Below are positions 1 to 64,000 of a stretch of DNA of 64,000 bases, piece by piece. A model generated the notes under the pieces. It was given only the letters and a program-made list of their open reading frames with translations, was not told the DNA's origin and searched no databases. Positions within the stretch are counted from its first letter, which is position 1. The number at the start of each line of letters is the position of its first letter. The translations under genes were made by a program, and so were the position numbers. Origin of the DNA: Candidatus Fimenecus sp. (lineage in GTDB: Bacteria; Bacillota; Clostridia; Oscillospirales; Acutalibacteraceae); NCBI GenBank assembly GCA_045613585.1, contig JAZLBG010000107.1, positions 10,008 through 74,007 on the forward strand, read 5' to 3'.

Positions 1-3000
1 TAGAAATAAATGATTATACATTTTACAATTGCGAAAGTTTAACGAATATAACAATACCAAGTGGTGTAACATCAATTGGCAATAGTGCATTTCGTGATTG
101 CACAAGTTTGCAAAGTATAACAATTTCAGATAGTGTAACATCAATTGGTAATTATGCTTTTTATAATTGCGAATCACTGATGAATACAAATTTTTTAGGA
201 AATGCGGATGATTGGGCAAGAATAGCATTTGGTGATATGTACTCAAATCCAATGGGATGGTCAGCAAATGATTATTTTAATGGAGAGTTAGTTACTACTA
301 TTGTTTTAAGTGATGATATTACTAAAATAAACGATTATGCGTTCGAATTTTGTAATACTTTAACTGATTTAATAATTCCTAATAGTGTAACCGTAATTGG
401 TGAAGAGGCTTTTTGGGGTTGTAATTCATTAAAAAATGTAACATTAGGTAATGGTATTAAGAAAATTGGTTCAAGTGCTTTTAGTTATTGTTCTTCATTA
501 ACAAATATGTATTTTAGTGGAACGGCGAATGACTGGGTAAACATAAATTTTGATAGTTTACAAGCCAATCCAATGTATTATGCAGAAAATGAATATTTTG
601 CTTCTCAATTAGTAACTGAGGTTATTTTAAATACTGATATTTCTAGAATTAATGATTACGCTTTTAATAGTTGTAATTCATTAAAAAAAATAATTATTCC
701 AAATGGTGTAGTTTTGATAGGAAAACAGGTTTTTAAAAATTGCACAAGTTTAGAAAGTGTAGCAATTCCAGATAGTGTAACATCAATTGGTGAGTCATCG
801 TTTGAGAATTGTTCAAGCTTGCAAAGTTTTGTAGTGCCTAATGGTGTAACATTAATCGGTGATTATATGTTTCATAATTGTTCAAGTTTGCAAAGTGTTG
901 TAATTCCAGATAGTGTGACATCGTTTGGTTATTTGTCTTTTAATAACTGCGCTAGTTTACAAAGTATAAAAATTCCAGATGGTATGACCCAAATTAGTAA
1001 CTATATGTTTGAAGGGTGCTCAAGTTTAGAGAGTGTAATAATTCCAGATAGTATAACATCTGTAGGTAAAAAAGCCTTTTATGGTTGTGAAAAATTGCAA
1101 AGTGTTGTAATTCCAGAGGGCGTAACATCAATTGTTGATTCAACATTTTATAATTGCTCGAGTTTAGTAAATATATTGATTCCAGATAGTGTAATATCAA
1201 TTGGTGCGTATGCATTTTATAATTGTACGAGTTTACAAAGTATCACAATTCCAAATGGAGTGACTTCAATCAACAAAGCAACATTTAAAAATTGTTCAAG
1301 TTTACAAAGCATAACAATTCCAAGTGGAGTAACATCAATTGGTGCAAGTGCATTTGAAAACTGTGCTAGTTTACAAAGTATAAAAATCCCAGATAGTGTA
1401 ACAACAATTGATGAGTATGCATTTTGTGGTTGTGAAAGTTTAACAAACATATTAATTCCGGATAGTGTTACCTCAATTGGTTATAGAGCATTTAGAGATT
1501 GTACAAGTTTAAAGGATGTTTACTATAGTGGCTTACCTGCACAATGGAGTGAAATTGAAATTGATTCTTTTAACAGTGAATTGACTAGTGCAACAATTCA
1601 TTATCATTATGGTCAAGAACATATTTATGGTGATTGGAAAACAATACTTGAGCCAACTTGTACAACTTTAGGTAGTAAACAACACGTTTGTTCATTGTGT
1701 GATTATGTAGAAAGCGAAGATATTACAATTCTCGGTCACGATTATGCAAAAGAATATACAGTTGATATGATAGCAACATGTACAACAGAAGGTAGCAAAT
1801 CACAACATTGTTCAAGATGTGATAGTACAACAAATGTAACAGTAATTCCTGCAATTGGCCACAGTTATGGTAACTGGACAACAGTAAAAAATCCAACTTG
1901 TACAGAAACAGGTAGTGAAAAACATACTTGTGCAACTTGTGGAAATGAAGAAACAAGAGAAATTGCATCTCTTGGTCATGATTATGCCGACGAAATTACA
2001 ATTGACTTTGAGCCAACATGTACTGAAGAGGGCAGCAAGTCAAAACATTGTTCAAGATGTAATAGTACAACAAATGTGACAGTAATTCCTGCAAATGGCC
2101 ACACTTTATCTGAATGGTATTTAGATGCTGAGCCAACTTGTACAACAAATGGCTCAAAACATAAGGAATGTACAGTTTGTGGTGAAGTTCTTGAAACTAA
2201 ATCAATTTCTCCAACAGGACACAGTTATAGTGAATGGTTTGTTATGGAAGACCAAACTTGCGATACTCCTGGTTATGAAGAACGCTGTTGTTTAAATGCT
2301 GACTGTGAATTCCATGAAGAAAGAGATATTCCTGTTCTTGGTCACGATTATGCAGACAACTACACAGTTGACAAACAGCCAACACATTCATCAGCAGGTA
2401 GCAAGTCAAAACATTGTTCAAGATGTGATGCAAAAACAGATGTAACAGCAATTGAAAAGCTTTACTATGGCTCAAAAACATACACAGGCCTTTATAAAGT
2501 AGATGGCACATGGCGTTATGTGAAGAATGGTGAGCTTGATAATACATTCACAGGCCTTGTAAAATACAGTGGCAAATGGTATCACGTAAAAGATGGTGTT
2601 AAGACTACATACACAGGTCTTGTAAAACATACTGACGGCAAATACTACTATGTAAAGAATGGTGTTAAAACATCATTCAATGGCCTTGTTAAATACAACG
2701 GCAAATGGTACTATGTAAAATCAGGTGTAGTAAATACAAGCTATACAGGTCTTGTAAAACATACTGATGGTAAATACTATTATGTAAAGAGTGGTGTCAA
2801 AACATCATTCAATGGTCTTGTTAAGTACAACGGCAAATGGTACTATGTAAAATCAGGTGTTGTTAATACAAGCTATACAGGTCTTGTAAAACATACTGAT
2901 GGCAAGTGGTACTATGTGAAGAAAGGTGTAAAAACATCATACACCGGCACAGTAACCTACAACGGCAAAAAATACAAAGTTAAAAATGGTGTAAAAGTTT

Positions 3001-3002
3001 AA
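1..3002 (+). CDS. Cell-surface leucine-rich-repeat (BspA-type) protein with Cys-rich modules and C-terminal cell-wall-binding repeats; 5' end lies outside the window
   Basis: The reading frame is open from nt 3, so the track start at 108 is an internal TTG. About 20 copies of the ~22-23 aa unit IP.SVTSIG..AF..C.SL. Six GH(D/S)Y...TCT..GSK..C..C modules. C-terminal YTGLVK..GKWYYVK.GV repeats. Confidence 0.8.
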   Translation, partial: EINDYTFYNCESLTNITIPSGVTSIGNSAFRDCTSLQSITISDSVTSIGNYAFYNCESLMNTNFLGNADDWARIAFGDMYSNPMGWSANDYFNGELVTTIVLSDDITKINDYAFEFCNTLTDLIIPNSVTVIGEEAFWGCNSLKNVTLGNGIKKIGSSAFSYCSSLTNMYFSGTANDWVNINFDSLQANPMYYAENEYFASQLVTEVILNTDISRINDYAFNSCNSLKKIIIPNGVVLIGKQVFKNCTSLESVAIPDSVTSIGESSFENCSSLQSFVVPNGVTLIGDYMFHNCSSLQSVVIPDSVTSFGYLSFNNCASLQSIKIPDGMTQISNYMFEGCSSLESVIIPDSITSVGKKAFYGCEKLQSVVIPEGVTSIVDSTFYNCSSLVNILIPDSVISIGAYAFYNCTSLQSITIPNGVTSINKATFKNCSSLQSITIPSGVTSIGASAFENCASLQSIKIPDSVTTIDEYAFCGCESLTNILIPDSVTSIGYRAFRDCTSLKDVYYSGLPAQWSEIEIDSFNSELTSATIHYHYGQEHIYGDWKTILEPTCTTLGSKQHVCSLCDYVESEDITILGHDYAKEYTVDMIATCTTEGSKSQHCSRCDSTTNVTVIPAIGHSYGNWTTVKNPTCTETGSEKHTCATCGNEETREIASLGHDYADEITIDFEPTCTEEGSKSKHCSRCNSTTNVTVIPANGHTLSEWYLDAEPTCTTNGSKHKECTVCGEVLETKSISPTGHSYSEWFVMEDQTCDTPGYEERCCLNADCEFHEERDIPVLGHDYADNYTVDKQPTHSSAGSKSKHCSRCDAKTDVTAIEKLYYGSKTYTGLYKVDGTWRYVKNGELDNTFTGLVKYSGKWYHVKDGVKTTYTGLVKHTDGKYYYVKNGVKTSFNGLVKYNGKWYYVKSGVVNTSYTGLVKHTDGKYYYVKSGVKTSFNGLVKYNGKWYYVKSGVVNTSYTGLVKHTDGKWYYVKKGVKTSYTGTVTYNGKKYKVKNGVKV
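2610..2960 (+). repeat. Near-identical 132-bp (44-aa) tandem repeat, ~2.6 copies, inside the cell-wall-binding region
   Basis: Unit starts at 2610, 2742 and 2874 (tacacaggtcttgtaaaacatactga...), with only a few synonymous or conservative differences. Confidence 0.85.
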
Positions 3003-3016
3003 TAACAAATAATTAA

Positions 3017-3044
3017 GGCGGGAGATTTTCTCCCGCCATTTTTT
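3017..3044. terminator. Bidirectional rho-independent terminator between convergent genes
   Basis: Stem ggcgggag/ctcccgcc (3017-3024 with 3030-3037), followed by a T-run. Confidence 0.75.
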
Positions 3045-3051
3045 ATACTAA

Positions 3052-4800
3052 TTATGCATTTTTATCAAGAATTGGTGTATCAACAAACTCTACAATTGGC
3101 TCGCCTTTAAGTCCATCACTTTCAAAAACTACAATTTCATTTTCACCAACATTTAAAAGTGATGCCGGCACATAAAGTGTAACCTGAGGACCAATTTCCC
3201 AATATCTACCAATGTTAAATCCGTTAATTGTTACAAATCCCTTTGTAAAGTTTGGTAACTTTAAGAATGTATCTTTTGCATCATCAATTGTGAATGTACC
3301 TTTATAGAATGCACTCTTTTCTTGTGGATTTTCGTCACTATAAACCACATTATCAAGATTGTTCATTTCAAGGCAATAAACATCCCAGTCAAAGTGGATT
3401 GTTTTATTAAGAAGGCAACGGCCTGCAATACCTTTTTTGCGCATCATTTTTGCACCAAAGTTAGCTCTGCCCATATTTTCACAAAGGATTGTAAGACGGT
3501 CACCCTTTTTAGCATTAATTTGAAGCTCAAGTTTTTCGTCATTAATATAAACAATACCTGCAAGGTCGCGATTTATGTAAATTTGCGCTCTGTCACCAAG
3601 ACTTTCAAATGAAAGTGTAGTATCAACATAATCACGATTAAGAATTGTTGTGTATGCAATATAACCATAGCCCTGACCATTTTTTTCCATACAAAGTGGC
3701 ACATCATTGTGCTTTTTCTCTGCAAGGTTAGAAAGATTTTCAAAAAGACCTGCAACTTCTGTAAGTTTTACTTCACCATAAGCCTTTTTCTCGCGATTTG
3801 CAGGGACTTCTGGCAATTCCTCGCTTGTGTATTTTTTAATAACATCTCTTACCGCATAATATTTTGGTGTTACATCACCACATTCTGTAAGCATTGCATC
3901 ATAATCATAACTTGTAACATCAGGTGAGAATTTTTCATAATGATTTGCACCACTTGTGAAACCAAAGTTTGTGCCACCAATAAACATATACATATTCATA
4001 CTGCCACGAGAAAGCATATCGTCAACAACTTTAGCATAATCTTCTGCAGATGTTGTGTGATGCTTTTCGTCACCCCAACCGTCAAACCAACCATTCCACA
4101 TTTCCATGCACATTTTTGGTGCATCTGGGAATAACTCGTCATGTGCCTTAAAGTTTTCTTCAACACGACTACCAAAGTTAAGAGTTGTAAAGCAACCATC
4201 AATGCTACCATCTAAAAGATTTTCTTTAGATGTGCCATCAGATGTGAAAAGTGGCACATCAATACCGCGACGAATATAACCATCACGAAGATAAGCAAGA
4301 TATTTTTTGTCATCACCATAGTAGCCGTATTCGTTTTCACATTGCATCATAATAACATTGCCACCATTGGTGCAAAGAAGTGGACGCACTTCGTCAAAAA
4401 GTCTATCAAGATATTTATCAAAATGCTCAATATATGCCTTGTTAGAGCAACGGATTTCCATGTTTTCATCAGCTTGAATCCACCAAGGAAGCCCACCGAA
4501 TTCCCATTCAGAGCAGATATATGGACCAGGTCGCACTATTGCCATAAGACCTTCTTCTTGTGCGATTTTCAAGAACTTTGCAATATCAAGATTGTTTGTG
4601 AAATCATATTCATCAGGTTTTTTTTCGTGCATATTCCAAGCGCAGTATGTTTCAACACAATTACAACCAATTGCACGAAGTTTTTTGAAAATATCACGCC
4701 ATGTGTCAGGCATATTTCTGAAATAATGCACCGCACCTGAAATGATTTTTATAGGTTTTCCATCTTTTATAAATTGATTTCCTTTTACTTCAAATGTCAT
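3052..4800 (-). CDS. Glycoside hydrolase family 35 beta-galactosidase
   Basis: GH35 hallmarks: SGAVHYFR, CENEYGYYG, MEMWNGWFDGWG, GGTNFGF. Start moved to ATG 4800, which follows an AAAGGGGA RBS; the track start at 4857 has no RBS. Confidence 0.85.
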   Translation of the reverse strand: MTFEVKGNQFIKDGKPIKIISGAVHYFRNMPDTWRDIFKKLRAIGCNCVETYCAWNMHEKKPDEYDFTNNLDIAKFLKIAQEEGLMAIVRPGPYICSEWEFGGLPWWIQADENMEIRCSNKAYIEHFDKYLDRLFDEVRPLLCTNGGNVIMMQCENEYGYYGDDKKYLAYLRDGYIRRGIDVPLFTSDGTSKENLLDGSIDGCFTTLNFGSRVEENFKAHDELFPDAPKMCMEMWNGWFDGWGDEKHHTTSAEDYAKVVDDMLSRGSMNMYMFIGGTNFGFTSGANHYEKFSPDVTSYDYDAMLTECGDVTPKYYAVRDVIKKYTSEELPEVPANREKKAYGEVKLTEVAGLFENLSNLAEKKHNDVPLCMEKNGQGYGYIAYTTILNRDYVDTTLSFESLGDRAQIYINRDLAGIVYINDEKLELQINAKKGDRLTILCENMGRANFGAKMMRKKGIAGRCLLNKTIHFDWDVYCLEMNNLDNVVYSDENPQEKSAFYKGTFTIDDAKDTFLKLPNFTKGFVTINGFNIGRYWEIGPQVTLYVPASLLNVGENEIVVFESDGLKGEPIVEFVDTPILDKNA

Positions 4801-4868
4801 AGTGAATCCCCTTTGATTTAATAGATATAGCATAACATTTTTAAATGATAAATACAATAAGATTTTGT

Positions 4869-4899
4869 AAAAAACAGCAGTCCAGAATTGAACTGCTGT
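4869..4899 (-). terminator. Rho-independent terminator after the MerR-like gene
   Basis: Stem acagcagt/actgctgt with an A-run on the + strand, which is a T-run on the - strand. Confidence 0.6.
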
Positions 4900-4903
4900 T
4901 TTA

Positions 4904-6220
4904 CTATTTGTTATTTATAATTCTTAAAAATCTGTCAACATATTCTTGGTCCATAAAACAATCTTCATAATTTTCTTCACTTGACTCTTTTATAGCACCA
5001 CATTCCATTATTTTCTGGTCAAATTCTTCAAGTTCAAGATATGTATTATCAGCATATCTTTGAATTTCTTCTGAAACCTGACCGCCTGTAAAAAGCAAGG
5101 TTTTGCCATCAATTTTCACTTTGTAATAAAAATTGCCTTTTTTCTGATATTCAAAAGGAGCCAGTCCGCCATCACCAAAACCTGTAATAACTTTCTCTAC
5201 TTGGTCATAAGAATAAACCTTACCTTTAATGTTCAGTGGTGAATGAACAATTATACTATCTTCAGTAACAAATACTGTATTCATTAAACAAAGATAAGTT
5301 GATGCAAACCATAATACACCAAGTAAAACTAATCCTCTTATGCAATTCTTAATATCAGGTCTGTAATTTTTAATCTCTTTGAAATTATCAATTACTTGTT
5401 TTACCATTAAAAATCCAAGACCCGCAACACCCATTATTGCGAATATATAAATAGTAAATGGTATTTGATGCGTTTCAAAGAATAACCATTCGTCAGGTGC
5501 TAAAATTTCATATATTAACTTTGTGCCATAAATAATACTGGAAAATATAGCAATAAAAGCGACTATTACAAAAATCCAATAGGAAGAGTGTTGCTTGTTT
5601 TTTCGCTTAACTTTCGCTTTAAACTGTTTTCTGTTTTTGAAAAAGTTAATCCATATAAGTGTAATCACAACGGTGCTAATCAAAGCTAAAACAGCATTAA
5701 GTGCAAGAGATTTGTTCATCCCCGTAGCAATGTTGAGAAAAAGCCAACCAATAGGGCCACAAAAAGCAAGGGTTGATGCAATTGTGGTAGTTAAAGAGGG
5801 GACAGCTAAATCATTTATGACTTTTCGCAATTCCGACATTTCTTCGCCTTCAAGAAATTCAATAGCATCAGCATAATCTTCAAATTTCAGTTTATCTTTT
5901 GATAAATCTTTTGAAAGTCCGTTAAGCAAATCTCTTTTAGAAGAAATATCTTCAGTTTCATCTTCATATTCTTCCATTTTCTGTTGGATTTTATCTGCAA
6001 CAGTTTCAGGAGTATCATTGAGAAGTATACCAATTTCCTCAATCGAAAAATCAAAATATCGATATACTTTAATACGCTTCAACTGATTAATATTTTCTTC
6101 AGTGTAATTGCGATAATCATTTTCTTCGTTACGTTCAACCGTTATAAGTCCTTTTGACTCATATAAACGAATACTTTTGGCAGTAAGCCCTGTTAACTTT
6201 TCAGCTTCTTTAATCGTCAT
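4904..6220 (-). CDS. MerR-family transcriptional regulator fused to a multi-pass membrane domain
   Basis: N-terminal MerR HTH (MTIKEAEKLTGLTAKSIRLYESKGL), then several hydrophobic helices. ATG 6220 follows an AAAGGGG RBS. Confidence 0.7.
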   Translation of the reverse strand: MTIKEAEKLTGLTAKSIRLYESKGLITVERNEENDYRNYTEENINQLKRIKVYRYFDFSIEEIGILLNDTPETVADKIQQKMEEYEDETEDISSKRDLLNGLSKDLSKDKLKFEDYADAIEFLEGEEMSELRKVINDLAVPSLTTTIASTLAFCGPIGWLFLNIATGMNKSLALNAVLALISTVVITLIWINFFKNRKQFKAKVKRKNKQHSSYWIFVIVAFIAIFSSIIYGTKLIYEILAPDEWLFFETHQIPFTIYIFAIMGVAGLGFLMVKQVIDNFKEIKNYRPDIKNCIRGLVLLGVLWFASTYLCLMNTVFVTEDSIIVHSPLNIKGKVYSYDQVEKVITGFGDGGLAPFEYQKKGNFYYKVKIDGKTLLFTGGQVSEEIQRYADNTYLELEEFDQKIMECGAIKESSEENYEDCFMDQEYVDRFLRIINNK

Positions 6221-6398
6221 AAAATCGCCCCTTTTAGACAATCTAATTATATCAAATTGTCTTGATATAATCAATTGCCTTTTGTTTTCACTTAATATAT
6301 ACACCCTGACCCAAGGGCAAGGTCAAGAATTTTTTGAAAATTTATTGTTCTTTATATCAAAATAAAAAGCACTCACTACAAAGTAGCAAGTGCTTTTC

Positions 6399-6474
6399 TG
6401 GCAGGGGCAGTAGGATTCGAACCCACGGCACGTGGTTTTGGAGACCACTGCTCTACCAACTGAGCTATACCCCT
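6399..6474 (-). tRNA. tRNA-Trp (anticodon CCA), with encoded CCA end
   Basis: Reverse complement folds as a cloverleaf: acceptor AGGGGTA/TGCCCCT, D-arm GCTC/GAGC, anticodon stem GTGGT/ACCAC with loop CTCCAAA, T-arm GTGGG-TTCGAAT-CCTAC, 3' GCCA. Confidence 0.9.
6434..6470. repeat. attL core (37 bp), equal to tRNA-Trp nt 5-41
   Basis: ggttttggagaccactgctctaccaactgagctatac, identical to 41267..41303. Confidence 0.85.
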
Positions 6475-6505
6475 GTATCAACGTTTCAGCGACCTGTGCG
6501 TTAAA

Positions 6506-6527
6506 AATGTACCAAATAATGTACCAA
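6506..6527 (+). promoter_or_regulatory. Tandem AATGTACCAA x2, a candidate integrase arm-type site on the left arm
   Basis: AATGTACCAA at 6506 and 6518. The same tandem pair occurs at 41107/41118 in the same orientation. Confidence 0.4.
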
Positions 6528-6834
6528 TTTTTACTGAAAAATCGCTGACTTCAATTGTGCTACAATTTGAAGGTGAGTATCCTCTCCAAATCGTTCGACT
6601 AATTATAACAGAACGACTTGTATTTTGTCAACCTTAAAATTGAATTTTCTCTTGACGAATTGAAAAAGATATGCTATACAAAAAAGCTGCATATCTATCA
6701 TACTAATATTACCAAATTGACGATTTGGTTTTTGCATGTGGGATTGCCTTTGTCTGCAGGGTTTTTCGATTTTTTCTCCTTGTGTGAATAACATCAAAGA
6801 CAATCCTTATAACCTCCTTTCCTAGAAAGGCGAA

Positions 6835-6871
6835 AAATCTCTCGGGTTGCGTACTTACCGGGAGATTTTTT
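6835..6871 (+). terminator. Strong hairpin plus T-run upstream of the rep-like gene; orphan terminator or attenuator
   Basis: 11-bp stem aaatctctcgg/ccgggagattt, 12-nt loop, then tttttt. No + strand gene lies upstream. Confidence 0.5.
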
Positions 6872-6940
6872 GTATATATAAACAAAATTTAATTATCTCT
6901 TTCATTCTTTAATTAAACGAGTGAAAGAGGTGATTTTTAT

Positions 6941-8170
6941 TTGAATGTTTATGATATATTGTATCCACCATCAACCCAGTACAAAGGTTGGGTGCAAATT
7001 GCTACACTAAATCAAGAAAAACAAATGGTTTCGCTTGGCTATTCTGATTTTCAGCATATTAAAGAAAAAGCCGAAAAATTAAAAATCAATCCAAATCAAG
7101 ATTATTACATAATGGCAAATACAGTTAATCAATACACAAAGCGAATTAGTGACAATCTATTTTCACTAAATAATATTGTTATAGATTGTGACATTCATTC
7201 AGACATTTCACAGTATGAGCGGGATGAGATAATTGAAGATTTCATATGGCGACTTAATCGAGATTTGTTTAATCTTAATGAGTTGCCCAAATGCAATATT
7301 GCTCATTACACGGGTAGGGGAATTCAACTTTGGTGGCATTTAGGTTCAACATCGTCCAAACTGATTTTTGTATATGAAAAAGTTATTGATTATATTGTTA
7401 TAATTCTCAAGAGCTTTCTCGATGAGTATCCTGAATTAAAACAATATATAGAAATTGATGTATTGGCTAGTAAAAACACAGTTGGATTATTCAGAATGTT
7501 CAATACCCATAATACAAAAATTGATAAAGATACATATGTGGAGGTTTTGCACGACAAATCATTTGGCCTTAATGAATTGCTTAATCAATTAAAAGAGAAT
7601 GAGATTGTTAAAGAATATCTACAACAAAAAGAAGCATTAAAAAAGAAGTATACAAGAAGAGCAAAAAGAGCCCAAAAGACTTATAAAAAGAATAGTTATT
7701 CGGCTCTGCATTATAAACGGATAAGAATTATTGAAGAATTGGCAAAAAAAGAAGACACAACGGGTAAACGAGATATGATGTTGTTCCTTGCCTTTAACTC
7801 TGCAAGACAGATTTATCCAATAGAGCAGGCCAAAACAGTTTGTATCAATATAAACAACTCGTTTGATGAACCACTAAAAGACCTGGAATACATATTCAAG
7901 CAAAAGAAAGTTTATAACATTAAAAATAGTACTTTCTTTGAGCGTTTAGGAGTATCAGAAGAGGAGTTAATTAATATCGGAGCATACGAATTAAGCAAAC
8001 CGAATATAACAAGAGATACAGAAAGGCAACAAAGGAAAATGGAGAAACAGAAAAATAAAGACTTAGCAGTACAACTATTAAAGTCTGGAATCGCTCATAA
8101 AAAGATTAAAGAACAAACAGGGCTATCGTTATCAACAATTGCAAGATTATCAAAAGAAAACAAAAATTAA
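6941..8170 (+). CDS. Replication-initiator / primase-polymerase-like protein with C-terminal HTH
   Basis: TTG start after a GAAAGAGG RBS. VIDCDIH (DxD-type) and GRGIQLWWH (sGxGxHhh-like) motifs resemble prim-pol/Rep proteins of plasmids and IMEs. C-terminal GLSLSTIARLSK HTH. Confidence 0.45.
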   Translation: MNVYDILYPPSTQYKGWVQIATLNQEKQMVSLGYSDFQHIKEKAEKLKINPNQDYYIMANTVNQYTKRISDNLFSLNNIVIDCDIHSDISQYERDEIIEDFIWRLNRDLFNLNELPKCNIAHYTGRGIQLWWHLGSTSSKLIFVYEKVIDYIVIILKSFLDEYPELKQYIEIDVLASKNTVGLFRMFNTHNTKIDKDTYVEVLHDKSFGLNELLNQLKENEIVKEYLQQKEALKKKYTRRAKRAQKTYKKNSYSALHYKRIRIIEELAKKEDTTGKRDMMLFLAFNSARQIYPIEQAKTVCININNSFDEPLKDLEYIFKQKKVYNIKNSTFFERLGVSEEELINIGAYELSKPNITRDTERQQRKMEKQKNKDLAVQLLKSGIAHKKIKEQTGLSLSTIARLSKENKN

Positions 8171-8208
8171 GCACCCAATCGTGAGAAAAATCGATTGAGT
8201 GCTTTTTT
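8171..8208 (+). terminator. Rho-independent terminator after the rep-like gene
   Basis: Stem gcacccaatcg/cgattgagtgc (one mismatch), then tttttt. Confidence 0.65.
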
Positions 8209-8374
8209 ATATATCAAAATTGTCAAAATGGTTCATAGTATAGTTATATTATACTCGAGACAATGCTGATGCGTGCGTTGTTAATTAAAACGACCCTTTA
8301 GATATATATTATATTAATAACAATTTGTATGACTTAATGGTCTGTCATAATGAGTATGGAACAAATGGTTAACA

Positions 8375-8433
8375 CAATTACACTTTGTCCGTAACCCGAA
8401 CAAAGTGTTTCTAACTCCGTAAGGGTGTAATTG
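8375..8433 (+). promoter_or_regulatory. Candidate oriT: nested inverted repeats immediately upstream of the relaxase gene
   Basis: Inner IR acactttgt (8380-8388) / acaaagtgt (8400-8408). Outer IR caattacac (8375-8383) / gtgtaattg (8425-8433). Confidence 0.4.
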
Positions 8434-8437
8434 ATTT

Positions 8438-9934
8438 ATGAAAGGATTGATTTATATGTATCAAAGTATTTCTGCACACATTGATAGTACATTTTCTATT
8501 GCTCATAATAATAGGTTGTTAATTAGCCCGAATGTAAATCCAGAATTAAGTTGTAATAATTATTATTGCGTTGAAAGTGGTAAGACGCATGCAACTATCG
8601 AGCAAATCTATGATAAAGTGTTCGAGCCCTCTTTTAGAGAGTTCCAGAGCAAACAAAAACCAAGTCGAAGAGTAGATATGTCATATCTGGATTACATTCG
8701 CACTAAAAGTGCTGAAGCGAATGCCAAAACCACAGATGCACGACATAAAAATAATGCTATAAAAGAAGCGTATGAAGTGGTTATATGCATAGGTAATCGT
8801 AATACGATACCTTTTGGCAGTACCGAATTTGAGCAAGCAGCCGAGTTGTTGAAAGAAACATGCGATAGGATTGTTAATTTGCCGTATGTTGTGACTATTA
8901 CAGATAAAGAATTGCAAGATGAATCATGGAAACCACCGGACAATTGCTTAGTGGTATATAATCTAGTTACTCATACCGATGAACAAAATTCTTGCCCAGG
9001 AATTCACTTTACATTGATTCCCTGCTGCCATGCCAAGAGAGGTCCTGAACGACAGGCCTTATTAAAGCAAACCTTCGAAAATTTAGGATATCCCACAGTG
9101 TATGAAATTGTTAAAAATATAAATGGTGACCCTGTTCAAAAAACAGATAGAAACAATCAACCTGTTTTTGCTGATAAAGGTAATCCGGTATATAAAAAAC
9201 GATTAGTTAAAGGTGGCATATTAGATTGGATAGAGGACGAAATCAAACAACCTATCGCCACTCAGATGAAAGAAAGGTATGGTTGGGAACGCACTTCGAC
9301 TGTTGGTGGACGTTCTCATTTAGATATTAAAGACTATAAGATTTACACCAAGAATCTTGAAATAGAAACGCTGAATAAAAAGTTGGCAAATAGATATGAT
9401 GATATGCAAACGATGAATAATAAGCACTATAATTCATTGTTAAACTACAATAAAAATGAACAGCATGATTCCAATGCTTGTTGGAGGGAGTATAGCCAAG
9501 TAACTCAAGATTTTTGGAGTTGGTATAATCGTGAAAAAATACTCTTAAAAACAATGCGAGCATCAATAAAAACAGATGATGAAAGACGTCGCCTTGAAAT
9601 TGACCATATAAACAATCTGCTCTTTAGAAGTAATAATTTGATTGAAGTAATAATCTTACTTATCATAAAACTCTATTATATGTTATCTGCAAAACAACGC
9701 AACGATTACGAAAGAGAAATTAAAAGCATAATTGAACAGCAGGCAAGGTTAAGTAAGATAGCAAAAGAAATGAGCACGAATAACCATAAAACATTAAAAG
9801 AGTTAAAGAATCATACATGTGAAACTGAATTAATCAAAGAATTGGAGATGATTCGAGACAAATTAATTAGGGAGTATGATAACACATACAAAAACAAAAA
9901 TATGCGTGATGTTAATCAGGTTTTTGAAAATTAA
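8438..9934 (+). CDS. MobV-family (Pre/Mob) relaxase
   Basis: N-terminal region with HTDEQNSCPGIHFTLIP, which matches the HxDE...PHxH signature of Mob_Pre relaxases. Long coiled-coil C-terminus. The start could alternatively be ATG 8456. Confidence 0.65.
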   Translation: MKGLIYMYQSISAHIDSTFSIAHNNRLLISPNVNPELSCNNYYCVESGKTHATIEQIYDKVFEPSFREFQSKQKPSRRVDMSYLDYIRTKSAEANAKTTDARHKNNAIKEAYEVVICIGNRNTIPFGSTEFEQAAELLKETCDRIVNLPYVVTITDKELQDESWKPPDNCLVVYNLVTHTDEQNSCPGIHFTLIPCCHAKRGPERQALLKQTFENLGYPTVYEIVKNINGDPVQKTDRNNQPVFADKGNPVYKKRLVKGGILDWIEDEIKQPIATQMKERYGWERTSTVGGRSHLDIKDYKIYTKNLEIETLNKKLANRYDDMQTMNNKHYNSLLNYNKNEQHDSNACWREYSQVTQDFWSWYNREKILLKTMRASIKTDDERRRLEIDHINNLLFRSNNLIEVIILLIIKLYYMLSAKQRNDYEREIKSIIEQQARLSKIAKEMSTNNHKTLKELKNHTCETELIKELEMIRDKLIREYDNTYKNKNMRDVNQVFEN

Positions 9935-10006
9935 TTATTATTTTAATTGGAATTCGTCATCATCTGTCATACTGTTTGTAGAAAACAAAATGAAAGGGGT
10001 GATAAA

Positions 10007-10348
10007 ATGAATACAAAAGAATATGTTAAAATTGCTGAATTACTAAATGAATTCTGTATTCCAAAACATCTTCTTGGATATCGAATGATTTTAAATGCAA
10101 TATACATTCTGTCTCAGGACCCAAACATTTCTGTGCTTGACATATATAGAAAAGTAGCAGAAATGTATAATTCAACAGTACCTCGCACAGAAAGAGCAAT
10201 TAGGTACGCAATAGAATCAGGGTATGATAATTGTAAAATGTATGACATTAATACATTCAAAAGGGTTTCTTTTGCTAATGGAAAACCATCAAACCACGAG
10301 TTCTTGAAGGCACTGTGTTTTGAATACGAACTCTTAAAAGCGGAATAA
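10007..10348 (+). CDS. Orphan Spo0A C-terminal (DNA-binding) domain protein, with no receiver domain
   Basis: IPKHLLGYRMILNAI...TERAIRYAIESGY...GKPSNHEFLKAL parallels the Spo0A effector domain (VPAHIKGY..REAI...VERAIRHAIE...KPTNSEFIA). ATG 10007 follows a GAAAGGGG RBS. Confidence 0.8.
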   Translation: MNTKEYVKIAELLNEFCIPKHLLGYRMILNAIYILSQDPNISVLDIYRKVAEMYNSTVPRTERAIRYAIESGYDNCKMYDINTFKRVSFANGKPSNHEFLKALCFEYELLKAE

Positions 10349-10373
10349 TTTAGTATTGCCATTAATCAAAATC

Positions 10374-10408
10374 AAAAAAGACAGAGAATTTAGTTTCTCT
10401 GTCTTTTT
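10374..10408. terminator. Bidirectional terminator
   Basis: Stem aagacagagaa/ttctctgtctt, flanked by an A-run and a T-run, between convergent genes. Confidence 0.7.
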
Positions 10409-10439
10409 GACTATTATGAAAGTTTACCGGACGATATAT

Positions 10440-10703
10440 TTAATTGGAAATTTCTAAACATTCAATATCAAGTTCAGCGAATTTTATCATATCTGCAAGA
10501 CTTGCTTTTATGTTTTCGTCTGCAAAATCCGGGTTGAATTTTTCTATAGGTTCTCCTAAATAATGAGTTATAATGCCATAGCCATCTTTCTGAATGTAAT
10601 ATGACATTACTTTCCCATCATTCTCTGGAATTAATAAAACACAGTATTTTTCACCATTAACTTCATATGTTCTTCTTTCGATTGAAATTGTTTCTTTTGT
10701 CAT
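10440..10703 (-). CDS. Hypothetical small protein (87 aa)
   Basis: ATG 10703 follows an AAAGGAG RBS. Lies downstream of the LRR gene on the same strand. Confidence 0.5.
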   Translation of the reverse strand: MTKETISIERRTYEVNGEKYCVLLIPENDGKVMSYYIQKDGYGIITHYLGEPIEKFNPDFADENIKASLADMIKFAELDIECLEISN

Positions 10704-10743
10704 AATATAAAACTCCTTTAAATTTATTTTGTATAGTGAAAAA

Positions 10744-11502
10744 TTAAAACATGGGAGTATCATAATCAAATGCACCTTTAGGCGCGGTAACGCTTTTAAG
10801 CGATTCGCAACCTTCAAAAGCTAAGTAACCGATATGAGTAATACTATCAGGCAATACAACATCTGTCATTGCAACATTGTTTTCAAACGCAAATGATGCA
10901 ACGGTTGTGGTACCTTCTTTAACTTTATATGTATTTTTAACCTTTTTAGCTGTTACCAGACATTTGCCAACATAAAGAACTCCGTTTTCCCAGTTTGACT
11001 TGTTGTTATAAAAGGCGGTATTATCAAAAACATCTTTATTTAAGAGACATGAAGTTCCGGGCATATTAATTTTTTCTAATTGTGTACACCCATCAAATGC
11101 CTTATCAAATATAACAAGTACATCATTCAAAAAAGAGACTTCTTTTAGTGACGTACAGTTGATAAAGCTACTATCTTCTATAAGATTAACACTAGCCGGA
11201 ATATCAATAGTTTTTAAGTTCTTGCAATTTTTAAATGCATATCTTCTGATACTTTTTAATTGCTTAGGAAGAGTTATATGCTCTACACTGTCATTATTCT
11301 CAAAAGCAAATGCACTGATATCACTTATAGGACATCCGTCAATTTCATCAGGTAAGAAAACATTCTTTTGAGTTGTTTTAACTTCTGTGACAATAACTTC
11401 TTTTTGTCTGATGAGAACCTCTTTATTGTCAGAAATTGTTTCATTGTATGTACGAACAACAGTTTCGTATGATATTAAATTTTGATTAATAATTTTTTGC
11501 AT
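10744..11502 (-). CDS. Leucine-rich-repeat (BspA-type) protein with no obvious signal peptide
   Basis: Repeats of the AF..C..L..I.IP form, as in the protein at 1..3002. GGAGG RBS before ATG 11502. Confidence 0.65.
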   Translation of the reverse strand: MQKIINQNLISYETVVRTYNETISDNKEVLIRQKEVIVTEVKTTQKNVFLPDEIDGCPISDISAFAFENNDSVEHITLPKQLKSIRRYAFKNCKNLKTIDIPASVNLIEDSSFINCTSLKEVSFLNDVLVIFDKAFDGCTQLEKINMPGTSCLLNKDVFDNTAFYNNKSNWENGVLYVGKCLVTAKKVKNTYKVKEGTTTVASFAFENNVAMTDVVLPDSITHIGYLAFEGCESLKSVTAPKGAFDYDTPMF

Positions 11503-11672
11503 AATATATGCCTCCTTGAATTTTGATTTAATTAAAGATTTTTAGTTTTTAATTTGCAGTATCACATTGTATTCACCTCATTTAGTCAATGAATTTAATA
11601 CAAATATGACAGATTTCGATTAAAATAATTTTTTATATATAAAAAAACAAATAATTAAAATTAAGGTTGTTT

Positions 11673-11708
11673 TTTGTCACAAATTGACATATTTTTTCGA
11701 TATATAAT
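11673..11708 (+). promoter_or_regulatory. Shared island promoter/operator, copy 1 (TGTCACA-N16-CGAT), upstream of dGTPase-1
   Basis: tttgtcacaaa at 11673-11683 and cgat at 11698-11701, with exactly 16 nt between TGTCACA and CGAT. Confidence 0.6.
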
Positions 11709-11799
11709 TTGATAGGTTCAAAATACATAAATAAAAATTGCTTAAATTAAAAATATTATATCAACTTAAGAATTACTTTATTTAGAAAGGACGTATAAA

Positions 11800-13293
11800 A
11801 TGTTAATATGGAATCAGTTGTTACAACCAAAGAGATTTAGAGAAAAAGAAACTGTAAAAAGGTCTCCTAGTGATAATAGGTCACCATTCAAGAAGGATTT
11901 CGACACAGTTTGTAATAGTACTATATTGCGAAGATTACAGGATAAAGCACAGGTTTTTCCACTTGAGCAAGAGGACTATGCTCGAACAAGATTAACGCAT
12001 TCTATAGAAGTTATGTCAATTGCTGAAAGTTTAGGCGTTCAGATTATAGATACTATTTTAAAAAAAGATTCTAAATTTATATATACATTGGAAGAAGAAA
12101 AGGAAGATGCTGAGAAACTTGTTAAAGAAATTCCATACATATTAAAAACTGCCGCCTTGTTGCATGATATGGGCAATCCTCCATTTGGACATCTAGGTGA
12201 AAAAATTATAGGTGATTGGTTTAAAAACAATTTAGGAAATTTAGCATTCAATTCAGAAAAACAATTGGTTTTTAATTCGTCGGCAGAAGCAAAAGAGACT
12301 TTGGAATTTATGTTTAAAGGGCGCTATGCTGAAGATTTGAAAAATTTTGAAGGGAATGCTCAATTATTCCGTCTTGTAACAAAATTAAGTTTGGTCGTTG
12401 ATGAAAATGGAATGAACTTAACATTCCCTGTTATGGCTTCTTTTATAAAGTATCCAACATCATCTATGGATGTTGATAAAAATAAATTAATGACTAAAAA
12501 AATAGGATATTTTACTGCTGAAAAAGAACTATTTAATACTATAAACACTACATTAGGTCTTGAAAATTATAGACATCCATTAGCTTTTTTGTTGGAAGCA
12601 GCAGATGATATTGCATATTTAACTGCAGATATTGAAGATGCTCATAGAAAAGGATTAATATCTATGGATAAAATTAGAGACTATCTTAATAATGACAAAG
12701 ATGATGCAATCGTATCTACGCTTTTATCTGCCATGGATAATTATATTCAGAAGGCAAATGAAATGAATTATGAAGATGTTGAAGATTATGTAATTCATAG
12801 GTTAAGAGTTCTAATTAAGGGATTAATGATTGATTCTATGAGCAGTGCATTTGAAAACTCCTATGATTTAATTATGAATGGAGAGTTCGAAACGGAATTG
12901 TTAAATGTTTCTTCAGTAAAATGTGTTGCTGATATCCTAAGAAAAATGGAAAAAGAAAATATCTATTACTGTAATAATATTTTAGAAACTAAAACGCGAG
13001 CTAATGCCATTATAAATAAATTACTAGATATATATATTCCAGCAATAGTTAATTGGAACTATGAATGTGATGCAAATACAGACAGTTCCAATAATTTGTT
13101 ATATTTATCTCTTTCAAAAAACTATAGATATATGTGTGAGCTTGCGAACAAGGATTATTACTTAAAAGATAAATTGTTATCATCAGATTTTGAAACGATG
13201 GTCTACAATAAAATTTTATTAGTTACGGACCAAATTTCGGGTATGACAGATACGCATGCTTTAACTGTGTATAAAACCATAATGGCTAATTAA
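11800..13293 (+). CDS. dGTP triphosphohydrolase-family HD-domain protein (Dgt-like)
   Basis: RSPFKKDFD..ILRRL.DKAQVFPL, RLTHSIEV, LLHDMGNPPFGHLGE and a C-terminal GMTDTHA motif are typical of dGTPases. Confidence 0.85.
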   Translation: MLIWNQLLQPKRFREKETVKRSPSDNRSPFKKDFDTVCNSTILRRLQDKAQVFPLEQEDYARTRLTHSIEVMSIAESLGVQIIDTILKKDSKFIYTLEEEKEDAEKLVKEIPYILKTAALLHDMGNPPFGHLGEKIIGDWFKNNLGNLAFNSEKQLVFNSSAEAKETLEFMFKGRYAEDLKNFEGNAQLFRLVTKLSLVVDENGMNLTFPVMASFIKYPTSSMDVDKNKLMTKKIGYFTAEKELFNTINTTLGLENYRHPLAFLLEAADDIAYLTADIEDAHRKGLISMDKIRDYLNNDKDDAIVSTLLSAMDNYIQKANEMNYEDVEDYVIHRLRVLIKGLMIDSMSSAFENSYDLIMNGEFETELLNVSSVKCVADILRKMEKENIYYCNNILETKTRANAIINKLLDIYIPAIVNWNYECDANTDSSNNLLYLSLSKNYRYMCELANKDYYLKDKLLSSDFETMVYNKILLVTDQISGMTDTHALTVYKTIMAN

Positions 13294-13532
13294 CAAACGA
13301 TAAATGAATTTGAATATGTGGAGTTATAGAAATTTGGATAAGTAGTTTTTTATGGAATATGATGTGCAAATACCTTAAACTATATTGTTTAAGATGTTTC
13401 TCAAGTATCGTTGTATGCGGTATAAATTGCATGCATTTGCGATTACTAGGATATCTTCTTGAGATATATGGGTTAAAAATTGAAAAAATTATATTTAATT
13501 GAGAAAAAGTATACAATTATATAGAACAATGA

Positions 13533-13574
13533 ATTAAGCCTTGAGAGTTATCTTTAACTATCAAGGCTTAATTT
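13533..13574. terminator. Conserved bidirectional terminator, family copy 1 (ATTAAGCCTTGAGAGTT...CAAGGCTTAAT)
   Basis: 11-bp stem ttaagccttga/tcaaggcttaa. The arms are identical to the copy at 15611..15650. Confidence 0.7.
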
Positions 13575-13592
13575 TATTCTTTTAACTTGTAT

Positions 13593-14270
13593 TTAGAAAT
13601 AAAATTCTTCATCCGTATTAAGACATAAGATACCTAACTGACCACCAAATCCACAACCGCAATCAATTGCTATTGTATCGTTTTTTCTTAAAATTTTATC
13701 AGGTGTTGCACCGTGTATAAAACGAGTAGGAACATGTCCAACGATAACGATTGTGTCTTCGTAGTGTGTTATGTCATAGTCGTGAGGTCCAAATAGCAAA
13801 TCATTTTCTTCATACCATTCAACAGGAAAATCAGAAAAGTCAGGTAATCCTCCATGAATGAGTAAATAGTTCTGACCATTGACTTCTAACTCTTCATATA
13901 ATGGCAACTCATTTATGAAATCTATAATATCTCGTTGTTTGGATTTATTAAGTTTTGCAAAATCAAACAAAGTTTCTCTTTGCCCAATTCTGTCAATAGC
14001 TAGTGAGTCGTTAATGATACTACAGACTTCTCTTTCTGAGACTGCACCACACAACTCTTCAAGGGTATCAGCCAAAATCTTTTCATGGTTTCCTTTGAGC
14101 ATGATAACATTTGGCCTTTTCATAATGTCTTGTATCAAGTCAATGGCATTTGCACCACGGTCAAGTACATCGCCGATAACATAAAGCGTGTCGTCATCAG
14201 TGAAAATTGAATTTATAAAGTCCAGATATGCGCCATATTCACCGTGGATATCAGAACAAACATATATCAT
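13593..14270 (-). CDS. Calcineurin-like metallophosphoesterase (lambda-phosphatase / PrpE-like)
   Basis: DIHGEY, GDVLDRG, GNHE and GH motifs in the canonical order. Confidence 0.8.
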   Translation of the reverse strand: MIYVCSDIHGEYGAYLDFINSIFTDDDTLYVIGDVLDRGANAIDLIQDIMKRPNVIMLKGNHEKILADTLEELCGAVSEREVCSIINDSLAIDRIGQRETLFDFAKLNKSKQRDIIDFINELPLYEELEVNGQNYLLIHGGLPDFSDFPVEWYEENDLLFGPHDYDITHYEDTIVIVGHVPTRFIHGATPDKILRKNDTIAIDCGCGFGGQLGILCLNTDEEFYF

Positions 14271-14337
14271 AAAATTGTCTCCTAAAATATTGTTGAAGAT
14301 TTAAGATATTCTTAAATTAATTTATTTTTAGAAAGGT

Positions 14338-15093
14338 TTAATTTGTTTTACTAGAATAAAATTGACTCAATAAATCAGTGGCTTTTTTTATTTCTTCAGT
14401 TAAATATTCGCTATTATCCTTAAAAGAATTTAATAGTTTTAATCTTTGATTCCAAAATCTTAAAGCTAAGTTCATATATTTTATTGTTCTTTCTGGACTA
14501 TCTATAGGTAGCTTTCCTGAAATTTTTAAACATTCTACTAAATCACTATCTATTCCGTAAATCACTTTACAATAATCTTCTACACCATCAAATACATCAA
14601 TAAATTCTTTTAAGGAATTATAATTTTCAATAGATGAATAATTTGATAAAAGGAAAATTCCTTTTGTATAGTATAAGTCTAATGCCCAAATAAAGGTATC
14701 TATTCGGTCATTACCTAGTCCTTTTTTTGCACTTTGCAAATTCCCTGTTTGAGGCATAAGCGAAACGTTAACTACTGTGTGCATAAGTTCTTTGCATAAT
14801 TTTAGATTGCTTCGATATAATTCTTGATACGATTTATTGTCTATACTCGATAATAGTTTTTCATATTTTGTTAAATTTGTGTGAGCCCAACCCTTTTTAA
14901 AATTAAAATCCGTTTCTCCACTAAATCTTATTTGACTGGTTTCTTTATTATTGTGTTTCAAATTCCCAACAATAAACTTTCTACGGGTGTTTTTTTCAAA
15001 AACACCCCCATCAAAAGAAATGTAATTAGAGTACATTTTTTTATAAATTTCCCATACCACGTTCGTTACGTCATATTCAATATTATTAGACAT
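14338..15093 (-). CDS. Hypothetical protein (251 aa), first gene of an operon with the metallophosphoesterase
   Basis: ATG 15093 follows an AAAGGAG RBS. 67-nt gap to the next gene on the same strand. No recognisable motif. Confidence 0.6.
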   Translation of the reverse strand: MSNNIEYDVTNVVWEIYKKMYSNYISFDGGVFEKNTRRKFIVGNLKHNNKETSQIRFSGETDFNFKKGWAHTNLTKYEKLLSSIDNKSYQELYRSNLKLCKELMHTVVNVSLMPQTGNLQSAKKGLGNDRIDTFIWALDLYYTKGIFLLSNYSSIENYNSLKEFIDVFDGVEDYCKVIYGIDSDLVECLKISGKLPIDSPERTIKYMNLALRFWNQRLKLLNSFKDNSEYLTEEIKKATDLLSQFYSSKTN

Positions 15094-15147
15094 TTTTATC
15101 TCCTTTACAAAAAAACTCAAACCATGTATTACATCGTTTTCAATTTT

Positions 15148-15206
15148 ATAATATCATATCTAAAATATGCTGTCAAGTTGATTTATGAAGATGTATTTGC
15201 TATAAT
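15148..15206. promoter_or_regulatory. Back-to-back canonical sigma-A promoters
   Basis: - strand: TTGACA (15176-15171), 17 nt, TATTAT (15153-15148). + strand: TTGATT (15178-15183), 17 nt, TATAAT (15201-15206). Confidence 0.6.
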
Positions 15207-15235
15207 AAATAAAACTTTTATTTAGAGGAATAATT

Positions 15236-15604
15236 ATGAAAATTTTATCTATTCGTTTAAGTGATGAAGAATATAAAAAACTTAAATCTCAATGTGAAGG
15301 TGATATAGCTTTATCGACTTACATTAAAAGTATCATTTTCTCCGAAAACAAGAAAAAACTTAATTGCCTTACAAACGCAATAATTATGGGAAAAATTAAT
15401 GAAAAAATTAAAAATGATGATAAGTATAAAAAAGGATATGAATTTGTTTTATCTGATTTGCTTGATGACGAGGAATACTCTTGTTATTACAATTTTATTG
15501 CTGCTGCAAGAGATTTTTTCAAATACGCCTCAACACCAGGTACAGATGCTTACAATACTGTTGACGCTATTGGTGGTAAACCTGCCAAATATAAAATTAA
15601 ATAA
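15236..15604 (+). CDS. Small ribbon-helix-helix-like protein (CopG/MobC-like N-terminus)
   Basis: N-terminal MKILSIRLSDEEYKKLK...STYIKSII fits an RHH beta-alpha-alpha pattern. Confidence 0.4.
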   Translation: MKILSIRLSDEEYKKLKSQCEGDIALSTYIKSIIFSENKKKLNCLTNAIIMGKINEKIKNDDKYKKGYEFVLSDLLDDEEYSCYYNFIAAARDFFKYASTPGTDAYNTVDAIGGKPAKYKIK

Positions 15605-15610
15605 TTACTA

Positions 15611-15650
15611 ATTAAGCCTTGAGAGTTTTAATAACTTTCAAGGCTTAATT
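15611..15650. terminator. Conserved bidirectional terminator, family copy 2
   Basis: attaagccttgagagtt...caaggcttaatt, between convergent genes. Confidence 0.7.
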
Positions 15651-15678
15651 AGTAATTTTATTGAGGGAAAATCTTTCC

Positions 15679-16785
15679 TTATGTTATTGTTATAACTGAA
15701 ATTTCACCTGTATTAGGTTCATATTTCAGTGCGACTGTAGTTTTTCGATATTTTCCGTTAATGGTTGGCAAATCCAAGCATACATTAAACTTTAAAACAT
15801 CTTGGTCGTTCTTATCTAAATTATAAATGTATGAATGACATATTTGTTTATAAATTTTTTTTATAAAAATTTCTTTATCGTGAGTTTCATAGCCTAGTGA
15901 TTTTAATATATTACCTTTACCTTTTTCACAATCTGTAAGGTATTGTGTCCACTTTTTATCTTCAACGAGGAACTTTAGTTTATCTATTGAATCAAATTTT
16001 GGGAAAAGAGCATTGAAAGAGAATCCTATATCTGTTTTATCTGGAATATCTGTTTCGATTTTATAGCTTAAAAATGGTCCAAAGTTTTCTTCATTTATAC
16101 TAATAAGTTTAAAATCATTTTTCTCAAATGGATATCCTAACATATTGATATTTTCTTCATCAGAATAATCCATTGGATGAGCTGCGATAACTTTGTCTTT
16201 ATGTTTTATATATGTATGTGTTAAAATTTGTGAAATATAGCTTTTAAAAGTAGAGGTGTGTGTTAAGTCAGCAAACCCTATAAACCATGGATATTGTAAT
16301 AGGCCTTCTACGATTTCACATCTTTGAGACACAGTTAGTCGGTTGAAATATATAAGATAGTATTGATTACTATGCCGATAATTTGTTTTATTATATTTAG
16401 TTAATACTTCATTCATAATATTTCTTAGAACAAATTGAGAATTTGCAGTGTTTTTAGATATGTCAATGTAATCACCGCACATAATACTGTATGTACTTTT
16501 TTTATCTAGTAGTGGGATGACTTTTTCAAAAATAAAATAGCCATACATATTACTGCTAATTAAAGAAGTATCAAAAATGAAACAAGTTTCAAATTTTTTC
16601 TTGTCTTGATTAGGTATTAGTGCTCCTTTTAGGTCATCGTAAGAGATGCCTTTATTTTCTAATCGTTGTATTAAGTTATTAAACTCTTCCAATATAGTAT
16701 TGTAAATTTCCGTTTCTGAAAGAGAAAAAACTGATTTTGCAACGGGAAATAGTAAATAATCTTTATTGTTAAATGTATAAATCAT
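15679..16785 (-). CDS. Hypothetical protein (368 aa), single-gene module under the shared promoter
   Basis: Long ORF with a GAGGAG RBS. No recognisable motif. Confidence 0.6.
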   Translation of the reverse strand: MIYTFNNKDYLLFPVAKSVFSLSETEIYNTILEEFNNLIQRLENKGISYDDLKGALIPNQDKKKFETCFIFDTSLISSNMYGYFIFEKVIPLLDKKSTYSIMCGDYIDISKNTANSQFVLRNIMNEVLTKYNKTNYRHSNQYYLIYFNRLTVSQRCEIVEGLLQYPWFIGFADLTHTSTFKSYISQILTHTYIKHKDKVIAAHPMDYSDEENINMLGYPFEKNDFKLISINEENFGPFLSYKIETDIPDKTDIGFSFNALFPKFDSIDKLKFLVEDKKWTQYLTDCEKGKGNILKSLGYETHDKEIFIKKIYKQICHSYIYNLDKNDQDVLKFNVCLDLPTINGKYRKTTVALKYEPNTGEISVITIT

Positions 16786-16820
16786 AGCGTTCTTAATATT
16801 CTCCTCAAAAACAAACTTTA

Positions 16821-16856
16821 TAATTTAATCGTTTTTACAATATGTTTTGTGACAAA
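16821..16856 (-). promoter_or_regulatory. Shared island promoter/operator, copy 4
   Basis: On the - strand: tttgtcacaaa (16856-16846), then cgat (16831-16828) with 16-nt spacing. 43 nt to ATG 16785. Confidence 0.6.
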
Positions 16857-16931
16857 AAATGACACTTTTTTATTTTATATATAAATTTACCGTCTTTGAA
16901 TACTTATATACTTTTCATTTCATAGTTTCAA

Positions 16932-17003
16932 TGATATAATATTTCCGTAAACAGCCTTCCTCGATAAAGGAAGAGGGACCGCGTTAGCGGTGGAGGGATT
17001 CAC
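16932..17003 (+). promoter_or_regulatory. Extended -10 promoter (TGATATAAT) plus a GC-rich structured 5' leader ending in the SD
   Basis: TGATATAAT at 16932-16940. Hairpins cttcct/aggaag and ccgc/gcgg, then GGAGGGA 6 nt before ATG 17004. Homologous to 55898..55949 on the - strand. Confidence 0.5.
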
Positions 17004-17759
17004 ATGAACAAAAAACTCAAAATTCTGATTTCAATTATATTGGTAGTTATACTTATATCAGGAGGTTATGTAGGCAATATGTTTGGTGTGTTCAATCGTG
17101 GCAACTATGGTGAGTATTCTCTCAAAAATACCGATACTGTAGAGAATAGCCCAATCAATGGTAAAACCGTCATATTCCTTGGTAGCTCCGTCACTTATGG
17201 CTATGGCTCAATGGGTGTGAGCTTTGCAGATTATCTCGAAAAAACTGACGGAATCCACGCTGTAAAAGAGGCTGTGTCAGGTACAACTCTTGTTGATGTG
17301 AAAGACAATTCTTATGTGTCCCGAATGAAGACAATCGGCAAAGAAATCAAAGCCGATGCAGTTGTATGCCAACTTTCAACCAACGATGCAACCAAAGAAA
17401 TGCCATTTGGAGAAATCAGCGACAGCTACGATATAAACGATTTCGATACCCAGACCATCGCAGGTGCGATTGAGTACATAATCGCATACGCGAAAGATAC
17501 TTGGAATTGCCCCGTGGTGTTCTATACCCAAGCCAAATACGATAGCGACCACTACGCAAAAATGGTAGATTTGCTCCTCGAAATCCAAGACAAATGGCAA
17601 ATCACAATAATAGACTTCTGGAACAATGAAGAAATAAATAGCATCACTGACACCCAACGCAAACTCTACCTCATCGACCACATCCACCCAACCAAAGCAG
17701 GGTATCGCGACTGGTGGCTCCCCACATTCCAACAAACCTTCTATGAAGCAATTGAATAA
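17004..17759 (+). CDS. SGNH/GDSL-family hydrolase with an N-terminal membrane anchor
   Basis: FLGSSVTYG (block I, GDS-like), STNDA, and DHIHPT (block V, DxxH). Visibly higher GC than neighbouring genes. Confidence 0.75.
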   Translation: MNKKLKILISIILVVILISGGYVGNMFGVFNRGNYGEYSLKNTDTVENSPINGKTVIFLGSSVTYGYGSMGVSFADYLEKTDGIHAVKEAVSGTTLVDVKDNSYVSRMKTIGKEIKADAVVCQLSTNDATKEMPFGEISDSYDINDFDTQTIAGAIEYIIAYAKDTWNCPVVFYTQAKYDSDHYAKMVDLLLEIQDKWQITIIDFWNNEEINSITDTQRKLYLIDHIHPTKAGYRDWWLPTFQQTFYEAIE

Positions 17760-17817
17760 ATTGATAAATAAAACACCTGTGAGATGAACATCACCGGTGT
17801 TTTATGTTGCTTCAAAT

Positions 17818-19293
17818 TTAATTTTTTTCAGTATTTTCAGAATCTATAGAATAATCATTTTCTATAACATCTTGAATATAATTAGCAGCAAGTGAATTTA
17901 ATTTTGGATAGTCTAATTTGGGAATATCATATTTTAACATAATACTTTGTGAGAAGTTAGGATAAGATAGTTTTTTGTTTATAAAATCTAAGTGGCTTTG
18001 AACTGTATTAATATATGAAGTGTGCTCTTTTACTAAAGATGTTGCTAAATTCATTTTTTCAAATAATTCTTGCTTTTTTCTTGAATTTTCTACAATCGTC
18101 GCATTTGTTGCCACATTTCCTAATGCGTATATTGCTGTACTCTTTTTAATTGTTTGAGAAAGTGCAGTAAGCGCAGGAGATATTATGGTGGCTGCTTTTT
18201 GTGCCATTTCAGCAATCGATTTTGAAAAATCGGCAAAGCCAGCCAAAACACCCTTGACTGCTTCGGATAAAGCTTTTGCGTTTTTTTCTGCGAAATCTTT
18301 TTCTTCGGTAATTTTAATAGCCTTGATAATGGCTGAATTCAAATGATTGACAAGTTTGTTGCATTCATTATATTCTGATTTATAAAAAAATTTAAAGTGA
18401 GCAACACTGTTTCTATACAAACGAATTTGTTCAATTAAATCTTTTATATTGGGAATATCTATTTTATTACTAAAAAATCGTTCCCAATCGCTTTTTGGAA
18501 TGAATTTTGAAAAAGCCGTTCTTAACTTTTCATCAGATAATTCGGAAAGGTCTTTATGTTCACTTAAAAACTTACTCTTATCATTTTCATCAGCACTTGT
18601 CCAGTTTGAAGTAAAAAGGAGTTTTTGAATATCGTTATATTCAAAAGAATAAAAGAATCTTTGCAATCGCTCAATTTCTTCTGCTTCTTTTTTTGTATTT
18701 GCATTATAATAAGTTTTTATATTATCTTTTTCCTCTTTGTTACTATCAATATTTATAACACCCTTAATTTTACCTTGCAATTCAGAATCAATTGTAATTT
18801 TATAATAGTCTCTTCCAAAATTTACAATATAGATATTGAAAAGTAGTTTTCTTAAATTTCTTTCTAATGTATTAAGTTTCGGGTAAATCTTATTGCAATA
18901 GTATTCCGATATAGCATCGTAGGAGATAATATCAATATATCTTTCACGAACACCAGAGTTAAGGAGCGTATATTGGATATATTCTAAGCATTTAATAAGT
19001 TGGGCTTTAGTTTTCCCATTAACTATAATATCTAGATATTTAGTATCAATAACTTCAGTTATTATAAATTCAACTTTACATACAATATTGCTTTGATATA
19101 TATCAGCAGTATACTTTTTCTTATAAAAATTGTTATTGGTATTTGCTTTAACAATGGTAGGGAACGATGCTTTAATATAACTATATAGATTTTTCCCGGT
19201 AGGCAAGACAATTGTTCCGTTAGCTGGATTGTTATTTGTCTCTTCTTTCCTATATGGATTTTTTAAGAATATGTAACTACTCTGTAATTTCAA
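17818..19293 (-). CDS. HEPN-like (Rx4H) protein, 491 aa
   Basis: IRLYRNSVAHFKF contains R-x4-H in a helical context. TTG start after an AAGGAG RBS. Confidence 0.55.
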   Translation of the reverse strand: MKLQSSYIFLKNPYRKEETNNNPANGTIVLPTGKNLYSYIKASFPTIVKANTNNNFYKKKYTADIYQSNIVCKVEFIITEVIDTKYLDIIVNGKTKAQLIKCLEYIQYTLLNSGVRERYIDIISYDAISEYYCNKIYPKLNTLERNLRKLLFNIYIVNFGRDYYKITIDSELQGKIKGVINIDSNKEEKDNIKTYYNANTKKEAEEIERLQRFFYSFEYNDIQKLLFTSNWTSADENDKSKFLSEHKDLSELSDEKLRTAFSKFIPKSDWERFFSNKIDIPNIKDLIEQIRLYRNSVAHFKFFYKSEYNECNKLVNHLNSAIIKAIKITEEKDFAEKNAKALSEAVKGVLAGFADFSKSIAEMAQKAATIISPALTALSQTIKKSTAIYALGNVATNATIVENSRKKQELFEKMNLATSLVKEHTSYINTVQSHLDFINKKLSYPNFSQSIMLKYDIPKLDYPKLNSLAANYIQDVIENDYSIDSENTEKN

Positions 19294-19326
19294 TTTCTAA
19301 TCTCCTTAAATTAAATAATTGTTCAT

Positions 19327-19362
19327 AATATTAATCGTTGTTTGAGTAGGTTTTGTGGCAAA
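19327..19362 (-). promoter_or_regulatory. Shared island promoter/operator, copy 5 (one mismatch: TGCCACA)
   Basis: On the - strand: tttgccacaaa (19362-19352), then cgat (19337-19334) with 16-nt spacing. 41 nt to the start at 19293. Confidence 0.55.
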
Positions 19363-19369
19363 ATCAAAA

Positions 19370-19900
19370 TTACAATCTATTTTCGTAAGCATCACAAATC
19401 TCTTCAATTGAATCTACAGTGTGACCGCAATTTCTACGATATGCTATATGTAATCTTGTAGCTTGGATAGCTTTCTTTAATCCGTTGCTACCATATTCGT
19501 CAAAAATTGTATCATAATACTTTTTCATTGCTTTAGCACTTATTGCACGTTTATAAATTGTACCTTCTAACATTCCTTGTACAGCATACAAATACATTAC
19601 CGCAGAGTTTCTGTTCATTCCTGTGGAATCGGCAATGTCATCAGCCAATTCCTGAACGCTTTCACCACAAACAACTTGCTTTCCGGATTTGTAGCAAATA
19701 TCAATCATTTCATCTGTCATTTTTTTGTAAGGAACTGTTGGTTCCGTTTGTGTGTTGTAGCTATCTTCTTCATTACTTGTTTCATCATTGTAAGTTTGAA
19801 TGTTGATAGTGCGAATTTGAGCTTGTTTCAACTCTGCTACTTCATCTTCTAATTTTTTGATTCGGGATAAGAGTTCTAAAATAATGGTTTCGTACTGCAT
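19370..19900 (-). CDS. Hypothetical protein (176 aa) with an N-terminal coiled coil
   Basis: ATG 19900 follows a GAAAGGATG-type RBS. No recognisable motif. Confidence 0.55.
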   Translation of the reverse strand: MQYETIILELLSRIKKLEDEVAELKQAQIRTINIQTYNDETSNEEDSYNTQTEPTVPYKKMTDEMIDICYKSGKQVVCGESVQELADDIADSTGMNRNSAVMYLYAVQGMLEGTIYKRAISAKAMKKYYDTIFDEYGSNGLKKAIQATRLHIAYRRNCGHTVDSIEEICDAYENRL

Positions 19901-19933
19901 AATTTACATCCTTTCTAAATACACTTTTTTGAT

Positions 19934-20029
19934 TAGAAATATTTCTATTTCATCTGTCAATGCTTATTATATACAATTCTACAATGAAAGTCAATAGAAA
20001 ATTATAAAAACGTTATAGAAAAATTTCTA
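19934..20029. promoter_or_regulatory. Two TAGAAA-NN-TTTCTA palindromic operators in a divergent intergenic region
   Basis: tagaaatatttcta at 19934-19947 (perfect 14-bp palindrome) and tagaaaaatttcta at 20016-20029. Extra half-sites at 19995 and 20035. Confidence 0.5.
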
Positions 20030-20130
20030 ATGAATTTCTATAAGACATAATTGAAAAACGTTTAATCAATCGATAGTGAAAAAATCAAAAGTAATGTCCA
20101 TTAAAATGTACTTATTGATACTCTCATTCA

Positions 20131-20159
20131 TTGACACAATGTACCCATAGTGTTAAAAT
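20131..20159 (+). promoter_or_regulatory. Canonical sigma-A promoter of the macro-domain operon
   Basis: TTGACA (20131-20136), 17 nt, TAAAAT (20154-20159). Confidence 0.6.
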
Positions 20160-20188
20160 TTAGTTAGTACAATTATAGGAGGGGCGTT

Positions 20189-21268
20189 ATGCCACTTAAG
20201 ATTATTCGACAAGACATAACCAAAATTGAATGTGATGCTATTGTAAATCCGTCCAACCGTCATTTGTACCCAGGTGGGGGAGCAGACCTTTCAATTCACG
20301 AGGCAGCGGGTCCCGAGTTGCTCGCATATTGTGAAAAACTTGGTGGATGTGAGGTTGGCAAGGCTAAAATCACACCTGCATTCAAATTACCTTGCAAGTA
20401 TGTTATCCATACTGCAGGGCCTAATTGGCATCGCCTTGAAAATGCCGAAGAAGTGCTTGCATCTTGCTATAAAGAGTGCTTGAATCTTGCCAAAGAGAAC
20501 AATTGTGAAACTGTTGCATTTCCATTGATTGCATCAGGTGCTTACGGATTCCCTAAGCAGTCCGTATTAAAGATTGCAACAAGCGTAATCAGTGATTTCT
20601 TGTTCGAGAATGAAATGCTCGTGTATCTTGTGGTTTTCGATAAGAATGCTTTTGAAATCAGTGAAAAGCTGTTTTGTGATGTTGCATCATATATCGACGA
20701 TAACTATGTTGAGCAGAATGCCGAGCATCAGATTGTAGAGGGTAGATATAGCAATTATCCTATGCAGTCATTACGCAGAGAAGAACTCGAAGAGCGTCGT
20801 GAAAGAGTCCTTGAAGAACGAGCAGCAAAGCAAATGATTTGCGAATGCGAGTCAGTTTGTCTTAATATGGAAGAACAGGATGAATTCATTAAATCTGACG
20901 ATATTGACGATTGGCTCAAACGAATGGACAAGGGCTTTGCGGATACACTTTTCTACTATATCGATAAGAAAGAGATTACAGATGTTGAGGCATACAAACG
21001 CTCAAATGTAAGCAAAAAGACCTTCTCAAAAATCAAGTGTAATCCTGATTACAAGCCAAGCAAATTGACTGCAGTGTCCTTCGCAATCGGGCTCAAGCTC
21101 AACCTTGACGAAACAAATCACTTACTCAAAACAGCAGGATTTGCCCTTTCAGAATGTAGCAGATTCGATGTAATCATCCAGTATTTCATCGAAACAGGGG
21201 AATACAAAAACATCTTTGATGTAAACGCAGTATTATACAAATTCGACCAACAGTTGTTAGGGGTGTAG
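20189..21268 (+). CDS. MacroD-type macro domain protein with a C-terminal HTH-like domain
   Basis: DAIVNPSN..L.PGGGADLSIHEAAG, YVIHTAGP and AFPLIASGAYGFP are macro-domain hallmarks. The C-terminus has an XRE-like segment (EAYKRSNVSKKTFSKIK). Confidence 0.85.
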   Translation: MPLKIIRQDITKIECDAIVNPSNRHLYPGGGADLSIHEAAGPELLAYCEKLGGCEVGKAKITPAFKLPCKYVIHTAGPNWHRLENAEEVLASCYKECLNLAKENNCETVAFPLIASGAYGFPKQSVLKIATSVISDFLFENEMLVYLVVFDKNAFEISEKLFCDVASYIDDNYVEQNAEHQIVEGRYSNYPMQSLRREELEERRERVLEERAAKQMICECESVCLNMEEQDEFIKSDDIDDWLKRMDKGFADTLFYYIDKKEITDVEAYKRSNVSKKTFSKIKCNPDYKPSKLTAVSFAIGLKLNLDETNHLLKTAGFALSECSRFDVIIQYFIETGEYKNIFDVNAVLYKFDQQLLGV

Positions 21269-21278
21269 GAGGATATTT

Positions 21279-21746
21279 ATGGAAAAAATATATAATATTG
21301 GTATTGGTAATAGTGGTGAATATTTTGTAGCTGCAGAGCTTGAACGCAGAGGCTTTACAGCAGCAGTTCCTATGTCTAATACAAAAGATTTTGATATATT
21401 AGCTATAAGCCGAGAAACAAATAGACAAGTGGCTTTACAAGTTAAAACAAGTCGTGGAAAATTTAAATCTTGGATTTTAGGCAAGAAAAATGAAACTCTT
21501 GAAGATGACAACATTTATTATGTTTTGATTGCATTGAACGAACTTGATACACCTGATTATTATATTATTGAAAGTAAGTATATTGCAGAAAGTCTTTCAA
21601 AGGGATACCAATTGTGGCTTAACGAAGAAGGGAAAAATCACAAAGACACATCTATGAGAAAATTCACTTTTGATGTTCAAGGCGTAGATAATATTAGGGG
21701 ATTAAAATCAGAAGATTTCAAATCTAAATGGGATAAGTTGAAATAA
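21279..21746 (+). CDS. Small PD-(D/E)XK-like nuclease-fold protein
   Basis: GNSGEYFVAAELERRGF...DFDILA...ALQVKTS pattern (D ... Q/E-x-K). Confidence 0.5.
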   Translation: MEKIYNIGIGNSGEYFVAAELERRGFTAAVPMSNTKDFDILAISRETNRQVALQVKTSRGKFKSWILGKKNETLEDDNIYYVLIALNELDTPDYYIIESKYIAESLSKGYQLWLNEEGKNHKDTSMRKFTFDVQGVDNIRGLKSEDFKSKWDKLK

Positions 21747-21807
21747 AAGTTTTTCATAAAAAGTAGGGGACGATGCCCACATCGTTCCGTAAAAAAGGAG
21801 AATTAGT

Positions 21808-22305
21808 ATGAGCATTTCTTTTAGACATTCTGCTGGGTTTGGCAAAAGAATGGAATATAAATTGATTGGCGATATGCTGATGGAAGGTTTGGATTGCTAT
21901 ACACCACTAGTAGATGACCACGGTGTAGATTGTGTAGTAAAAAGAAACGATGGTACATTTATAGAAATACAAATAAAAGCAAGGTCTAAAGATGTCACCG
22001 AAGGCGATGCTGCATTATTTTCTGCAATAGACCATCAATTAACTGAAAATTTTTATTTTGTTTTTTATTCCGAACGATTAGATATGATGTGGATACTGTC
22101 TTCTGAGGAGTTTTTAGCAGAGTGTGTTACAAACAAGAATGGTAAGAATGTAGGTAAACACAGCATTTGGTTTAATGGTAATAGAAAGAATCCTAAAACA
22201 GGAGTTAAGGAAGAATACTGTAAGCCACAGTTCAAAAAATATATATGCAAAGATTTTAGTAGATTTGTAAAAAAAAGTCTCCCACCAAGAGACCATTTTA
22301 AGTAA
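21808..22305 (+). CDS. Small PD-(D/E)XK-like nuclease-fold protein, distant paralogue of the preceding gene
   Basis: EYKLIGDMLMEGL...DDHGVDCVV...FIEIQIKARS (D ... E-x-K). Confidence 0.5.
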   Translation: MSISFRHSAGFGKRMEYKLIGDMLMEGLDCYTPLVDDHGVDCVVKRNDGTFIEIQIKARSKDVTEGDAALFSAIDHQLTENFYFVFYSERLDMMWILSSEEFLAECVTNKNGKNVGKHSIWFNGNRKNPKTGVKEEYCKPQFKKYICKDFSRFVKKSLPPRDHFK

Positions 22306-22317
22306 ATAACTCGTTAT

Positions 22318-22372
22318 AATGTGATTGTAAGGTCAAGGAAAACCTTGAAGAATACAATCACATTATTTTTTT
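22318..22372 (+). terminator. Long hairpin terminator
   Basis: Perfect 12-bp outer stem aatgtgattgta/tacaatcacatt with an inner stem tcaagg/ccttga, then ttttttt. Confidence 0.7.
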
Positions 22373-22385
22373 GGAGGAATTTACA

Positions 22386-23036
22386 ATGAAGAAAAATTTA
22401 ACAGAACTCGTATTTATCTTAGACCGTAGTGGCTCTATGTCAGGTCTTGAAAGAGACACAATCGGTGGATTTAATTCGATGATTGAGAAACAAAGAAAAC
22501 AAGAGGGCGAATGCATTGTTTCAACTGTCCTTTTTGATGATGAATGTCAGGTAATCCACGATAGAGTTAGCATTGAAAACATCAAGCCAATGACAGAAGA
22601 TGATTATTATGTGCAGGGTTGCACAGCGCTTATTGATGCTATCGGCGGAGCAATCCACCATATCGGAAATGTGCATAAATATGCTCGTCCTGAAGATGTG
22701 CCAGAAAATACAGTTTTCATCATCACAACTGATGGTCAGGAGAATTCAAGCCATCGTTATTCATCAAGCAGAGTTAAACATATGATTGAACGCCAAAAAG
22801 CAAAATTTGGATGGGAATTCTTGTTCATCGGTGCGAATATTGATGCAGTCGAAACAGCAAAACGATATGGTATCGAGCAAGACCGAGCAGTTAATTACCA
22901 CGCCGATGCACAAGGCACAAGCATCGTCTTTGAATCAGTGTCAAAAGCAGTGTGCAATGTCCGTGCAAATAAATGTATGGCAGAAAACTGGTCTGAAGAC
23001 ATCGACAACGACTTCAAAAATCGTGGGAAGAAATAA
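22386..23036 (+). CDS. von Willebrand factor type A (vWA) domain protein
   Basis: MIDAS DRSGSMS, plus TALIDAIG and ITTDGQENSS. ATG 22386 follows a GGAGGA RBS. Confidence 0.8.
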   Translation: MKKNLTELVFILDRSGSMSGLERDTIGGFNSMIEKQRKQEGECIVSTVLFDDECQVIHDRVSIENIKPMTEDDYYVQGCTALIDAIGGAIHHIGNVHKYARPEDVPENTVFIITTDGQENSSHRYSSSRVKHMIERQKAKFGWEFLFIGANIDAVETAKRYGIEQDRAVNYHADAQGTSIVFESVSKAVCNVRANKCMAENWSEDIDNDFKNRGKK

Positions 23037-23149
23037 AACAAAAATTCTTGGAGCAATCCAATGATTTTACTATTGTTGTTCTATATATTCTTGTATGTGT
23101 TTGCTTTTATAGGTTCTATTTGGCAAAATCTGGGTGTTATATATCAGTT

Positions 23150-23185
23150 TTTGTCACAAATTATCATTAAATTTCGATATAGTAT
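23150..23185 (+). promoter_or_regulatory. Shared island promoter/operator, copy 2, upstream of the dGTPase-RT operon
   Basis: tttgtcacaaa at 23150-23160 and cgat at 23175-23178, 16-nt spacing. 42 nt to ATG 23220. Confidence 0.6.
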
Positions 23186-23219
23186 TTAATAGGAAAGTAA
23201 AAAGATGGAGGAACTTATT

Positions 23220-24455
23220 ATGGCAAAACCAAAATTTTCAAGTTGTGCGGCTACAAGTAAAAATCCGAATTGGGAAAAATTAATAGAAAGACCTGGGGAA
23301 CTGTATTCACGAGAAGATGAAATACGTAGTCCTTTTGCAAGAGATTATACACGAATTCTCCATTGTATGGCATATAGACGACTCAAGCATAAAACTCAAG
23401 TATTCTTCAACATTGACAATGACCACATTTGCACACGAATGGAACATGTTAGTCATGTGGAATCAGTAAGTACAACAATAGCAAAGTATTTAGGATTAAA
23501 TGAAGAATTGACCAAAGCAATTGCGATGGGACACGATTTGGGCCATGCTCCTTTTGGTCATGAAGGAGAAAGAATATTAAGAAACCTTTCTAAAAAGCAT
23601 TTAAATACAGATTTTTGGCACGAGCAAAACGGGTTGCATTTTGTTGATGAAATAGAGCTGCTTGAAGATAACTATAAACACTATAAAAATCTTAATTTAA
23701 CTTATGCGGTAAGAGATGGAATAATTTCACATTGCGGAGAGATTGACCAAAACGGTATCATTCCTAGAGAAATTTCAATTGATATAAATGCTTTCGATGA
23801 AGCTGGTAAATATCAGGCGGTTACTTGGGAAGGTTGCATAGTAAAACTTGCAGATAAAATTGCATATGTTGGTAGAGATATTGAAGATGCAATTAATTTG
23901 GGACTTCTAGACCAACCTGCTAAAAACAAATTACTTAAAATGGCTCAGGCAAACGATGAAAGTGTAATGAATACAACTGTAATAATGCATAATATGATTA
24001 TTGATATTTGCAAAAATAGTTCTCCTGATAAAGGTATTTGTATGAGCCAAGAGTTTAATGAGCAATTAAATGAAATAAAAATGTTTAATTATGAATATAT
24101 TTATGGCCATGAAAGATTAGAACCATTTAAAAAATATTCAGAGTTGATTATCACTCAAATATTTAATTCATTATTATGCCTTTATGATAAAAAACATACT
24201 TGGGGAAAACTTAGCGAAAGAAAGAAATATACACCAATTTTGATTGATTCATTTGAAAAATGGTTAGCACGCTATTGCGAATCAGATATTGTTCCATCAG
24301 GAGAGTTACAAGAACTTTCTTTGAATTGTGAAAATATAAAAATTTACAAAAAACTTGGAAGTAAAAAGTTGTATGTTCAAGCAATTATTGATTATATTTC
24401 GGGAATGACAGATAGATTTGCTATTAAAGTATTTAATGAGTTACTAGAGTATTAA
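23220..24455 (+). CDS. dGTPase-like HD-domain dNTP triphosphohydrolase (short form)
   Basis: SPFARDYTRILH..AYRRLKHKTQVF, RMEHVSHV, GHDLGHAPFGHEGE and a C-terminal SGMTDRFA. ATG 23220 follows a GGAGGA RBS. Confidence 0.85.
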   Translation: MAKPKFSSCAATSKNPNWEKLIERPGELYSREDEIRSPFARDYTRILHCMAYRRLKHKTQVFFNIDNDHICTRMEHVSHVESVSTTIAKYLGLNEELTKAIAMGHDLGHAPFGHEGERILRNLSKKHLNTDFWHEQNGLHFVDEIELLEDNYKHYKNLNLTYAVRDGIISHCGEIDQNGIIPREISIDINAFDEAGKYQAVTWEGCIVKLADKIAYVGRDIEDAINLGLLDQPAKNKLLKMAQANDESVMNTTVIMHNMIIDICKNSSPDKGICMSQEFNEQLNEIKMFNYEYIYGHERLEPFKKYSELIITQIFNSLLCLYDKKHTWGKLSERKKYTPILIDSFEKWLARYCESDIVPSGELQELSLNCENIKIYKKLGSKKLYVQAIIDYISGMTDRFAIKVFNELLEY

Positions 24456-24467
24456 TGGAGAGTTGAT

Positions 24468-26060
24468 ATGGGCATAAAAAAACTTGATAAAAAGAACTTC
24501 ATTTTTCAAATTTCACAATATGGTTTTTTTACAGAACAATTTCCCGAATGTTTTAATAGTGAAAGCTTTGCAAGAGCATTAGACGACTTGATTTCACTAG
24601 TAGCAAGTTCAAAAGGGCAAGCGAAAAAAGGAAATAGGAATACAACATCACCAACAACATTATCTACATATAAAAACGATATATCTAGAAGAGTGCTGTC
24701 AGTGCCAAATCCCGAGGCCTTTTTGAGATTAGCAAAATTTATGCAAGAACATTGGAATGAAATCAACGAATATGCTTATAGTTCAAACTCTTTGTCCCCA
24801 ATTACATTTGTTAGAGTTTATGCACAAGGTGAAGCTGAGGAGTTACTTAATAGTGAATCACTTAGAGAACGCTTTAAAATTAGAAGTGATTTTGTTGTTA
24901 GTATCAAAAATTGTATTCGTGCATCTCTTGGGTATAAGTATAGATTGAGTGTAGATATTTCTAATTGTTATAACTCGCTATATACACATTCTGTTACATG
25001 GGCTATTTGCGGAAAAGATAAGGCAAAGGAATATTTAAGAACCAAATCTCCAGCTGAAATTCAAAGAGATTATGAAATAGCAGATTGTATAGATGCTTTT
25101 ACAAGATTTCAAAAAAACAATGAAACTAATGGTATAATTGTGGGCCCGTATACTTCAAGGATTGTATCAGAAATAGTTTTAGCTCGAATAGATAAAGAAC
25201 TGAAACAAAAAGGGTTACACTTCAAACGTTATGTTGATGATTATAAAATGTATTTTAGAACTGAGTCACAAGCTCAAGAAAGCTTACCGATTATAGAGAA
25301 GGTATTAAACGAATATAATTTATCGCTAAATACCTCGAAAACAGTAATACAAAAATACCCTTATGAAATTATTTTGAATCTTAAAGACTCTTTTGAAAAA
25401 GCTTTTATTGAGGAGGGCGTGTTCGGTGTTTTAAATATGGCTGCGACACTGTTTTCTTCCGGTGAAAAGGGTGCATATAAATATGCTTTAAAATATATCA
25501 AAGATATGACCTTAACTGGTGAAGATATCTATTTGATTATCCCAACATTGATTAACATTATGTTAATTGACCCCAGATATGGTAAATATGTAACGCAGTA
25601 TTTGAAAAAGAATTTATCTTACAGAGAAAAAGAAAAACTGACAAATGTTTTCAATAATGAATTGACAAGTAGCATTGATGGCCAGTTGCAGCAGGAAACA
25701 CTTTTATTTATTCAGCTAATTAAAGATTTGAATTTAAAAATTCAAGGTAGTAATGTTGTTAAAATATTGAAAAGTGATAATGATTTTGCCATTATAATAG
25801 CCCTTGATTTGTGGAAAAATAGTAAAGAATTAGTTATTAGAACAAAGACTGAAGCGCGAGAGATAAATAAAGCTATTGATTGGTTATTGTTAAAATTAAA
25901 TGGTGAAAAATTATCTGGTTCTAGATGGTTGCTATTATATGAAATGAGTGTAAATAAGCTAGTTAGTTCTAAAAAAATGCCAACTATTGAAATGGATGAT
26001 TTCTTCAGTAAAATGTTTGATTTAAAAGTAAGTTTTTATAATTCAAACAAAAAGAATTAA
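24468..26060 (+). CDS. Reverse transcriptase (UG/Abi-like, non-retron) with a ~250-aa helical C-terminal extension
   Basis: RT motifs in order: RVLSVPNPEAF, VDISNCYNSLYTHS (A), GIIVGPYTSRIVSEIVL (B), KRYVDDYKMY (C, YVDD), LSLNTSKT. A GGAG RBS sits in the 12-nt gap after the HD gene. Confidence 0.8.
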   Translation: MGIKKLDKKNFIFQISQYGFFTEQFPECFNSESFARALDDLISLVASSKGQAKKGNRNTTSPTTLSTYKNDISRRVLSVPNPEAFLRLAKFMQEHWNEINEYAYSSNSLSPITFVRVYAQGEAEELLNSESLRERFKIRSDFVVSIKNCIRASLGYKYRLSVDISNCYNSLYTHSVTWAICGKDKAKEYLRTKSPAEIQRDYEIADCIDAFTRFQKNNETNGIIVGPYTSRIVSEIVLARIDKELKQKGLHFKRYVDDYKMYFRTESQAQESLPIIEKVLNEYNLSLNTSKTVIQKYPYEIILNLKDSFEKAFIEEGVFGVLNMAATLFSSGEKGAYKYALKYIKDMTLTGEDIYLIIPTLINIMLIDPRYGKYVTQYLKKNLSYREKEKLTNVFNNELTSSIDGQLQQETLLFIQLIKDLNLKIQGSNVVKILKSDNDFAIIIALDLWKNSKELVIRTKTEAREINKAIDWLLLKLNGEKLSGSRWLLLYEMSVNKLVSSKKMPTIEMDDFFSKMFDLKVSFYNSNKKN

Positions 26061-26080
26061 TGTTTTTATAGTTATAAGTA

Positions 26081-26126
26081 AAAAGCTAACAATACCTATG
26101 GTTATAATAGAGTGTTGTTAGCTTTT
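26081..26126. terminator. Bidirectional terminator
   Basis: 12-bp stem aaaagctaacaa/ttgttagctttt. Confidence 0.6.
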
Positions 26127-26153
26127 GTAGTGTATATTATTTTAACAGGACGA

Positions 26154-27032
26154 TTATCGCTCTGTTGGAAATATTAAATCTGGTGGATAATGAATACTTT
26201 TAACTTTTCTGATTTTTTTCATATCATATACAGCTGTATTAGGAAGATTCAAAGGGACTGGACCTGAAACGATATAATGTTTGTATGGAGAAAACCAAAT
26301 AACGTAATCTGCTTTAATTTCTTTTAAAACGTTAATAAATTCTTCATCAAAAAAATGTTTATGTATTTCAGCTCTATATGGTGCACCTGTAATAATCTCA
26401 GATGGTAGTTCCTCTGTATTGTTTGCTTGTGCGTACGCACAAGATTCATCGATAATTAAAAACACGCATTTATGTTTTGGGTGATTCTTTTTATATAGTG
26501 GAATTTGGGAATTGTGCTTTTCCAAAACTCTTTTGAAGCTAGATATATAAAATTTGTAGTTGTGGTCTTCTTCTGTAGGTAAATTAGAATGCGAAATTAC
26601 TATGACCTTATTACCATTAACGCCATCCTCAATTCCTTTAGACTTTAATTCAGAATATATTTTGCTTTCTGCCACATTTGTAGCGTTATATAACTTGCCG
26701 CTTTTTAATTTTTTAGTATGGTCATCTACTCGCATTACTTCCATCATGAGTTTATATTTATCGCTATAGAAATCAGGTGGTGGGTCAGATTTTTTGCTGT
26801 TATCCACCCAGTTTTTCCAATGACAACTTTTTAGCACTTTATTAACAATAAAAATAGATTTTATGCTATTAAAAATGATTCCGTGGCATGTGGTTTGAAA
26901 GTACTCAATTATATTTGATTCCTTATCAAAAAAATTCACACTATCACCTCTTTTGTGATTATTATAACATCTCATTTTCGAATAATCAATTTTATTAAGT
27001 TCACTTAGTCCATAAAAATGTACTGAATTCAA
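26154..27032 (-). CDS. Hypothetical protein, possibly a restriction endonuclease partner; start uncertain
   Basis: Divergent from the C-protein/methyltransferase operon. PPDFYSD...LMMEVMRVDD is only loosely PD-ExK-like. No clear RBS at TTG 27032 or at ATG 26975. Confidence 0.3.
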   Translation of the reverse strand: MNSVHFYGLSELNKIDYSKMRCYNNHKRGDSVNFFDKESNIIEYFQTTCHGIIFNSIKSIFIVNKVLKSCHWKNWVDNSKKSDPPPDFYSDKYKLMMEVMRVDDHTKKLKSGKLYNATNVAESKIYSELKSKGIEDGVNGNKVIVISHSNLPTEEDHNYKFYISSFKRVLEKHNSQIPLYKKNHPKHKCVFLIIDESCAYAQANNTEELPSEIITGAPYRAEIHKHFFDEEFINVLKEIKADYVIWFSPYKHYIVSGPVPLNLPNTAVYDMKKIRKVKSIHYPPDLIFPTER

Positions 27033-27195
27033 AATAAAAAGCAGACAGTGATTTAATTCTATGATATAATATATTTAAACAAGAAAAATGCTGAAATCTC
27101 AATATTTTTTTGGAAATAAGTTGAGAAAAGTAATTTATTGTGATATAATTTCACTAATGTTTATGAAAAATTATATTAATCATAGGGGTGTAATC

Positions 27196-27405
27196 ATGGC
27201 TGCAAGTTATAAGAAATTATTTAAGCTATTAATTGATCGTGACATGAAGAAAAAAGAACTTGCTGAAAAGGCGGGCATCAGTATTGCTACTATTACTAAG
27301 ATGGGCAAAGACGGTGCCGTTGTTTCAAGTGATGTTCTCGTAAAAATCTGCACTGCACTAGATTGTACAATGGATGATATTGTGCAAATTGTACCTGAAA
27401 AATAA
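27196..27405 (+). CDS. XRE-family HTH protein (controller-like) preceding the methyltransferase
   Basis: KKKELAEKAGISIATITKMGKDGAVVSSDVLVKICTAL is an HTH_3 pattern. AGGGGTG RBS. Confidence 0.7.
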   Translation: MAASYKKLFKLLIDRDMKKKELAEKAGISIATITKMGKDGAVVSSDVLVKICTALDCTMDDIVQIVPEK

Positions 27406-27472
27406 CAAAGATATTTTCAGGACAATAATTTAGAGTTTAGATTACAGATATTTGTGCGGAGGATTACCTAAA

Positions 27473-29890
27473 ATGGTAGATAATAAACTTACATATATAA
27501 GTCTTTTTAGTAGCGCTGGAGTTGGATGCTATGGATTTAAAAAAGAAGGATACGAATGTATTGCGACTTGCGAATTGCTTTCTGCAAGATTAGATGTGCA
27601 GAAAGCTAACAATAAATGTAAATATGAGTCAGGTTACATTTCTGGAGATTTAACCAAAGTTGAAATAAAAGAGCAACTTTTTAATGAAGTGGAAATGTGG
27701 AGAGAGAAAGAAAAAGTTGAATCTGTTGATGTCGTTGTTGCTACACCACCTTGTCAGGGAATGAGTACTGCAAATTATAAGAAAGGTGATGAAAGCAAAA
27801 GAAATTCACTTGTTGTTGAAGCGATATCTATTATAAAGAAATTGCAGCCAAAGGTTTTTGTTTTCGAAAATGTTAAAGCTTTTTTGAAAACAGCATGTAC
27901 CGATATAAATGGAGAAATAATTCCTATTAAAGATAGCATTTATAGAAATCTCGGCAAGGACTATCATATATACGCAAGGGTCATTAATTTTAATGAATAT
28001 GGTGTACCATCAAGTCGCCCAAGAACTATTGTTGTTGGAACGCATAAAGATTTTATTCATTTTAGTCCTTTGAATATCTTTCCATTAAAAGAAGAGCAAC
28101 GCACTGTGAGAGATGCGATTGGTGATTTACCATCATTAAGATTTGGAGAAATGTCAGATGATACGCTCCATTTCTTTAGAGAGTATCCAAGATATATGGA
28201 AGAATGGATTAGCCATTTGGCTGAAGGTGAGTCTGCTTTTAATAATGAAGAACCATATAAACCATATAAAATTGAAAACGGAGAAAAGATTGTCTTGAAA
28301 GGTTCTCATATGGGAAATAAATTCAGGAGACTTTTTTGGGATAGACCAGGTGCATGTATTGCGACTAGGAACGACCAGTTAGCAAGTCAAGACACCATCC
28401 ACCCTAAAGATAATCGAGTTTTAAGTATTCGTGAATTGATGCGCTTAATGACTATACCTGATGATTTTCAATGGTCTAATACAGATATTAATAGTCTTAA
28501 GACAAAGGATGAAAAGAAAGTTTTCTTAAAAGAAAATGAATTAAATATAAGAAGATGTATAGGAGAGGCTGTTCCAACACATATAATGCAGACAATTGCA
28601 AAAAATGCCAAGGAAATGATAGCTTTCCAACATTATGTTGAGGATTATTATTCTAATAAGACAAACAATAAGCCAAAGTCATATTATGAAAAAGCTTTTG
28701 ATTTTGAGATGAATCTGACTGAGGTAAAGGAAACAGGTTCTTATTACACGCCTCAAACAGTAGTGTTTGAAGCATTATCAACTATTGACCTTAATGGTAA
28801 AAAAGAAATAAGAATTTTAGAACCATCAGTTGGTATGGGTGCATTTTTACCTCAATTATTCAGACTTTGTGATGTTTGCGATAAGGTTTGTTTAGATGTA
28901 TGCGATTGTGATGCCGACGCTTTAAAAACTTTAAAATCAATAATTAAATTGATTCCTTATAACAAAGATATTATCTCTATTAAGTATATTTGTGATGATT
29001 TTTTAATTACAAACAAAATTAAAAAGAGTTATGATTTGATTATTTCCAATCCGCCTTTCGCAAAGGTGTCAAAGGACAAACTTGCTGATTACAAGGCACA
29101 GTATGATGTTGGCAAGTCGACAAATGCTTTTGCATTTTTCCTTGATAGATACTTGTCTTTATCTGATGAAATTGCTGTTATAGTCCCAAAAAGTTTTGTT
29201 ATGGCTGCGGAATATAATAATATACGAAATAAATATCAGAAATTGGGTATTACACACATTGTGGATTTTGGTGTAAAGTACTTTAAAACCGTTTTCGTTG
29301 AAATTCTTTCAATTCATTTTAAGAAGGGATATACTGGAACGATTGCAGTTGAAAACAAACTTTTGGGAGAAGAATACTATCAAGAACAAGGATATATATT
29401 TCATGATAAATGTTGGCTGATGTATAGGGATTCATGGTTTGATAATTATATAAAAACATTGAAATTAGATGTTTTTGATATGTTTAGAGACCGTCAAATT
29501 ACCAATAGTAAGGTTTCGACATCTGGAGATGTTTGGGTTTTGCGTTCCAAAAATATACTTGATAGTGGTGAAATAGTATCTAAAGAAGGATATGATCGCT
29601 TTATTTCGACGGAAGATTTGCACAAGTATAATGTATCTCAATATTTGAATTCTAATGCAATCATAATGCCTAATTTCACGTATCTTACTCGTGCAACAAG
29701 GTTACCCAATAATTGCATACCAAACGGTTCTATTGCAATATTAAAACCTAAAGCTATAATAGGCGATATAGATTTAACTTTGTACGCTAGTGATGATTTT
29801 AGAAAATACTATGAAATCGTTAAAAACAAGGCTAGATTTACCTTGAATTTAGATTCCAATTCTATCTATTATGTGGGGATAAAAAAGTAA
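27473..29890 (+). CDS. Fused DNA methyltransferase: N-terminal C5-cytosine MTase plus C-terminal gamma-class N6-adenine MTase
   Basis: C5 motifs: FSSAGVG (I), PPCQGMS (IV), ENV (VI), SSRPR (VIII), GEAVP (X). N6A motifs: YYTP, EPSVGMGAF (I), NPPF (IV). Confidence 0.85.
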   Translation: MVDNKLTYISLFSSAGVGCYGFKKEGYECIATCELLSARLDVQKANNKCKYESGYISGDLTKVEIKEQLFNEVEMWREKEKVESVDVVVATPPCQGMSTANYKKGDESKRNSLVVEAISIIKKLQPKVFVFENVKAFLKTACTDINGEIIPIKDSIYRNLGKDYHIYARVINFNEYGVPSSRPRTIVVGTHKDFIHFSPLNIFPLKEEQRTVRDAIGDLPSLRFGEMSDDTLHFFREYPRYMEEWISHLAEGESAFNNEEPYKPYKIENGEKIVLKGSHMGNKFRRLFWDRPGACIATRNDQLASQDTIHPKDNRVLSIRELMRLMTIPDDFQWSNTDINSLKTKDEKKVFLKENELNIRRCIGEAVPTHIMQTIAKNAKEMIAFQHYVEDYYSNKTNNKPKSYYEKAFDFEMNLTEVKETGSYYTPQTVVFEALSTIDLNGKKEIRILEPSVGMGAFLPQLFRLCDVCDKVCLDVCDCDADALKTLKSIIKLIPYNKDIISIKYICDDFLITNKIKKSYDLIISNPPFAKVSKDKLADYKAQYDVGKSTNAFAFFLDRYLSLSDEIAVIVPKSFVMAAEYNNIRNKYQKLGITHIVDFGVKYFKTVFVEILSIHFKKGYTGTIAVENKLLGEEYYQEQGYIFHDKCWLMYRDSWFDNYIKTLKLDVFDMFRDRQITNSKVSTSGDVWVLRSKNILDSGEIVSKEGYDRFISTEDLHKYNVSQYLNSNAIIMPNFTYLTRATRLPNNCIPNGSIAILKPKAIIGDIDLTLYASDDFRKYYEIVKNKARFTLNLDSNSIYYVGIKK

Positions 29891-29907
29891 AAAAAGAGGT
29901 GAGTTAG

Positions 29908-32583
29908 ATGCAGAGTTTAGCAAAAATTTTTATGGGGACATTTGGTTCTGGAAAAACTTATAATGCAATAAAAGCTGCATGTGATTTTATAGGTGAAGAT
30001 AATAGTCATGAAAATTTCATGCGTTTGTGTAACGAGAAGCGAATAGCTTATATTCCATTAAGCCCTAATTTTACATATGAAAACTTTGTAGCTGGTGTTA
30101 AAGTTTCAACTGATGCAAAAGGAAAGATTACTTATCAAGTGGTGGATAAAGTCTTTTCTGAAATGTGTGAGAAAGCTTTAATGCATAAAGATTTAAATTA
30201 TTGTGTTATTTTAGATGATTTGGACCGTGTAAACATTAGTGTTCTGTTAGGCGAATTGATTAATGCTATAGAATATAGAAATGAGCGTGTAACTACAACT
30301 AGTGGGAAATCCATAATGGTTCCAGATAATTTGTTGATTGTAGGGACTTTGAATTCCTTGAATCAAAGAGATACAGATTATGCTGTTTTAAGAAGATTTA
30401 ATTTACAACCACTAAACCCAACAAAGCAATTGATTTATGATTTTTATGAGGGTTATCCTGGTGATGTTGTTGAGACAGTTGTAGAGTTTTATGAGAAAGT
30501 TAACTCCTTTATTGATTTAAACATATCAACAGATTATTTAGATTTGTTAAATGAGTATCATATTAGCCCGGCTTTTTATTTGAAAAGCAAAGCTTCTGCG
30601 GTAGATTTGTTAAATGTAATTGTTACATATATAGATTCAATTATTATTCCAATCTTGCATCAATATGTATCAGATGGAATACTTGATTGCTCTTTTGACG
30701 ATGTTAAGAGTTTTCAGGCATCCTTAGTGTCTATGCGTGCTGATATACAGAGTGCTAGTGTGAAAAAGATTACAAAGTGGATTTATAATTATGATACTGA
30801 CAGTTGGGCATCCGTTGACAACTGTGGTTCGGATGCAAAGGATGAATATATAGAAACATTGCACAACGAGCTTCGTGGATATAAGGCCGAACTCTTTAGA
30901 CTTATTTTTGAGGCAGTTTCTTTTTCGAATATTGTACCTGTCGATAGCTTATTTAATGATATATATAATAATACAAATCTCATCAAAGTATCAAATCAGT
31001 TTGCACGTTCGAGAGACAAAGAGAGATTAGCTGCATTTGTTGCGGAGGAGAGTGTCTCTGAACAGTTTCAATATAGTACACAGGGCGGTAAAATTAATTG
31101 TTCTGTTTATGCTACTGTTGCGGTAGGCAATAAAATGAAACCTAGATATGAAATAAACGGAAAACGGTATGTAATTGCTAGTGGGTTTAGAAGTGGCGGC
31201 TCAACAACAAGTTTGGATACGTATGAGCCTACCTTATTAGCGCCGCTATATCATGGAGAGTTTGTATATAAATTAATTGTTTCATACTATAATTTAATGA
31301 TTAGAGGATTTGCTGAATCAGGAAACAACTTGTTGGAAAAGTTAGCGAAAGTAGAACTGAATTATGTAATTAAACAAGAACGAATAGCAGAAACTTGGCC
31401 GGAAATTATACCTAATCTATCGATTCTGTGGTCTTCAGCAGGTAGTGAAATACACTTAACATCATCTAAAATTGATGATTTAGAGAGAGCAAGAAATAGC
31501 GTTTCATTTACTAGCTTGTATGAAGATTATGTTGAACAAGAACATAATGAAACTTTGATAATTCCTAGTATAGGGGTGGAAAATATGTCTAACGATTATA
31601 AAAAAATAATGGATTTGCTCAATATTCATCAAATGATTTTACAAGGACCTCCTGGTACATCTAAAACATATGGAGCAAAAGAATTTATAGGTAATCGCAT
31701 TATAGAAAAGGGTGATGCTACAGGTTTACCTATGTCTATTTTGACACAGAATCAATTGAACGAAGAGCACTATAATGAAAATATTGAGTTGGACAAGTCA
31801 GTGTATTGGGATATAGTGCAGTTTCATCCATCATATGACTATGAGGACTTTGTTAGAGGAATAGATGTTAGGCCAGGATATAATGGTATAGAATATGTAA
31901 CAGTAAATAAGACTCTAGGTAAAATCGCTGCATTAGCAAGCAAGAAAGAAAATAGTGGTAAAGAATTTTACCTAATTATCGATGAAATTAACAGAGCTAA
32001 TATTGCATCTGTCTTTGGGGAACTAATTTATGCGTTAGAATATCGTGGAGAACCTGTTGAAACACCGTATGCTGTTAATGGTGAATCAACAATATCTTTA
32101 CCATCTAATCTATACATAATAGGTACTATGAATACGGCGGATAAATCAATTGGAAATATTGACTATGCAGTGAAGAGAAGATTTATATTCTTTAATAGTT
32201 TGCCTAATAGAGAAACTGTATTGAGTTGTGCCGAGAAAGATGAAAATGCAATAGAGGTAAGGGCTTATGATATTGTGGCTCAATTATTTAGAGATTACTT
32301 GAATTCAGAATATAATATTGATGATGTACAATTAGGACATACATATTTTTTAAGAGTAAAAGAGAGTCCAGTAATGGATGAAAAAGAATGTATGTTTGAA
32401 AAAATGCGTTATCAAATCATCCCAATTTTAAGAGAATATTTTAAAGATGGAATATTAGAGAATAATGAAGACTCAGGTTCAAGTCAAGCATCTCAAGAAT
32501 TGATGAGCATTATTGAACAATATAGCGTTTTCAAAGATATAGATAAAACAATTTCTGATTGGTTGAATAAACATTTAAATTAA
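29908..32583 (+). CDS. McrB-like AAA+ GTPase with a tandem (degenerate plus canonical) AAA+ module
   Basis: C-terminal half: GPPGTSKT, IIDEINRANIASVFGELIYALEYRG, IGTMNTADKS..IDYAVKRRF. N-terminal half repeats the pattern in degenerate form: GSGKTY, ILDDLDRVNISVLLGELINAIEYR, VGTLNS...DYAVLRRF. Confidence 0.85.
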   Translation: MQSLAKIFMGTFGSGKTYNAIKAACDFIGEDNSHENFMRLCNEKRIAYIPLSPNFTYENFVAGVKVSTDAKGKITYQVVDKVFSEMCEKALMHKDLNYCVILDDLDRVNISVLLGELINAIEYRNERVTTTSGKSIMVPDNLLIVGTLNSLNQRDTDYAVLRRFNLQPLNPTKQLIYDFYEGYPGDVVETVVEFYEKVNSFIDLNISTDYLDLLNEYHISPAFYLKSKASAVDLLNVIVTYIDSIIIPILHQYVSDGILDCSFDDVKSFQASLVSMRADIQSASVKKITKWIYNYDTDSWASVDNCGSDAKDEYIETLHNELRGYKAELFRLIFEAVSFSNIVPVDSLFNDIYNNTNLIKVSNQFARSRDKERLAAFVAEESVSEQFQYSTQGGKINCSVYATVAVGNKMKPRYEINGKRYVIASGFRSGGSTTSLDTYEPTLLAPLYHGEFVYKLIVSYYNLMIRGFAESGNNLLEKLAKVELNYVIKQERIAETWPEIIPNLSILWSSAGSEIHLTSSKIDDLERARNSVSFTSLYEDYVEQEHNETLIIPSIGVENMSNDYKKIMDLLNIHQMILQGPPGTSKTYGAKEFIGNRIIEKGDATGLPMSILTQNQLNEEHYNENIELDKSVYWDIVQFHPSYDYEDFVRGIDVRPGYNGIEYVTVNKTLGKIAALASKKENSGKEFYLIIDEINRANIASVFGELIYALEYRGEPVETPYAVNGESTISLPSNLYIIGTMNTADKSIGNIDYAVKRRFIFFNSLPNRETVLSCAEKDENAIEVRAYDIVAQLFRDYLNSEYNIDDVQLGHTYFLRVKESPVMDEKECMFEKMRYQIIPILREYFKDGILENNEDSGSSQASQELMSIIEQYSVFKDIDKTISDWLNKHLN

Positions 32584-32598
32584 CAACTGGTGATTTTT

Positions 32599-33903
32599 AT
32601 GATTCATGCAAAAACATGGAGTAAAATAGATGGTTTAGATAACAAAACTTGTCAAAATGCTCTTTTTAGCAATAATTATCAAAATATGGGAATTCATTTT
32701 CATAATGGAGAATTATGGTCTTCAGGATATGCCGGAATATGTCGCTTGGTCGACCGTTTTGGTGGAATTATAAAGGGTGGAAATGAGAATCAAATAATAC
32801 TTTCTGTGGAGCCTAATTATGATGTCACTCCATTTGAAATGCTTGCTGCTGTTATGTCTGATGATGAGTATGATGATTATCTTGATGTCTTAAAAAAAGA
32901 AAAACGTGAATTGTTTCATATCTTTTTAGAGCAAGAAACTATAGAAACCAGTGTTACTGGGTGTTCTGGTGATTTTCTGATTGCTGCATCATTTATAATG
33001 AGTTGTAAATATGTATGTAAGCGAAAGTTAAAGCCACAAATGGTCAAACACAACGAGAATTTGAGGGCTAAGGCAAAAGGCAAAATAGATATCAAAAGAC
33101 AATTAAAAACGAATGTTTTCAGAGGAAGAGAAGATAGAATGTTTTGTACATACAACATTTTTTCAATCGATACTTTGGAAAATAGAATACTTAAATTTGC
33201 ACTAAAAAAAGCAGAACATATAATCAAAAATAAATATGGTAAAGTATATGATTATATGAAAAAGGATATAAAGTTCTGCAAAAATGCTTTGGCAGATGTT
33301 TCGGATATTAGAGTTGACAAAAATATGTTTACAAGAGTTTCGGTGAATGGTTTGTATCCGTATTATAAGGAACCAATACAACTAGCCAAACAACTGGTTT
33401 GTGACTTGTATATTGAACCGGTATACCAGGGAGAGCATACTGGAAAAGTTATACCATATGTAATTAATATGGAATTACTTTTTGAGTTTTATATTAGAAC
33501 AAAGCTGAAAGAGTATTATGCCGACAAAGAAATATATAGTGTTGGGAAATACAACAAGAAATATGTATTTTTAAGACACCACATGCATCAAAATCATTTA
33601 ATTAAACATTATATTCCAGATGTTATAATATTAAAAGATTCTAAACCAGAAGCGGTTTTTGATGTTAAGTTCAAAAACAGATTAAAGCCTGACAGGAATG
33701 ATACTCATCAGCTCATGAGTTATGTTTTAATGTTGGGCGTTAATAAGTGTGGTTTTATTTTCCCAAAATCTCAAGACCTTTCTGGTGGTTTAGCGTTTCA
33801 AGATGAATTAAATGTTGCCGATGATGTGATTTCTTATTATGAAATTGAATACGATAAAGAAATTATAGCAAGCTCTATGCTTGAAGTGGGCTGTAGTGAG
33901 TGA
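32599..33903 (+). CDS. McrC-like nuclease subunit
   Basis: Directly follows the McrB-like gene. C-terminal PD-(D/E)XK motif: IPDVIIL...VFDVKFK. Confidence 0.65.
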   Translation: MIHAKTWSKIDGLDNKTCQNALFSNNYQNMGIHFHNGELWSSGYAGICRLVDRFGGIIKGGNENQIILSVEPNYDVTPFEMLAAVMSDDEYDDYLDVLKKEKRELFHIFLEQETIETSVTGCSGDFLIAASFIMSCKYVCKRKLKPQMVKHNENLRAKAKGKIDIKRQLKTNVFRGREDRMFCTYNIFSIDTLENRILKFALKKAEHIIKNKYGKVYDYMKKDIKFCKNALADVSDIRVDKNMFTRVSVNGLYPYYKEPIQLAKQLVCDLYIEPVYQGEHTGKVIPYVINMELLFEFYIRTKLKEYYADKEIYSVGKYNKKYVFLRHHMHQNHLIKHYIPDVIILKDSKPEAVFDVKFKNRLKPDRNDTHQLMSYVLMLGVNKCGFIFPKSQDLSGGLAFQDELNVADDVISYYEIEYDKEIIASSMLEVGCSE

Positions 33904-33987
33904 CTAATAGTAGATGAAACCTACATTGAAATCAAAATGTTTGCTAATTGGAAATAAATGCAGAGTACTGCAATAAGGTGCAATGAT

Positions 33988-34401
33988 ATGATTAAAGACA
34001 TAATTTATGACCCGATTTTGTTGGCGATGAAATCGGAAAAGGCTACAATTGAAGATTTGCAGGTGGCAGAAGATTTGCTTGACACTCTCACTGCCAATGC
34101 TGATGGTTGTGTTGGTATGGCAGCTAATATGATTGGTGTACATAAGCGTATCATTTGCTTCGATGATAACGGTAAGTATATGACTATGTTCAACCCCGAA
34201 GTCATTAGAAAGTCAGACCCTTATGAAACCGAAGAAGGTTGCCTTTCATTGCTTGGTGTTCCCCGTAAGTGTAAGCGTTATAAGAGTATAAAAGTGCAGT
34301 GGCAGACAGCTGAATTCCAGACCCGAATCAAAACATTCACCGGATGGACAGCACAAATCATTCAGCATGAAATTGACCATTGTGATGGTATCTTAATTTA
34401 A
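33988..34401 (+). CDS. def: Peptide deformylase
   Basis: GVGMAANMIG, EGCLS and HEIDH motifs. Confidence 0.85.
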   Translation: MIKDIIYDPILLAMKSEKATIEDLQVAEDLLDTLTANADGCVGMAANMIGVHKRIICFDDNGKYMTMFNPEVIRKSDPYETEEGCLSLLGVPRKCKRYKSIKVQWQTAEFQTRIKTFTGWTAQIIQHEIDHCDGILI

Positions 34402-34411
34402 TGGTGATGCT

Positions 34412-34861
34412 ATGAAAATTATAATTGATGCTGATGCGTGTCCCGTTGTGGATATTACTGTCAATGTGGCAAAAGAGCGTGGACTTGAGTGTATCATTGT
34501 TTGCGACAATACCCACACCATTGAAAGGGATGGCGCTACAACTATAGTTGTTGATAAGGGTGCTGATTCTGCCGATTGTCGTATTGCTAATATCACCGAA
34601 AAGGGTGATGTGGTTGTTACGCAGGATTACGGACTTGCAGCTCTCGTGCTTGGCAAGGGCGGTAAGGCACTTAATCAGAATGGACTCATTTACACCGATA
34701 GCAATATAGAAAATCTCCTTTTCACCCGTTTTATAGGCAAAAAGGAGCGTATGGCAGGTAACAGGACAAAGGGTCCTAAAAAGAGAACATCACAAAACAA
34801 TGCAGATTTTTTAAAAGCATTGTTAATATGCCTTGACCATTGTGATGGTATATTGATTTGA
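34412..34861 (+). CDS. YaiI/YqxD (DUF188, UPF0178) family protein with a chimeric C-terminus
   Basis: MKIIIDADACPV... N-terminus is typical of DUF188. The last 9 codons (DHCDGILI*) copy the end of def. Confidence 0.7.
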   Translation: MKIIIDADACPVVDITVNVAKERGLECIIVCDNTHTIERDGATTIVVDKGADSADCRIANITEKGDVVVTQDYGLAALVLGKGGKALNQNGLIYTDSNIENLLFTRFIGKKERMAGNRTKGPKKRTSQNNADFLKALLICLDHCDGILI

Positions 34862-34901
34862 TAGATGTTTGTTTGTGTTCGAAAAAATTAAGGAGTGAAA
34901 G

Positions 34902-36605
34902 ATGATGGATAATCACAACAATCCTGCGGTTGTTATAAAATCAATTACATTTAATGATGGTAGTGAAATTGAATTTAATAGTGACGACATAGTATTATTG
35001 GTTGGAGCCAATAATGTCGGTAAAAGCCGTACTTTGAAAGATTTACAAGCAGATTTAATTGATAATGAAAATTCAAGAGTATTAATAAAAAAAGTTGACT
35101 ATCATACCAGTAATTTTGCTACAGAACCAATAAAGAATTTCTTTGAAAGAAATATTCGTAAAAATATTCATGGTGACTATGTCGTTCCTGTGAATGATAA
35201 TTGCACCCATCAATTCAGTGAATTTGATTTTGAGAATGTTTTAGACGGTGATAAGCGCTTCTACAAAGTTTTGTATTCATTTTTGTCAACAGAAAGTCGA
35301 TTGAATATAACAAAACCAATTAGCTTTAATTATGGTGTTGATAAAACATGTTCAAACATATTAAATAAACTAGAAGAGCACCAAGAAATAATAGAGACAC
35401 TAAACGAAATATTGTCATCAGCATTTGGGAAGGCTATTGATGTGTATGAACGTTCTGATGATGATGTCATTGTAAAAGAATATAAAATTGGCGATGGCAA
35501 ATTAATTACTGATGCAATTAATTCAAACAGACGAGAGGGGAAAAGAATACTGAAAGAACTGGATAGCCTACATCACCAAGGTGATGGTATAAGAAGTGCA
35601 GTTGCTATCTTAGCTTCTCTTATTGTTAACGAACATTCATTGCTTTTGATTGACGAACCGGAAACTTTTTTACATCCACCTCAAGCGAAACTGATTGGAA
35701 AAAACATTGTGCAATTATCAGAGAATAAACAATGTTTTATTGCTACACACAATATTGATTTCATTAAAGGTGTTGTAGAAGCAAATTCTTCTAGAGTAAA
35801 AATAATAAAGATTAATAGATATGAAAATGAAAATACTTTTAATTTAATTAAAAACAACAGCATTATTGAAATTGCAAACGATAAGAACTTAAAATATACA
35901 AACATTCTGGATGGTTTATTTTATAATCGTTTGGTGTTGTGTGAAAATGAAAGTGATTGCAAATTTTATGCCTCATTATTGGAAAATATGGATTTATCCA
36001 AGTATCAAAGTACGCTATTTTGTGCAGTTGGAGGTAAAGACCAGTTCAAAAAAGTAATACCTTTGCTAAGAGAACTGCGTATAGATTATTTGATTATTGC
36101 TGATATAGACTTAATCGATAATAAAGAGAATTTAAAACAATTAATGAATTCCATAGTAACAGATGGATATGAGCAAATACGTAAAAAGCATAATGATTTT
36201 TTGGAAAAATTTGAAGAAGGAACAAATTCTCAAGTTAAAATTCAATGTGATATACAAAAAGAAATTAACGAGGCTTTCACAGATGAAAGATATATCTCAC
36301 CGGAAACTGTTGATAAGATAAAATCGATATTAAAGAATATTAGTTCTTTAAAATTATTGAAAAGGGGCGGAAAAAACATTTTGCCTCAAGGAGATTGTAC
36401 AGCACTATTTAATGAGATTAATAATTACCTACATGAGCATAATGTTTTTATTGTAGAATGTGGAGAAATTGAACGGTTTGTGCCAAACGTAGGTGGACAT
36501 GGAAATAATTGGTTAGAGAAGGTATTTGAAAAGTATAGGGATATTGACGATAATGTTTACAATGACGCAAAACAGTTTGTTAAGGTAATCTTTAAAATTG
36601 ATTGA
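34902..36605 (+). CDS. OLD-family / PARIS-like fused ABC-ATPase plus TOPRIM protein
   Basis: Walker A GANNVGKS, Walker B LLLIDEPETFLHP, H-loop ATHN. TOPRIM-like CENESD ... IIADIDL. Confidence 0.75.
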   Translation: MMDNHNNPAVVIKSITFNDGSEIEFNSDDIVLLVGANNVGKSRTLKDLQADLIDNENSRVLIKKVDYHTSNFATEPIKNFFERNIRKNIHGDYVVPVNDNCTHQFSEFDFENVLDGDKRFYKVLYSFLSTESRLNITKPISFNYGVDKTCSNILNKLEEHQEIIETLNEILSSAFGKAIDVYERSDDDVIVKEYKIGDGKLITDAINSNRREGKRILKELDSLHHQGDGIRSAVAILASLIVNEHSLLLIDEPETFLHPPQAKLIGKNIVQLSENKQCFIATHNIDFIKGVVEANSSRVKIIKINRYENENTFNLIKNNSIIEIANDKNLKYTNILDGLFYNRLVLCENESDCKFYASLLENMDLSKYQSTLFCAVGGKDQFKKVIPLLRELRIDYLIIADIDLIDNKENLKQLMNSIVTDGYEQIRKKHNDFLEKFEEGTNSQVKIQCDIQKEINEAFTDERYISPETVDKIKSILKNISSLKLLKRGGKNILPQGDCTALFNEINNYLHEHNVFIVECGEIERFVPNVGGHGNNWLEKVFEKYRDIDDNVYNDAKQFVKVIFKID

Positions 36606-36615
36606 ATCAACAAGT

Positions 36616-36659
36616 AAAAACACCTATGAGGTTATAAAATTAACTTCATAGGTGTTTTT
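36616..36659 (+). terminator. Rho-independent terminator
   Basis: Stem aaaaacacctatga/tcataggtgttttt. Confidence 0.7.
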
Positions 36660-36830
36660 ATATTGCGCTTGATGCTTTTGACTTGTAGGATTTATGCTCC
36701 CATAATATGAATTTTCTAAAGTTATTATAAGAACTCACTTTCAGGGGATGTAATATGTTTTCCTAAAAAAGAAAAGTTAGTTGTTTTCATTTATGTTTAT
36801 AAGAAAAGAATATATAGAATTTTGCAGATT

Positions 36831-36866
36831 TTTGTCACAAAATATTACTTTTAAACGATGTAAATA
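36831..36866 (+). promoter_or_regulatory. Shared island promoter/operator, copy 3
   Basis: tttgtcacaaa at 36831-36841 and cgat at 36856-36859, 16-nt spacing. 44 nt to ATG 36903. Confidence 0.6.
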
Positions 36867-36902
36867 ATGAGACTAATTGTAAAATATTTTGGGGGGATTA
36901 AT

Positions 36903-37859
36903 ATGAACAATCTTAGCTTTACAGCGTGTAGTTTTCATTTTAAAGAAACAAATAGTAAGGGAGATTATCGTATATTTGCTTTAAACAGTAAATATAAATT
37001 TAAAAAAATATCAAATACGATAGAAGCCGATTCTTTTGATATTTTAAAAGGGTTCCTAGAGACTAGAAGCGGCTACATAAATGATGAGAATGAGGAAAAA
37101 CTCTTTTCTTGTAGTTTTGATTCAATGGGTGAAAATGAATACTTTAGATTTCTTATGGGGCGAATTAAATGCGGTTCATATGGATATTTATCGGATGTTG
37201 TTGATATTGATAGCATGAAAACTATCACAAAAATAAAGCCGAATCAAGCACCAATAAAAGATTTTTTGTTTTTTATTGCTATTCCAAAAGATAATAAACG
37301 AGTTACTGTGGAGAAAGGATTACTGTTTTTTCAAAACTATGGACAATTTGGAATTAAAACAATAACACTTAAATATTTACAAGTATATCTCAATCAATTT
37401 CATATAACAATAAAATGTGGTAATATAGCACCTAAACTATTTGTGGACAAGGTATTAACAAAAGAAGCACTTAATAAAATAATATTAATTAAGAACAACA
37501 AATCTCAAGATTTAGCGGATAAAAATTATTTTGGATTTGGACAAGAAACGCGTATTTTGTCACAATTAAAGTTGAATACAAATATATTTGATAAAATTAA
37601 AGGTTATGTGTCCCAAAATCAAACTTTATTCGAACTTGAGGGGCAAGAATATGATGCATTGAAAGTGCAAGTAAGAATAGGAGAACGAGAACGAGTTATT
37701 AATTTAAACAATATTGAAAATTTAAGTATAATAGAATCATTGCCAAATGATTTGATGGATTCGTCTGGTGAAATAGATATAAATAGGGCAATTAATATTT
37801 TCACTGCTAACGCTAAAGATTATTTGTCAGAAATGGTTCTACAAATTACTCAAGATTAA
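36903..37859 (+). CDS. Hypothetical protein (318 aa)
   Basis: ATG 36903 follows a GGGGGGA RBS. No recognisable motif. Confidence 0.6.
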   Translation: MNNLSFTACSFHFKETNSKGDYRIFALNSKYKFKKISNTIEADSFDILKGFLETRSGYINDENEEKLFSCSFDSMGENEYFRFLMGRIKCGSYGYLSDVVDIDSMKTITKIKPNQAPIKDFLFFIAIPKDNKRVTVEKGLLFFQNYGQFGIKTITLKYLQVYLNQFHITIKCGNIAPKLFVDKVLTKEALNKIILIKNNKSQDLADKNYFGFGQETRILSQLKLNTNIFDKIKGYVSQNQTLFELEGQEYDALKVQVRIGERERVINLNNIENLSIIESLPNDLMDSSGEIDINRAINIFTANAKDYLSEMVLQITQD

Positions 37860-37873
37860 AAAGGGTGGTAACG

Positions 37874-38452
37874 ATGAGTGAATTTTTTACCAATCCTGCA
37901 TTATGGATTGGCATAGGTGTTTTTTTTATTATAATATATGCTAATATGAAAACAGATAACTATATTGATATTAGAAGCATTATTAAAAATCATTATTCAA
38001 TATTTGATGGTTCAATAATTCAAATACTCTTTTTTACAATTATTCCTTTATTTTTTGCTATAGGGTTTACCCTAGCACAAACAGTGACAAAAGATATTTA
38101 TGATTGTTTAAATGTCATATTTTCTATTTTTGTTGCTATGTTTTTTTCTATTTTATCAATATTACTTTCAATTTTATCAAAAGATGGAAAAGACGAAGAA
38201 AAAAAGATTAAACAAAATAAGGAATATCTCAAATTAATTGAACAAAGTAATGATACGGTTATTTTCGAAATATTACTTTCAATTGTTTTGTTGTTTATTA
38301 TTTTAATATATAGTTTACTCCCTGAAAATACGGATATCTTTGTTAAAGTTGTTTTTAGTGTAATAATATATTATTTAACTGCTTCAGTACTGTTAAACAT
38401 TTTTATTTTGATTAAGCGATTAAAAGCAATTTTTGATAATCTTAATCAGTAA
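37874..38452 (+). CDS. Small multi-pass membrane protein (192 aa, 4-5 predicted TM helices)
   Basis: Hydrophobic stretches (WIGIGVFFIIIYA, ILFFTIIPLFFAIGFTLA, IFSIFVAMFFSILSILLSIL, ILLSIVLLFIILIYSLL, VVFSVIIYYLTASVLLNIFILI). 14-nt gap after the preceding gene, with an RBS. Confidence 0.65.
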   Translation: MSEFFTNPALWIGIGVFFIIIYANMKTDNYIDIRSIIKNHYSIFDGSIIQILFFTIIPLFFAIGFTLAQTVTKDIYDCLNVIFSIFVAMFFSILSILLSILSKDGKDEEKKIKQNKEYLKLIEQSNDTVIFEILLSIVLLFIILIYSLLPENTDIFVKVVFSVIIYYLTASVLLNIFILIKRLKAIFDNLNQ

Positions 38453-38506
38453 TACTATATGAAACGTATATTATATAAGAATACAAATTCAATAAAAATT
38501 GTTATT

Positions 38507-38533
38507 CAACCCACATTTGTGGGTTGCTTTTTT
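38507..38533 (+). terminator. Rho-independent terminator
   Basis: Stem caacccac/gtgggttg, then cttttttg. Confidence 0.7.
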
Positions 38534-38644
38534 GTTTGTGGTACTTGTTCAACTAACACACTTATTGTAAATAAATACGATAGGAGGATAGAGGTCAAAG
38601 TTAATATTTAATAAAACCTTATTATTTACAAAGGAGTGTTTTAG

Positions 38645-38959
38645 TTGATAAATACAGAAGATTTGAAGCGGATAATGAACGCCAACGAGAATTTATATTA
38701 TGGTCGTAATTATATTAATATCCACGACCATTCGCATAAGTTTGCGGTGATTGATGATGCTTACAATGTCCCGATTATTTTTGTTCACTGTTACAACTAC
38801 ACAGAAGATGAGGCAGAAAAGCTGAGTCGTCTTTTTGATAGTTTCTTCTATTATAAGTTGTATAAATTTCACATGGAAAACAAAATTGTTCTTATGTTTA
38901 TCAACACGGATAAAATGGTAGCGTATATTAACAGAGCAGAGGAGAGTAGTGCTAAATAA
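38645..38959 (+). CDS. Hypothetical small protein (104 aa)
   Basis: TTG start 7 nt after an AAAGGAG RBS. Confidence 0.45.
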   Translation: MINTEDLKRIMNANENLYYGRNYINIHDHSHKFAVIDDAYNVPIIFVHCYNYTEDEAEKLSRLFDSFFYYKLYKFHMENKIVLMFINTDKMVAYINRAEESSAK

Positions 38960-38999
38960 GAAAACAAAGAAAACGCCACTCATTTTTGAGTGGCGTTTT

Positions 39000-39191
39000 T
39001 TAATCCATAAATACACACATATAACTACAGACTGCATTGGAGTCGGGCCAGATTAATCCAATGTAGTTATCTTCTATATTTACAAAACAATCATAATTTT
39101 TATTTTTTCGTAAGATTTTCAAAACTTCGTTGAAATCATTGGGGTTTAGTTCGTGCTCAATACCATTAACGGTGATAAAAATTTTATTCAC
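39000..39191 (-). CDS. Hypothetical small protein (63 aa)
   Basis: GTG start after an AGGAGTGA RBS. Confidence 0.4.
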   Translation of the reverse strand: MNKIFITVNGIEHELNPNDFNEVLKILRKNKNYDCFVNIEDNYIGLIWPDSNAVCSYMCVFMD

Positions 39192-39665
39192 ATCATCACT
39201 CCTTTATATAAGAAGTATGAAATAATAACACATCTTCAAAAGAAATGTTATCTGATAAGGATAATGTTTCTTTTTTCGTTTGTGTGTTGATTATAAAAAT
39301 CATAATAATATTGTAATCAACACACGAGAGGAGATGGCGTTTTAAATGAAGCGGTATTAATTAAATAACCTTGTTTAGGTTGTTGTTTTCTTACCTTACC
39401 TTTCTTTTTTTTACACCGAGGGGAGAGGCGTTGTATTTTTTACAACGTCTCTTTTCTTTTTATAAAATTTTTTAATTTTTCACGTTTTTTCTATATTTGA
39501 AAAAAGCACGCATAAGTAATCTTTCATATTAATTGTAAATAATTACAAAAGGAGTGTTACTTATGCGTTATGAATAACATAATTATTAATTTTTTATATT
39601 TGAAAAATTAATTTCAAAAAATAATTCATATTTAAAACAAATAATTATTTAGGAGTGAATTCTTT

Positions 39666-39884
39666 ATGAAAATTAGTAATAACTATTCATTTGAAAATCT
39701 TGAAAACGAGCTTCTTACAGCTAAAGAGTTAAAACAGGTGATGCGTTGTGGCATCAATAGGGCATATGACCTTTTAAAATCAACAGCTTTCCCTTCAACA
39801 AAAATAGGAGGCCGTTACTACGTAACGACCTCGGCATTAAAAGAATGGCTTGTTATGTATGAGAACAAAGTGTTTTATATTTAA
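39666..39884 (+). CDS. xis: Excisionase-type HTH protein (Xis, HTH_17-like)
   Basis: LTAKELKQVMRCGINRAYDLLKS..FPSTKIGGRYYVTTSALKEWL. Ends overlapping the 3' end of the integrase gene (convergent). Confidence 0.7.
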   Translation: MKISNNYSFENLENELLTAKELKQVMRCGINRAYDLLKSTAFPSTKIGGRYYVTTSALKEWLVMYENKVFYI

Positions 39885-41041
39885 TCCAACAATTTAATTG
39901 TATTCACTTTATCTTCATCTTTAGTGTGTACATATTTATTAATCGTAACACTTACATCCGCATGACCAAGCAGTTTGGAAACAATAGCAATATTCGCATC
40001 TTTTTTGTTGATGAGATTTGTAGCAAATGAATGACGCATTGAGTGAGGACCGTAAATTTTATTTACGGTCTTTCCTTTTTCGTCGACTGCCTTATCCATT
40101 TCCGCTGCATAAAGAATATTTTCAAACATTCTTGCAAAGTTTCTTACAGTGATAGGCGTGCCTTCTGATGTGGAAGAAACATATTCAAAATCTCCGTTGA
40201 GATTATAAAGTCGTTCAAGTGCTTCTTTACACTTTTTACTCATAGGGATTGTTCTTATACTTGATTTAGTTTTTGGTTTGTTTATAACATCCACGTAATT
40301 AGGGTCCGTGGGTGCTTTTTTATTGCGATTTTTTACATGTTGTCTTGTTTTTGTTATAGAAATTGTGTTGTTTTTGAAGTCAATATCATCCCATGTCAGA
40401 GCTAGAAACTCACCTGAACGCATACCAGTTTGACCAAGCACAATGACAGCATCGCCAAGTCGATATACATTTTCTTTTTTACCTGATACGGTGTGCATTT
40501 TGGTAGCTGCTTCATAAATTTTGTTTAATTCTTTTTCAGTGTAAAAAACGATATCGTCAGAGTCTTTTGATGAGGCACTTTCAGGGATTTTAACATCTTC
40601 AAACGGATTGTCTTCATATTTTTTGAGAACTTTGTGGAACCTTAAGGCAGCTTTTAAAGCTTCTTTTGCTTTCTTAATTGTCGACTTGCTAAAACCATCA
40701 TTTGAAAGGTCATTTAACCATTTTTGAACTTTTGTTGATGTTAAAGTTATAACTTGAACTTTACCAATATATGGAATAATTTGATGATTAACTATCTGTT
40801 CTTTGCGGTCAAATGTTGATGCTTTGTTAGCAATACCTTTTTGAATCTCTAACCAATCAGTGACAAGTGTTTCAATATTAGTTTTGCCATAGTCTTCAAC
40901 TAATTTCCGTTGTTTTACATTGTTTTTAAGTTCGGTATAATATTGTTCAGCAGCTTTTCGTGTTGCTTTGACATATTTTTTACCATTAAGATTAAAATAA
41001 TAATTACCATCTTTTCTTTGATGTACGCGTGGGTTAGACAT
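39881..41041 (-). CDS. int: Tyrosine recombinase / integrase
   Basis: TGMRSGE (Arg), HSMRHSFAT (HxxR), LLGHADVSVTINKYVH (His and Tyr). ATG 41041 follows a GGAGG RBS; the track start at 41116 is an upstream extension. Confidence 0.9.
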   Translation of the reverse strand: MSNPRVHQRKDGNYYFNLNGKKYVKATRKAAEQYYTELKNNVKQRKLVEDYGKTNIETLVTDWLEIQKGIANKASTFDRKEQIVNHQIIPYIGKVQVITLTSTKVQKWLNDLSNDGFSKSTIKKAKEALKAALRFHKVLKKYEDNPFEDVKIPESASSKDSDDIVFYTEKELNKIYEAATKMHTVSGKKENVYRLGDAVIVLGQTGMRSGEFLALTWDDIDFKNNTISITKTRQHVKNRNKKAPTDPNYVDVINKPKTKSSIRTIPMSKKCKEALERLYNLNGDFEYVSSTSEGTPITVRNFARMFENILYAAEMDKAVDEKGKTVNKIYGPHSMRHSFATNLINKKDANIAIVSKLLGHADVSVTINKYVHTKDEDKVNTIKLLD

Positions 41042-41106
41042 AATAAAACCTCCTATCAATTTTACTATACCACATAAACTCATATAAATCAATGCTTTTA
41101 AGCAAA

Positions 41107-41127
41107 AATGTACCAAAAATGTACCAA
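41107..41127 (+). promoter_or_regulatory. Tandem AATGTACCAA x2, a candidate integrase arm-type site on the right arm
   Basis: AATGTACCAA at 41107 and 41118, the same decamer pair as at 6506/6518. Confidence 0.4.
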
Positions 41128-41143
41128 TTTAAGCGTTAAAGAT

Positions 41144-41179
41144 AGTGAATTCAAGTGAAGATAAGTGAAAAATAGTGAA
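41144..41179 (+). repeat. Four AGTGAA hexamers phased at exactly 10 bp
   Basis: AGTGAA at 41144, 41154, 41164 and 41174, between the int start and the attR core. Confidence 0.6.
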
Positions 41180-41266
41180 AATCAAAAAGTGCGAAAACCC
41201 TTGATAAATAAGGGACTTTGCGATTTCAAGCTATTTTGAATAGATGGAAGTAAAATATGCTTCACA

Positions 41267-41303
41267 GGTTTTGGAGACCACTGCTCTACCAACTGAGCTA
41301 TAC
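41267..41303. repeat. attR core (37 bp): non-functional copy of tRNA-Trp nt 5-41
   Basis: Identical to 6434..6470. Neither flank continues the tRNA. Confidence 0.85.
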
Positions 41304-41454
41304 TCATAAATCGATAGCTGTTAATACTATATATAATATTAATGTTTTTTAGAATCCAAATGATAACTGTCCTTAAAAATGTACACATTAAAAGTATTTA
41401 TAATTGCATATTTTGATAACTAGTTATATTATGAAATTGAAAAGAGGTAATACC

Positions 41455-43413
41455 ATGATAAGTAAAAACGAAACATTAAAATTTATTGAAACAGTAAAAG
41501 AAAAAGTAGAGAAAGGGGATAAACTTTTAAAATCGCAAGTACCAAAAGTAGTGAAAGATTTATTGAAGTCAAGTAAAACTGCGGAAGAATTTTATCTTGA
41601 ATTTGGAAGACGTTCTTCTGATATTGAAAGTGAATTCAGTAATATTATCTTTCGTGAGGATTGTTATGATTATTTGATGGGGCAAGGAATGTCAGAGAAT
41701 AAAGCATTCAAATTATCAGAAAAAATTCGTAAAGGTATGTTTAAATATCTCGAAGATACAACTGAATACGATAAATTTATTGGTAACTCTTTCAAAAACT
41801 GGGCAAAAGGTGTAAAATATTTACCATACAGAGAATGTTGTGTGGAGGTGTTTGAGGTGTTATACAAAGATAATGAAGATATAAATCGTCGCGGCAAGCA
41901 AGAAGAACAATTTAAAATACTTGCTGATATGATTAGAAATGGTGATTATGAAGAAAATTTGTTGCCAAAACCGAGACACCCTTATGACCATAATTTTGAC
42001 CACAATAGTTGTGATTTCTCATTGAAAAATCCTAAACCAGTTAATGAAAAGAGAATTTGTAGATGTTGGAATTACTACAACAAATCAGTTCATAATGCTA
42101 AATGTTCAGATTGCCCATTTAAGTTCAAGAAAAAGAATGTTGGAAACATTAAGATTGTTGATTTTGAAGTGCCAACAAAGTTTAATATTGCAAAACTTGG
42201 CGAGATTGATTGGCTCTTAAAAGATGGTGATGAGATTTTTGCAACAGAGGTCAAACCACCTGAAAGTACAGAAACTTTAGTGCGAATGATTGCTGAAATT
42301 CTTACATATACAGTTGATTCTGAATATAAACCTGCTATTTGTTTCTTTAGTGGTAGTAAGCAGCATCGTGATTATATCAAATACAAAGATAATGCTTATT
42401 TTCAATATATCATTAAGCAAACAGGAATCTGTGTGCTTTGCATAACATTTGATGAAGATAATTTTGAAATTCATGATGTGGAAAAGAACTCTAAAATAAA
42501 ACAGAATTGTATAGATAAATCTAAATTAAGACTTAATCAGGTGTTGGACTATGCAATAATGCAAGATGAAACCGCAAAGAATTCTGAACTTAAATCAGGC
42601 TACAAAATTGGTAATAGAGTTTATGATAATTATCTTGAAAATAATTGTTTCGATGCTTTTGTTACAAAAATGAAAGAGAAATATCCCACAGCGTATGAGA
42701 TGTTTTGTGCTGGTGGTGGAAAAGAACTGGAAGAAAATCAGTATCCACCTAAAATGGCATCTTTTGGTTCATCAAGCAGAATGATTTTTAATCTTATGAA
42801 AGATGTTCAAGGCTTTCTTTTTGAAGAAAAGTTACCAACAACAATTGGTGGCACAGCTCACCTTGATGGCTTTATGGAAACGGATGATAAATACATATTT
42901 GTTGAAGCAAAATGTCGTGAGCCATATTCTACAAAGAATAATGTTTATGAAAGAAAATATGAAGACTTATATAAATATATAAGTAATTCAGCAAAGTCAA
43001 ACATAAGTTGTGATATTGAAGATATTGAAGGCAATACAAAAGAAATGAAAGTCACTTTCAAGGTGAATAGCAACCCGATTCATAACTTTGATATGAAACA
43101 GATGATTAGCCACTTGCTTGGCGTTGCAACTGCATTTCTCAAAGGTAAATATGAAATCAGAGATATTGAATTTATCTATCTTCTTTTTGACCCAACGACT
43201 ATTGAAATCGCTGACAAAACAGCAAAAACTCAAATTCACGAAACCTATAACAATACTTGTAATGAGTGCAATACAACCGATTTCAAAGCACTTTTTGAAG
43301 TTATCGTAGATTATCTCAAATCTTACAAGAATTGGCCTAAAAATATCAAAACAAGCGATTTGATGAAAAGATTTACATTCAAATTACGTTCACAAAATAA
43401 TATAGATTTATAA
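41455..43413 (+). CDS. Large protein with a PolC-like N-terminal segment and two PD-(D/E)XK-like motifs
   Basis: ATG 41455 follows an AGAGG RBS. IFREDCYDYLMGQGMSENKAFKLSEKIRKG resembles the PolC FR(D/E)D..YL...G....AFK..E.VRKGKG segment. GEIDWLL...FATEVKPP and HLDGFME...IFVEAKCRE are D...ExK motifs. Confidence 0.55.
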   Translation: MISKNETLKFIETVKEKVEKGDKLLKSQVPKVVKDLLKSSKTAEEFYLEFGRRSSDIESEFSNIIFREDCYDYLMGQGMSENKAFKLSEKIRKGMFKYLEDTTEYDKFIGNSFKNWAKGVKYLPYRECCVEVFEVLYKDNEDINRRGKQEEQFKILADMIRNGDYEENLLPKPRHPYDHNFDHNSCDFSLKNPKPVNEKRICRCWNYYNKSVHNAKCSDCPFKFKKKNVGNIKIVDFEVPTKFNIAKLGEIDWLLKDGDEIFATEVKPPESTETLVRMIAEILTYTVDSEYKPAICFFSGSKQHRDYIKYKDNAYFQYIIKQTGICVLCITFDEDNFEIHDVEKNSKIKQNCIDKSKLRLNQVLDYAIMQDETAKNSELKSGYKIGNRVYDNYLENNCFDAFVTKMKEKYPTAYEMFCAGGGKELEENQYPPKMASFGSSSRMIFNLMKDVQGFLFEEKLPTTIGGTAHLDGFMETDDKYIFVEAKCREPYSTKNNVYERKYEDLYKYISNSAKSNISCDIEDIEGNTKEMKVTFKVNSNPIHNFDMKQMISHLLGVATAFLKGKYEIRDIEFIYLLFDPTTIEIADKTAKTQIHETYNNTCNECNTTDFKALFEVIVDYLKSYKNWPKNIKTSDLMKRFTFKLRSQNNIDL

Positions 43414-43417
43414 ACAA

Positions 43418-43455
43418 AAAGCCTTGAGAGTTTTTATAACCCTCAAGGTTTAATT
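43418..43455. terminator. Conserved bidirectional terminator, family copy 3, outside attR
   Basis: aaaagccttgagagttt...ctcaaggtttaatttt; the 5' arm matches copies 1 and 2. Confidence 0.65.
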
Positions 43456-43461
43456 TTATGA

Positions 43462-45465
43462 TTATTTTTTTCTGATTTCAAACTCGAATCTTGCATTATC
43501 TTCATACCAGAGAGGGAAGTTTGTGCCCCACACATTGTTATAAAGAACAAAACTGAGTCCGTCTTGTTTTACATCTTCAAACTTATTATCAAACTCAAGA
43601 ATTTTACCCTTGCCAACTGACACAAGAGGGGAATGATAGTTGATAATTTCAAAGTTGCCCATTTCTATACTTTGTATAGCGTGAAGATTTCGGCTTCCGT
43701 TGTCTGCAACTTCACTTGGATTTACAACACATCCCAATTTTTTGAGCTGAACATCGTGGGTAGGGAAAATGTGCATATAAATTGCTTCAGTAAGTCTGTT
43801 AGCATCTTTCTGATACCAAGAAACATCTAATTTTAAACCATCTTCTGTTAGTGTGTAAATCACTTGAATAAGTCGGGGTGCACCAAGGTCATCACACAAA
43901 TTTTTGTCGCATATAAGGTTTACAATAATTTGAGATTTATCAGCACTCATTTTGTCAACTGAATAAGAGAATCTACCAGCTGGGTATTTGCCTTCAACAC
44001 GATTCATACCAGGTCTTGCAAAGTCGCCAAGTGCCCAAATAGCAGTATTTTCTAAATCTCTTGAATAGTGTGTAAGCCAGTATTTGTAATCTTCATTACA
44101 GAAAGAACGATAAGTGAAAACTGGCGCGTTATTATCTCTTATGATTTCTTCATTACCACATTTGAGTGAGCCAATACCACCATTTTTGTTGATTTTAAGC
44201 GACCATTTACCAACTTGAATTGAATTGACATTGTTTGCAGATATAGGCGTAGGGGAGTCAGGAATAAGTTTTGCAATTTGAGTTTTCGCAATCTGTTTAT
44301 GCTCACCACTTAAAGCGTCAATAGCAAGGTCAATATATGCTCTCTGTTCTGCCCAACTCTTTTCAATAACTGAATAGTAGCCACGTTTTCTTCGTCCATC
44401 AAAAAGACTTACAAGTGGAAGAATACTTTGTGGCATATCGCAGAAAAGATGACGGAATTTAACCTTGTCAGTCTTTCTTGCTTTATTAAAATCTTTTTTA
44501 AGATAATGTCCGTAATCAGAAAAATATGTTTTTGAATCCATACCGCAAGTATGCTCTGCAGTACAAAGAATAGCATCAACCAAATTCTTGTATTCTTGGG
44601 AATTTCGGTCAAGACTACCATCATTTAACCACTGGTTTTTAAGATTAATAAGCGTGCGAAGTGACGCAGATTTATATGGGTCTGTTGCGCTACCGTGAAT
44701 CCAAGTGTCACCCATTTCACCTTCGAATACAGGTAGTTTTTCACGGACTTGCCATATCACTTCTGCAAAGTCATCAATAGTGCCTGCAGTAACCTCATAA
44801 TCAGGGTATTCACTTTGAATTTTGTTAATTTTATCAAGAACTTTTTGTGGAGATGGTGCGCCATGATTATCAAGAGTATGGTCGAAATAAAGTACTTCGT
44901 CAACTAAATCACATTTAAACGCTCCGCCGTAATCACCAGAATAGATTACAACAACTTCGTCGTCACCATTTTTCCATACAAAACAAGGTGGTATATCAAC
45001 AAGGGCAGAAGCACCATTAACACCTATATGTAAAAGTTTAATTCCGCGTTTTGCTAAAATTGCAACAAGTCCTTTTGTGTGACCTGGTACGTCTGTCATT
45101 TTGGCTGATATTGTCTTTTTACCACGGATTTCATCAAGACCATCTACTATTGATAATCCATAATCAAGTGAATCTTCGTCAAGCAACTCTGTATGAGTTG
45201 TAAACGGCATAGCGTGAGGTACAATATTACCATCTTTAATAGCTTTTGTAAGTTTCTCTTTTTGTTGTGGATTTTTTAGTGTTTCTTTTAAAATCCAAGA
45301 GCCAGTAGTCCATACAAAATACTTTTTGTCATTAGTATTAACCTTTTCGGCAAGGTCAATAGCCTCGGGAATAAAAGTGTGTATGTATTTTTGTTTGATG
45401 TTTTCAGCATAATCTGTAAAGCCTAAATCAAGATGAGTTTTTGAAACAACAATAACTTTTTTCAT
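43462..45465 (-). CDS. Putative glycoside hydrolase (GH38-like / DUF5054-like)
   Basis: N-terminal VVSKTHLDLGFTD and the overall ~660-aa size. The family assignment is tentative and from memory. Confidence 0.4.
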   Translation of the reverse strand: MKKVIVVSKTHLDLGFTDYAENIKQKYIHTFIPEAIDLAEKVNTNDKKYFVWTTGSWILKETLKNPQQKEKLTKAIKDGNIVPHAMPFTTHTELLDEDSLDYGLSIVDGLDEIRGKKTISAKMTDVPGHTKGLVAILAKRGIKLLHIGVNGASALVDIPPCFVWKNGDDEVVVIYSGDYGGAFKCDLVDEVLYFDHTLDNHGAPSPQKVLDKINKIQSEYPDYEVTAGTIDDFAEVIWQVREKLPVFEGEMGDTWIHGSATDPYKSASLRTLINLKNQWLNDGSLDRNSQEYKNLVDAILCTAEHTCGMDSKTYFSDYGHYLKKDFNKARKTDKVKFRHLFCDMPQSILPLVSLFDGRRKRGYYSVIEKSWAEQRAYIDLAIDALSGEHKQIAKTQIAKLIPDSPTPISANNVNSIQVGKWSLKINKNGGIGSLKCGNEEIIRDNNAPVFTYRSFCNEDYKYWLTHYSRDLENTAIWALGDFARPGMNRVEGKYPAGRFSYSVDKMSADKSQIIVNLICDKNLCDDLGAPRLIQVIYTLTEDGLKLDVSWYQKDANRLTEAIYMHIFPTHDVQLKKLGCVVNPSEVADNGSRNLHAIQSIEMGNFEIINYHSPLVSVGKGKILEFDNKFEDVKQDGLSFVLYNNVWGTNFPLWYEDNARFEFEIRKK

Positions 45466-45703
45466 AGTGTACCTCTATATTTATTATGATTAAATTATAT
45501 ATACAGATGTATTGTAAGTCAAGCAACATAAGTATTATTTCTTGTACATAAAATAGTTGATTTTTATTTCGCTTTGGTGATATAATTGTTTTAATTTAAT
45601 CAGTTTGGTAATTTAGGTGGAATGACTGTGTTAGTAGAAAAAGACGGAAAACCTGTTGTCACACCTATTGAAGAATAATAAAAACTAAGCAACGAGGTAT
45701 AAT

Positions 45704-47551
45704 ATGAATTTTGGCGTTCAATTTAAAGTAAGAGGTGACGACTTTGGCGGTCACTTTATAAATGGCATTTCTATGGCAGACAGTGAAAGCGTATGGAAAT
45801 GCAAACTCGTTTCTTCTGACGATGAAAAAAATGTTTACGAGTCAGCGGACGGATATAAAATCACCGCTTATCACATAAAAAAAGGTGATGTTTTTGAGTG
45901 TTATACAGTTTTTGAAAACAATACAGAAAAAACTGTTGCGCTTGATATGATTTCATCATTTGCCATTACCGATATTGATGCCGATACATTACACAGAGCA
46001 ACGTCATTCTGGAGTGCTGAAGGCAAATTGCTTAGCCAGAAGCTTACAGAACTCAATATGGAGCGTTCTTGGAGCGGTCATGGTATAAGAATTGAAAAAT
46101 TCGGTCAAATCGGCTCTATGCCTGTTCGTAAGTGGTTTCCATTTGTTGCGGTTGAAAACAGTAAAACAAATAAGTTTATTGGTGTTCAACTTTATTGTCC
46201 TTCAAGCTGGCAGATTGAACTTTTCCGCCACAAAGAGCCATTGACATTACTCGGTGGTCTTGCAGATTTTGACTATGGACATTGGTTTAAAGAAGTTAAA
46301 CCAAATGAAAGTTTCACAACTCCAAAAGCAGTTGTTGCTATTGGGGATTCACTTAATAAAGTCTGCGATATATTAGTTAAGGCACAAAAACCTAACATAT
46401 CACCAGTCGATGAGGATTTGCCTGTTGTATTCAACGAGTATTGTACATCTTGGGGAAATCCTACAATTGAAAATCTCGAAAAAACCGCAAAAAAATTGCA
46501 GGGTAGTGGTGTTAAATATCTTGTAATGGACAGTGGTTGGTATAAGGAAGAAGATAAAAATTGGTGGGACACAATTGGCGACTGGAATGTGAGCAAAAAG
46601 CTTTTTCCTAATGGTCTTAAAGAAGTTAATGATATGATTAAGTCCTATGGTCTTATTCCTGGTATTTGGTTTGAAATGGAAAATGTTGCTCCACTTTCAC
46701 AGATTTATGGTGAAACTGACCATCTTCTTTCTCGTATGGGTGCTCCACTTAATGTTGCAGGTCATAGATTCCTTGATTTGCGTGATGAATGGTGCGTAAA
46801 TTATCTTGATGAAAAGGTAATTAAGCTTCTTCGTGACAGTGGTTATGGCTATCTTAAGGTTGACTACAACGAAAACATCGGTGTTGGCTGTGATGGTGCA
46901 GAAAGCCTTGGTGAAGGACTTCGTCAATATGTCCTCGCAAGTCAGAATTACTTCAAACGAATTAAAGAGCAGTTACCTGATTTGGTAATCGAAAATTGCG
47001 CAAGCGGTGGTCACAGACTTGAACCATCAACAATGGAACTTTGCTCACAGGCAAGTTTCTCCGACGCTCACGAATGTACAAGTATTCCGATTATTGCTGC
47101 CAATGTGCAGAGAATGATTAAACCAAGTCAAAGTCAGATTTGGGCGGTGCTTCGTGCTGAAGATGATGTTCACAGAATATATTACAGCCTTATTTCAGGC
47201 TTCTTGGGTCGTCTTTGCATTAGCGGTGAAATCTTTGATTTACCACAAGAAAACTGGCAGATTGCCCTTGATTGTGTAAAGTTCTATGATGAAATCAAGC
47301 ATATTATAAAAGATGGCTATACAAGTGTAATTGAATGTAATGTTGAAGATTACAATGACCCAGAAGGTTATCAAATTGTACTTCGTGAAACTGATAACGA
47401 AGCATTGCTTATTGTACACACGTTCAAAAACGGTGCAAACCCTCCTTTCGAAAGGATACTTGAAAATTGGAAAATTCAAAAGGAATTTGGCTCTGACCTT
47501 AATGCGGATTTCAGAGGCAAGGCATATTTGCTCGTAAAAGATAACAAATAA
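45704..47551 (+). CDS. Glycoside hydrolase family 36-like alpha-galactosidase
   Basis: YLVMDSGWY, LKVDYN and CASGGHR motifs. Confidence 0.7.
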   Translation: MNFGVQFKVRGDDFGGHFINGISMADSESVWKCKLVSSDDEKNVYESADGYKITAYHIKKGDVFECYTVFENNTEKTVALDMISSFAITDIDADTLHRATSFWSAEGKLLSQKLTELNMERSWSGHGIRIEKFGQIGSMPVRKWFPFVAVENSKTNKFIGVQLYCPSSWQIELFRHKEPLTLLGGLADFDYGHWFKEVKPNESFTTPKAVVAIGDSLNKVCDILVKAQKPNISPVDEDLPVVFNEYCTSWGNPTIENLEKTAKKLQGSGVKYLVMDSGWYKEEDKNWWDTIGDWNVSKKLFPNGLKEVNDMIKSYGLIPGIWFEMENVAPLSQIYGETDHLLSRMGAPLNVAGHRFLDLRDEWCVNYLDEKVIKLLRDSGYGYLKVDYNENIGVGCDGAESLGEGLRQYVLASQNYFKRIKEQLPDLVIENCASGGHRLEPSTMELCSQASFSDAHECTSIPIIAANVQRMIKPSQSQIWAVLRAEDDVHRIYYSLISGFLGRLCISGEIFDLPQENWQIALDCVKFYDEIKHIIKDGYTSVIECNVEDYNDPEGYQIVLRETDNEALLIVHTFKNGANPPFERILENWKIQKEFGSDLNADFRGKAYLLVKDNK

Positions 47552-47579
47552 AATGTTAGTTTAAATGGGTGATAGTATT

Positions 47580-49532
47580 ATGAATAATCTTATTATTAAA
47601 GAAAATGAATTACTTTTGATGCGCTACACAGAACTTATTCGCATTACGCCTTGTGGTAATAATGCAATTCGTTTTCAATCTTTCCCTGATTGTCAGGTTA
47701 TTGATGAAAATTATACTCTTATGCCACAAAAAGCAGATGCAAAAATTGAAGAGTTTGAAAATTATGTAACTCTCACTTGCGGCACATTAAAAGTTAAACT
47801 TGAACCTAACGGAAAACTCACATTTTTCGTGAATGACAAGAAAATCATAGAAGAAAAACCAGAGCTTACATTCAAAAGCAATTATCGTCATTTTGATAAT
47901 AAGGGTAGTGGGCTTTGGACTGCTCGTGTTATGTTTGAGCCAAACGAGAATGAGCATTTTTTTGGACTTGGTCATTCTTGGGACAACGAGTTTGACCTTA
48001 AAGGCTCATCAATTGACATTCGTAATGTGAATGCTAAATGTACAATCCCTTATGTTTATTCTTCATTAGGTTATGGATTTTTATGGAATAATCCATCAAC
48101 CGGTCTTTGCGAACTTTCAAATAATCGTACTCGTTGGAGTTGTGATTGTTGCAAGTTTATGGATTTTGTTGTTATGGCGGGTACTCCAAAAGAATGTTGC
48201 ACAACTCTTTCTGATTTAACTGGTTATGCGCCAAAAATGCCAGAATGGGCAACAGGATTTTGGCAGAGTAGACTTCGCTATGAAACACAAGAAGAACTTC
48301 TTTCAGTTGCTAGAAAATATAAAGAATTAGGAATTCCACTTTCTGCAATTATTGCTGATTATTTTCACTGGACTGAACAAGGTGACTACAAATTTGACCC
48401 TAAATATTGGCCAGATGTTAAGGCAATGACCGAAGAATTACATAGTATGAATACAAAACTTATTGTGTCAATGTGGCCTACAATCAACGGTGGTAGTGAA
48501 AATTATCACTATATGCGAAGCAATAATATGCTTATGCGAACAACCCGAGGGGCTGACCGAGTTTTCGATTTCTATGGTTGGCAAGGTGAGATTGATGTTA
48601 CAAATCCTGCAACAAGAGAATATGTCTGGAGCAAATTAAAAGAGAATTATATCGATAATGGTGTAGATGCTCTGTGGTTTGACGAGGCAGAGCCTGAAAT
48701 TCATCCAGAACATTTTGATAATCTTATATGGCACAAAGGTCGTGCCGATATGGTGGCGCTTTTATACCCATATTACTATTCAAAAATGGCGTATGATGGA
48801 TTTAAATCAATTGGCAGAGACGATATTATAACTCTCACTCGTTGTGCATATTTAGGTAGTCAAAAATTTGCCTCTCTTGTGTGGTCAGGTGATATTGAAT
48901 CTACATTTGAAAGCCTTTCACATCAAGTCAAGGCAGGACTCAATATGTCAATGTGCGGTATTCCTTGGTGGAATACAGATATTGGTGGATTTTATGGTGC
49001 TGACATAACAAGTGACTGTTTCAAAGAACTTATTGTTCGTTGGTTCCAGTTTGGACTTTTCAGTCCTGTTATGCGACTTCATGGTTCAAGAAATCGTCAT
49101 TTTGAGCCAACTCCAGGACTTAAAGAGCCAAGTGGTGACCCTAATGAAATCTGGAGTTTTGGCGAAGAAAACTTTGAAATCCTTAAAAATCTTATTTTTA
49201 TCCGAGAAAAATTAAGACCATATATACAAAGTCAAATGGATGTTGCAAGTGAAAAAGGTTATCCTGTAATTCGCCCAATGTTTTTTGAATATCCTGATGA
49301 CGAAATTTGCTATACTCTTGATAGTCAATATATGTTTGGTAGCGATATTATCTTTGCACCTATCGTAAACCAAGGACAAATCACAAAAACAGTCTATATT
49401 CCTGGTGGAGAATGGGTGCTTACAAAAGATAAAAAAGTTTATACTAAAGGAACGTATGAAATCACAGCAAACATTGACGAGTTTATTGCATTTGTTAAAT
49501 TGGGCTCAGATGTAATTAATTGCTTCGAGTAA
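47580..49532 (+). CDS. Glycoside hydrolase family 31 (alpha-glucosidase / alpha-xylosidase type)
   Basis: ALWFDEAEPE (nucleophile region) and VWSGDIEST (WxGD signature). The start could be 47565, but only 47580 has a GGTGA RBS. Confidence 0.75.
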   Translation: MNNLIIKENELLLMRYTELIRITPCGNNAIRFQSFPDCQVIDENYTLMPQKADAKIEEFENYVTLTCGTLKVKLEPNGKLTFFVNDKKIIEEKPELTFKSNYRHFDNKGSGLWTARVMFEPNENEHFFGLGHSWDNEFDLKGSSIDIRNVNAKCTIPYVYSSLGYGFLWNNPSTGLCELSNNRTRWSCDCCKFMDFVVMAGTPKECCTTLSDLTGYAPKMPEWATGFWQSRLRYETQEELLSVARKYKELGIPLSAIIADYFHWTEQGDYKFDPKYWPDVKAMTEELHSMNTKLIVSMWPTINGGSENYHYMRSNNMLMRTTRGADRVFDFYGWQGEIDVTNPATREYVWSKLKENYIDNGVDALWFDEAEPEIHPEHFDNLIWHKGRADMVALLYPYYYSKMAYDGFKSIGRDDIITLTRCAYLGSQKFASLVWSGDIESTFESLSHQVKAGLNMSMCGIPWWNTDIGGFYGADITSDCFKELIVRWFQFGLFSPVMRLHGSRNRHFEPTPGLKEPSGDPNEIWSFGEENFEILKNLIFIREKLRPYIQSQMDVASEKGYPVIRPMFFEYPDDEICYTLDSQYMFGSDIIFAPIVNQGQITKTVYIPGGEWVLTKDKKVYTKGTYEITANIDEFIAFVKLGSDVINCFE

Positions 49533-49600
49533 AGATTATATAGTATATTAAACCATAAAAAAGCCTTGGAATAATCCAAGGCTTTAACTATTGATTATGT

Positions 49601-50185
49601 CTATACTCGTTTTTTCATAAGTCCGTGTTTGTTGCAATAGATGTAAAGATACCCTTTTCCACGAAACTGTATTCTTGTTTCAGCATTGCCTTCAGGGTAA
49701 AGTTTTACAAAATGAATTTTATCTGATATTACATAAGCAATAAACGAAATATAATGATTTTTTGTCATAGGGTGATTAATGGTAATAAATTTTTCATCTT
49801 CTGTATTTTCTATAGTTATAATATGCTCATTGTCAGGTTCTTCAGTTTCAAGTGGTGGTAAAGATATTCCACAACAACTGATAACAGTTTCGCCCGTTGT
49901 ATGAATAACATTTCCACATACAGGGCAAACATAAAACTTTGAAAAAAGCATATTTGAAGATATATTTTTATTTACAACTGGTTCACCTGACATAAGTTCC
50001 ATTACCGAAACAGAAAGTGCTTGACTTAAGGCTTCTACAAGTGAAATATCAGGTAACCCCTTTGCCGTTTCCCATTTCGAAACGGCTTTACTGCTTACAC
50101 CAATCTTTTCTGCAAGTTGTGTTTGAGTAATACCTTTTGCTTCACGAAGCTTTTTTATTGTAGCACCAGTTATATATGTGTTCAT
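49601..50185 (-). CDS. XRE-family HTH protein fused to a zinc-ribbon / desulfoferrodoxin-like domain
   Basis: N-terminal HTH_3 (IKKLREAKGITQTQLAEKIGVSSKAVSKWE). CPVCGN...CCG and HPMTKNHYISFI. Confidence 0.6.
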   Translation of the reverse strand: MNTYITGATIKKLREAKGITQTQLAEKIGVSSKAVSKWETAKGLPDISLVEALSQALSVSVMELMSGEPVVNKNISSNMLFSKFYVCPVCGNVIHTTGETVISCCGISLPPLETEEPDNEHIITIENTEDEKFITINHPMTKNHYISFIAYVISDKIHFVKLYPEGNAETRIQFRGKGYLYIYCNKHGLMKKRV

Positions 50186-50331
50186 TATTAATGACTCCTT
50201 TTATTTATAAAAATATTATAACTTTACTGTAGTTATTTTGCAACCTATGTTTCGTAGAAAAAAAGATTGATTGACAAAGTAAGAAATGATATAATCAAAC
50301 TATATTCTACAAGTTTTTAGGATGTGGTGGT

Positions 50332-50745
50332 ATGTGGTTTATTCTCGCATTGTTGTCTGCAGTTTTTGCGGCACTTACGTCAATTCTTGCGAAAGTAGGT
50401 ATTGATGGTGTTAATTCTAATCTGGCAACTGCTATACGAACAGTTGTGGTAGTTATTATGTCTTGGGGTATGGTGTTTATTACCAATGCCCAGGGCGGAT
50501 TAAGTGATATCAGTCGAAAAAGCTGGTTGTTTTTGATTTTATCAGGTCTGGCAACAGGTGCATCTTGGCTTTGTTATTATAAAGCATTACAGTTAGGCGA
50601 TGCATCAAAGGTAGTGCCTATTGATAAATTAAGCGTAGTTATAACACTTGTGTTGGCTTTTGTATTCTTACACGAGCAATTTACATTAAAATCTTTAATC
50701 GGATGTGTTTTAATTGGTCTTGGCACATTGATTATGGTGCTTTAA
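50332..50745 (+). CDS. EamA-like small DMT-superfamily transporter
   Basis: 137 aa with four TM helices, including the typical SILAKVG and YYKALQ segments. Confidence 0.65.
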   Translation: MWFILALLSAVFAALTSILAKVGIDGVNSNLATAIRTVVVVIMSWGMVFITNAQGGLSDISRKSWLFLILSGLATGASWLCYYKALQLGDASKVVPIDKLSVVITLVLAFVFLHEQFTLKSLIGCVLIGLGTLIMVL

Positions 50746-50759
50746 AAGGGAGAAGAATT

Positions 50760-51671
50760 ATGTATAAAATAGAACTTGGTAAAACTGGGTTACAAGTGCC
50801 AACGATTGCAGTTGGTTGTATGCGAATTAGTGATATGAGTGAAAAGCAGGTGTCGGCTTTTGTTGATACAGCATTAGAAAATAATGCGAACTTTTTTGAC
50901 CATGCTGATATTTATGGCGGTGGCAAAAGTGAAGAGGTTTTTGGCAAAGTAATCACACCATCAATGCGTGAAAACATTTTCATTCAAACAAAATGCGGTA
51001 TTCGTCAAGGTCAGTTTGATTTTTCTTATGACCATATCGTAAATTCAGTTGATGGTAGTTTAAAGCGTCTTGGCACAGAATATATTGATGTTTTACTTCT
51101 TCACAGACCTGATGCACTTATGGAGCCTGAAGAAGTTGCAAAGGCATTTGATTATTTGAAAATATCAGGTAAAGTACGTAATTTTGGCGTTTCTAACCAA
51201 AATCCATATCAAATGCAACTTTTACAGAACTCACTTGATATGTCAATCTGTGCAAATCAGTTGCAATTTGGTGTAATGCATACTCCAATGATTCAATCAG
51301 GAATTAATGTGAATATGTATAATGAATCAGGTATTAATCGTGATGATAGTGTTTTAGATTATTGCCGACTTAACAAAATTACCATTCAACCTTGGTCGCC
51401 AATGCAATATGGATTTTTTGAAGGTTGCTTTATAGATAATCCCAAATTTCCTGAACTTAATAAAGTACTTGAAAACATTGGCAATAAATATGGCGTTTCA
51501 AAAACTACTATGGCTTTTGCTTGGATTCTTCGTCACCCTGCAAAAATGCAACCTGTAACAGGCACTACAAATCTTGCACGCCTTGCAGATTGTTTAAAGG
51601 CAAGTGAAATCAATATCACTCGTGAAGAATGGTATGAAATTTATCGTGCAGCAGGTAATAAACTTCCATAA
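50760..51671 (+). CDS. Aldo/keto reductase
   Basis: LGKTGLQV..IAVGCMRI, FFDHADIYG, LLLHRPD. ATG 50760 follows an AAGGGAG RBS. Confidence 0.8.
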   Translation: MYKIELGKTGLQVPTIAVGCMRISDMSEKQVSAFVDTALENNANFFDHADIYGGGKSEEVFGKVITPSMRENIFIQTKCGIRQGQFDFSYDHIVNSVDGSLKRLGTEYIDVLLLHRPDALMEPEEVAKAFDYLKISGKVRNFGVSNQNPYQMQLLQNSLDMSICANQLQFGVMHTPMIQSGINVNMYNESGINRDDSVLDYCRLNKITIQPWSPMQYGFFEGCFIDNPKFPELNKVLENIGNKYGVSKTTMAFAWILRHPAKMQPVTGTTNLARLADCLKASEINITREEWYEIYRAAGNKLP

Positions 51672-51682
51672 GGAGAATTTTT

Positions 51683-52657
51683 ATGAATAAATTTCGTTGG
51701 TGCTTTATAGGTGCAGGTAGTCTTGCAAAAACAGTAGCATTTCAACTTAATAGAAGTGGTCGTCACGAAATAGTGTCGTGTTATACACGAAATTATGAAA
51801 AAGGTGTTGCATTTGCCAAGAAATTCGGTGGTAAAGCATATAAAACTCCTGAAGAAGCAATTGTAGCAGAAGATGTAGATGGTGTTTATATCGTAACTCC
51901 GCACAATGCTCATTATCGTTATGCAAAACAAGCATTAGAGTTAGGTAAGCCTGTATTCTGTGAGAAATCCTTTACAGTAACAGCAGAAGAAACTGACCAG
52001 CTGATTGCCCTTGCAAAAGAAAAAGATTTATATCTTTGTGAAGCAATGTGGACTTGGTTTTCTGCTTCTGCAAATCAAACAAAAAAATGGATTGACGAGG
52101 ATAAACTTGGCGAAATTTATTCAGCGGATTTTACATACCATGTGAATATCATAAATGGTGCAGAGCGTGTGCGTGACCCTAAAAGGGCAGGTGGAGCGTT
52201 GCTTGATATTACAATTTACCCAATAACCTATGCTTATCGTCTTTGGGGTATTCCACAAAAAATTGAAACTCAAGCTAATGTTCAAAATGGTATTGATATA
52301 AGTGAAGAAATAGTGTTTACTTATCCTGATTTCAAAGTGAATATCAGTGCATCAATAGCCGATTTTAACGGATTTGAAAAAATGTCAATCAAAGGTGAGA
52401 ATGGCGAAATCAAAGCTACTCTTTACCATGCTATGAATGGTGTGACATTCAAAAAATCTCTTTTCAAGAAAGAAAAGTTTAAGGGGAAGGGACCTAAAAT
52501 GATTTCTTATGTTGAAGAGTTTGATTCAGTTGCAAATGATATTAGAAACGGATTAAAAGAAAGCTTTATGGTGCCACTAAAAGCCACATCAGATGTTATG
52601 CATCTTCTTGACCAAATCCGTGCACAAATGGGACTTGATTACAATAATCTTGAATAG
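51683..52657 (+). CDS. Gfo/Idh/MocA-family oxidoreductase
   Basis: N-terminal Rossmann fold (RWCFIGAGSLA), plus the EKSF/EKP-type motif and the family's usual size. Confidence 0.7.
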   Translation: MNKFRWCFIGAGSLAKTVAFQLNRSGRHEIVSCYTRNYEKGVAFAKKFGGKAYKTPEEAIVAEDVDGVYIVTPHNAHYRYAKQALELGKPVFCEKSFTVTAEETDQLIALAKEKDLYLCEAMWTWFSASANQTKKWIDEDKLGEIYSADFTYHVNIINGAERVRDPKRAGGALLDITIYPITYAYRLWGIPQKIETQANVQNGIDISEEIVFTYPDFKVNISASIADFNGFEKMSIKGENGEIKATLYHAMNGVTFKKSLFKKEKFKGKGPKMISYVEEFDSVANDIRNGLKESFMVPLKATSDVMHLLDQIRAQMGLDYNNLE

Positions 52658-52736
52658 ATAAATCATTAAATTATTAAAAATTTCTTGACTTTGACGTTGC
52701 GTCATAGTGTATACTCCTGTTGGTGAGGTGATAATT

Positions 52737-53465
52737 ATGAAAATGCATATTAACGAATTAGCCAAGCTTGCAGGTGTCAGTGTACGCACACTGCATTATT
52801 ACGATGAAATCGGACTTTTGAAACCTGCCAATGTTGACGAACAAAATGGTTACCGATTCTACGATGAAAACTCACTTCTTCGTATGCAAGAGATTCTCTT
52901 TTATCGTGAGCTTGATTTTTCGCTAAAAAGCATTATAGAAATTTTATCATCTCCCGATTATGATAAACAAAAGGCACTTACTGAGCAGAAAAAACTGTTA
53001 ATCCTTAAAAAAGAGCGATTAGAAAGGATTATTTCTGCCATTGACAGTGCAGAGAAAGGAGAAACAACTGCTATGAAAGCATTTGACAACACCGAATTTG
53101 AAAACTACAAAGAAGAAGTAAAAGAAAAGTGGGGACAAACCTCAGCCTATAAAGAATATTCTCAAAAAACAAAGGGTTATTCAAAAGACAATTTCAATGC
53201 AATGGGTGTGGGGCTAGAGAGTCTTCTCGAAGACTTTGCAGTTTGTATGAATAGTGGCGCAAGTGTAGATTCAACTGATGCACAAAACCTTGTGAGGAAA
53301 TTACAATGTTATATAACCGAAAACTTCTATACTTGTACAAACGAGATTCTAGCAGGTCTTGGTCAAATGTATGTTGCTGACGAAAGATTTAAGAATAATA
53401 TAGATAAACACTCTGTTGGTACAGCAGAGTTTATAAGCAAAGCAATTAAATATTATTGTAAATAA
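52737..53465 (+). CDS. MerR-family regulator with a TipAS-like C-terminal domain
   Basis: INELAKLAGVSVRTLHYYDEIGLLKP. GGTGAGGTGA RBS. Confidence 0.8.
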   Translation: MKMHINELAKLAGVSVRTLHYYDEIGLLKPANVDEQNGYRFYDENSLLRMQEILFYRELDFSLKSIIEILSSPDYDKQKALTEQKKLLILKKERLERIISAIDSAEKGETTAMKAFDNTEFENYKEEVKEKWGQTSAYKEYSQKTKGYSKDNFNAMGVGLESLLEDFAVCMNSGASVDSTDAQNLVRKLQCYITENFYTCTNEILAGLGQMYVADERFKNNIDKHSVGTAEFISKAIKYYCK

Positions 53466-53477
53466 GTTGGTGATATT

Positions 53478-54224
53478 ATGATTTTGTATTTTAGTGGTAC
53501 TGGTAATAGCCGTTATGTAGCAGAGCAAATTGCTAAAATCACAAATGACGAATTGGTAAGTATCAATAATAAGTTGAAAACTAACGATACAAGCAAAATA
53601 ACCATAAATGATAAGCTGATTTTTGTTGTGCCAACTTACGCTTGGCGTATTCCTAAAATAATTCGTGATTGGATTATTAAAACGAATTTCATAGGGGCAA
53701 AAAACACTTGGTTTGTAATGACTTGTGGCAGTGAAATTGGTAATGCAGAAAAATATAATAAGCAACTCTGTCAGATTAAAAACTTTACTTATATGGGTAC
53801 ATCTGGTGTTGTAATGCCTGAAAACTATATTATTATGTTCAATTCACCAAACAAGGACGAAATCGAAAAAATCTTTACTAAAGCAGATGTTGAAATAACA
53901 AAGATTGCAAATCGAATAAAAGAAAATAAGCCATTCAATACACCGCAAAATAAATTACAAGACAAGTTTATGAGTGGCCCTGTAAATATGCTTTTTTACC
54001 CAATGTATGTAAAAGCAAAAGGGTTTATTGCAGATGATAAATGCACAAACTGTGGTAAGTGTGTGAAAGTCTGTCCTCTTAATAATATTGAGATAAAAAA
54101 CAATAAACCTATGTGGAATAAAAACTGCACTCATTGTCTTGCATGTATTTCATATTGTCCGACTAACGCTATTGAATATGGCAAAAAAACAGTTGGTAAG
54201 CAAAGATACAAATGTGAAAGATAA
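53478..54224 (+). CDS. Flavodoxin-like plus 2x[4Fe-4S] ferredoxin-domain protein (EFR1-like)
   Basis: MILYFSGTGNSRYVA, CTNCGKCVKVCP, CTHCLACISYCP. Confidence 0.7.
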   Translation: MILYFSGTGNSRYVAEQIAKITNDELVSINNKLKTNDTSKITINDKLIFVVPTYAWRIPKIIRDWIIKTNFIGAKNTWFVMTCGSEIGNAEKYNKQLCQIKNFTYMGTSGVVMPENYIIMFNSPNKDEIEKIFTKADVEITKIANRIKENKPFNTPQNKLQDKFMSGPVNMLFYPMYVKAKGFIADDKCTNCGKCVKVCPLNNIEIKNNKPMWNKNCTHCLACISYCPTNAIEYGKKTVGKQRYKCER

Positions 54225-54234
54225 AGGTGAATTT

Positions 54235-54906
54235 ATGAAATTAAAACTCTTTATAAGTGCGATACTTAAATTTTCATTAGGTGCAGTTTTAGTAGGGTTA
54301 TTAGTCTTTTTACCGGCTGGAACATTTGCATATTTTAATGGTTGGTTGTTTATGGGTATTCTATTTATCCCAATATTTTTAGCAGGACTAGTAATGATGG
54401 CAAAAAATCCAAAACTATTACAATCTCGTCTTGATACAAAAGAAAAACAAAAAGAGCAAGACCTTGTTGTAAAGTTAAGCGGTCTTATGTTTCTTACAGG
54501 TTTTATAGTTGCAGGTTTAGGTGTTCGTTTTGGGTGGTATATGCTGCCTAAACCTGTGGTAATGGTATCTGCAATTGTGTTTTTAATTGCATATATTCTT
54601 TATGCAGAGGTTTTAAGAGAAAATACATATCTTTCTCGCACTATTGAGGTGCAAGAGGGACAAAAGGTTATTGATACAGGCCTTTATGGTATAGTAAGAC
54701 ATCCAATGTATAGCGTAACGCTACTTTTGTTTTTGTCAATGCCACTTGTGTTAGGGTCAGTTTACTCTTTTGTGATTTTTCTTGCATATCCATTCATAAT
54801 TTCAAAAAGAATTAAGCATGAAGAAGAATTTTTAGAAAAAGAGTTAAACGGCTATAAAGAATATAAGCAAAAAGTAAAATATCGTTTAATTCCATTTATT
54901 TGGTAA
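54235..54906 (+). CDS. Membrane methyltransferase (isoprenylcysteine carboxyl / phospholipid methyltransferase family)
   Basis: Multi-TM protein with GLYGIVRHPMY. Confidence 0.65.
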   Translation: MKLKLFISAILKFSLGAVLVGLLVFLPAGTFAYFNGWLFMGILFIPIFLAGLVMMAKNPKLLQSRLDTKEKQKEQDLVVKLSGLMFLTGFIVAGLGVRFGWYMLPKPVVMVSAIVFLIAYILYAEVLRENTYLSRTIEVQEGQKVIDTGLYGIVRHPMYSVTLLLFLSMPLVLGSVYSFVIFLAYPFIISKRIKHEEEFLEKELNGYKEYKQKVKYRLIPFIW

Positions 54907-54915
54907 AGGTAAAAT

Positions 54916-55398
54916 ATGAGTATTAAAATAGTTGAAGCATATACATATAAAAATGAAGTCAAAGAATTGTTTGCTGAATATACAGAAATGTTAATTGAAG
55001 GTGATGGTAACTTTAAAAGTTATTTGGGTATTCAAAACTATGACCATGAAATAGAAAATTTAGAAGAAAAGTATGGCAAGCCAAACGGCAGACTTTATTT
55101 GGCTTTTTATGATGGCATTTTAGCAGGGTGCATAGGACTTCGTAAAATTGATAATGACAATTGTGAGTTAAAGCGCCTTTATGTGAAACCGCAATTTCGC
55201 GGGAATAAAATAGCTAGTTTTCTTGTAAAACACATTATGTCAGAAGCAAAAGAAATTGGTTATAAGCATATTTTGTTAGATACTTTACCATTTCTTGAAA
55301 CGGCAATAAGTATGTACAAAAAATACGGATTTTACGAAATCGAAAGCTACAACAATAGCCCTATGGAAAACTTGATTTACCTTAAATATGATTTGTAA
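54916..55398 (+). CDS. GNAT-family N-acetyltransferase
   Basis: RLYVKPQFRGNKIAS motif A. Confidence 0.75.
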   Translation: MSIKIVEAYTYKNEVKELFAEYTEMLIEGDGNFKSYLGIQNYDHEIENLEEKYGKPNGRLYLAFYDGILAGCIGLRKIDNDNCELKRLYVKPQFRGNKIASFLVKHIMSEAKEIGYKHILLDTLPFLETAISMYKKYGFYEIESYNNSPMENLIYLKYDL

Positions 55399-55434
55399 AA
55401 ATAAAAGGCTCACAAAAAAGTGAGCCTTTTTTAT

Positions 55435-55522
55435 TGGTGCGGACGATGGGACTTGAACCCACAAGGAAGCAATATCCACAGGAGTCTGAGACCTGCGCGT
55501 CTGCCAATTCCGCCACATCCGC
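55435..55522 (-). tRNA. tRNA-Leu (anticodon CAG), type II with a long variable arm and encoded CCA
   Basis: Acceptor GCGGATG/CGTCCGC, anticodon loop CTCAGAC, T-arm GTGGG-TTCAAGT-CCCAT. Confidence 0.85.
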
Positions 55523-55721
55523 ATATTTGTTTTTTTTAGTTATATCATTACAATTAATTAATAAATGTTTACGACGCGCCCGCGTGACACTTGCGGTACC
55601 CAAAATCTTTATTCGCTTGGAGCGCGAAAAGATTTTGACCGCTGCGTCTTTTTAGCCTTCGCTTCATCCTCCACAGGAGGCGCTCGGCTAAAAACTGCCA
55701 ATTCCGCCACATCCGCATATT
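55501..55721. repeat. 27-bp direct repeat (tRNA-Leu nt 1-22 plus 5 nt upstream) bracketing a 167-bp GC-rich structured insert
   Basis: ctgccaattccgccacatccgcatatt at 55501-55527 and at 55695-55721. Confidence 0.8.
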
Positions 55722-55897
55722 AAATTTACGCCCGATAATAATATCATTTCAATATATAAAAGTCAAGACGATATAGTAAGTGTTTTAAAATTTGAGTTTG
55801 TCTAACTGTTTTATATGCGTTTTCTCGGCTCCCCTTGTCAGGGGAGCTGTCAACGAAGTTGACTGAGGGGTAGTCAAAAACGCTCATTAAAGACTAT

Positions 55898-55949
55898 CTC
55901 TCCCTCCGTCAACGCTAACGCGTTGCCACCTCCCTCGTCAGAGGGAGGC
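55898..55949 (-). repeat. GC-rich two-hairpin element, homologue of the 16954..17003 leader
   Basis: On the - strand: gcctccct-ctgacg-agggagg, caacgc-gttag-cgttg, then GGAGGGA. Compensatory changes relative to the cttcct/aggaag copy. Confidence 0.5.
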
Positions 55950-55989
55950 AAAAGAACACCATTCAATGAGCCCGACAAACTCAAATTTA

Positions 55990-56541
55990 TCACTCTTTAT
56001 TCATATGTACCATATGTGTTTTGCCAAGCATAAGCATAACTGTTGGAATAAGCAGTAGTTGAAGAATTATACCAGGTCCAGCTTTAACAATGGCACTACT
56101 TACAAACATTGAAATGGTAAATCCGTTATCACCAAACCCTAAAAGAATGCATTGAACTATTCCCCAAACCACTCGACCTGCTACCATTGAAATTAAAAGG
56201 CAAAGGTAAAGAGATTTAATGCATTTCCAACGGGATTTCTGGAATAAAAGACCGATAACAAGACCATAAGTTGCAAGTTCAAATGCCATACTTATTGCTG
56301 ATGGAAACATAATGGGCATACCAAATAATGCTGAACGAAGTATTGGCGCAATAAATCCAATTGTGAGTCCATATTGCCAACCACAAATTAGTCCGCAAAG
56401 CATAACAGGCATATGCATAGGTAAAAGCATATTGCCAATTTCTTTAATTTGTGCTGAGAAAAATGGCAAGATAAGTGCAATTGCAAGAAACATTGCAGTT
56501 AACACTAAATACATTAACTTTTTGTTTTTATCTGTACTCAT
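55990..56541 (-). CDS. ECF-transporter S component-like membrane protein
   Basis: 183 aa with six hydrophobic helices. N-terminal region resembles that of ECF S components. Confidence 0.55.
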   Translation of the reverse strand: MSTDKNKKLMYLVLTAMFLAIALILPFFSAQIKEIGNMLLPMHMPVMLCGLICGWQYGLTIGFIAPILRSALFGMPIMFPSAISMAFELATYGLVIGLLFQKSRWKCIKSLYLCLLISMVAGRVVWGIVQCILLGFGDNGFTISMFVSSAIVKAGPGIILQLLLIPTVMLMLGKTHMVHMNKE

Positions 56542-57653
56542 TTTTCAAATTCCTTTGCTACATCCTTAAGCAGTTTTCTGATTTCAAGGTGTTGCGGACA
56601 TGATTTTTCACAAAGTCCGCACTCAATGCAATCAGAAGCCTTACCTTTGCCAACAGTATGCACATCTTCATAATAATATTTTGGATTCCAGTCTTTGAAT
56701 TGTTTACGGTCATTCATACAAGCAAAAACTTCAGGAATAGGAATGTTTTTAGGGCATCCGTCAACACAATAACGACAAGCGGTGCAAGGAATAAGATTTT
56801 GTGCATTCATAATTTTGCAAACCTTGTTGATTGCATCCATTTCTTTGTCGCTGAGTGGCTCAAAATTTTTCATAAAACTGATATTATCATTCATCTGAGC
56901 CATATCACTCATACCTGAAAGCACCATAAAAATACCTTCAAATCCTGCTGCAAAACGAATGGCATAACTAGCAGGAGTACCGCCATTAAGGTCATCAAGT
57001 ACTTTTTTAGCATCATCAGGGAGTTTTACAAGACTACCACCTTTAACAGGCTCCATAACAATAATTGGCTTGTCGTGTTTGCGACAAACTTCATAGCATT
57101 TTCTGCCCTCAACTGATTCATCGTTATAGTCAAGGTAGTTAAACTGAATTTGCACAAATTCTATTTCAGGATACTCTGTAAGAATCTGGTCAAGCACAAC
57201 TGCCTTATCGTGGAATGAAAGTCCAATATGGCGGATTTTACCTTCTGATTTTAATTGGAATGCAGTTTCATAAGCACGACAAGCTTTGTATTTTTCAAAA
57301 TTTGTTGCATTCTGTGCATGCATTAAGTAAAAGTCAAAATATTCAACACCACAGTTTTTTAACTGTTTTTCAAATAAGGGTCTGATTTGACTTTCTTTCT
57401 TAAAAAATCCCTCAGATAATTTATTTGCAAGAATATAACTTTCTCTTGGATGACGGGAAGTAAGACACTTTTTGAGTGTTGACTCATTTCGCATTTCCAT
57501 ATATCCGTGAGCAGTATCAAAATAGTTAAAACCTGCTTCAAGAAATGTGTCAATCATCTGCTTTGATTGTTCAATGTCAATAAGCGGACCTTTGCGGGGA
57601 AGTCGCATACATCCAAAACCGAAATTCTTTTTTACTTCAGGAAAATAACTCAT
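56538..57653 (-). CDS. Aldo/keto reductase with a C-terminal 4Fe-4S ferredoxin domain
   Basis: AKR N-terminus (FGCMRLP..., YFDTAHGY), plus CRYCVDGCP and CIECGLCEKSCP. Confidence 0.8.
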   Translation of the reverse strand: MSYFPEVKKNFGFGCMRLPRKGPLIDIEQSKQMIDTFLEAGFNYFDTAHGYMEMRNESTLKKCLTSRHPRESYILANKLSEGFFKKESQIRPLFEKQLKNCGVEYFDFYLMHAQNATNFEKYKACRAYETAFQLKSEGKIRHIGLSFHDKAVVLDQILTEYPEIEFVQIQFNYLDYNDESVEGRKCYEVCRKHDKPIIVMEPVKGGSLVKLPDDAKKVLDDLNGGTPASYAIRFAAGFEGIFMVLSGMSDMAQMNDNISFMKNFEPLSDKEMDAINKVCKIMNAQNLIPCTACRYCVDGCPKNIPIPEVFACMNDRKQFKDWNPKYYYEDVHTVGKGKASDCIECGLCEKSCPQHLEIRKLLKDVAKEFEK

Positions 57654-57657
57654 AAAA

Positions 57658-58233
57658 TCACCTTTTAGTACCTGTTACCTGATACATTTTATCATTTGAA
57701 ATCATAACATCAACATTAAAGTATGGACTTAACATTTCTGCTAATTCGTCACATTCAGGAAGAATGTTTGAAACCTTTCCTGCTGATTTCATATGAATTT
57801 CATCAAGTTCTTTTTTGCTCAAACCGTGAGCAATTGTGAATCGTCCACCACTTTTTAATGCACTTGAAAGGTTTTCTATTACTTTCAAAGGCTCAGGGAA
57901 ATGTGGGAAGGCATTGTAAATCATTATGCAATCAAATGTTTTATCAAAGGATATTTCTTCAGCATCACCACAAATAAAATCAACTTGTGGGAATTTTGAT
58001 TTTGCTACTTTCACCATTTCGGTTGATAAATCAACCGCGGTAACGCTTGCACCACGCTCAAGATAAGAGGGGAATAATACCCCAGTACCACAAGCAACAT
58101 CAAGTACACGAATATTCTCTTTTATCCCTGCATTATCTAAAATAGTGTTGATAATTTTAATATCTGCAATCGGCTCATTATCCCAACGAGATGCAAACTC
58201 ATCAAAAAAGTCCTTAATTATTTGTTTTTTCAT
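57658..58233 (-). CDS. Class I SAM-dependent methyltransferase
   Basis: VLDVACGTGVL motif I. Confidence 0.8.
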   Translation of the reverse strand: MKKQIIKDFFDEFASRWDNEPIADIKIINTILDNAGIKENIRVLDVACGTGVLFPSYLERGASVTAVDLSTEMVKVAKSKFPQVDFICGDAEEISFDKTFDCIMIYNAFPHFPEPLKVIENLSSALKSGGRFTIAHGLSKKELDEIHMKSAGKVSNILPECDELAEMLSPYFNVDVMISNDKMYQVTGTKR

Positions 58234-58234
58234 A

Positions 58235-59980
58235 TTACTTTTCAATTTCTGCAACCTTTGTATTTACCGCAATAATTCTATCATAGATTTCGTCACTGAA
58301 TTTCTTTTCACGGTCATATGTGTAAAGACCATTCTGCTCTTGCTCAATATCATAAAGCTGAGTGTAGCAGAAACCAAACATCTTATAGTTGCTTACAATA
58401 ACATCAGTAAGACCTACATACCTGTCTGCAAATTCTTCAGGTGTCTTAACGTCTTCGCCGTAACCCCATGATTTAATTGACTGGTCACTAACCCATTTAA
58501 TTCCGCCATATTCACTGATGAATACAGGTCCACCGCTATATTTCTGACGACCAGGGTTATCTTGAAGAACATGCTCATAAAGGTAATCTTCAGTCATAAA
58601 ACGGTCATAGTTGTTTTTGAAAAATTCCACATCATAACTGTAATCGTGTAAATCATAAATATCAGTTTTTACATGGAAATTACCGCTTGTGTCAATACAA
58701 GGACGAGTGCTGTCCACTGCTTTTGTGTAGTCATAAACAGTTGCAAGAAGTGGGTCGTATTGTGGTCTCTTTTTGTAGTCCCAAGTTTCGTTAAATGGGC
58801 ACCAACCAATAATTGCTGGGTGGTTAAAGTCGCGGTCAACTGCTTCTTTCCATTCGTTTAAGAATACATCAACGCTTTTTGGATTGGAGTAATCAAGTCC
58901 CCAGTTAGCATATTCACCCCAAACTATATAGCCCATTTTGTCGCAGAAATAAAGGAATTTTGGGTCAAATACTTTCTGGTGAAGTCTTGCACCATTAAAT
59001 CCAACAGCCATTGAAAGTTCAATATCTTTCATTAAATCTTCGTCATTTGGCGCTGTGTAAATGCCTTTTTTATAGAACCCTTGGTCAAGGACAAGGCGTT
59101 GGAATACGCTTTTTTCATTTATTAAGAATTTATACCCATCAAGGCGTACATTTCTAAGACCAAAATATGAATAAACCTTATCTTCACCAAAAGTGATTTC
59201 TAAATCATAAAGTCGACCGTTGCCAACTTCCCAAAGGTGAGTTTCTTGGAGAGCAATTTGCATAACTTCATTGCCACAAGCATCTTTAAATGTTGATTTG
59301 CCAACGCTTTTGCCATCAAAGAATGCTTCACAAGTAAGGTCTGCTTTGCCTTTAAGATTAAAATTAATTGTAACCATGCCATTTTTGTGGTCAGGGTAAA
59401 TTTTAAAGTTTTCTACACGGGTATCAGGTGCATATTCAAGATAAACTGTCTGCCAGATGCCTGTTGTGCGAGTGTAGTCGCAAGCGTGACTCTTTTTCCA
59501 TTCACTTTGCTTACCACGAATAACATAAGGATTTTTAACATCATCTTCGCAAAGTACGAAAATTTCATTTGCACCATCAACAGCAAGGTCAGTAATATCA
59601 AATTTGAATGATGTGTAACCGCCTTTATGACGACCTGCAAGTTTGCCATTTACAAGCACAGTTGTAAGGTGGTCAGCTGCACCGAAGCACAAGAATACAC
59701 GATTACCATCTTTTTTTATTTCTACAGTTTTCTTGTACCAAACCATGTTGATGAAGTTTTTATAACCTATGCCTGAAAGCTCACTTTCAACACAGAATGG
59801 CACATTGATTTTGTGTGTATAGTTATTATTATTTCTAATTTCAACAGCTACTTTTTCGTCAGTTGAAAATTTAAAACCTAATTTTGCTTTTTGAAAACCA
59901 AAATCCCATTGACCATTAAGAATTTCAATGTTTTTTCTCTCGAATTGGGGACTTGGGTGTTTTGATACTGTAAATTGCAT
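58235..59980 (-). CDS. Glycoside hydrolase family 2
   Basis: GGYTSFKFDIT, WCPFNETW (acid/base NE), FISEYGG (nucleophile). ATG 59980 follows a GGAGGGA RBS. Confidence 0.75.
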   Translation of the reverse strand: MQFTVSKHPSPQFERKNIEILNGQWDFGFQKAKLGFKFSTDEKVAVEIRNNNNYTHKINVPFCVESELSGIGYKNFINMVWYKKTVEIKKDGNRVFLCFGAADHLTTVLVNGKLAGRHKGGYTSFKFDITDLAVDGANEIFVLCEDDVKNPYVIRGKQSEWKKSHACDYTRTTGIWQTVYLEYAPDTRVENFKIYPDHKNGMVTINFNLKGKADLTCEAFFDGKSVGKSTFKDACGNEVMQIALQETHLWEVGNGRLYDLEITFGEDKVYSYFGLRNVRLDGYKFLINEKSVFQRLVLDQGFYKKGIYTAPNDEDLMKDIELSMAVGFNGARLHQKVFDPKFLYFCDKMGYIVWGEYANWGLDYSNPKSVDVFLNEWKEAVDRDFNHPAIIGWCPFNETWDYKKRPQYDPLLATVYDYTKAVDSTRPCIDTSGNFHVKTDIYDLHDYSYDVEFFKNNYDRFMTEDYLYEHVLQDNPGRQKYSGGPVFISEYGGIKWVSDQSIKSWGYGEDVKTPEEFADRYVGLTDVIVSNYKMFGFCYTQLYDIEQEQNGLYTYDREKKFSDEIYDRIIAVNTKVAEIEK

Positions 59981-59994
59981 ATGTTTTCCCTCCA

Positions 59995-60372
59995 TTAATG
60001 GTTGCAATTTCCACCACAGCTGTGGTGCTCGTCATGGTCGTGATGGTCACATTTAGCGTCAGGGTTATATTCTAACTTGCCAACAAGAAGTGAAATCACA
60101 GCACTATTGCAATCACCCTTAACTCCACCATACCATTTTATTCCTGCTTCCAAGAGTGCGTTTTGTGCACCGCCACCAATACCGCCACAAATTACTGTGT
60201 CAACATTATTTTCTTTTAAGAATGTAGCTAATGCACCGTGACCTTTGCCGTTAGTGTCAACAATTTTCATACTAACAATATTATCATTTTCTATTTCATA
60301 AATTTTAAATTTTTCAGTGTGTCCAAAATGCTGAAAAACCATTTCGTTTTCATAAGTTACTGCAATTTTCAT
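59995..60372 (-). CDS. NifB/NifX-family (dinitrogenase FeMo-cofactor biosynthesis-like) protein with a His/Cys-rich tail
   Basis: MKIAVT...VFQHFGHTEKFKIY...GGIGGGA. C-terminal CDHHDHDEHHSCGGNCNH. Confidence 0.65.
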   Translation of the reverse strand: MKIAVTYENEMVFQHFGHTEKFKIYEIENDNIVSMKIVDTNGKGHGALATFLKENNVDTVICGGIGGGAQNALLEAGIKWYGGVKGDCNSAVISLLVGKLEYNPDAKCDHHDHDEHHSCGGNCNH

Positions 60373-60376
60373 AAGT

Positions 60377-61747
60377 TTAGCCCTCGCAAATAATAGTTAA
60401 GATGCTGTTTTCTTTAACATTAAAAGTATTTTTATATCCACCATTATAAATGGTTTTTAATTTGTATTCTTGTGTTGATTCAATGATTTCTATTTCTTTA
60501 AAATCACCATCAAGAGTGATTTCTCTTGACTCACCTTCATTTACAATTATTGTAACAGTCTTGTTTTCAGGTGTTAAGAATGAAAATACATTAAAATCAT
60601 TATTTTCGTCAGGGAAAAATCCATTGTCAAGACAAACTGAATTTATAGGTATGTATTTTGAAAAATGTGCAAATCCATAATAACGCTCTGCAATATACCA
60701 TTCTTCATAGTTGTCAGTAGCAGTAAGGGTAGCGTCAGAGTAGTCAAATCCATCTTCTTTAATAGAAAACTGATTTATTGCAACCCAACTTGTCCAGCTT
60801 TCTGCACCTGCATAAATTAAATCCTGACCAATAATTCTCGCAGTGATTAATGCACCTTTGAAATTCTTTGTATGACTCTTGTTAGGTAATTCGCACCACT
60901 CACTCATATCAAAGCGAAGCTCAGGGTGGGGGGTTACTAACTGATTTTTAAAATCAACACGAGTTTGTGGATTATTGTCATCGTGATATGAATGATATGC
61001 AAATATAGGCATAACACTCATAATAAGTGGGTCTTTTGTGAGTAAATCAAGATACTGTGGGGTCAGCCCCATCATCTGACCACTTTCAGGACCATAAAGT
61101 TTAACATCCATTTTGCGATTTATAATTTCTTCGGCAAAAATGTGCATAACTTCAACCATTTCTTCAGGCTCATAATGACAACCTTCTTGCCATACATAAC
61201 TACCGCCCCATTTCCATTGTGGTTCATTAATAGGGCTTACATATTTAACAGGGAAACCCTCATCAATAAGATGTTGTGTAGCAGTTAAGAAATAATCAGC
61301 AAATTTTCTGTAATTAGCCTTTGGAAGATTGCAAGTGTGCATCATTAAACTACCTGATGCCTGGCCAGTTGAAGTCTGTGACCAGTGTGGTGAGTTGGCA
61401 AATACAATGAGAGTATCAACATTACCCTTGTTAAGACATTTTCTCATAACATCTTTTGCAGTTTTATCAAGAGAATAATCCCAATATCCTTCTTCGTTTT
61501 CGCGGTCATACACATACATACTTTCTGTGCGACGCCATGGATTTTGCACACGGTAGTTCTCCATATCAGTACCGCCACCAATGTTGTAACGGTAAATATT
61601 AAGTTTAAGACCAGAATTACCATATAAAATTTCTGCAATTTCATCTTGTATTTTTTCGTCTTTGCAGTAGTGGCTCCACCAACAAGCAGATGTACCAAAT
61701 CCCTTTAACACCTGTAATTTTTTAGCATTTAAAATATTAATTTTCAT
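60377..61747 (-). CDS. Glycoside hydrolase family 30-like
   Basis: KGFGTSACWW, ANSPHW, SPINEPQW. Confidence 0.6.
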   Translation of the reverse strand: MKINILNAKKLQVLKGFGTSACWWSHYCKDEKIQDEIAEILYGNSGLKLNIYRYNIGGGTDMENYRVQNPWRRTESMYVYDRENEEGYWDYSLDKTAKDVMRKCLNKGNVDTLIVFANSPHWSQTSTGQASGSLMMHTCNLPKANYRKFADYFLTATQHLIDEGFPVKYVSPINEPQWKWGGSYVWQEGCHYEPEEMVEVMHIFAEEIINRKMDVKLYGPESGQMMGLTPQYLDLLTKDPLIMSVMPIFAYHSYHDDNNPQTRVDFKNQLVTPHPELRFDMSEWCELPNKSHTKNFKGALITARIIGQDLIYAGAESWTSWVAINQFSIKEDGFDYSDATLTATDNYEEWYIAERYYGFAHFSKYIPINSVCLDNGFFPDENNDFNVFSFLTPENKTVTIIVNEGESREITLDGDFKEIEIIESTQEYKLKTIYNGGYKNTFNVKENSILTIICEG

Positions 61748-61811
61748 ATATGTCATCCCCACAACATATTACAAAAAGCGGATGCTATTACACAAACATC
61801 CGCTTAAATTT

Positions 61812-63293
61812 TTAGTTATAATAAAGATTATCGTTCTTTTTATAAGGCTCATAAGTAGCATTTGTTCCAAGTTTGCGAAGTGTTTCTTTGTCTGTATCAG
61901 AAAGCACAACTGTGGCATGAACATCACAACCCTTTAAGCCATTAATTGCCTCAAGAGCCTTTTTAGCAAGTGGGTTCATAGTTGCACAAATTGAAAGAGC
62001 AATAAGAATTTCGTCAGGGTGCAAGCTTGTATCACGCTCGTGCATTTTTACTTTTAATTCTTTGATTGGTTCAAAAACAGTTGGAGAGATAAGTAGAATT
62101 TCATCATCAAGATTTGCAAGTGCTTTTAAAGCATTTAAGAGCATAGCAGATGCAGAACTGAGAAGTTCAGATGCTTTACCTGTAATAATTCTACCATCAT
62201 GAAGTTCAATAGCAGTAACAGGAGCATCAGTAGTTTCTGAAAGGTTAAGAGCAGCAGAAACTACAGGACGGTCATCACTTGTAATGCCGAGCTGTTTCAT
62301 AATAAGTTCAATTTTATAAAGTTCGTTTGATTTTTTCTTGTCATTTTTCTGTTGAACAAGATAATTACAATGACGACGCAAAATTTCTTTCTTTGATGCG
62401 GTAAGTACTACGTCATCGTCAATTATACAGTTACCCGCCATATTAACACCCATATCAGTAGGTGATTTATATGGTGACTCACCATAGATTTCTTCAAATA
62501 TTGTATTAAGTACAGGGAAGTTTTCAACATCACGATTATAATTAACCGTAGTTACACCATAAGCTTCAAGATGGAATGGGTCAATCATATTAACGTCGTT
62601 AAGGTCAGCAGTAGCAGCCTCATAAGCAAGATTTACGGGATGCTTAAGAGGTAAATTCCATATTGGGAATGTTTCGAATTTGGCATAACCCGCCTTAATT
62701 CCACGCTTATGCTCGTGATAAAGCTGTGAAAGGCATACTGCCATTTTACCACTACCAGGACCAGGTGCAGTAATAACAATAAGTGAGTGGTCAGACTCTA
62801 TATAGTCATTTTTACCATAACCCTCATCACTTACAATAAGTTCAACATCAAGAGGGTAATTTTCAATAGGGTAATGACGGTAAACATTAATGCCAAGACT
62901 CTGCAATTTCTGTTCAAATGCAGTTACAGATGGCAATGCGCAATACTGTGTAAGTACAACGCCACCAACATAAAGACCAAATCCGTGATAAATGTCAATA
63001 AGACGAAGTACGTCAAGGTCATAAGTAATGCCTAAGTCACTACGGATTTTATTTTTTTCAATATCTTTAGCACAAATAGCAATAATGATTTCTGCATCAT
63101 CTTTAAGTTGAAGAAGCATTTTCATTTTACTGTCAGGTTTAAAACCAGGGAGTACGCGTGCAGCATGGTAATCGTCAAAGATTTTTCCGCCAAATTCAAG
63201 ATAAAGCTTGCCACCGAATTTGCTTATTCTTTCTTTAATATGCTCTGATTGCATACGAAGATATTTATCGTTATCAAAACCTAATTTACGCAT
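61812..63293 (-). CDS. DUF1846 (UPF0371) family protein
   Basis: MRKLGFDNDKYLRMQSEHIKERISKFGGKLYLEFGGKIFDDYHAARVLPGF is the characteristic N-terminus. GGAGGAG RBS. Confidence 0.8.
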   Translation of the reverse strand: MRKLGFDNDKYLRMQSEHIKERISKFGGKLYLEFGGKIFDDYHAARVLPGFKPDSKMKMLLQLKDDAEIIIAICAKDIEKNKIRSDLGITYDLDVLRLIDIYHGFGLYVGGVVLTQYCALPSVTAFEQKLQSLGINVYRHYPIENYPLDVELIVSDEGYGKNDYIESDHSLIVITAPGPGSGKMAVCLSQLYHEHKRGIKAGYAKFETFPIWNLPLKHPVNLAYEAATADLNDVNMIDPFHLEAYGVTTVNYNRDVENFPVLNTIFEEIYGESPYKSPTDMGVNMAGNCIIDDDVVLTASKKEILRRHCNYLVQQKNDKKKSNELYKIELIMKQLGITSDDRPVVSAALNLSETTDAPVTAIELHDGRIITGKASELLSSASAMLLNALKALANLDDEILLISPTVFEPIKELKVKMHERDTSLHPDEILIALSICATMNPLAKKALEAINGLKGCDVHATVVLSDTDKETLRKLGTNATYEPYKKNDNLYYN

Positions 63294-63297
63294 TTTT

Positions 63298-64000
63298 TCA
63301 CTCCTCCGTTTTTTCTGAAACAGTTTCAAGTTTTATATTTTCATCTGTAATATTTTCTTCATTTTCATTTCTGCTTTTAAGCCAGTCAACAACAAGCGCG
63401 TAAACAGCAGATGCGGTAGGCACACCAAGTAATACACCAAGAATACCGCCAATGTTACCGCCAACTATTACTGAAATTAATACAAGCATTCCAGGAAGTC
63501 CCACTGACTTACCAACGATTTTAGGGTAAATAAAGTTGTTGTCAATAGCTTGTAATATAAGCACAAAAATTAAGAAAAATAACGCTTTAAGTGGGCTTTC
63601 CATAAAAATTATAAGACAGCCTATAACCTCACCAACAAGAGGACCAATTACAGGAACAAGTGCAGAAATACCAATTATAACAGAAACAACTGCAGCACTT
63701 GGAAACCCGAAAACAAGCATACCAATAAATGTGAGTACTGCTAAAATAAATGCGTCTGTAAACTGACCTGTAATAAAGTTTGCAAATGAGTTTGATGCAA
63801 CTGAACAAATATCGCAAAGGTGTTTGTAAGGTCTAGCTGGTAAAACAGCCTCTAATATTCTGTTAGTAAAATTGCCAATTCTTTCTTTTTCAGCAAGAAT
63901 ATAAATTGCAATAACAAAACCTAAACCAAGGTTTACTACGGCTGAAACCACAGAAGATGTAACACCCATTGTTGTGTTAAGAATATCACCAGTTGATTCA
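63298..64000 (-). CDS. AI-2E family (PerM-like) transporter; N-terminus lies outside the window
   Basis: Multi-TM C-terminal two-thirds with the typical PVIGPLVG segment. The frame stays open to the window edge. Confidence 0.7.
   Translation of the reverse strand, partial: ESTGDILNTTMGVTSSVVSAVVNLGLGFVIAIYILAEKERIGNFTNRILEAVLPARPYKHLCDICSVASNSFANFITGQFTDAFILAVLTFIGMLVFGFPSAAVVSVIIGISALVPVIGPLVGEVIGCLIIFMESPLKALFFLIFVLILQAIDNNFIYPKIVGKSVGLPGMLVLISVIVGGNIGGILGVLLGVPTASAVYALVVDWLKSRNENEENITDENIKLETVSEKTEE

Follow-up and report, generated by a model that had tools for sequence, protein, structure and literature searches.

Sequence element shared by five modules of an integrative island

Why does the same short element stand in front of five separate modules of one mobile island, and what reads it? 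The stretch of DNA analyzed here (the window, 64 kb in full) carries an island of ~34.8 kb (~6471-41303). This integrative element sits in tRNA-Trp between direct repeats whose left and right copies share 91% identity and differ at their last positions. Its structural features are as follows.

6434..6479: left 46-nt direct repeat (att-like), overlapping the 5' half of tRNA-Trp (6399-6474, - strand)
10007..10348, + strand: stand-alone Spo0A C-terminal domain protein, in the conserved backbone (Pfam Spo0A_C, 6.9e-18; matches PDB 1FC3 and 1LQ1)
39666-39884, + strand: small excisionase-like HTH open reading frame, from its translation
39881..41116, - strand: tyrosine integrase of the element (Pfam Phage_integrase, 4.8e-26)
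41267..41312: right 46-nt direct repeat, at the element's right end

The initial annotation had described an element of fixed geometry, TGTCACA-N16-CGAT, before five modules of this island, and a pattern search of the 64-kb window located all five copies at the positions and on the strands given there. We refer to them as candidate promoters 1 to 5.

11667..11708, + strand: candidate promoter 1 (T-run; TGTCACA 11675-11681; 16-nt spacer; CGAT 11698-11701; TATAAT 11703-11708)
16821..16856, - strand: candidate promoter 2 (TGTCACA 16854-16848; CGAT 16831-16828; start codon 16785)
19327..19362, - strand: candidate promoter 3 (variant TGCCACA 19360-19354; CGAT 19337-19334; TTG start 19293)
23150..23185, + strand: candidate promoter 4 (TGTCACA 23152-23158; CGAT 23175-23178)
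36831..36866, + strand: candidate promoter 5 (TGTCACA 36833-36839; CGAT 36856-36859)

Allowing up to one mismatch, the five copies of TGTCACA-N16-CGAT compare with 0.83 expected in the window, and 1 of 100 shuffles reached five. The extended form TTTGTCACAAA-N14-CGAT was present in the window as four exact copies and one copy with a single mismatch, while the number of exact copies expected by chance is 0.00 and none of 100 shuffles gave any. A position-weight scan over 315 kb (the window and related loci) returned one weak match as its only intermediate score, and the host DNA of the window (~29 kb) contains no motif site. All five sites are intergenic and point in the same direction as the next gene. 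The end of CGAT lies 41 to 44 nt from the likely start codon at four sites and 99 nt from it at site 1. On the 5' side of each core there is a T-run, and 0 to 1 nt 3' of CGAT a TAnnnT/A hexamer begins. The spacer measures 16 nt throughout, at the window sites as well as in the island relatives and at the sigma loci described below.

Cargo downstream of the element in the window and in related islands

The modules behind the five candidate promoters are listed below.

11800..13293, + strand: dGTPase-like HD phosphohydrolase of 497 aa, behind promoter 1 (Pfam HD and HD_assoc; PADLOC dGTPase, 1.7e-65)
15679..16785, - strand: 368-aa protein with no family match, behind promoter 2
17818..19293, - strand: 491-aa protein, weakly Swt1-like HEPN, behind promoter 3 (Pfam HEPN_Swt1, E = 0.0015, not reaching the curated cut-off)
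23205..26060, + strand: two-gene operon, behind promoter 4
23205 or 23220 to 24455, + strand: dGTPase-like HD protein, in that operon (Pfam HD and HD_assoc; PADLOC dGTPase, 5e-55)
24468-26060, + strand: UG30/DRT-type reverse transcriptase, in that operon (Pfam RVT_1; PADLOC RT_UG30, 3.7e-182)
36867..38452, + strand: 318/330-aa protein (likely start 36903) and 195-aa multi-pass membrane protein, behind promoter 5

Their earlier description as unrelated defense modules has to be narrowed on both counts. Promoters 1 and 4, which are 80% identical over 46 nt, both precede paralogous dGTPase genes, and the modules at these two sites are therefore not unrelated. The defense label is backed by profile matches for three genes behind the five copies of the element (the dGTPase twice and the UG30 reverse transcriptase); for the rest it is not, the HEPN match being weak and the 368-aa, 318/330-aa, and 195-aa proteins having no family match in profile searches. 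A terminator-like hairpin (15607-15653) follows the 368-aa gene.

In related elements of gut Clostridia, including one from a Ca. Fimenecus metagenome-assembled genome (MAG), the motif lies upstream of different cargo, such as genes of the RHS toxin, metallophosphatase, GTPase, or DUF2971 type. Six such elements hold 14 clear CGAT-type sites, in which both blocks are conserved and the spacer sequence is not. The motif has spread with cargo cassettes. In locus L001, homology to the dGTPase module of the window opens exactly where the element starts (11667) and closes at the stop codon, the module being situated elsewhere in L001.

The motif at loci encoding an ECF sigma factor and a DUF4367 protein

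A complete metagenome scan for the motif returned 39 stretches. In one of them, locus L183, the motif is found ~25 nt upstream of an open reading frame with matches to Sigma70_r2 (1.9e-12), r4_2, and Sigma70_ECF, which passes the NCBIfam sigma70-ECF model with 79.5 bits against a cut-off of 42.9. The order at this locus is motif, ECF sigma gene, gene for a DUF4367 transmembrane protein, and second motif copy. A total of 228 homologues of the sigma factor were found, one of them named as coming from an Acutalibacteraceae MAG; genomic context was taken for six of these, which together with L183 gives seven lineages (L183, L191, L192, L195, L198, L200, and L203).

The pairing of a sigma gene with a DUF4367 gene is common to all seven. 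In six lineages, the motif occurs immediately upstream of the sigma gene in the form T[G/A]TCACAAAA-N14-[G/C]GAT, the -35 block being degenerate in L203, and a further copy occurs just after the DUF4367 gene in seven of seven. Each locus (11 to 20 kb) has two to three motif copies and nearly no other matches. Agreement extends to the bases 3' of the tetramer: the sigma genes have GGATATAGTATA there, and site 4 of the window has CGATATAGTATT.

The associated sigma factors are 171 to 189 aa long and have no C-terminal extension. They pass the superfamily model only, with the SigJ and SigX4 models far below their cut-offs, and their nearest solved relatives are SigW (PDB 5WUQ, E = 1.4e-09) and SigL, not SigJ. 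The partner spans the membrane once, its DUF4367 domain being extracytoplasmic; a profile search detected no anti-sigma domain in it, and its position and topology make it a putative anti-sigma factor. With a motif copy upstream of its own gene and another after that of the putative anti-sigma factor, the sigma family appears to regulate itself. The neighborhoods of these loci contain genes for small unknown proteins, an operon with an ABC-type ATPase, or RHS toxin genes, and RHS toxin genes stand behind the motif at sigma locus L191 as well as in the island relatives L134 and L146.

A candidate ECF promoter and proposed control of island cargo in trans

We consider it probable (roughly 75%) that an ECF sigma factor uses the five elements as promoters; the cognate factor would belong to the DUF4367-paired family of gut Clostridia and act in trans. 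An ECF-type promoter was one of two readings offered by the initial annotation, and it is supported by the placement of the motif at the sigma loci. We propose that domain 4 of the sigma factor recognizes the -35 block, T(G/A)TCACAA(A), and domain 2 the -10 block, CGAT with the w-w-A that follows; two sigma domains reading two blocks would account for a spacing that is invariant at 16 nt. Pfam, NCBIfam, and a family profile found no sigma factor of this kind in the island, and neither the rest of the 64-kb window nor the island relatives fetched contain a member of the DUF4367-paired family, a point against this reading; control would have to be exerted in trans. The five modules would stay silent until a sigma factor of this 171- to 189-aa family, encoded elsewhere in the cell beside its DUF4367 membrane protein, leaves its anti-sigma factor, and would then switch on together. 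Since the candidate promoters match the self-regulating ones of the sigma family, the island seems to place its cargo under a stress-signaling switch for which it carries no genes of its own. We infer that this sigma factor reads the motif and that the source cell has one; transcription would be expected to start ~6 to 10 nt after CGAT. The anti-sigma architecture makes an envelope-related inducing signal probable, and co-regulation of the modules as a single set would be plausible.

The promoter consensus of Bacillus subtilis SigW is TGAAAC-N16-CGTATA. Like the motif, it has N16 spacing, a -10 block that continues with A/T-rich bases (CGTATA versus CGATATA), and an association with a membrane anti-sigma partner, putative in the present case, but the -35 block has AAAC in place of TCAC and the partner is RsiW in place of a DUF4367 protein.

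Alternative readings of the element

The sites could instead be ordinary sigma-A promoters in which the two blocks serve as an operator for another repressor or activator, of the host or of the element, overlapping the -35 region. In almost every site of the window and its relatives, a -10-like TAnnnT/A hexamer comes after CGAT; it also resembles a sigma-A -10, which counts against the ECF reading, and the consensus core is a short palindrome. However, natural variants drawn from the window and its relatives (TGCCACA, TTCGTCACAAG, and TATCACAAA) disrupt the symmetry and show no compensating changes, and the 11-bp palindrome pointed out initially cannot be regarded as a selected feature. TTGTCA is the only -35-like hexamer at the motif sites and lies 22 to 23 bp from the -10-like hexamer, which departs from the canonical sigma-A arrangement, and no acceptable -35 was found there at 16 to 18 bp. 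Other parts of the island do have canonical sigma-A promoters, at 20131-20159, 15176-15148, 15178-15206, and 27121-27149; the initial annotation had named 15148-15206 and 20131-20159. In a scan for sigma-70-type promoters, other island operons gave 10 to 11 of 12 matches, and no motif site is among the 60 matches listed for the island, where 55 weaker matches occur besides. Two blocks at a fixed distance before the genes of one sigma family are, moreover, the signature of sigma autoregulation and not of a shared operator. An operator of this kind thus seems improbable.

In spoIIG, a -35-like hexamer lies ~22 bp from a -10-like hexamer, and the 0A box reads TGTCGAA. The other reading of the initial annotation drew on this arrangement and on the orphan Spo0A domain encoded by the island. 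In such a model, the receiver-less Spo0A_C protein (10007-10348) would bind TTTGTCACAAA as a variant 0A box and reposition sigma-A RNA polymerase. The protein is a true Spo0A_C homologue, its gene is 1.3 kb from site 1, TTTGTC is common to the motif and the 0A box, and the TAnnnT hexamer after CGAT stands 22 to 23 bp from TTGTCA, similar to spoIIG. The isolated DNA-binding domain of Spo0A is also active alone (PMC3485338). Yet of the bases that Spo0A contacts in TGTCGAA (G2, C4, and G5; PMC3485338), G5 is replaced by A in every site and G2 by A in the TATCACA variants, and the invariant CGAT has no role in a Spo0A model. Across the Spo0A_C family, the recognition helix hardly varies (SRTERAIRYAIE, with PRTERAIRYAIE in the window copy), also in relatives devoid of the motif (L007, L135, L136, L148, and L150, with no copy within ~10 kb), while the sigma loci combine their motif copies with zero Spo0A_C genes. 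Protein and motif do not co-occur in these loci, and the Spo0A_C protein was rejected as the reader of the motif; a spoIIG-type mechanism is very unlikely.

We give just as little credence to the view that the element is primarily a cassette junction for the exchange of cargo by recombination, its promoter-like look being secondary. The boundaries of the L001 homology, the different place of the module in that locus, and the end of the conserved backbone at ~11660, just 5' of site 1, would all suit a junction. However, a module with its own promoter would produce an identical homology boundary; the orientation toward the gene, the fixed distance to the start codon, and the chromosomal copies at sigma genes all fit a promoter, and recombinase-type symmetry is absent.

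That a true ECF41 sigma factor of the host reads these promoters is scarcely credible. Validated ECF41 promoters (TGTCACA-N16-CGTC/TGTT; Wecke et al. 2012, PMC3426412) have the same -35 heptamer and 16-nt spacing as the window motif, the ydfG promoter of B. licheniformis starts TGTCACAAA, and the motif is likewise found upstream of the sigma factor's own operon (PMC3426412). In contrast, the ECF41 -10 is CGTC, or TGTT in B. licheniformis, after a spacer of 16 +/- 1 nt (PMC3426412), where we find CGAT or GGAT (and also AGAT at sigma loci). ECF41 sigma factors carry a fused C-terminal regulatory domain and have no separate anti-sigma factor, unlike the short sigma factors with a membrane partner described here, and they are reported with a single COE gene as target (PMC3426412), as opposed to many candidate targets on mobile DNA. 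A COE neighbor (carboxymuconolactone decarboxylase, oxidoreductase, or epimerase) as sole target was not found at the sigma loci. The DUF4367-paired sigma family is not ECF41.

A candidate mobile promoter without its regulator

How defense systems stay silent and are then switched on is, to our knowledge, largely unknown, and most described defense regulators adjoin the system that they control. The cargo of this island seemingly relies on a sigma factor encoded elsewhere, which would render its expression host-dependent and coordinated, and would explain a joint response of unrelated systems acquired at different times. More tentatively, a portable ECF promoter on the defense and toxin cassettes of gut Clostridia may immediately wire the cargo of any mobile element that enters a cell with the sigma/DUF4367 switch into a single danger signal, no regulator being encoded on the element and the promoter doubling as a swap junction. 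If so, it would be a mobile promoter, and not a genome, that sets the limits of the regulon, across several kinds of mobile elements and host lineages. The ECF reading would also assign a target promoter and first target genes to an uncharacterised ECF sigma/DUF4367 family that is common in gut Clostridia. Comparable short conserved promoters, the PeSL elements of T4-type phages, lie beside variable genes and match the borders of modules; they occur in phage genomes as early sigma-70 promoters that include a stem-loop, whereas the element described here would serve an alternative sigma factor on an integrative element.

An ECF-controlled defense island as such is already known. The DdvS/DdvA pair of Myxococcus xanthus controls four promoters (P1-P4) in a defense island with CBASS and CRISPR-Cas (PMC11506125), and the initial impression that no such regulon had been described does not stand. 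In Myxococcus, one ECF sigma factor drives several promoters, each before a different defense system of one island; here, five promoters of one type may depend on one sigma factor, and three of the genes behind them have defense profile matches, the others having weak matches or none. The two cases differ in that the sigma and anti-sigma genes of Myxococcus lie inside the chromosomal island, while the integrative element here is sigma-less and its promoter travels with single cargo cassettes across elements and hosts.

The first base of the -10 block separates most sigma loci from the islands, which weighs against the ECF reading. All island sites have CGAT, whereas GGAT is found in five of the seven sigma lineages, CGAT only in L183, and both GGAT and AGAT in L203, which indicates that this base is variable. 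The difference possibly reflects a lineage-specific preference or a separate paralogue.

A probable shared promoter element in an integrative island

The island that carries the five copies of the motif TGTCACA-N16-CGAT (sites 1 to 5) is bracketed by a tRNA-derived direct repeat and carries a tyrosine integrase gene together with a small excisionase-like ORF, and it is therefore an integrative element of ~34.8 kb. The element is inserted at the 5′ side of the tRNA-Trp gene, unlike the usual 3′ side.

Features of the island and its attachment site
6399-6474, tRNA-Trp, with its 5′ half duplicated in the direct repeat
6434-6479 and 41267-41312, direct repeat of 46 nt (91% identity) copying the 5′ half of tRNA-Trp
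Left end, backbone, 409-aa protein and 498-aa protein, no family match for either
Left end, backbone, BspA-type LRR protein
10007-10348, backbone, stand-alone Spo0A C-terminal domain (Spo0A_C) protein
Cargo, two dGTPase-like proteins (PADLOC, 1.7e-65 and 5e-55)
Cargo, UG30-type reverse transcriptase (PADLOC, 3.7e-182)
Cargo, macro-domain operon
Cargo, methyltransferase with McrBC
Cargo, OLD-type ATPase
Cargo, several proteins of no assigned kind
39881-41116, right end, tyrosine integrase
Right end, small excisionase-like ORF

A PDB sequence search with the 409-aa and 498-aa backbone proteins gave no match, and roles in replication and mobilisation are our guess for the pair.

All five motif copies proposed in the initial annotation were recovered at the positions given there. 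Allowing at most one mismatch, TGTCACA-N16-CGAT matches 5 times in the window against 0.83 expected, and TTTGTCACAAA-N14-CGAT has 4 exact matches in the window and 0 in any of 100 shuffles. The sites are without exception intergenic and directed towards the following gene (5/5), and the host DNA of the window holds no copy. Every site has the described T-run 5′ of the core and a −10-like hexamer (TAnnnT/A) 0 to 1 nt downstream of CGAT, and at four of the five the end of CGAT lies 41 to 44 nt from the likely start codon. It also holds that other island operons have near-consensus sigma-A promoters (20131-20159, 15176-15148, 15178-15206, and 27121-27149). The description of the five modules as unrelated fails for sites 1 and 4: the dGTPase genes downstream of them are paralogues and the sites themselves are 80% identical across 46 nt, so the two are not independent. 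The 11-bp palindrome is likewise not a selected feature of the element, its symmetry not being kept in natural variants.

Distribution of the motif among related elements

Related elements were reached through homologues of the Spo0A_C protein (70 to 90% identity) in metagenome assemblies and MAGs, an exact-sequence look-up of the protein having found none on record; a Candidatus Fimenecus MAG is among the sources, as are uncultured Clostridia from the caecum of goats and yaks. The motif stands upstream of differing cargo in six elements.

Cargo behind the motif in related islands
L001, 1040-aa metallophosphatase, dGTPase orthologue, and one further gene
L134 and L146, RHS toxin
L147, GTPase
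L149, DUF2971 protein

Among 14 clear CGAT-type sites, both blocks are alike and at equal distance, with TGCCACA, CGTCACA, and TATCACA as −35 variants. An all-against-all comparison found no gene common to the motif-bearing islands besides the backbone. The motif does accompany homologous cargo elsewhere, as the dGTPase orthologue of L001 also has it upstream. Homology between the dGTPase module at site 1 of the window and that of L001 runs from 11667, the first base of the promoter element, to the stop codon, and the module is placed elsewhere in L001 than in the window, so promoter and gene behave as a single cassette.

The motif at ECF sigma factor loci

No sigma factor or regulator was found in the island (Pfam, NCBIfam, and PADLOC across all island ORFs, and a sigma-family profile), nor any sigma factor in the host DNA flanking it within the window (Pfam across ~20 flanking ORFs, and the sigma-family profile across every ORF of 60 aa or more). 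A phmmer search with a Bacteroidetes ECF probe missed the relevant sigma family. A complete scan across the metagenome collection with the pattern TTTTGTCACAAA-N12-WWCGATWWW returned 39 stretches, many of which are chance matches in coding sequence. Intergenic, gene-oriented copies are present on the AT-rich contigs L159, L161, L162, L172, L177, L179, and L183, some of which have two or three.

On L183, the motif lies ~25 nt 5′ of a 189-aa ECF sigma ORF (Sigma70_r2, 1.9e-12, with r4_2 and Sigma70_ECF; 79.5 bits for NCBIfam sigma70-ECF, where the cut-off is 42.9), the end of which is overlapped by a gene for a transmembrane DUF4367 protein, a putative anti-sigma, followed by a second motif copy. 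Homologues of this sigma number 228 (171 to 208 aa); for one, the named source is an Acutalibacteraceae MAG. Six further lineages were fetched, making seven with L183, and the sigma and DUF4367 pair is present in all of them. The sequence T[G/A]TCACAAAA-N14-[G/C/A]GAT lies just 3′ of the partner gene in all lineages and directly 5′ of the sigma gene in 6 of the 7, the −35 at the latter position being degenerate in L203; there are almost no other matches in these 11- to 20-kb loci. Sigma loci and island sites also agree in the bases that follow the tetramer (GGATATAGTATA versus CGATATAGTATT). This arrangement is that expected of an autoregulated ECF sigma, and on that ground the island motif is assigned to the same promoter class. 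The ECF-sigma-type reading, one of two offered initially, is the one that the presence of the motif at ECF sigma genes supports.

The first base of the tetramer varies, since it is CGAT at all island sites and GGAT at most sigma loci, with CGAT in L183 and both GGAT and AGAT in L203; a dedicated paralogue for the CGAT-type island sites is possible. In five lineages (L191 9966, L192 9965, L195 9965, L198 7992, and L200 9966), the sigma mRNA would be leaderless or nearly so, because the ATG follows GGAT by only 11 to 12 nt (GGATATAGTATA(T)ATG). RHS toxin genes stand behind the motif at the chromosomal sigma locus L191 as well as in island relatives, which loosely links the two.

We infer that a trans-acting sigma of this family, encoded within the source genome, reads the motif. 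The DUF4367 protein would hold the sigma at the membrane until a signal sensed outside it caused release, and the freed sigma would transcribe its own operon together with all promoters of this type in the cell, the five of the island among them.

In loci L199 to L202 (~7880-20500), genes for a tyrosine integrase and a DUF6809 protein adjoin the sigma/DUF4367 pair, with an ABC-type operon as well as dCMP-deaminase and DCD genes downstream of it; this switch can therefore itself lie on mobile, defence-carrying DNA. At L172 1721 (+), one motif copy has a seemingly plain chromosomal context, flanked by the genes for acetolactate synthase and ketol-acid reductoisomerase and upstream of a 232-aa membrane-anchored protein, which suggests a regulon not confined to mobile elements. 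Back-to-back copies ~19 bp apart (L159 3802(−)/3821(+) and L162 2046(−)/2065(+)) face a 96- to 99-aa membrane protein one way and a 168- to 169-aa LytTR-domain protein the other, and L162 has dGTPase-like and radical SAM genes downstream.

Searches of the literature library covered here returned no paper on the sigma family, none on DUF4367 proteins as anti-sigmas, and nothing relevant on the motif in Clostridia. A co-regulated defence regulon, of which the initial annotation was not aware, has a precedent in DdvS/DdvA of Myxococcus, where one ECF sigma drives a defence island through several promoters (PMC11506125). The present case differs in four respects: the island has no sigma of its own, it is an integrative element, single cassettes carry the promoter with them across elements and hosts, and the sigma family is uncharacterised.

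Alternative readers of the motif

The initial annotation also proposed a spoIIG-type promoter read by the Spo0A_C protein. The protein encoded at 10007-10348 is a real Spo0A_C homologue, and the isolated Spo0A domain is known to bind DNA (PMC3485338). Four results stand against it as the reader. The recognition helix is near-invariant throughout the family, yet the flanks in L007, L135, L136, L148, and L150 lack the motif. Each 11- to 20-kb sigma locus has two to three motif copies, and the Spo0A_C gene is absent there. Of the bases that Spo0A contacts in TGTCGAA (G2, C4, and G5), G5 is missing at every site and G2 is variable, and the best conserved motif bases, CAC, lie partly outside the TGTC common to the 0A box. 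Finally, the cargo of L007 and L136 has a repeated near-consensus sigma-A promoter instead. The receiver-less protein (homologues P0001 to P0016) is a fixed backbone gene of the element family and might interfere with host sporulation control.

The repeated promoter of the motif-less relatives, TAAAATAGTTGA-N..-TATAAT, precedes five or six successive cargo genes (L007 11397, 11913, 12511, 13901, 14525, and 17143(−); L136 8476 and 9432). It also occurs upstream of the host melibiase gene in the window (45549) and looks like a local strong sigma-A form.

ECF41 promoters, TGTCACA-N16-CGTC or TGTT, have been confirmed with mapped start sites and reporter assays (PMC3426412) and have the identical heptamer and spacing. 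The sigma is nevertheless not of this group: it has a membrane partner and no C-terminal extension, and the SigJ/SigX4 models score far under their cut-offs. Its nearest solved relatives are Bacillus subtilis SigW and Mycobacterium tuberculosis SigL.

The −10 types of SigD, SigH/ComX, SigK/E, and SigI are all CGA/CAT-like; compared by eye, none fits both blocks. The operator types Rex, CRP/FNR, CtsR, TnrA, cre, and LytTR direct repeats were likewise rejected by eye, since the motif lacks a second half-site or repeat.

Phage use of the motif was not detectable in the scanned viral collection, since a stricter scan gave 9 matches, all seemingly by chance in coding sequence. A first scan, with a pattern of 15 specified bases, yielded among the matches listed mostly one conserved coding sequence sampled repeatedly, together with an unrelated repeat from a 135-kb phage. 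This phage, IMGVR_UViG_638275816_000001 (L073, L080, L094, and L102), contains at least 8 copies of a ~60-nt repeat (ATGAGATCATACTTGTTTGTCACAAAAGGATGAGATCATCCGATGACTAATTT...) that fits the search pattern by chance. Viral contigs held one distant relative of the sigma family and nothing more.

Other structured elements in the island

The GDSL lipase gene (17004) has a G+C-rich leader (16941-17003) with paired stretches CCTTCCTCGATAAAGGAAG and GGGACCGCGTTAGCGGTGGAGGG after a TG-extended −10; the leader has no match in Rfam, and its sequence is not the same in L001 and L147. A hairpin containing AATTAAGCCTTGAGAGTT is repeated between convergent cargo genes at 13511-13549 and 15589-15627 (hairpin 15607-15653) and looks like a bidirectional terminator; L001 has a related hairpin upstream of its GDSL gene.

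Follow-up and report, generated by a model that had tools for sequence, protein, structure and literature searches.

Enzymes that deplete nucleotides make up a distinct class of immune effectors, and the class is growing. Stand-alone anti-phage dGTPases have been described (bioRxiv 10.1101/2021.04.26.441389; Vdg, PMC13519002), and dGTPase domains have repeatedly been recruited into immune architectures as their effector modules (PMC13519002). Among defence reverse transcriptases (RTs), DRT4 (UG15) and DRT6 (UG12) are stand-alone genes whose ssDNA accumulates only after infection (PMC12783706). UG30 is a Class 1 UG/Abi RT group for which a role in defence was predicted from its location in defence islands (Mestre et al. 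2022, PMC9226505); no partner gene is mentioned for it in the main text. The paper supplies precedents for a UG/Abi RT joined to a nucleotide phosphohydrolase, both in other RT groups: UG23, which is partnered by a CBASS-type NUDIX effector anchored in the membrane, and UG24, in which a COG3294 phosphohydrolase domain is fused to a Class 3 RT of >1000 aa. Neither hydrolase is of the dGTPase family.

We analyzed a window (the whole 64,000-nt stretch of Candidatus Fimenecus sp. DNA under study) in which the gene for an HD-domain hydrolase directly precedes that for a UG30 RT. The two form what we consider a real operon, a pair of genes on one transcript, inside a Clostridia phage-defence island. 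Pairing of an HD-dGTPase with an RT is absent from the main text of Mestre et al. 2022 (PMC9226505) and from a 2026 dGTPase survey (PMC13519002). In PADLOC v2 the HD protein matches only dGTPase and, weakly, Cas3b, while the best 25 of the 57 matches to the RT are single RT models only, with no PDC-M or other multi-gene model among them. The original prediction knew of no described system of this kind, which these sources bear out, and we regard the pairing as a previously undescribed combination of two known, usually solitary, kinds of defence gene.

Genes of the operon and their products

The HD gene (23220..24455, forward strand; stop codon 24453-24455) encodes a 411-aa member of the dGTPase family, predicted to be an HD-domain dNTP triphosphohydrolase. 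Its ORF may start at 23205 or, more likely, at 23220; in a start-site comparison the window protein begins MAKPKF and two RT-linked relatives begin MAKQKF. A GGAGG ribosome-binding site (RBS; 23207..23211, forward strand) lies 8 nt 5′ of the start codon, and this arrangement of RBS and start is homologous in two related loci, L117 and L112. The 12-nt intercistronic spacer TGGAGAGTTGAT (24456..24467, forward strand) has GGAG at 24457-24460 and lacks a terminator. The RT gene (24468..26060, forward strand; ATG at 24468) encodes 530 aa, comprising an RT domain and a C-terminal helical-repeat domain. The original prediction had placed the end of the HD gene 12 nt before a 530-aa RT with GGAG in the gap, just as found, and the motifs it quoted all occur in the translations: RMEHVSHV and GHDLGHAPFGHEGE in the HD protein, VDISNCY, GIIVGPYTS and YVDD in the RT.

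Assignment of the HD protein to the dGTPase family follows from an H..HD..D metal-binding motif and an HD_assoc C-terminal domain. The Pfam domains HD and HD_assoc both score above their cutoffs, and the nearest solved structure by sequence is 2dqb, a putative dGTP triphosphohydrolase (E 1.9e-38), in which the H, HD and D motif regions align with RMEH, GHDLGH and LADKIAY of the window protein. The protein matches the PADLOC dGTPase model (E 5e-55) and clears the TIGR01353 dGTP_triPase cutoff (170.7 vs 152.35), while clearing no NCBIfam equivalog cutoff. With the stand-alone anti-phage dGTPases it shares the HD and HD_assoc domains, the PADLOC match and the defence-island location; it differs in being co-transcribed with an RT and in falling far below their NCBIfam models, NF041026 (122, cutoff 400) and NF003701 (106, cutoff 383). 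The family is very large (>8000 homologues, those listed being ~408-435 aa and mostly 411) and strongly conserved among Clostridia and Lachnospiraceae, with generic dGTPase models as its best NCBIfam matches.

By its profile match, the RT is a full-length member of UG30, the Class 1 UG/Abi group with a predicted defence role: PADLOC RT_UG30 scores 604 bits (E 3.7e-182) and aligns residues 5-526 with profile positions 2-493 of 493, the runner-up being Drt6 (300 bits, 7e-90). The Pfam domain is RVT_1, and D163 (in VDISNCY) and YVDD (255-258) are invariant across 40 RT homologues. Full-length match, Class 1 layout and defence-island location all agree with UG30 of Mestre et al. 2022 (PMC9226505); the difference from the main text of that paper is that the RT here is the second gene after an HD dNTPase. 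In an AF2 model (mean pLDDT 87.6) the C-terminal ~230 residues are predicted to be all-helical, with nothing but helices at residues ~305-518, and full-length Foldseek superposition of the model gives TM scores of 0.75/0.80 with DRT6, 0.72 with DRT4 and 0.70 with AbiK. Model and superposition thus point to the alphaRep C-terminal domain that defines Class 1, and they uphold the UG/Abi-like helical extension proposed from the sequence. The original prediction had also named, as grounds for refutation, a clean match of the pair to a named DRT/Abi subtype. The RT by itself does map cleanly to a named group, UG30, which weakens the prediction; the pair corresponds to no multi-gene system among the PADLOC v2 matches and papers cited above.

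DRT4 and DRT6 are the best structural matches to the RT (TM 0.72-0.80) and strong sequence matches, and the chemistry is likely common to all: protein-primed, template-independent synthesis of ssDNA, leading to abortive infection. Unlike these stand-alone genes, the window RT is co-transcribed with an HD gene. It also fails the NCBIfam Drt4 equivalog cutoff (218.2 bits vs 450) and lacks a counterpart of the priming residue Tyr125 of DRT4; phmmer pairs N124-Y125 of DRT4 with N128-S129, and the equivalent column 129 is non-conserved in UG30 (S, C or N). Priming might instead fall to Y118, which 39 of the 40 sequences have.

Other RT types were considered. The enzyme had been called non-retron, and this stands: it scores 30.5 bits with the retron RT model (cutoff 235), and the only Rfam matches in the window are two tRNAs, with no retron RNA. 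Group II intron and CRISPR-associated RTs were excluded on NCBIfam and PADLOC scores and the lack of an Rfam RNA.

Promoter and terminator

Cross-locus alignment of the regions upstream of HD and RT genes yielded a promoter motif. At the operon the element spans 23151..23181 on the forward strand, with TTGTCACAAA at 23151-23160, a 14-nt spacer (17 nt if counted from the end of TGTCAC) and CGAT at 23175-23178. The pattern TTTTTGTCACAAA-N15-CGAT-N2-A is invariant at four places in the window, 11674(+), 16846(-), 23151(+) and 36832(+), each time with a gene just downstream, which bears out the shared island promoter of the original prediction. Allowing at most one mismatch, the 10-mer occurs 25 times in the window against 14 expected, a count reached by none of 100 shuffles; four of these matches are exact, all of them upstream of genes. 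In an alignment of seven sequences, L112, L116 and L117 among them, TGTCACAAA and CGAT do not vary and keep a constant distance. Neither a generic sigma-70 promoter scan nor a repeat finder detected the motif in the window.

From the −35/−10 layout of known ECF promoters, we infer that the element may be of an alternative (ECF-like) sigma type. A search of the window for a sigma factor, using a sigma gene from L128 as query, found none; this query is irrelevant, because the L128 gene is read as encoding a sporulation-type sigma.

A hairpin at 26081..26126 separates the RT gene from a convergent ORF (26154-27032, reverse strand). It has a folding energy of −24.8 kcal/mol (z = −4.8 vs shuffles) and is flanked by an A-run on its 5′ side and a U-run on its 3′ side. 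The terminator that had been proposed here is well supported by these features, and bidirectionality is plausible. A simple terminator scan of the window did not pick up this hairpin. In L118, L123 and L128, where the HD gene stands alone, GC-rich hairpins follow directly after its stop codon, and we infer them to be terminators; RT-linked HD genes lack them.

Distribution of the pairing and of a parallel module

A scan of metagenomes with the RT yielded about nine true UG30 loci, the remainder being other Class 1 RTs that were used as a control set, and a single-protein scan of genome contigs yielded at least two loci. UG30 RTs make up at least 186 clusters. Just three sequence clusters (the window, L117 and L112) carry the HD-RT operon, with RTs at least 79% identical. 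Gene order and an RBS-containing spacer (12 nt in L117, 14 nt in L112) are kept across the three at dS of about 0.6-2.1, and omega is 0.06-0.08 for HD and 0.06-0.09 for the RT, indicating purifying selection on both genes. The pairing thus appears rare yet evolutionarily maintained, through synonymous divergence that reaches saturation. Sequence 5′ of the promoter differs among the three loci. Genes for an HTH protein and a methyltransferase lie downstream in both the window and L112, and part of the conservation may therefore reflect inheritance of a larger island block.

RT-linked HD proteins are closest to each other (83-85% identity) and are 69-75% identical to three stand-alone HD relatives, which have putative terminators of their own and sit in other mobile or defence islands. 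The three HD homologues inspected at 72-75% identity all stand alone, beside defence genes of unrelated kinds. HD relatives adjoin serine recombinases, JetABC, SIR2 and AAA+/S8-peptidase genes, with flanks that vary. The linked and stand-alone HD proteins agree in length (411 aa) and in their two Pfam domains, with no sign of specialization. UG30 RTs stand alone in at least eight sequence clusters; at L116, whose RT is nested in the HD clade, the shared promoter lies directly 5′ of the RT with no HD gene between. Since HD and UG30 RT are each mostly stand-alone elsewhere, each gene can do without its partner, and pairing is limited to one narrow clade. The predicted association of RT homologues with an HD gene held in part: most UG30 relatives, L116 included, are without an HD neighbour, while the pair is kept in three clusters. 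No relative of the HD protein turned up when viral contigs were scanned, and tblastn of the RT against plasmid and phage collections gave no match.

In a neighbouring UG30 clade (L001, L002, L004 and L130) the RT gene is preceded on the same strand, at a distance of 13-30 nt, by a gene for a MutT-like NUDIX_4 protein. These NUDIX proteins are ~130-aa single-domain members of PADLOC PDC-S07; PADLOC treats dGTPase, this NUDIX (PDC-S07) and the 5′-nucleotidase (PDC-S08) each as a defence entry or candidate consisting of one gene. L001, L002 and L130 have unrelated flanking sequence, an upstream SRA gene is common to L004 and L130, and the pair has co-diverged (RT 67%, NUDIX 55%). The likeness to HD-RT lies in the RT group, the upstream slot and a partner that hydrolyzes small-molecule nucleotides; the difference is one of fold and chemistry, a MutT-like pyrophosphohydrolase in place of an HD triphosphohydrolase. 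We know of no description of NUDIX(PDC-S07)-UG30 pairs. The NUDIX gene hints at a recurrent nucleotide-hydrolase accessory and, because it takes the same upstream position, we read that accessory as selected. Among 99 loci from these scans whose RT is not a UG30 member, none had an HD-dGTPase or a PDC-S07-type NUDIX within ~5 kb, and none of the 29 loci found by scanning viral contigs with the NUDIX adjoins an RT. A NUDIX gene downstream of the RT in L115 was set aside as coincidental; its product is 23% identical and unrelated, and a peptide deformylase gene follows it.

Possible function of the pairing

The reading we prefer, and hold tentatively, is a bicistronic anti-phage operon in which two normally autonomous defence modules have been welded together and the hydrolase is an accessory of the RT. 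Its visible parts run from the island-wide promoter of alternative-sigma layout through the HD gene, 12 nt and the UG30 RT gene to the hairpin. By homology with stand-alone bacterial dGTPases, the HD enzyme would convert dGTP/dNTPs to nucleoside and triphosphate, starving phage DNA replication. The RT would resemble DRT4, DRT6 and AbiK in acting as an oligomer that is protein-primed and polymerizes without a template; the random ssDNA it makes would turn toxic once phage ssDNA-binding proteins block host exonucleases, so that infection is aborted. Such Class 1 defence RTs make untemplated DNA, and their output therefore depends directly on the dNTP pool. Gene context suggests that the hydrolase would be no obligate partner, would add a second defence layer through nucleotide depletion, and, by consuming the substrate of the RT, probably would also curb basal ssDNA synthesis in cells that are not infected. 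A functional link between HD and RT is plausible, with some support from the parallel NUDIX-UG30 module.

It is also quite possible that the two are independent neighbours, a stand-alone dGTPase and a stand-alone UG30 RT juxtaposed in a crowded defence island with loss of a terminator, sharing a transcript and giving additive protection only. Each gene is usually found alone, L116 has promoter and RT without HD, the HD protein is unspecialized in length and domains, and adjacency could arise simply because defence genes cluster together in gut Clostridia. A second, divergent dGTPase paralogue in the same island (11800-13293) stands alone under the same promoter, and dGTPases therefore look like ordinary single-gene island cargo; between the window and L117, dS is 1.44 for HD and 0.60 for the RT, which suggests that the genes recombine independently. 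This account has to contend with adjacency, spacer length and RBS outlasting saturating synonymous divergence in three lineages, with the RT-linked HDs being mutually closest relatives, with a NUDIX that fills the same slot and has co-diverged with its RT across unrelated flanks, and with the 0/99 count among control loci.

Could the RT be the sensor and the HD enzyme the effector? UG30 ssDNA accumulating on infection would then allosterically activate the HD dNTPase and collapse the dNTP pool. We consider this improbable, even though E. coli Dgt has a high affinity for ssDNA and is more active in its presence (PMC9478638), the ssDNA site of Dgt coincides with allosteric sites of other dGTPases (PMC13519002), dGTPase domains recurrently serve as immune effectors, and ssDNA of DRT4 and DRT6 builds up only after infection. 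By sequence, the solved structure closest to the HD protein is 2dqb, with no ssDNA-bound Dgt entry among the matches listed; closely related HDs occur without any RT; the RT lacks an HD gene in most lineages and by homology would itself be the toxic effector; and the slot-sharing NUDIX enzymes have no known nucleic-acid sensing. That the HD gene is a host housekeeping dGTPase, after which a mobile RT happened to land, is hardly credible, for all the size and conservation of its family in Clostridia and Lachnospiraceae and its generic best NCBIfam models. We rejected it on the mobile and defence contexts of HD relatives, with their varying flanks, and on the two divergent dGTPase paralogues in one island, both under the island promoter; the promoter-HD-RT cassette, moreover, has different upstream flanks in three contigs.

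Rather doubtful, in our judgement, is the broader proposal that UG30 is an unrecognized two-gene family, in which a template-independent polymerase is obligately tuned by an interchangeable upstream hydrolase (HD, MutT-like NUDIX, possibly 5′-nucleotidase). Either the hydrolase would restrain toxic ssDNA synthesis until infection, or RT ssDNA would activate the hydrolase. If true, this would join DNA synthesis and dNTP destruction in one immune circuit. Should the genes prove to be no more than neighbours, the locus is an unremarkable part of a Clostridial defence island. A selected HD-RT operon, taken with the swap of NUDIX for HD, would instead offer a handle on how constitutive, potentially toxic RT synthesis is controlled and on whether nucleotide depletion and ssDNA toxicity cooperate, and UG30, a predicted group, would gain a concrete, testable architecture.

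The island also holds methyltransferase, McrBC-like, OLD-family and dGTPase genes.

Anatomy of the operon and identity of its proteins

Translation of the window confirmed both ORFs as the original prediction gave them, and every motif it had quoted was found in the two translated proteins; their catalytic motifs are intact at the sequence level. The predicted dNTP triphosphohydrolase gene (HD; 23220–24455, +, 411 aa) has a stop codon ending at 24455, followed by a 12-nt intercistronic spacer, TGGAGAGTTGAT, that contains GGAG, and by the reverse transcriptase gene (RT; 24468–26060, +, 530 aa). HD most likely starts at 23220 rather than at the upstream ATG at 23205, judging from homologue lengths (∼408–435 aa, mostly 411, among the matches listed), from the N-terminus (MAKPKF here, MAKQKF in both RT-linked relatives) and from the spacing of a GGAGG 8 nt 5′ of the 23220 ATG. 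A long hairpin lies 3′ of RT (26081–26126; −24.8 kcal/mol, z = −4.8); an A-run precedes it and a U-run follows. Facing this hairpin is a convergent 292-aa ORF (26154–27032, −) without Pfam or PADLOC match; it sits between the RT terminator and the downstream HTH-methyltransferase block and is missing at the equivalent place in L112, one of two loci with a related pair.

The HD protein carries Pfam HD and HD_assoc, matches the PADLOC dGTPase model (E = 5e-55) and passes the TIGR01353 dGTP triphosphohydrolase cutoff; no NCBIfam equivalog cutoff was reached, and its scores against the curated NCBIfam anti-phage dGTPase models are far lower. By sequence, the nearest solved structure is 2dqb, a putative dGTP triphosphohydrolase according to its annotation; the H, HD and D motif regions of the two proteins align. 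The family is large, with >8000 detectable relatives.

RT was assigned Pfam RVT_1 and aligns over its full length with the PADLOC profile RT_UG30 (604 bits, E = 3.7e-182), at twice its score for the next groups, Drt6 and Drt4; it falls far under every cutoff of the NCBIfam Drt4, Drt3b, group II intron and retron models. Mestre et al. 2022 (PMC9226505) introduced UG30 as a new group of Class 1 UG/Abi RTs and predicted its defence role by inspecting individual loci; the main text of that paper names no partner gene for it. An AlphaFold2 model built with 40 homologues (pLDDT 87.6, pTM 0.88) shows an RT domain and, C-terminal to it, a domain made up of helices only, and at full length superposes on hexameric DRT6 (TM 0.75/0.80), DRT4/UG15 (0.72) and AbiK (0.70), the same relatives that a PDB sequence search returned.

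Maintenance and rarity of the pair

UG30 loci were gathered from genomes, metagenomes and assemblies. Among those collected, HD lies directly 5′ of a UG30 RT only in the closest relatives of the window, L117 (RT 89–90% identical, HD-RT gap 12 nt) and L112 (78–79%, 14 nt). Both genes are intact in all three loci and under strong purifying selection (omega 0.06–0.09), with synonymous sites near saturation (dS 0.6–2.1); the RT-linked HDs are closest to one another (83–85% identity, versus 69–75% to three stand-alone HDs), and the sequence 5′ of the promoter differs among the loci. Taken together, these comparisons indicate that the promoter-HD-RT cassette has been kept for a long time. Between the window and L117, dS is 1.44 for HD and 0.60 for RT, which suggests that the cistrons have had separate histories as a result of recombination. 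The arrangement was found in three of the 186 UG30 clusters detected at E ≤ 1e-10, and in three, perhaps four, of the >8000 HD clusters.

The evidence against dependence of HD and RT on each other is equally clear. In L116 an RT 75% identical to that of the window is nested within the HD clade of a neighbor-joining tree, yet there (254–330) the island promoter element lies immediately 5′ of the RT start and HD is absent. (The database gene call there, 559 aa, begins 5′ of the promoter element and is probably overlong.) UG30 stands alone in L113/L114, L132/L133, L134, L135–138, L006, L009 and L011, and in L005 follows a type I restriction module. The three HD relatives examined (72–75% identical, 12 places) are all monocistronic, each of the three genes inspected having a hairpin right after its stop codon. 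They adjoin unrelated genes of mobile or defence type: one neighbors an AAA+/S8 peptidase, a serine recombinase and JetABC, another AAA_21 with a Y-family polymerase, and the third SIR2. A more distant UG30 homologue (∼40% identical) occurs in L010 (5001–6552) as two ORFs (5001–5423 and 5431–6552); the probable cause is either a frameshift in a pseudogene or a misassembly.

Each protein thus belongs to a named family, RT to UG30 and HD to the dGTPases, and existing annotation tools would read the pair as two adjacent single-gene systems. No dGTPase-RT operon is described in the main text of the UG/Abi classification (Mestre et al. 2022, PMC9226505), in a 2026 survey of dGTPase architectures (PMC13519002), in the PADLOC multi-gene candidate models (among the best 25 of 57 matches for RT) or in the literature returned by full-text searches. 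The operon is real, evolutionarily maintained and rare.

Nucleotide hydrolases beside UG30 and possible functions

In a neighboring UG30 clade (RT ∼63–67% identical to that of the window), the upstream slot of HD is taken by a MutT-like NUDIX_4 hydrolase of 126–137 aa, 13–30 nt 5′ of RT (L001 5590–7551; L002 5595–7551; L004 856–2889; L130/131, with L130 at 3057–5090). Two sub-clades of this pair have co-diverged (RT 67%, NUDIX 55%) and L001, L002 and L130 have unrelated flanks, so that NUDIX-UG30 looks like a genuine, apparently undescribed module. L004 and L130 also share an SRA-domain gene 5′ of NUDIX that overlaps its start by 4 nt. A third kind of nucleotide hydrolase adjoins UG30 in L003, where a PF06189 5′-nucleotidase (3906–4820, +; PADLOC PDC-S08, E = 5e-128) ends 126 nt before RT (4947–6593). 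The NUDIX protein is PADLOC PDC-S07; both PDC-S07 and PDC-S08 are single-gene defence candidates. Where upstream sequence could be read (∼18 UG30 contexts), the neighbor is HD in 3, NUDIX in 4 and the 5′-nucleotidase in 1, and ∼10 contexts have none of these. The same scans found neither an HD-dGTPase nor a PDC-S07-type NUDIX in the flanks of 99 non-UG30 RT loci, an imperfect control drawn from other habitats. Precedents for coupling a UG/Abi RT to a phosphohydrolase are UG23 with its NUDIX partner and UG24 with a fused COG3294 domain (PMC9226505).

The polymerases DRT4 and DRT6 are hexameric, protein-primed and template-independent, and their random ssDNA is ordinarily trimmed by host exonuclease; a phage SSB-like protein shields that ssDNA, causing toxicity (PMC12783706). 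By homology, UG30 probably acts in the same manner. The priming Y125 of DRT4 aligns with S129 of RT, a position that varies among S, C and N in UG30. Next to it N128 is invariant, and nearby Y118 occurs in 39 of 40 homologues (residue 118, ∼24819–24821; residues 128–129, ∼24849–24854, +). If UG30 has a priming residue, it may not be the one that DRT4 uses.

The functional link between HD and RT that the original prediction suggested is a proposal and unproven. From gene context, we tentatively prefer to see the hydrolase as an optional accessory to RT: by homology with stand-alone bacterial dGTPases, HD would deplete dGTP or dNTPs, adding nucleotide depletion, and because it would consume the substrate of RT it would probably also limit basal ssDNA synthesis. 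That HD and RT are independent neighbors with only a transcript in common is a real possibility, one that the separate occurrence of each gene fits and the long-kept cassette fits less well. A circuit in which ssDNA made by RT activates the dNTPase is unlikely: Escherichia coli Dgt is stimulated by ssDNA (PMC9478638) and dGTPase domains have repeatedly been co-opted as immune effectors (PMC13519002), but the sequence lends the circuit no direct support. That HD is a housekeeping dGTPase behind which RT inserted by chance is essentially excluded.

The defence island and its shared promoter

The window, from a low-GC Clostridia bacterium, is a defence island; a 99%-identical RT is annotated to a Clostridia MAG. 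The predicted promoter proved to be shared as claimed: TTTTTGTCACAAA-N15-CGAT-N2-A is invariant at four sites, each just 5′ of one or more genes, namely a second dGTPase (11674–11683, +), a 368-aa gene without assigned function (16846–16855, −), the HD-RT operon (23151–23160, +) and a 330-aa and 195-aa pair without assigned function (36832–36841, +). In layout, TGTCAC-N17-CGAT is similar to promoters read by alternative (ECF-type) sigma factors, and the four copies suggest one regulon for several island genes; no sigma factor gene was found within the window. The second dGTPase (11800–13293, +, 497 aa; PADLOC dGTPase E = 1.7e-65; Pfam HD and HD_assoc) stands alone and is only 23% identical to HD, so the island holds two divergent dNTPase paralogues.

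RT is followed (within 27088–33903, +) by an HTH gene, an 812-aa fused C5 and N6 DNA methyltransferase, an 891-aa McrB-like AAA_5 protein and a McrC-like protein. In L112, RT likewise has HTH and methyltransferase genes 3′ of it, and in L116 a methyltransferase; RT and this restriction-type block may move together. Two more genes of the island are likely to serve defence: one (34902–36605, +) encodes an OLD-family ATPase-TOPRIM nuclease (PADLOC Old E = 2e-22), the other (20189–21268, +) a 359-aa Macro-domain protein whose C-terminal half is uncharacterised. On either side of the defence-gene region lie tRNA-Trp (6399–6474, −) and tRNA-Leu (55435–55522, −), which could be the limits of an integrated element. 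Two adjacent small ORFs (33958–34401 and 34412–34861, +; 147 and 149 aa) share a 30-nt repeat of 90% identity at their 3′ ends and are probably tandem paralogues.

Follow-up and report, generated by a model that had tools for sequence, protein, structure and literature searches.

Two adjacent genes of Candidatus Fimenecus sp., called A and B here, lie between an OLD-family gene and an integrase, and encode a soluble protein and a small membrane protein, respectively. What is their function, and do they act together? Neither A nor B has a match in Pfam, NCBIfam, PHROGs or PADLOC (PADLOC-DB 2.0, E ≤ 1), in keeping with a sequence-only reading of the same DNA that had recognised no motif in either protein. 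We propose that A and B probably work together as a self-contained phage-exclusion (abortive-infection) module of two genes, which is of the Rex type and whose defensive function we infer. Positions below are those of the window, i.e. the whole stretch of 64,000 nucleotides that was analysed.

A transcription unit of two genes

Gene A (36903..37859, + strand) encodes a cytoplasmic, RexA-like protein of 318 amino acids, a putative dimeric DNA-binding sensor. Gene B (37874..38452, + strand) encodes an integral membrane protein of 192 amino acids, a putative RexB/gp31-like effector. The tight linkage noticed at first sight is confirmed by the coordinates: the two genes are separated by only 14 nt, inside which lies the ribosome-binding site AAAGGGTGG, and the module as a whole measures 1.55 kb. 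An alternative ATG at 36867, which would give a 330-aa reading of A, was rejected as unlikely, since homologues of A begin with MxNLS, a ribosome-binding site GGGGGG stands just before 36903, and the 5′ ends of RNA contigs (36881-36896) lie downstream of 36867.

The module is well delimited on both sides. Right after the stop of the upstream gene, an inverted repeat (36615..36660, + strand) forms a hairpin that marks the upstream boundary; its 46 nt are 82.6% identical to their reverse complement. Downstream, the operon ends in an intrinsic terminator (38507..38536, + strand), whose 8-bp stem contains 5 G-C pairs and carries a loop of 4 nt, with CTTTTTTGTT after it. The terminator had been placed at 38507 from the letters alone; the stem-loop at 38507-38526 with its T-run is indeed the sole terminator-like site that we found in 36400-38800.

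The neighbours also turned out as first described, with an OLD-like gene on one side and an excision-integration module on the other. The upstream gene (34902-36605) encodes an OLD-family ATPase-TOPRIM protein (Pfam AAA_21 and OLD-like_TOPRIM; PADLOC Old, 2e-22). Downstream, at a distance of 1.2 kb from the module, come an HTH_17 excisionase-like gene (39666-39884) and a tyrosine integrase gene (39881-41116). We considered the OLD gene as a third component, in the manner of Gabija, PARIS or class-2 OLD systems, and rejected it, as it is not conserved beside A-B: in the sister islands L052, L055 and L056, we see def, DUF188, A-B, xis and int retained, and AbiH in that slot instead of OLD. At other loci the neighbours are unrelated, and in the window the OLD gene is set off from A by the hairpin and by a separate promoter box. 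The OLD gene is context and stands outside the module.

The promoter-associated box (36827..36869, + strand) consists of TTTTTGTCACAAA, 14 nt and CGATGTAAATAAT, and is common to three other operons of the island. Its palindromic core, TTTGTSACAAA, occurs four times in the window (at 11673, 16846, 23150 and 36831) against 0.16 copies expected, and none of 100 shuffled sequences reaches four; an operon begins downstream of every copy, which bears out the earlier idea of a shared promoter. The four copies can be aligned, with a conserved CGAT(A/G)TA 14 nt after each core. In the sister islands L055 and L052, the box and the leader are kept, and the sequence farther upstream diverges. A -10-like TAAATA is present at 36861-36866, and the palindrome of the box overlaps the -35 region. 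A classical sigma-70 promoter was rejected for the box, the 22 nt from TTGTCA to the best -10-like hexamer being too long a distance; the box may be an operator or activator site that overlaps the -35 region.

Bovine and gut metatranscriptome assemblies delimit a transcribed unit at 36881..38385 (+ strand), in which single contigs cross the A-B junction. The RNA contigs span 36881-38197 and 38235-38385 (X2), 36896-38325 (X5) and 36894-37447 (X10); they start 12-27 nt downstream of the promoter-associated box. In these three rumen or gut metatranscriptomes, the contigs cover A-B alone, with no real coverage of 34500-36880 (OLD gene included), 38502-39545 or 11000-27000. A-B is read as a single transcription unit with a promoter of its own; the contigs are unstranded and may originate from a sister island.

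Gene A and the RexA-like proteins

The AlphaFold2 model of A is of good quality (pLDDT 87.2, pTM 0.83). Compared with the PDB by Foldseek, it has a sole match at E ≤ 0.001, the RexA protein of phage lambda (8twq_B, E 1.9e-4, probability 1.00); the other chain, 8twq_A, follows with E 1.1e-3 and probability 0.99. By Foldseek, A thus has the two-domain RexA fold, in which a split globular β-sheet domain is joined to an α/β dimerisation domain, although its global superposition on 8TWQ is poor (TM-score of only 0.34-0.38, rmsd 16.7), which we attribute to an apparent hinge between the two domains. CENP-N (7pkn_N), which we take to be the orthologue of yeast CHL4, is sixth in the PDB ranking for the model of A. 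CHL4 itself has been grouped with the RexA/RdgC fold (PMC11077077).

Profile comparison leads to a closer relative. The family profile of A (A4, 115 sequences) aligns by hhalign with that of the gp30 family of mycobacteriophage Sbash (A5, 19 sequences) at a probability of 97.83 and an E-value of 7.5e-13 over 296 columns. Compared as single sequences, A and gp30 still give an E-value of 7.3e-4, with the motif PF..IVIPKD visible; the two families have the motifs PF..(I/V)VIPKD and SG.YG..S.I in common. Relatives of gp30 carry the NCBI name "RexA family abortive infection protein". Judged by sequence, A is remotely homologous to the gp30 family, whose RexA-like defence proteins have been tested, and is not a member of the same close family.

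Towards lambda, we found no such bridge. The Pfam RexA model PF15969 matches neither A nor any of the 115 family members (hmmscan, E ≤ 1), and only noise appears against Pfam; as a positive control, lambda RexA matches PF15969 at 1e-97. With hhalign, profiles A1 and A4 against lambda RexA, as well as A4 against a four-sequence RexA profile, remain below a probability of 1%. The A1 profile against PDB sequences retrieves nothing but a chance match to ParD (E 0.8). The gp30 family itself has no sequence bridge to lambda RexA or RexB, small lambda-clade profiles included. The sequence bridges having failed, the link to lambda is one of fold and literature only.

Gene B and the conservation of the pair

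The second protein had been described as multi-pass with a short charged loop, and both features hold. Hydropathy gives five hydrophobic segments, and the AlphaFold2 model (pLDDT 85.6, pTM 0.79) has five long helices and a short amphipathic helix at residues 33-44; the charged loop, KDGKDEEKKIKQNKE, corresponds to residues 103-117. The positive-inside rule makes an external N-terminus and a cytoplasmic C-terminus probable. Residues N29, K181 and R182 are invariant.

In BFVD, the B model has its top match in a Sbash protein of 165 aa, with a probability of 1.00, a TM-score of 0.57/0.65 and an rmsd of 2.9 over 141 columns, but an E-value of only 1.3e-2; among Sbash genes 1-77, gene 31 is the sole CDS of 165 aa. 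Small helical bundles can match by convergence in comparisons of this kind. By hhalign, the B profile A2 has no similarity to gp31 or to a profile of the gp31 family built from eight sequences (eight loci), and none to RexB or to a RexB profile; nor is there a match to the Pfam RexB model (PF15968). In the distant member L057, the partner has four helices and is devoid of the first one: the core of B is therefore of four helices, as in RexB and gp31.

A and B are inherited and diverge as a pair. The sequence-only reading had suggested that the co-occurrence of the two genes be checked across genomes; in 36 of the 38 loci that we fetched, a homologue of B lies directly downstream of the relative of A, the interval between the two ranging from -8 to +54 nt and the phmmer E-values for B from 1e-15 to 1e-32. 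The identity matrices of the two proteins are correlated with a Mantel r of 0.94, a value reached by 0 of 2000 permutations. Even in the distant loci L057 and L058, a membrane partner with the same motifs is present. At one locus (L038), A is frameshifted and the adjoining B is intact; two loci (L015 and L037) have lost both genes. The A family comprises 1260 clusters at 50% identity (E ≤ 1e-3). A tblastn search with A of 50,697 phage genomes gave no match, and IMG/VR yielded only two loci.

The surroundings of the pair, also put forward earlier as worth checking, point the same way: it is found repeatedly among restriction-modification or other defence genes, or on mobile elements. In at least nine loci, A begins no more than 30 nt after a same-strand restriction-modification or helicase gene, which encodes a Dcm methylase (L003), an Eco47II endonuclease (L023), a type III Res (L024), HsdR (L029-L032, L035) or a Schlafen-type helicase (L033, L057). 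Other neighbours are AbiH, a putative AbiC, GmrSD, HicAB and serine recombinases; at least one relative's locus also encodes a TonB_C protein. In two phage or prophage settings, A-B sits between the terminase and portal genes. The carriers thus include an integrative island, prophage structural modules and serine-recombinase elements. Being present on such unrelated types of element, A-B appears to be portable cargo rather than a core function of the element.

Proposed mechanism, alternatives and known Rex-type systems

The idea of a sensor paired with a membrane effector had rested on layout alone; the homology of A to gp30, its fold match to lambda RexA and the match of B to the 165-aa Sbash protein, both of which came from Foldseek comparison of predicted structures as had been advised, now lend it a specific basis, the function itself being extrapolated from relatives. 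From publications on lambda, Sbash, CarolAnn and Pseudomonas putida RexAB, we derive the following scheme. Activated A would engage cytoplasmic parts of B, for which the conserved juxtamembrane helix NNFxDIRxIxxHF, the charged central loop and the C-terminal KR motif are candidate contact sites. Once B had formed a channel or pore, the cell would lose its membrane potential and its ATP, growth would stop, and the phage cycle would stay incomplete. There is precedent for each partner. RexA-like relatives of gp30 dimerise and bind DNA (PMC11077077), and Sbash gp30 and gp31 together give defence (PMC6426596). In P. putida, overexpression of the A protein of RexABpp leads to B-dependent growth arrest and membrane permeabilisation (PMC12894663). 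In phage Butters, however, the roles are reversed, so that the direction from sensor to channel is not guaranteed: there, it is the cytosolic RexA-like protein of the gp30/gp31 pair that acts as effector against the phage, and defence does not require the membrane protein (PMC12894663).

Butters accordingly inspires a rival reading of the same Rex-like pair, in which the toxicity resides in A, and B, as an anchor in the membrane, keeps A captive and silent until infection releases it. The frameshifted A beside an intact B, together with the two loci that have lost both genes, weakly fits selection against an uncontrolled A. We nevertheless hold this reversal to be unlikely: B is conserved as strictly as A and diverges along with it, its invariant cytoplasmic residues N29, K181 and R182 exceed what a passive anchor needs, and the membrane protein is the effector in four of the five Rex-like systems described (PMC12894663). 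More doubtful still is that A-B would be an accessory or back-up module coupled to DNA-targeting defences, mainly restriction-modification, with A reading the state of DNA from acting or blocked restriction. The loci in which A closely follows a restriction-modification or helicase gene suggest such coupling, and RexA-like proteins bind DNA non-specifically (PMC11077077). Yet the upstream partner varies from locus to locus, being OLD or AbiH in the window and its sister islands, and A-B has a promoter of its own; the phage copies have no restriction system nearby, the RNA contigs cover A-B alone, and clustering in defence islands accounts for the adjacency without any coupling.

Could the pair instead serve the mobile element, through superinfection exclusion at the membrane, control of lysis or of the timing of excision, or a lysogeny switch? 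Lambda RexA does bias the lysis-lysogeny switch, independently of RexB (PMC11077077), and A-B is always found on mobile elements, here close to xis and int. At most loci, though, no repressor, Cro or integrase adjoins A-B, and restriction-modification and Abi genes predominate in its immediate vicinity; we regard a role outside defence as very improbable. The preferred reading remains that of a self-contained Rex-type exclusion module. It can be extended in a way that we consider improbable: the A-B family would represent a large Rex-type branch that has escaped annotation (at least 1260 clusters) outside the prophage immunity region, spreading as a portable cassette that docks preferentially 3′ of restriction-modification or other DNA-targeting defence operons. 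Its DNA-binding sensor would respond to damaged DNA or to restriction that has been blocked, and the collapse of the membrane that it sets off would be a second line of defence; through the shared box, the module would answer to one regulator common to the whole island.

None of the five described Rex-like systems comes from Bacillota. The family of A-B numbers more than 1000 sequence clusters and is missed by all of Pfam, NCBIfam, PHROGs and PADLOC, so that present surveys of defence in gut and rumen bacteria lack it; to include A and B profiles in the tools that search for defence genes would bring a direct practical benefit. The module is compact, its transcripts occur in bovine and gut metatranscriptome samples, and its conserved residues are clear targets for mutation. 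It offers a convenient entry to an old question: how does a RexA-type sensor activate its membrane partner?

Among known systems, A-B is closest to Sbash gp30/gp31 and to gp44/gp43 of the Gordonia phage CarolAnn, a Rex-like prophage defence (PMC6426606). In both pairs, as in A-B, the soluble gene comes first and a small multi-pass membrane gene directly after, and all are mobile-element cargo near an integrase. Homology between A and the Sbash gp30 family extends over nearly the full length (hhalign), at an identity of about 13%; A is some 50 residues shorter than gp30 (318 against 372 aa). B differs from gp31 by an extra N-terminal membrane helix and the lack of detectable sequence similarity. 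The hosts also differ, being low-GC Bacillota for A-B and Actinobacteria for Sbash and CarolAnn, and A-B is often attached to restriction-modification operons, unlike these two pairs.

Lambda RexA/RexB, the classic exclusion pair, in which a soluble sensor probably opens the small membrane protein so that infection is aborted, is more distant. The gene order is the same, with a gap of 15 nt in lambda and 14 nt here; RexA and A share an N-terminal β-sheet domain, a central α/β domain and a C-terminal helix, in this order, and RexB, like B, is a small helical membrane protein. RexB, however, has four helices in 144 aa, against five in 192 aa for B, and rex lies in the immunity region behind cI, whereas A-B is not beside an immunity repressor. 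By Pfam and by the lambda-clade profiles, neither A nor B belongs to the lambda RexA/RexB family proper (PF15969/PF15968). Other catalogued defences with a membrane component, such as Kiwa and the lactococcal Abi systems, were set aside, as no PADLOC model matches A or B.

A precedent for calling such pairs RexAB-type is RexABpp (PP_5643/PP_5644), whose soluble protein was likewise recognised only by remote homology and fold similarity to lambda RexA, and whose membrane partner, like B, has no detectable homology to RexB (PMC12894663). It differs from A-B by its sequence family (as described), its proteobacterial host, its position in a prophage near a CI-like repressor and its four-helix partner. 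In the broad sense of the type, A-B has what is expected: a small multi-pass partner directly downstream, conserved with the soluble protein. It is a new, hitherto unannotated member of the Rex type, itself already known, with a defensive function presumed by kinship.

Organisation and transcription of the A-B operon

Gene A (36903-37859, + strand) codes for a protein of 318 aa and gene B (37874-38452, + strand) for one of 192 aa. The sequence-only reading had described them as tightly linked, driven by a shared promoter, closed by a terminator at 38507 and placed between an OLD-like gene and an int/xis module; all of these features are borne out. The intergenic gap of 14 nt contains a ribosome-binding site, and the terminator (38507-38526) is the sole terminator-like site within 36400-38800. 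Upstream lies an OLD-family ATPase-TOPRIM gene, with a hairpin (36615-36660) just 3' of its stop; downstream are an HTH_17 excisionase-like gene and a tyrosine integrase. Neither protein has a recognisable motif, as had been noted: both are without a match in Pfam, NCBIfam, PHROGs or PADLOC. B is indeed mostly transmembrane, with five hydrophobic segments and a charged loop, KDGKDEEKKIKQNKE, at residues 103-117.

The window contains four copies of the palindromic core of the promoter box, TTTGTSACAAA, where 0.16 would be expected. All four lie upstream of an operon start, with a conserved CGAT(A/G)TA 14 nt further on. The box, TTTTTGTCACAAA-N14-CGAT(A/G)TA, stands ahead of an HD-domain hydrolase gene at 11800 (box 11669-11700), an unknown 368-aa gene at 16785 on the reverse strand (16830-16860, - strand), an HD-hydrolase/reverse-transcriptase pair at 23205 (23146-23180) and A-B itself (36827-36869). 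Its presence in front of these island operons may mean that several defence operons share one regulator.

A-B is transcribed. Three rumen/gut metatranscriptome assemblies contain contigs that cover the pair and nothing else of the region: X2 (36881-38197 and 38235-38385), X5 (36896-38325) and X10 (36894-37447). Neither the OLD gene nor the genes downstream of A-B nor 11000-27000 has any real contig coverage; among the four box-bearing operons, only A-B had contigs in the RNA runs examined. The alignments begin at the contigs' own first base, 12-27 nt past a -10-like element, which fits a transcription start near 36875. The contigs are strandless, and the RNA may originate from the sister islands described below. 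An ATG at 36867 is excluded as the start of A by the 5' ends of the contigs.

Co-occurrence of A and B

A word-indexed protein search returned only 34 relatives of A; when 1.84 billion cluster representatives were searched with a profile, 1260 reached E<=1e-3, 682 of them E<=1e-10. We fetched 38 loci encoding such relatives, from genomes and metagenomes of Clostridia, Lachnospiraceae, Oscillospiraceae, Bacilli and other Bacillota. The co-occurrence that the sequence-only reading had proposed to check is evident: in 36 of the 38, a B homologue lies directly 3' of A (phmmer 1e-15 to 1e-32), mostly 177-196 aa long with 4-5 hydrophobic segments and separated by -8 to +54 nt. The other two are a contig end and a gene fragment. 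Over 33 intact loci, pairwise identities of A and B correlate with a Mantel r of 0.94 (0 of 2000 permutations as high), so the two genes diverge jointly and partners are not swapped. Even the distant representatives L057 and L058 have an adjoining membrane partner bearing the same motifs. Decayed copies occur in four of the 38 loci (L015, L036, L037 and L038), with stops or frameshifts in A, B cut to about 110 aa, or a fragment only; in L038 a broken gene A sits beside an intact B.

Probable structural kinship with Rex proteins

As had been suggested, predicted structures of both proteins were searched with Foldseek. The AlphaFold2 model of A, built from 33 sequences, is confident (pLDDT 87.2, pTM 0.83), and its single significant PDB match is a lambda RexA crystal structure (8twq_B, E 1.9e-4, probability 1.00; 8twq_A, E 1.1e-3). 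The sixth-ranked PDB match is human CENP-N, the orthologue of yeast CHL4. The RexA fold group has been described as including yeast CHL4 (PMC11077077). The model follows the published order of RexA elements, running from an N-terminal beta-sheet domain through a central alpha/beta domain to a C-terminal helix. Global superposition gives low TM-scores (0.34-0.38), for which a rigid-body mismatch is a plausible explanation, since RexA consists of two domains with hinge and swivel loops between them and was crystallised closed (PMC11077077).

No sequence-level link joins A to lambda RexA, even when a 115-member A-family profile is compared with a small lambda-clade profile. The A-family profile does align with a 19-member profile of the actinophage Sbash gp30 family (probability 97.8, E 7.5e-13, 296 columns), the two families having SG.YG..S.I and PF..(I/V)VIPKD in common. 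These similarities form a clear sequence bridge to actinophage RexA-like proteins; gp30 relatives carry the NCBI name 'RexA family abortive infection protein'. Defence is conferred by the Sbash pair gp30/gp31 and by the CarolAnn pair gp44/gp43 (PMC6426596), and gp30 and gp44 share with RexA the ability to dimerise and to bind DNA (PMC11077077).

The model of B (40 sequences; pLDDT 85.6, pTM 0.79) has five long helices, with a further short amphipathic one spanning residues 33-44. By the positive-inside rule, the N-terminus would be outside, and the conserved K.NNF.DIR.I..HF segment, the K/E-rich central loop and the C-terminal IKRLK..FDN tail inside; N29, K181 and R182 are invariant. The top BFVD match is a 165-aa Sbash protein (probability 1.00, with a modest E of 1.3e-2), which superposes with TM-scores of 0.57/0.65 and an rmsd of 2.9 A over 141 columns. 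Among Sbash genes 1-77, gene 31, the RexB-like effector, is the only 165-aa CDS. Profile comparisons show no sequence similarity of B to gp31 or RexB; a P. putida RexB-type protein is likewise without detectable sequence homology to RexB (PMC12894663). Two points add weight to this reading of B. Uncultured phage ctylc9 is the source of both BFVD hit 6 for B and BFVD hit 2 for A. In addition, the 160-aa partner in L057 is devoid of the first helix and keeps the juxtamembrane and KR motifs, which leaves a conserved core of four helices whose two ends are inside, as they are in RexB and gp31.

Genomic setting and proposed function

In the window, A-B resides in a low-GC integrative island (25.9% for the pair, 31.2% for the island, 34.5% for the flanks) bounded by tRNA-Trp and the integrase and holding many defence genes. 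In pig and other gut samples, sister islands retain def, DUF188, A-B, two small ORFs, xis and int. What lies between DUF188 and the pair varies: OLD in the window (34902-36605), and AbiH (401 aa) in three of the sister islands, whose backbone is otherwise identical (L052:4645-5850; L055:193-1398; L056:538-1743). Sister islands also keep A-B's promoter box and leader, with different sequence further upstream; A-B is therefore an autonomous cassette adjoining a variable defence slot.

Between the pair and xis lie ORFs of 104 aa (38645-38959, +) and 63 aa (39000-39191, -). Neither has a Pfam family, and the 104-aa ORF has none in NCBIfam, PHROGs or PADLOC either. At the same position, L052 and L055 have ORFs of comparable size (109 or 100 aa, and 63 aa).

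Elsewhere, restriction-modification and Abi-type genes recur beside the pair, in line with the defence neighbourhood anticipated; this enrichment is qualitative. A starts less than 30 nt after a same-strand gene for a Dcm methylase, an Eco47II endonuclease or a type III Res subunit, and in several loci after HsdR. In two members far apart in sequence (L033:6041-7918; L057:2119-3975), the same-strand gene 25-28 nt upstream of A encodes a Schlafen group-3 helicase (PF09848), either as a recurrent partner or through the same defence-island habit. Further neighbours are GmrSD, Vsr, MutH-like genes, Dam methylases, Fic-HTH, a putative AbiC, HicAB and serine recombinases. In siphovirus-type genomes (L016:27-4345; IMG/VR contig L045:4135-8877), the pair is flanked by the large terminase gene and the portal gene; within the head-packaging module this is an unusual place for cargo. 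In L001 (5093-7980), amid conjugative-element-like surroundings (RadC, DUF932, YqaJ, DUF960), two unannotated genes of 400 and 291 aa, without a Pfam or PADLOC family match, lie directly upstream; the latter ends 14-20 nt before A, by the start codon chosen.

The best reading of the homology, pairing, context and transcription observed here is, with good probability, a Rex-type abortive-infection pair. By analogy with the systems of lambda, Sbash, CarolAnn and P. putida, the role of A would be that of a dimeric, DNA-binding sensor which contacts B and activates it upon infection; B, through channel activity, would then depolarise or permeabilise the membrane. A Butters-type reversal of the roles of A and B is unlikely. 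Functional coupling to the adjoining restriction-modification systems is also improbable, and a function serving the mobile element itself is, in our view, very unlikely.

As a Rex-type pair, A-B belongs to a known kind of system, and the family itself is uncatalogued. It differs from described Rex systems in residing in another host phylum, in the extra membrane helix of B, in having no link to an immunity repressor and in its frequent attachment to restriction-modification operons.
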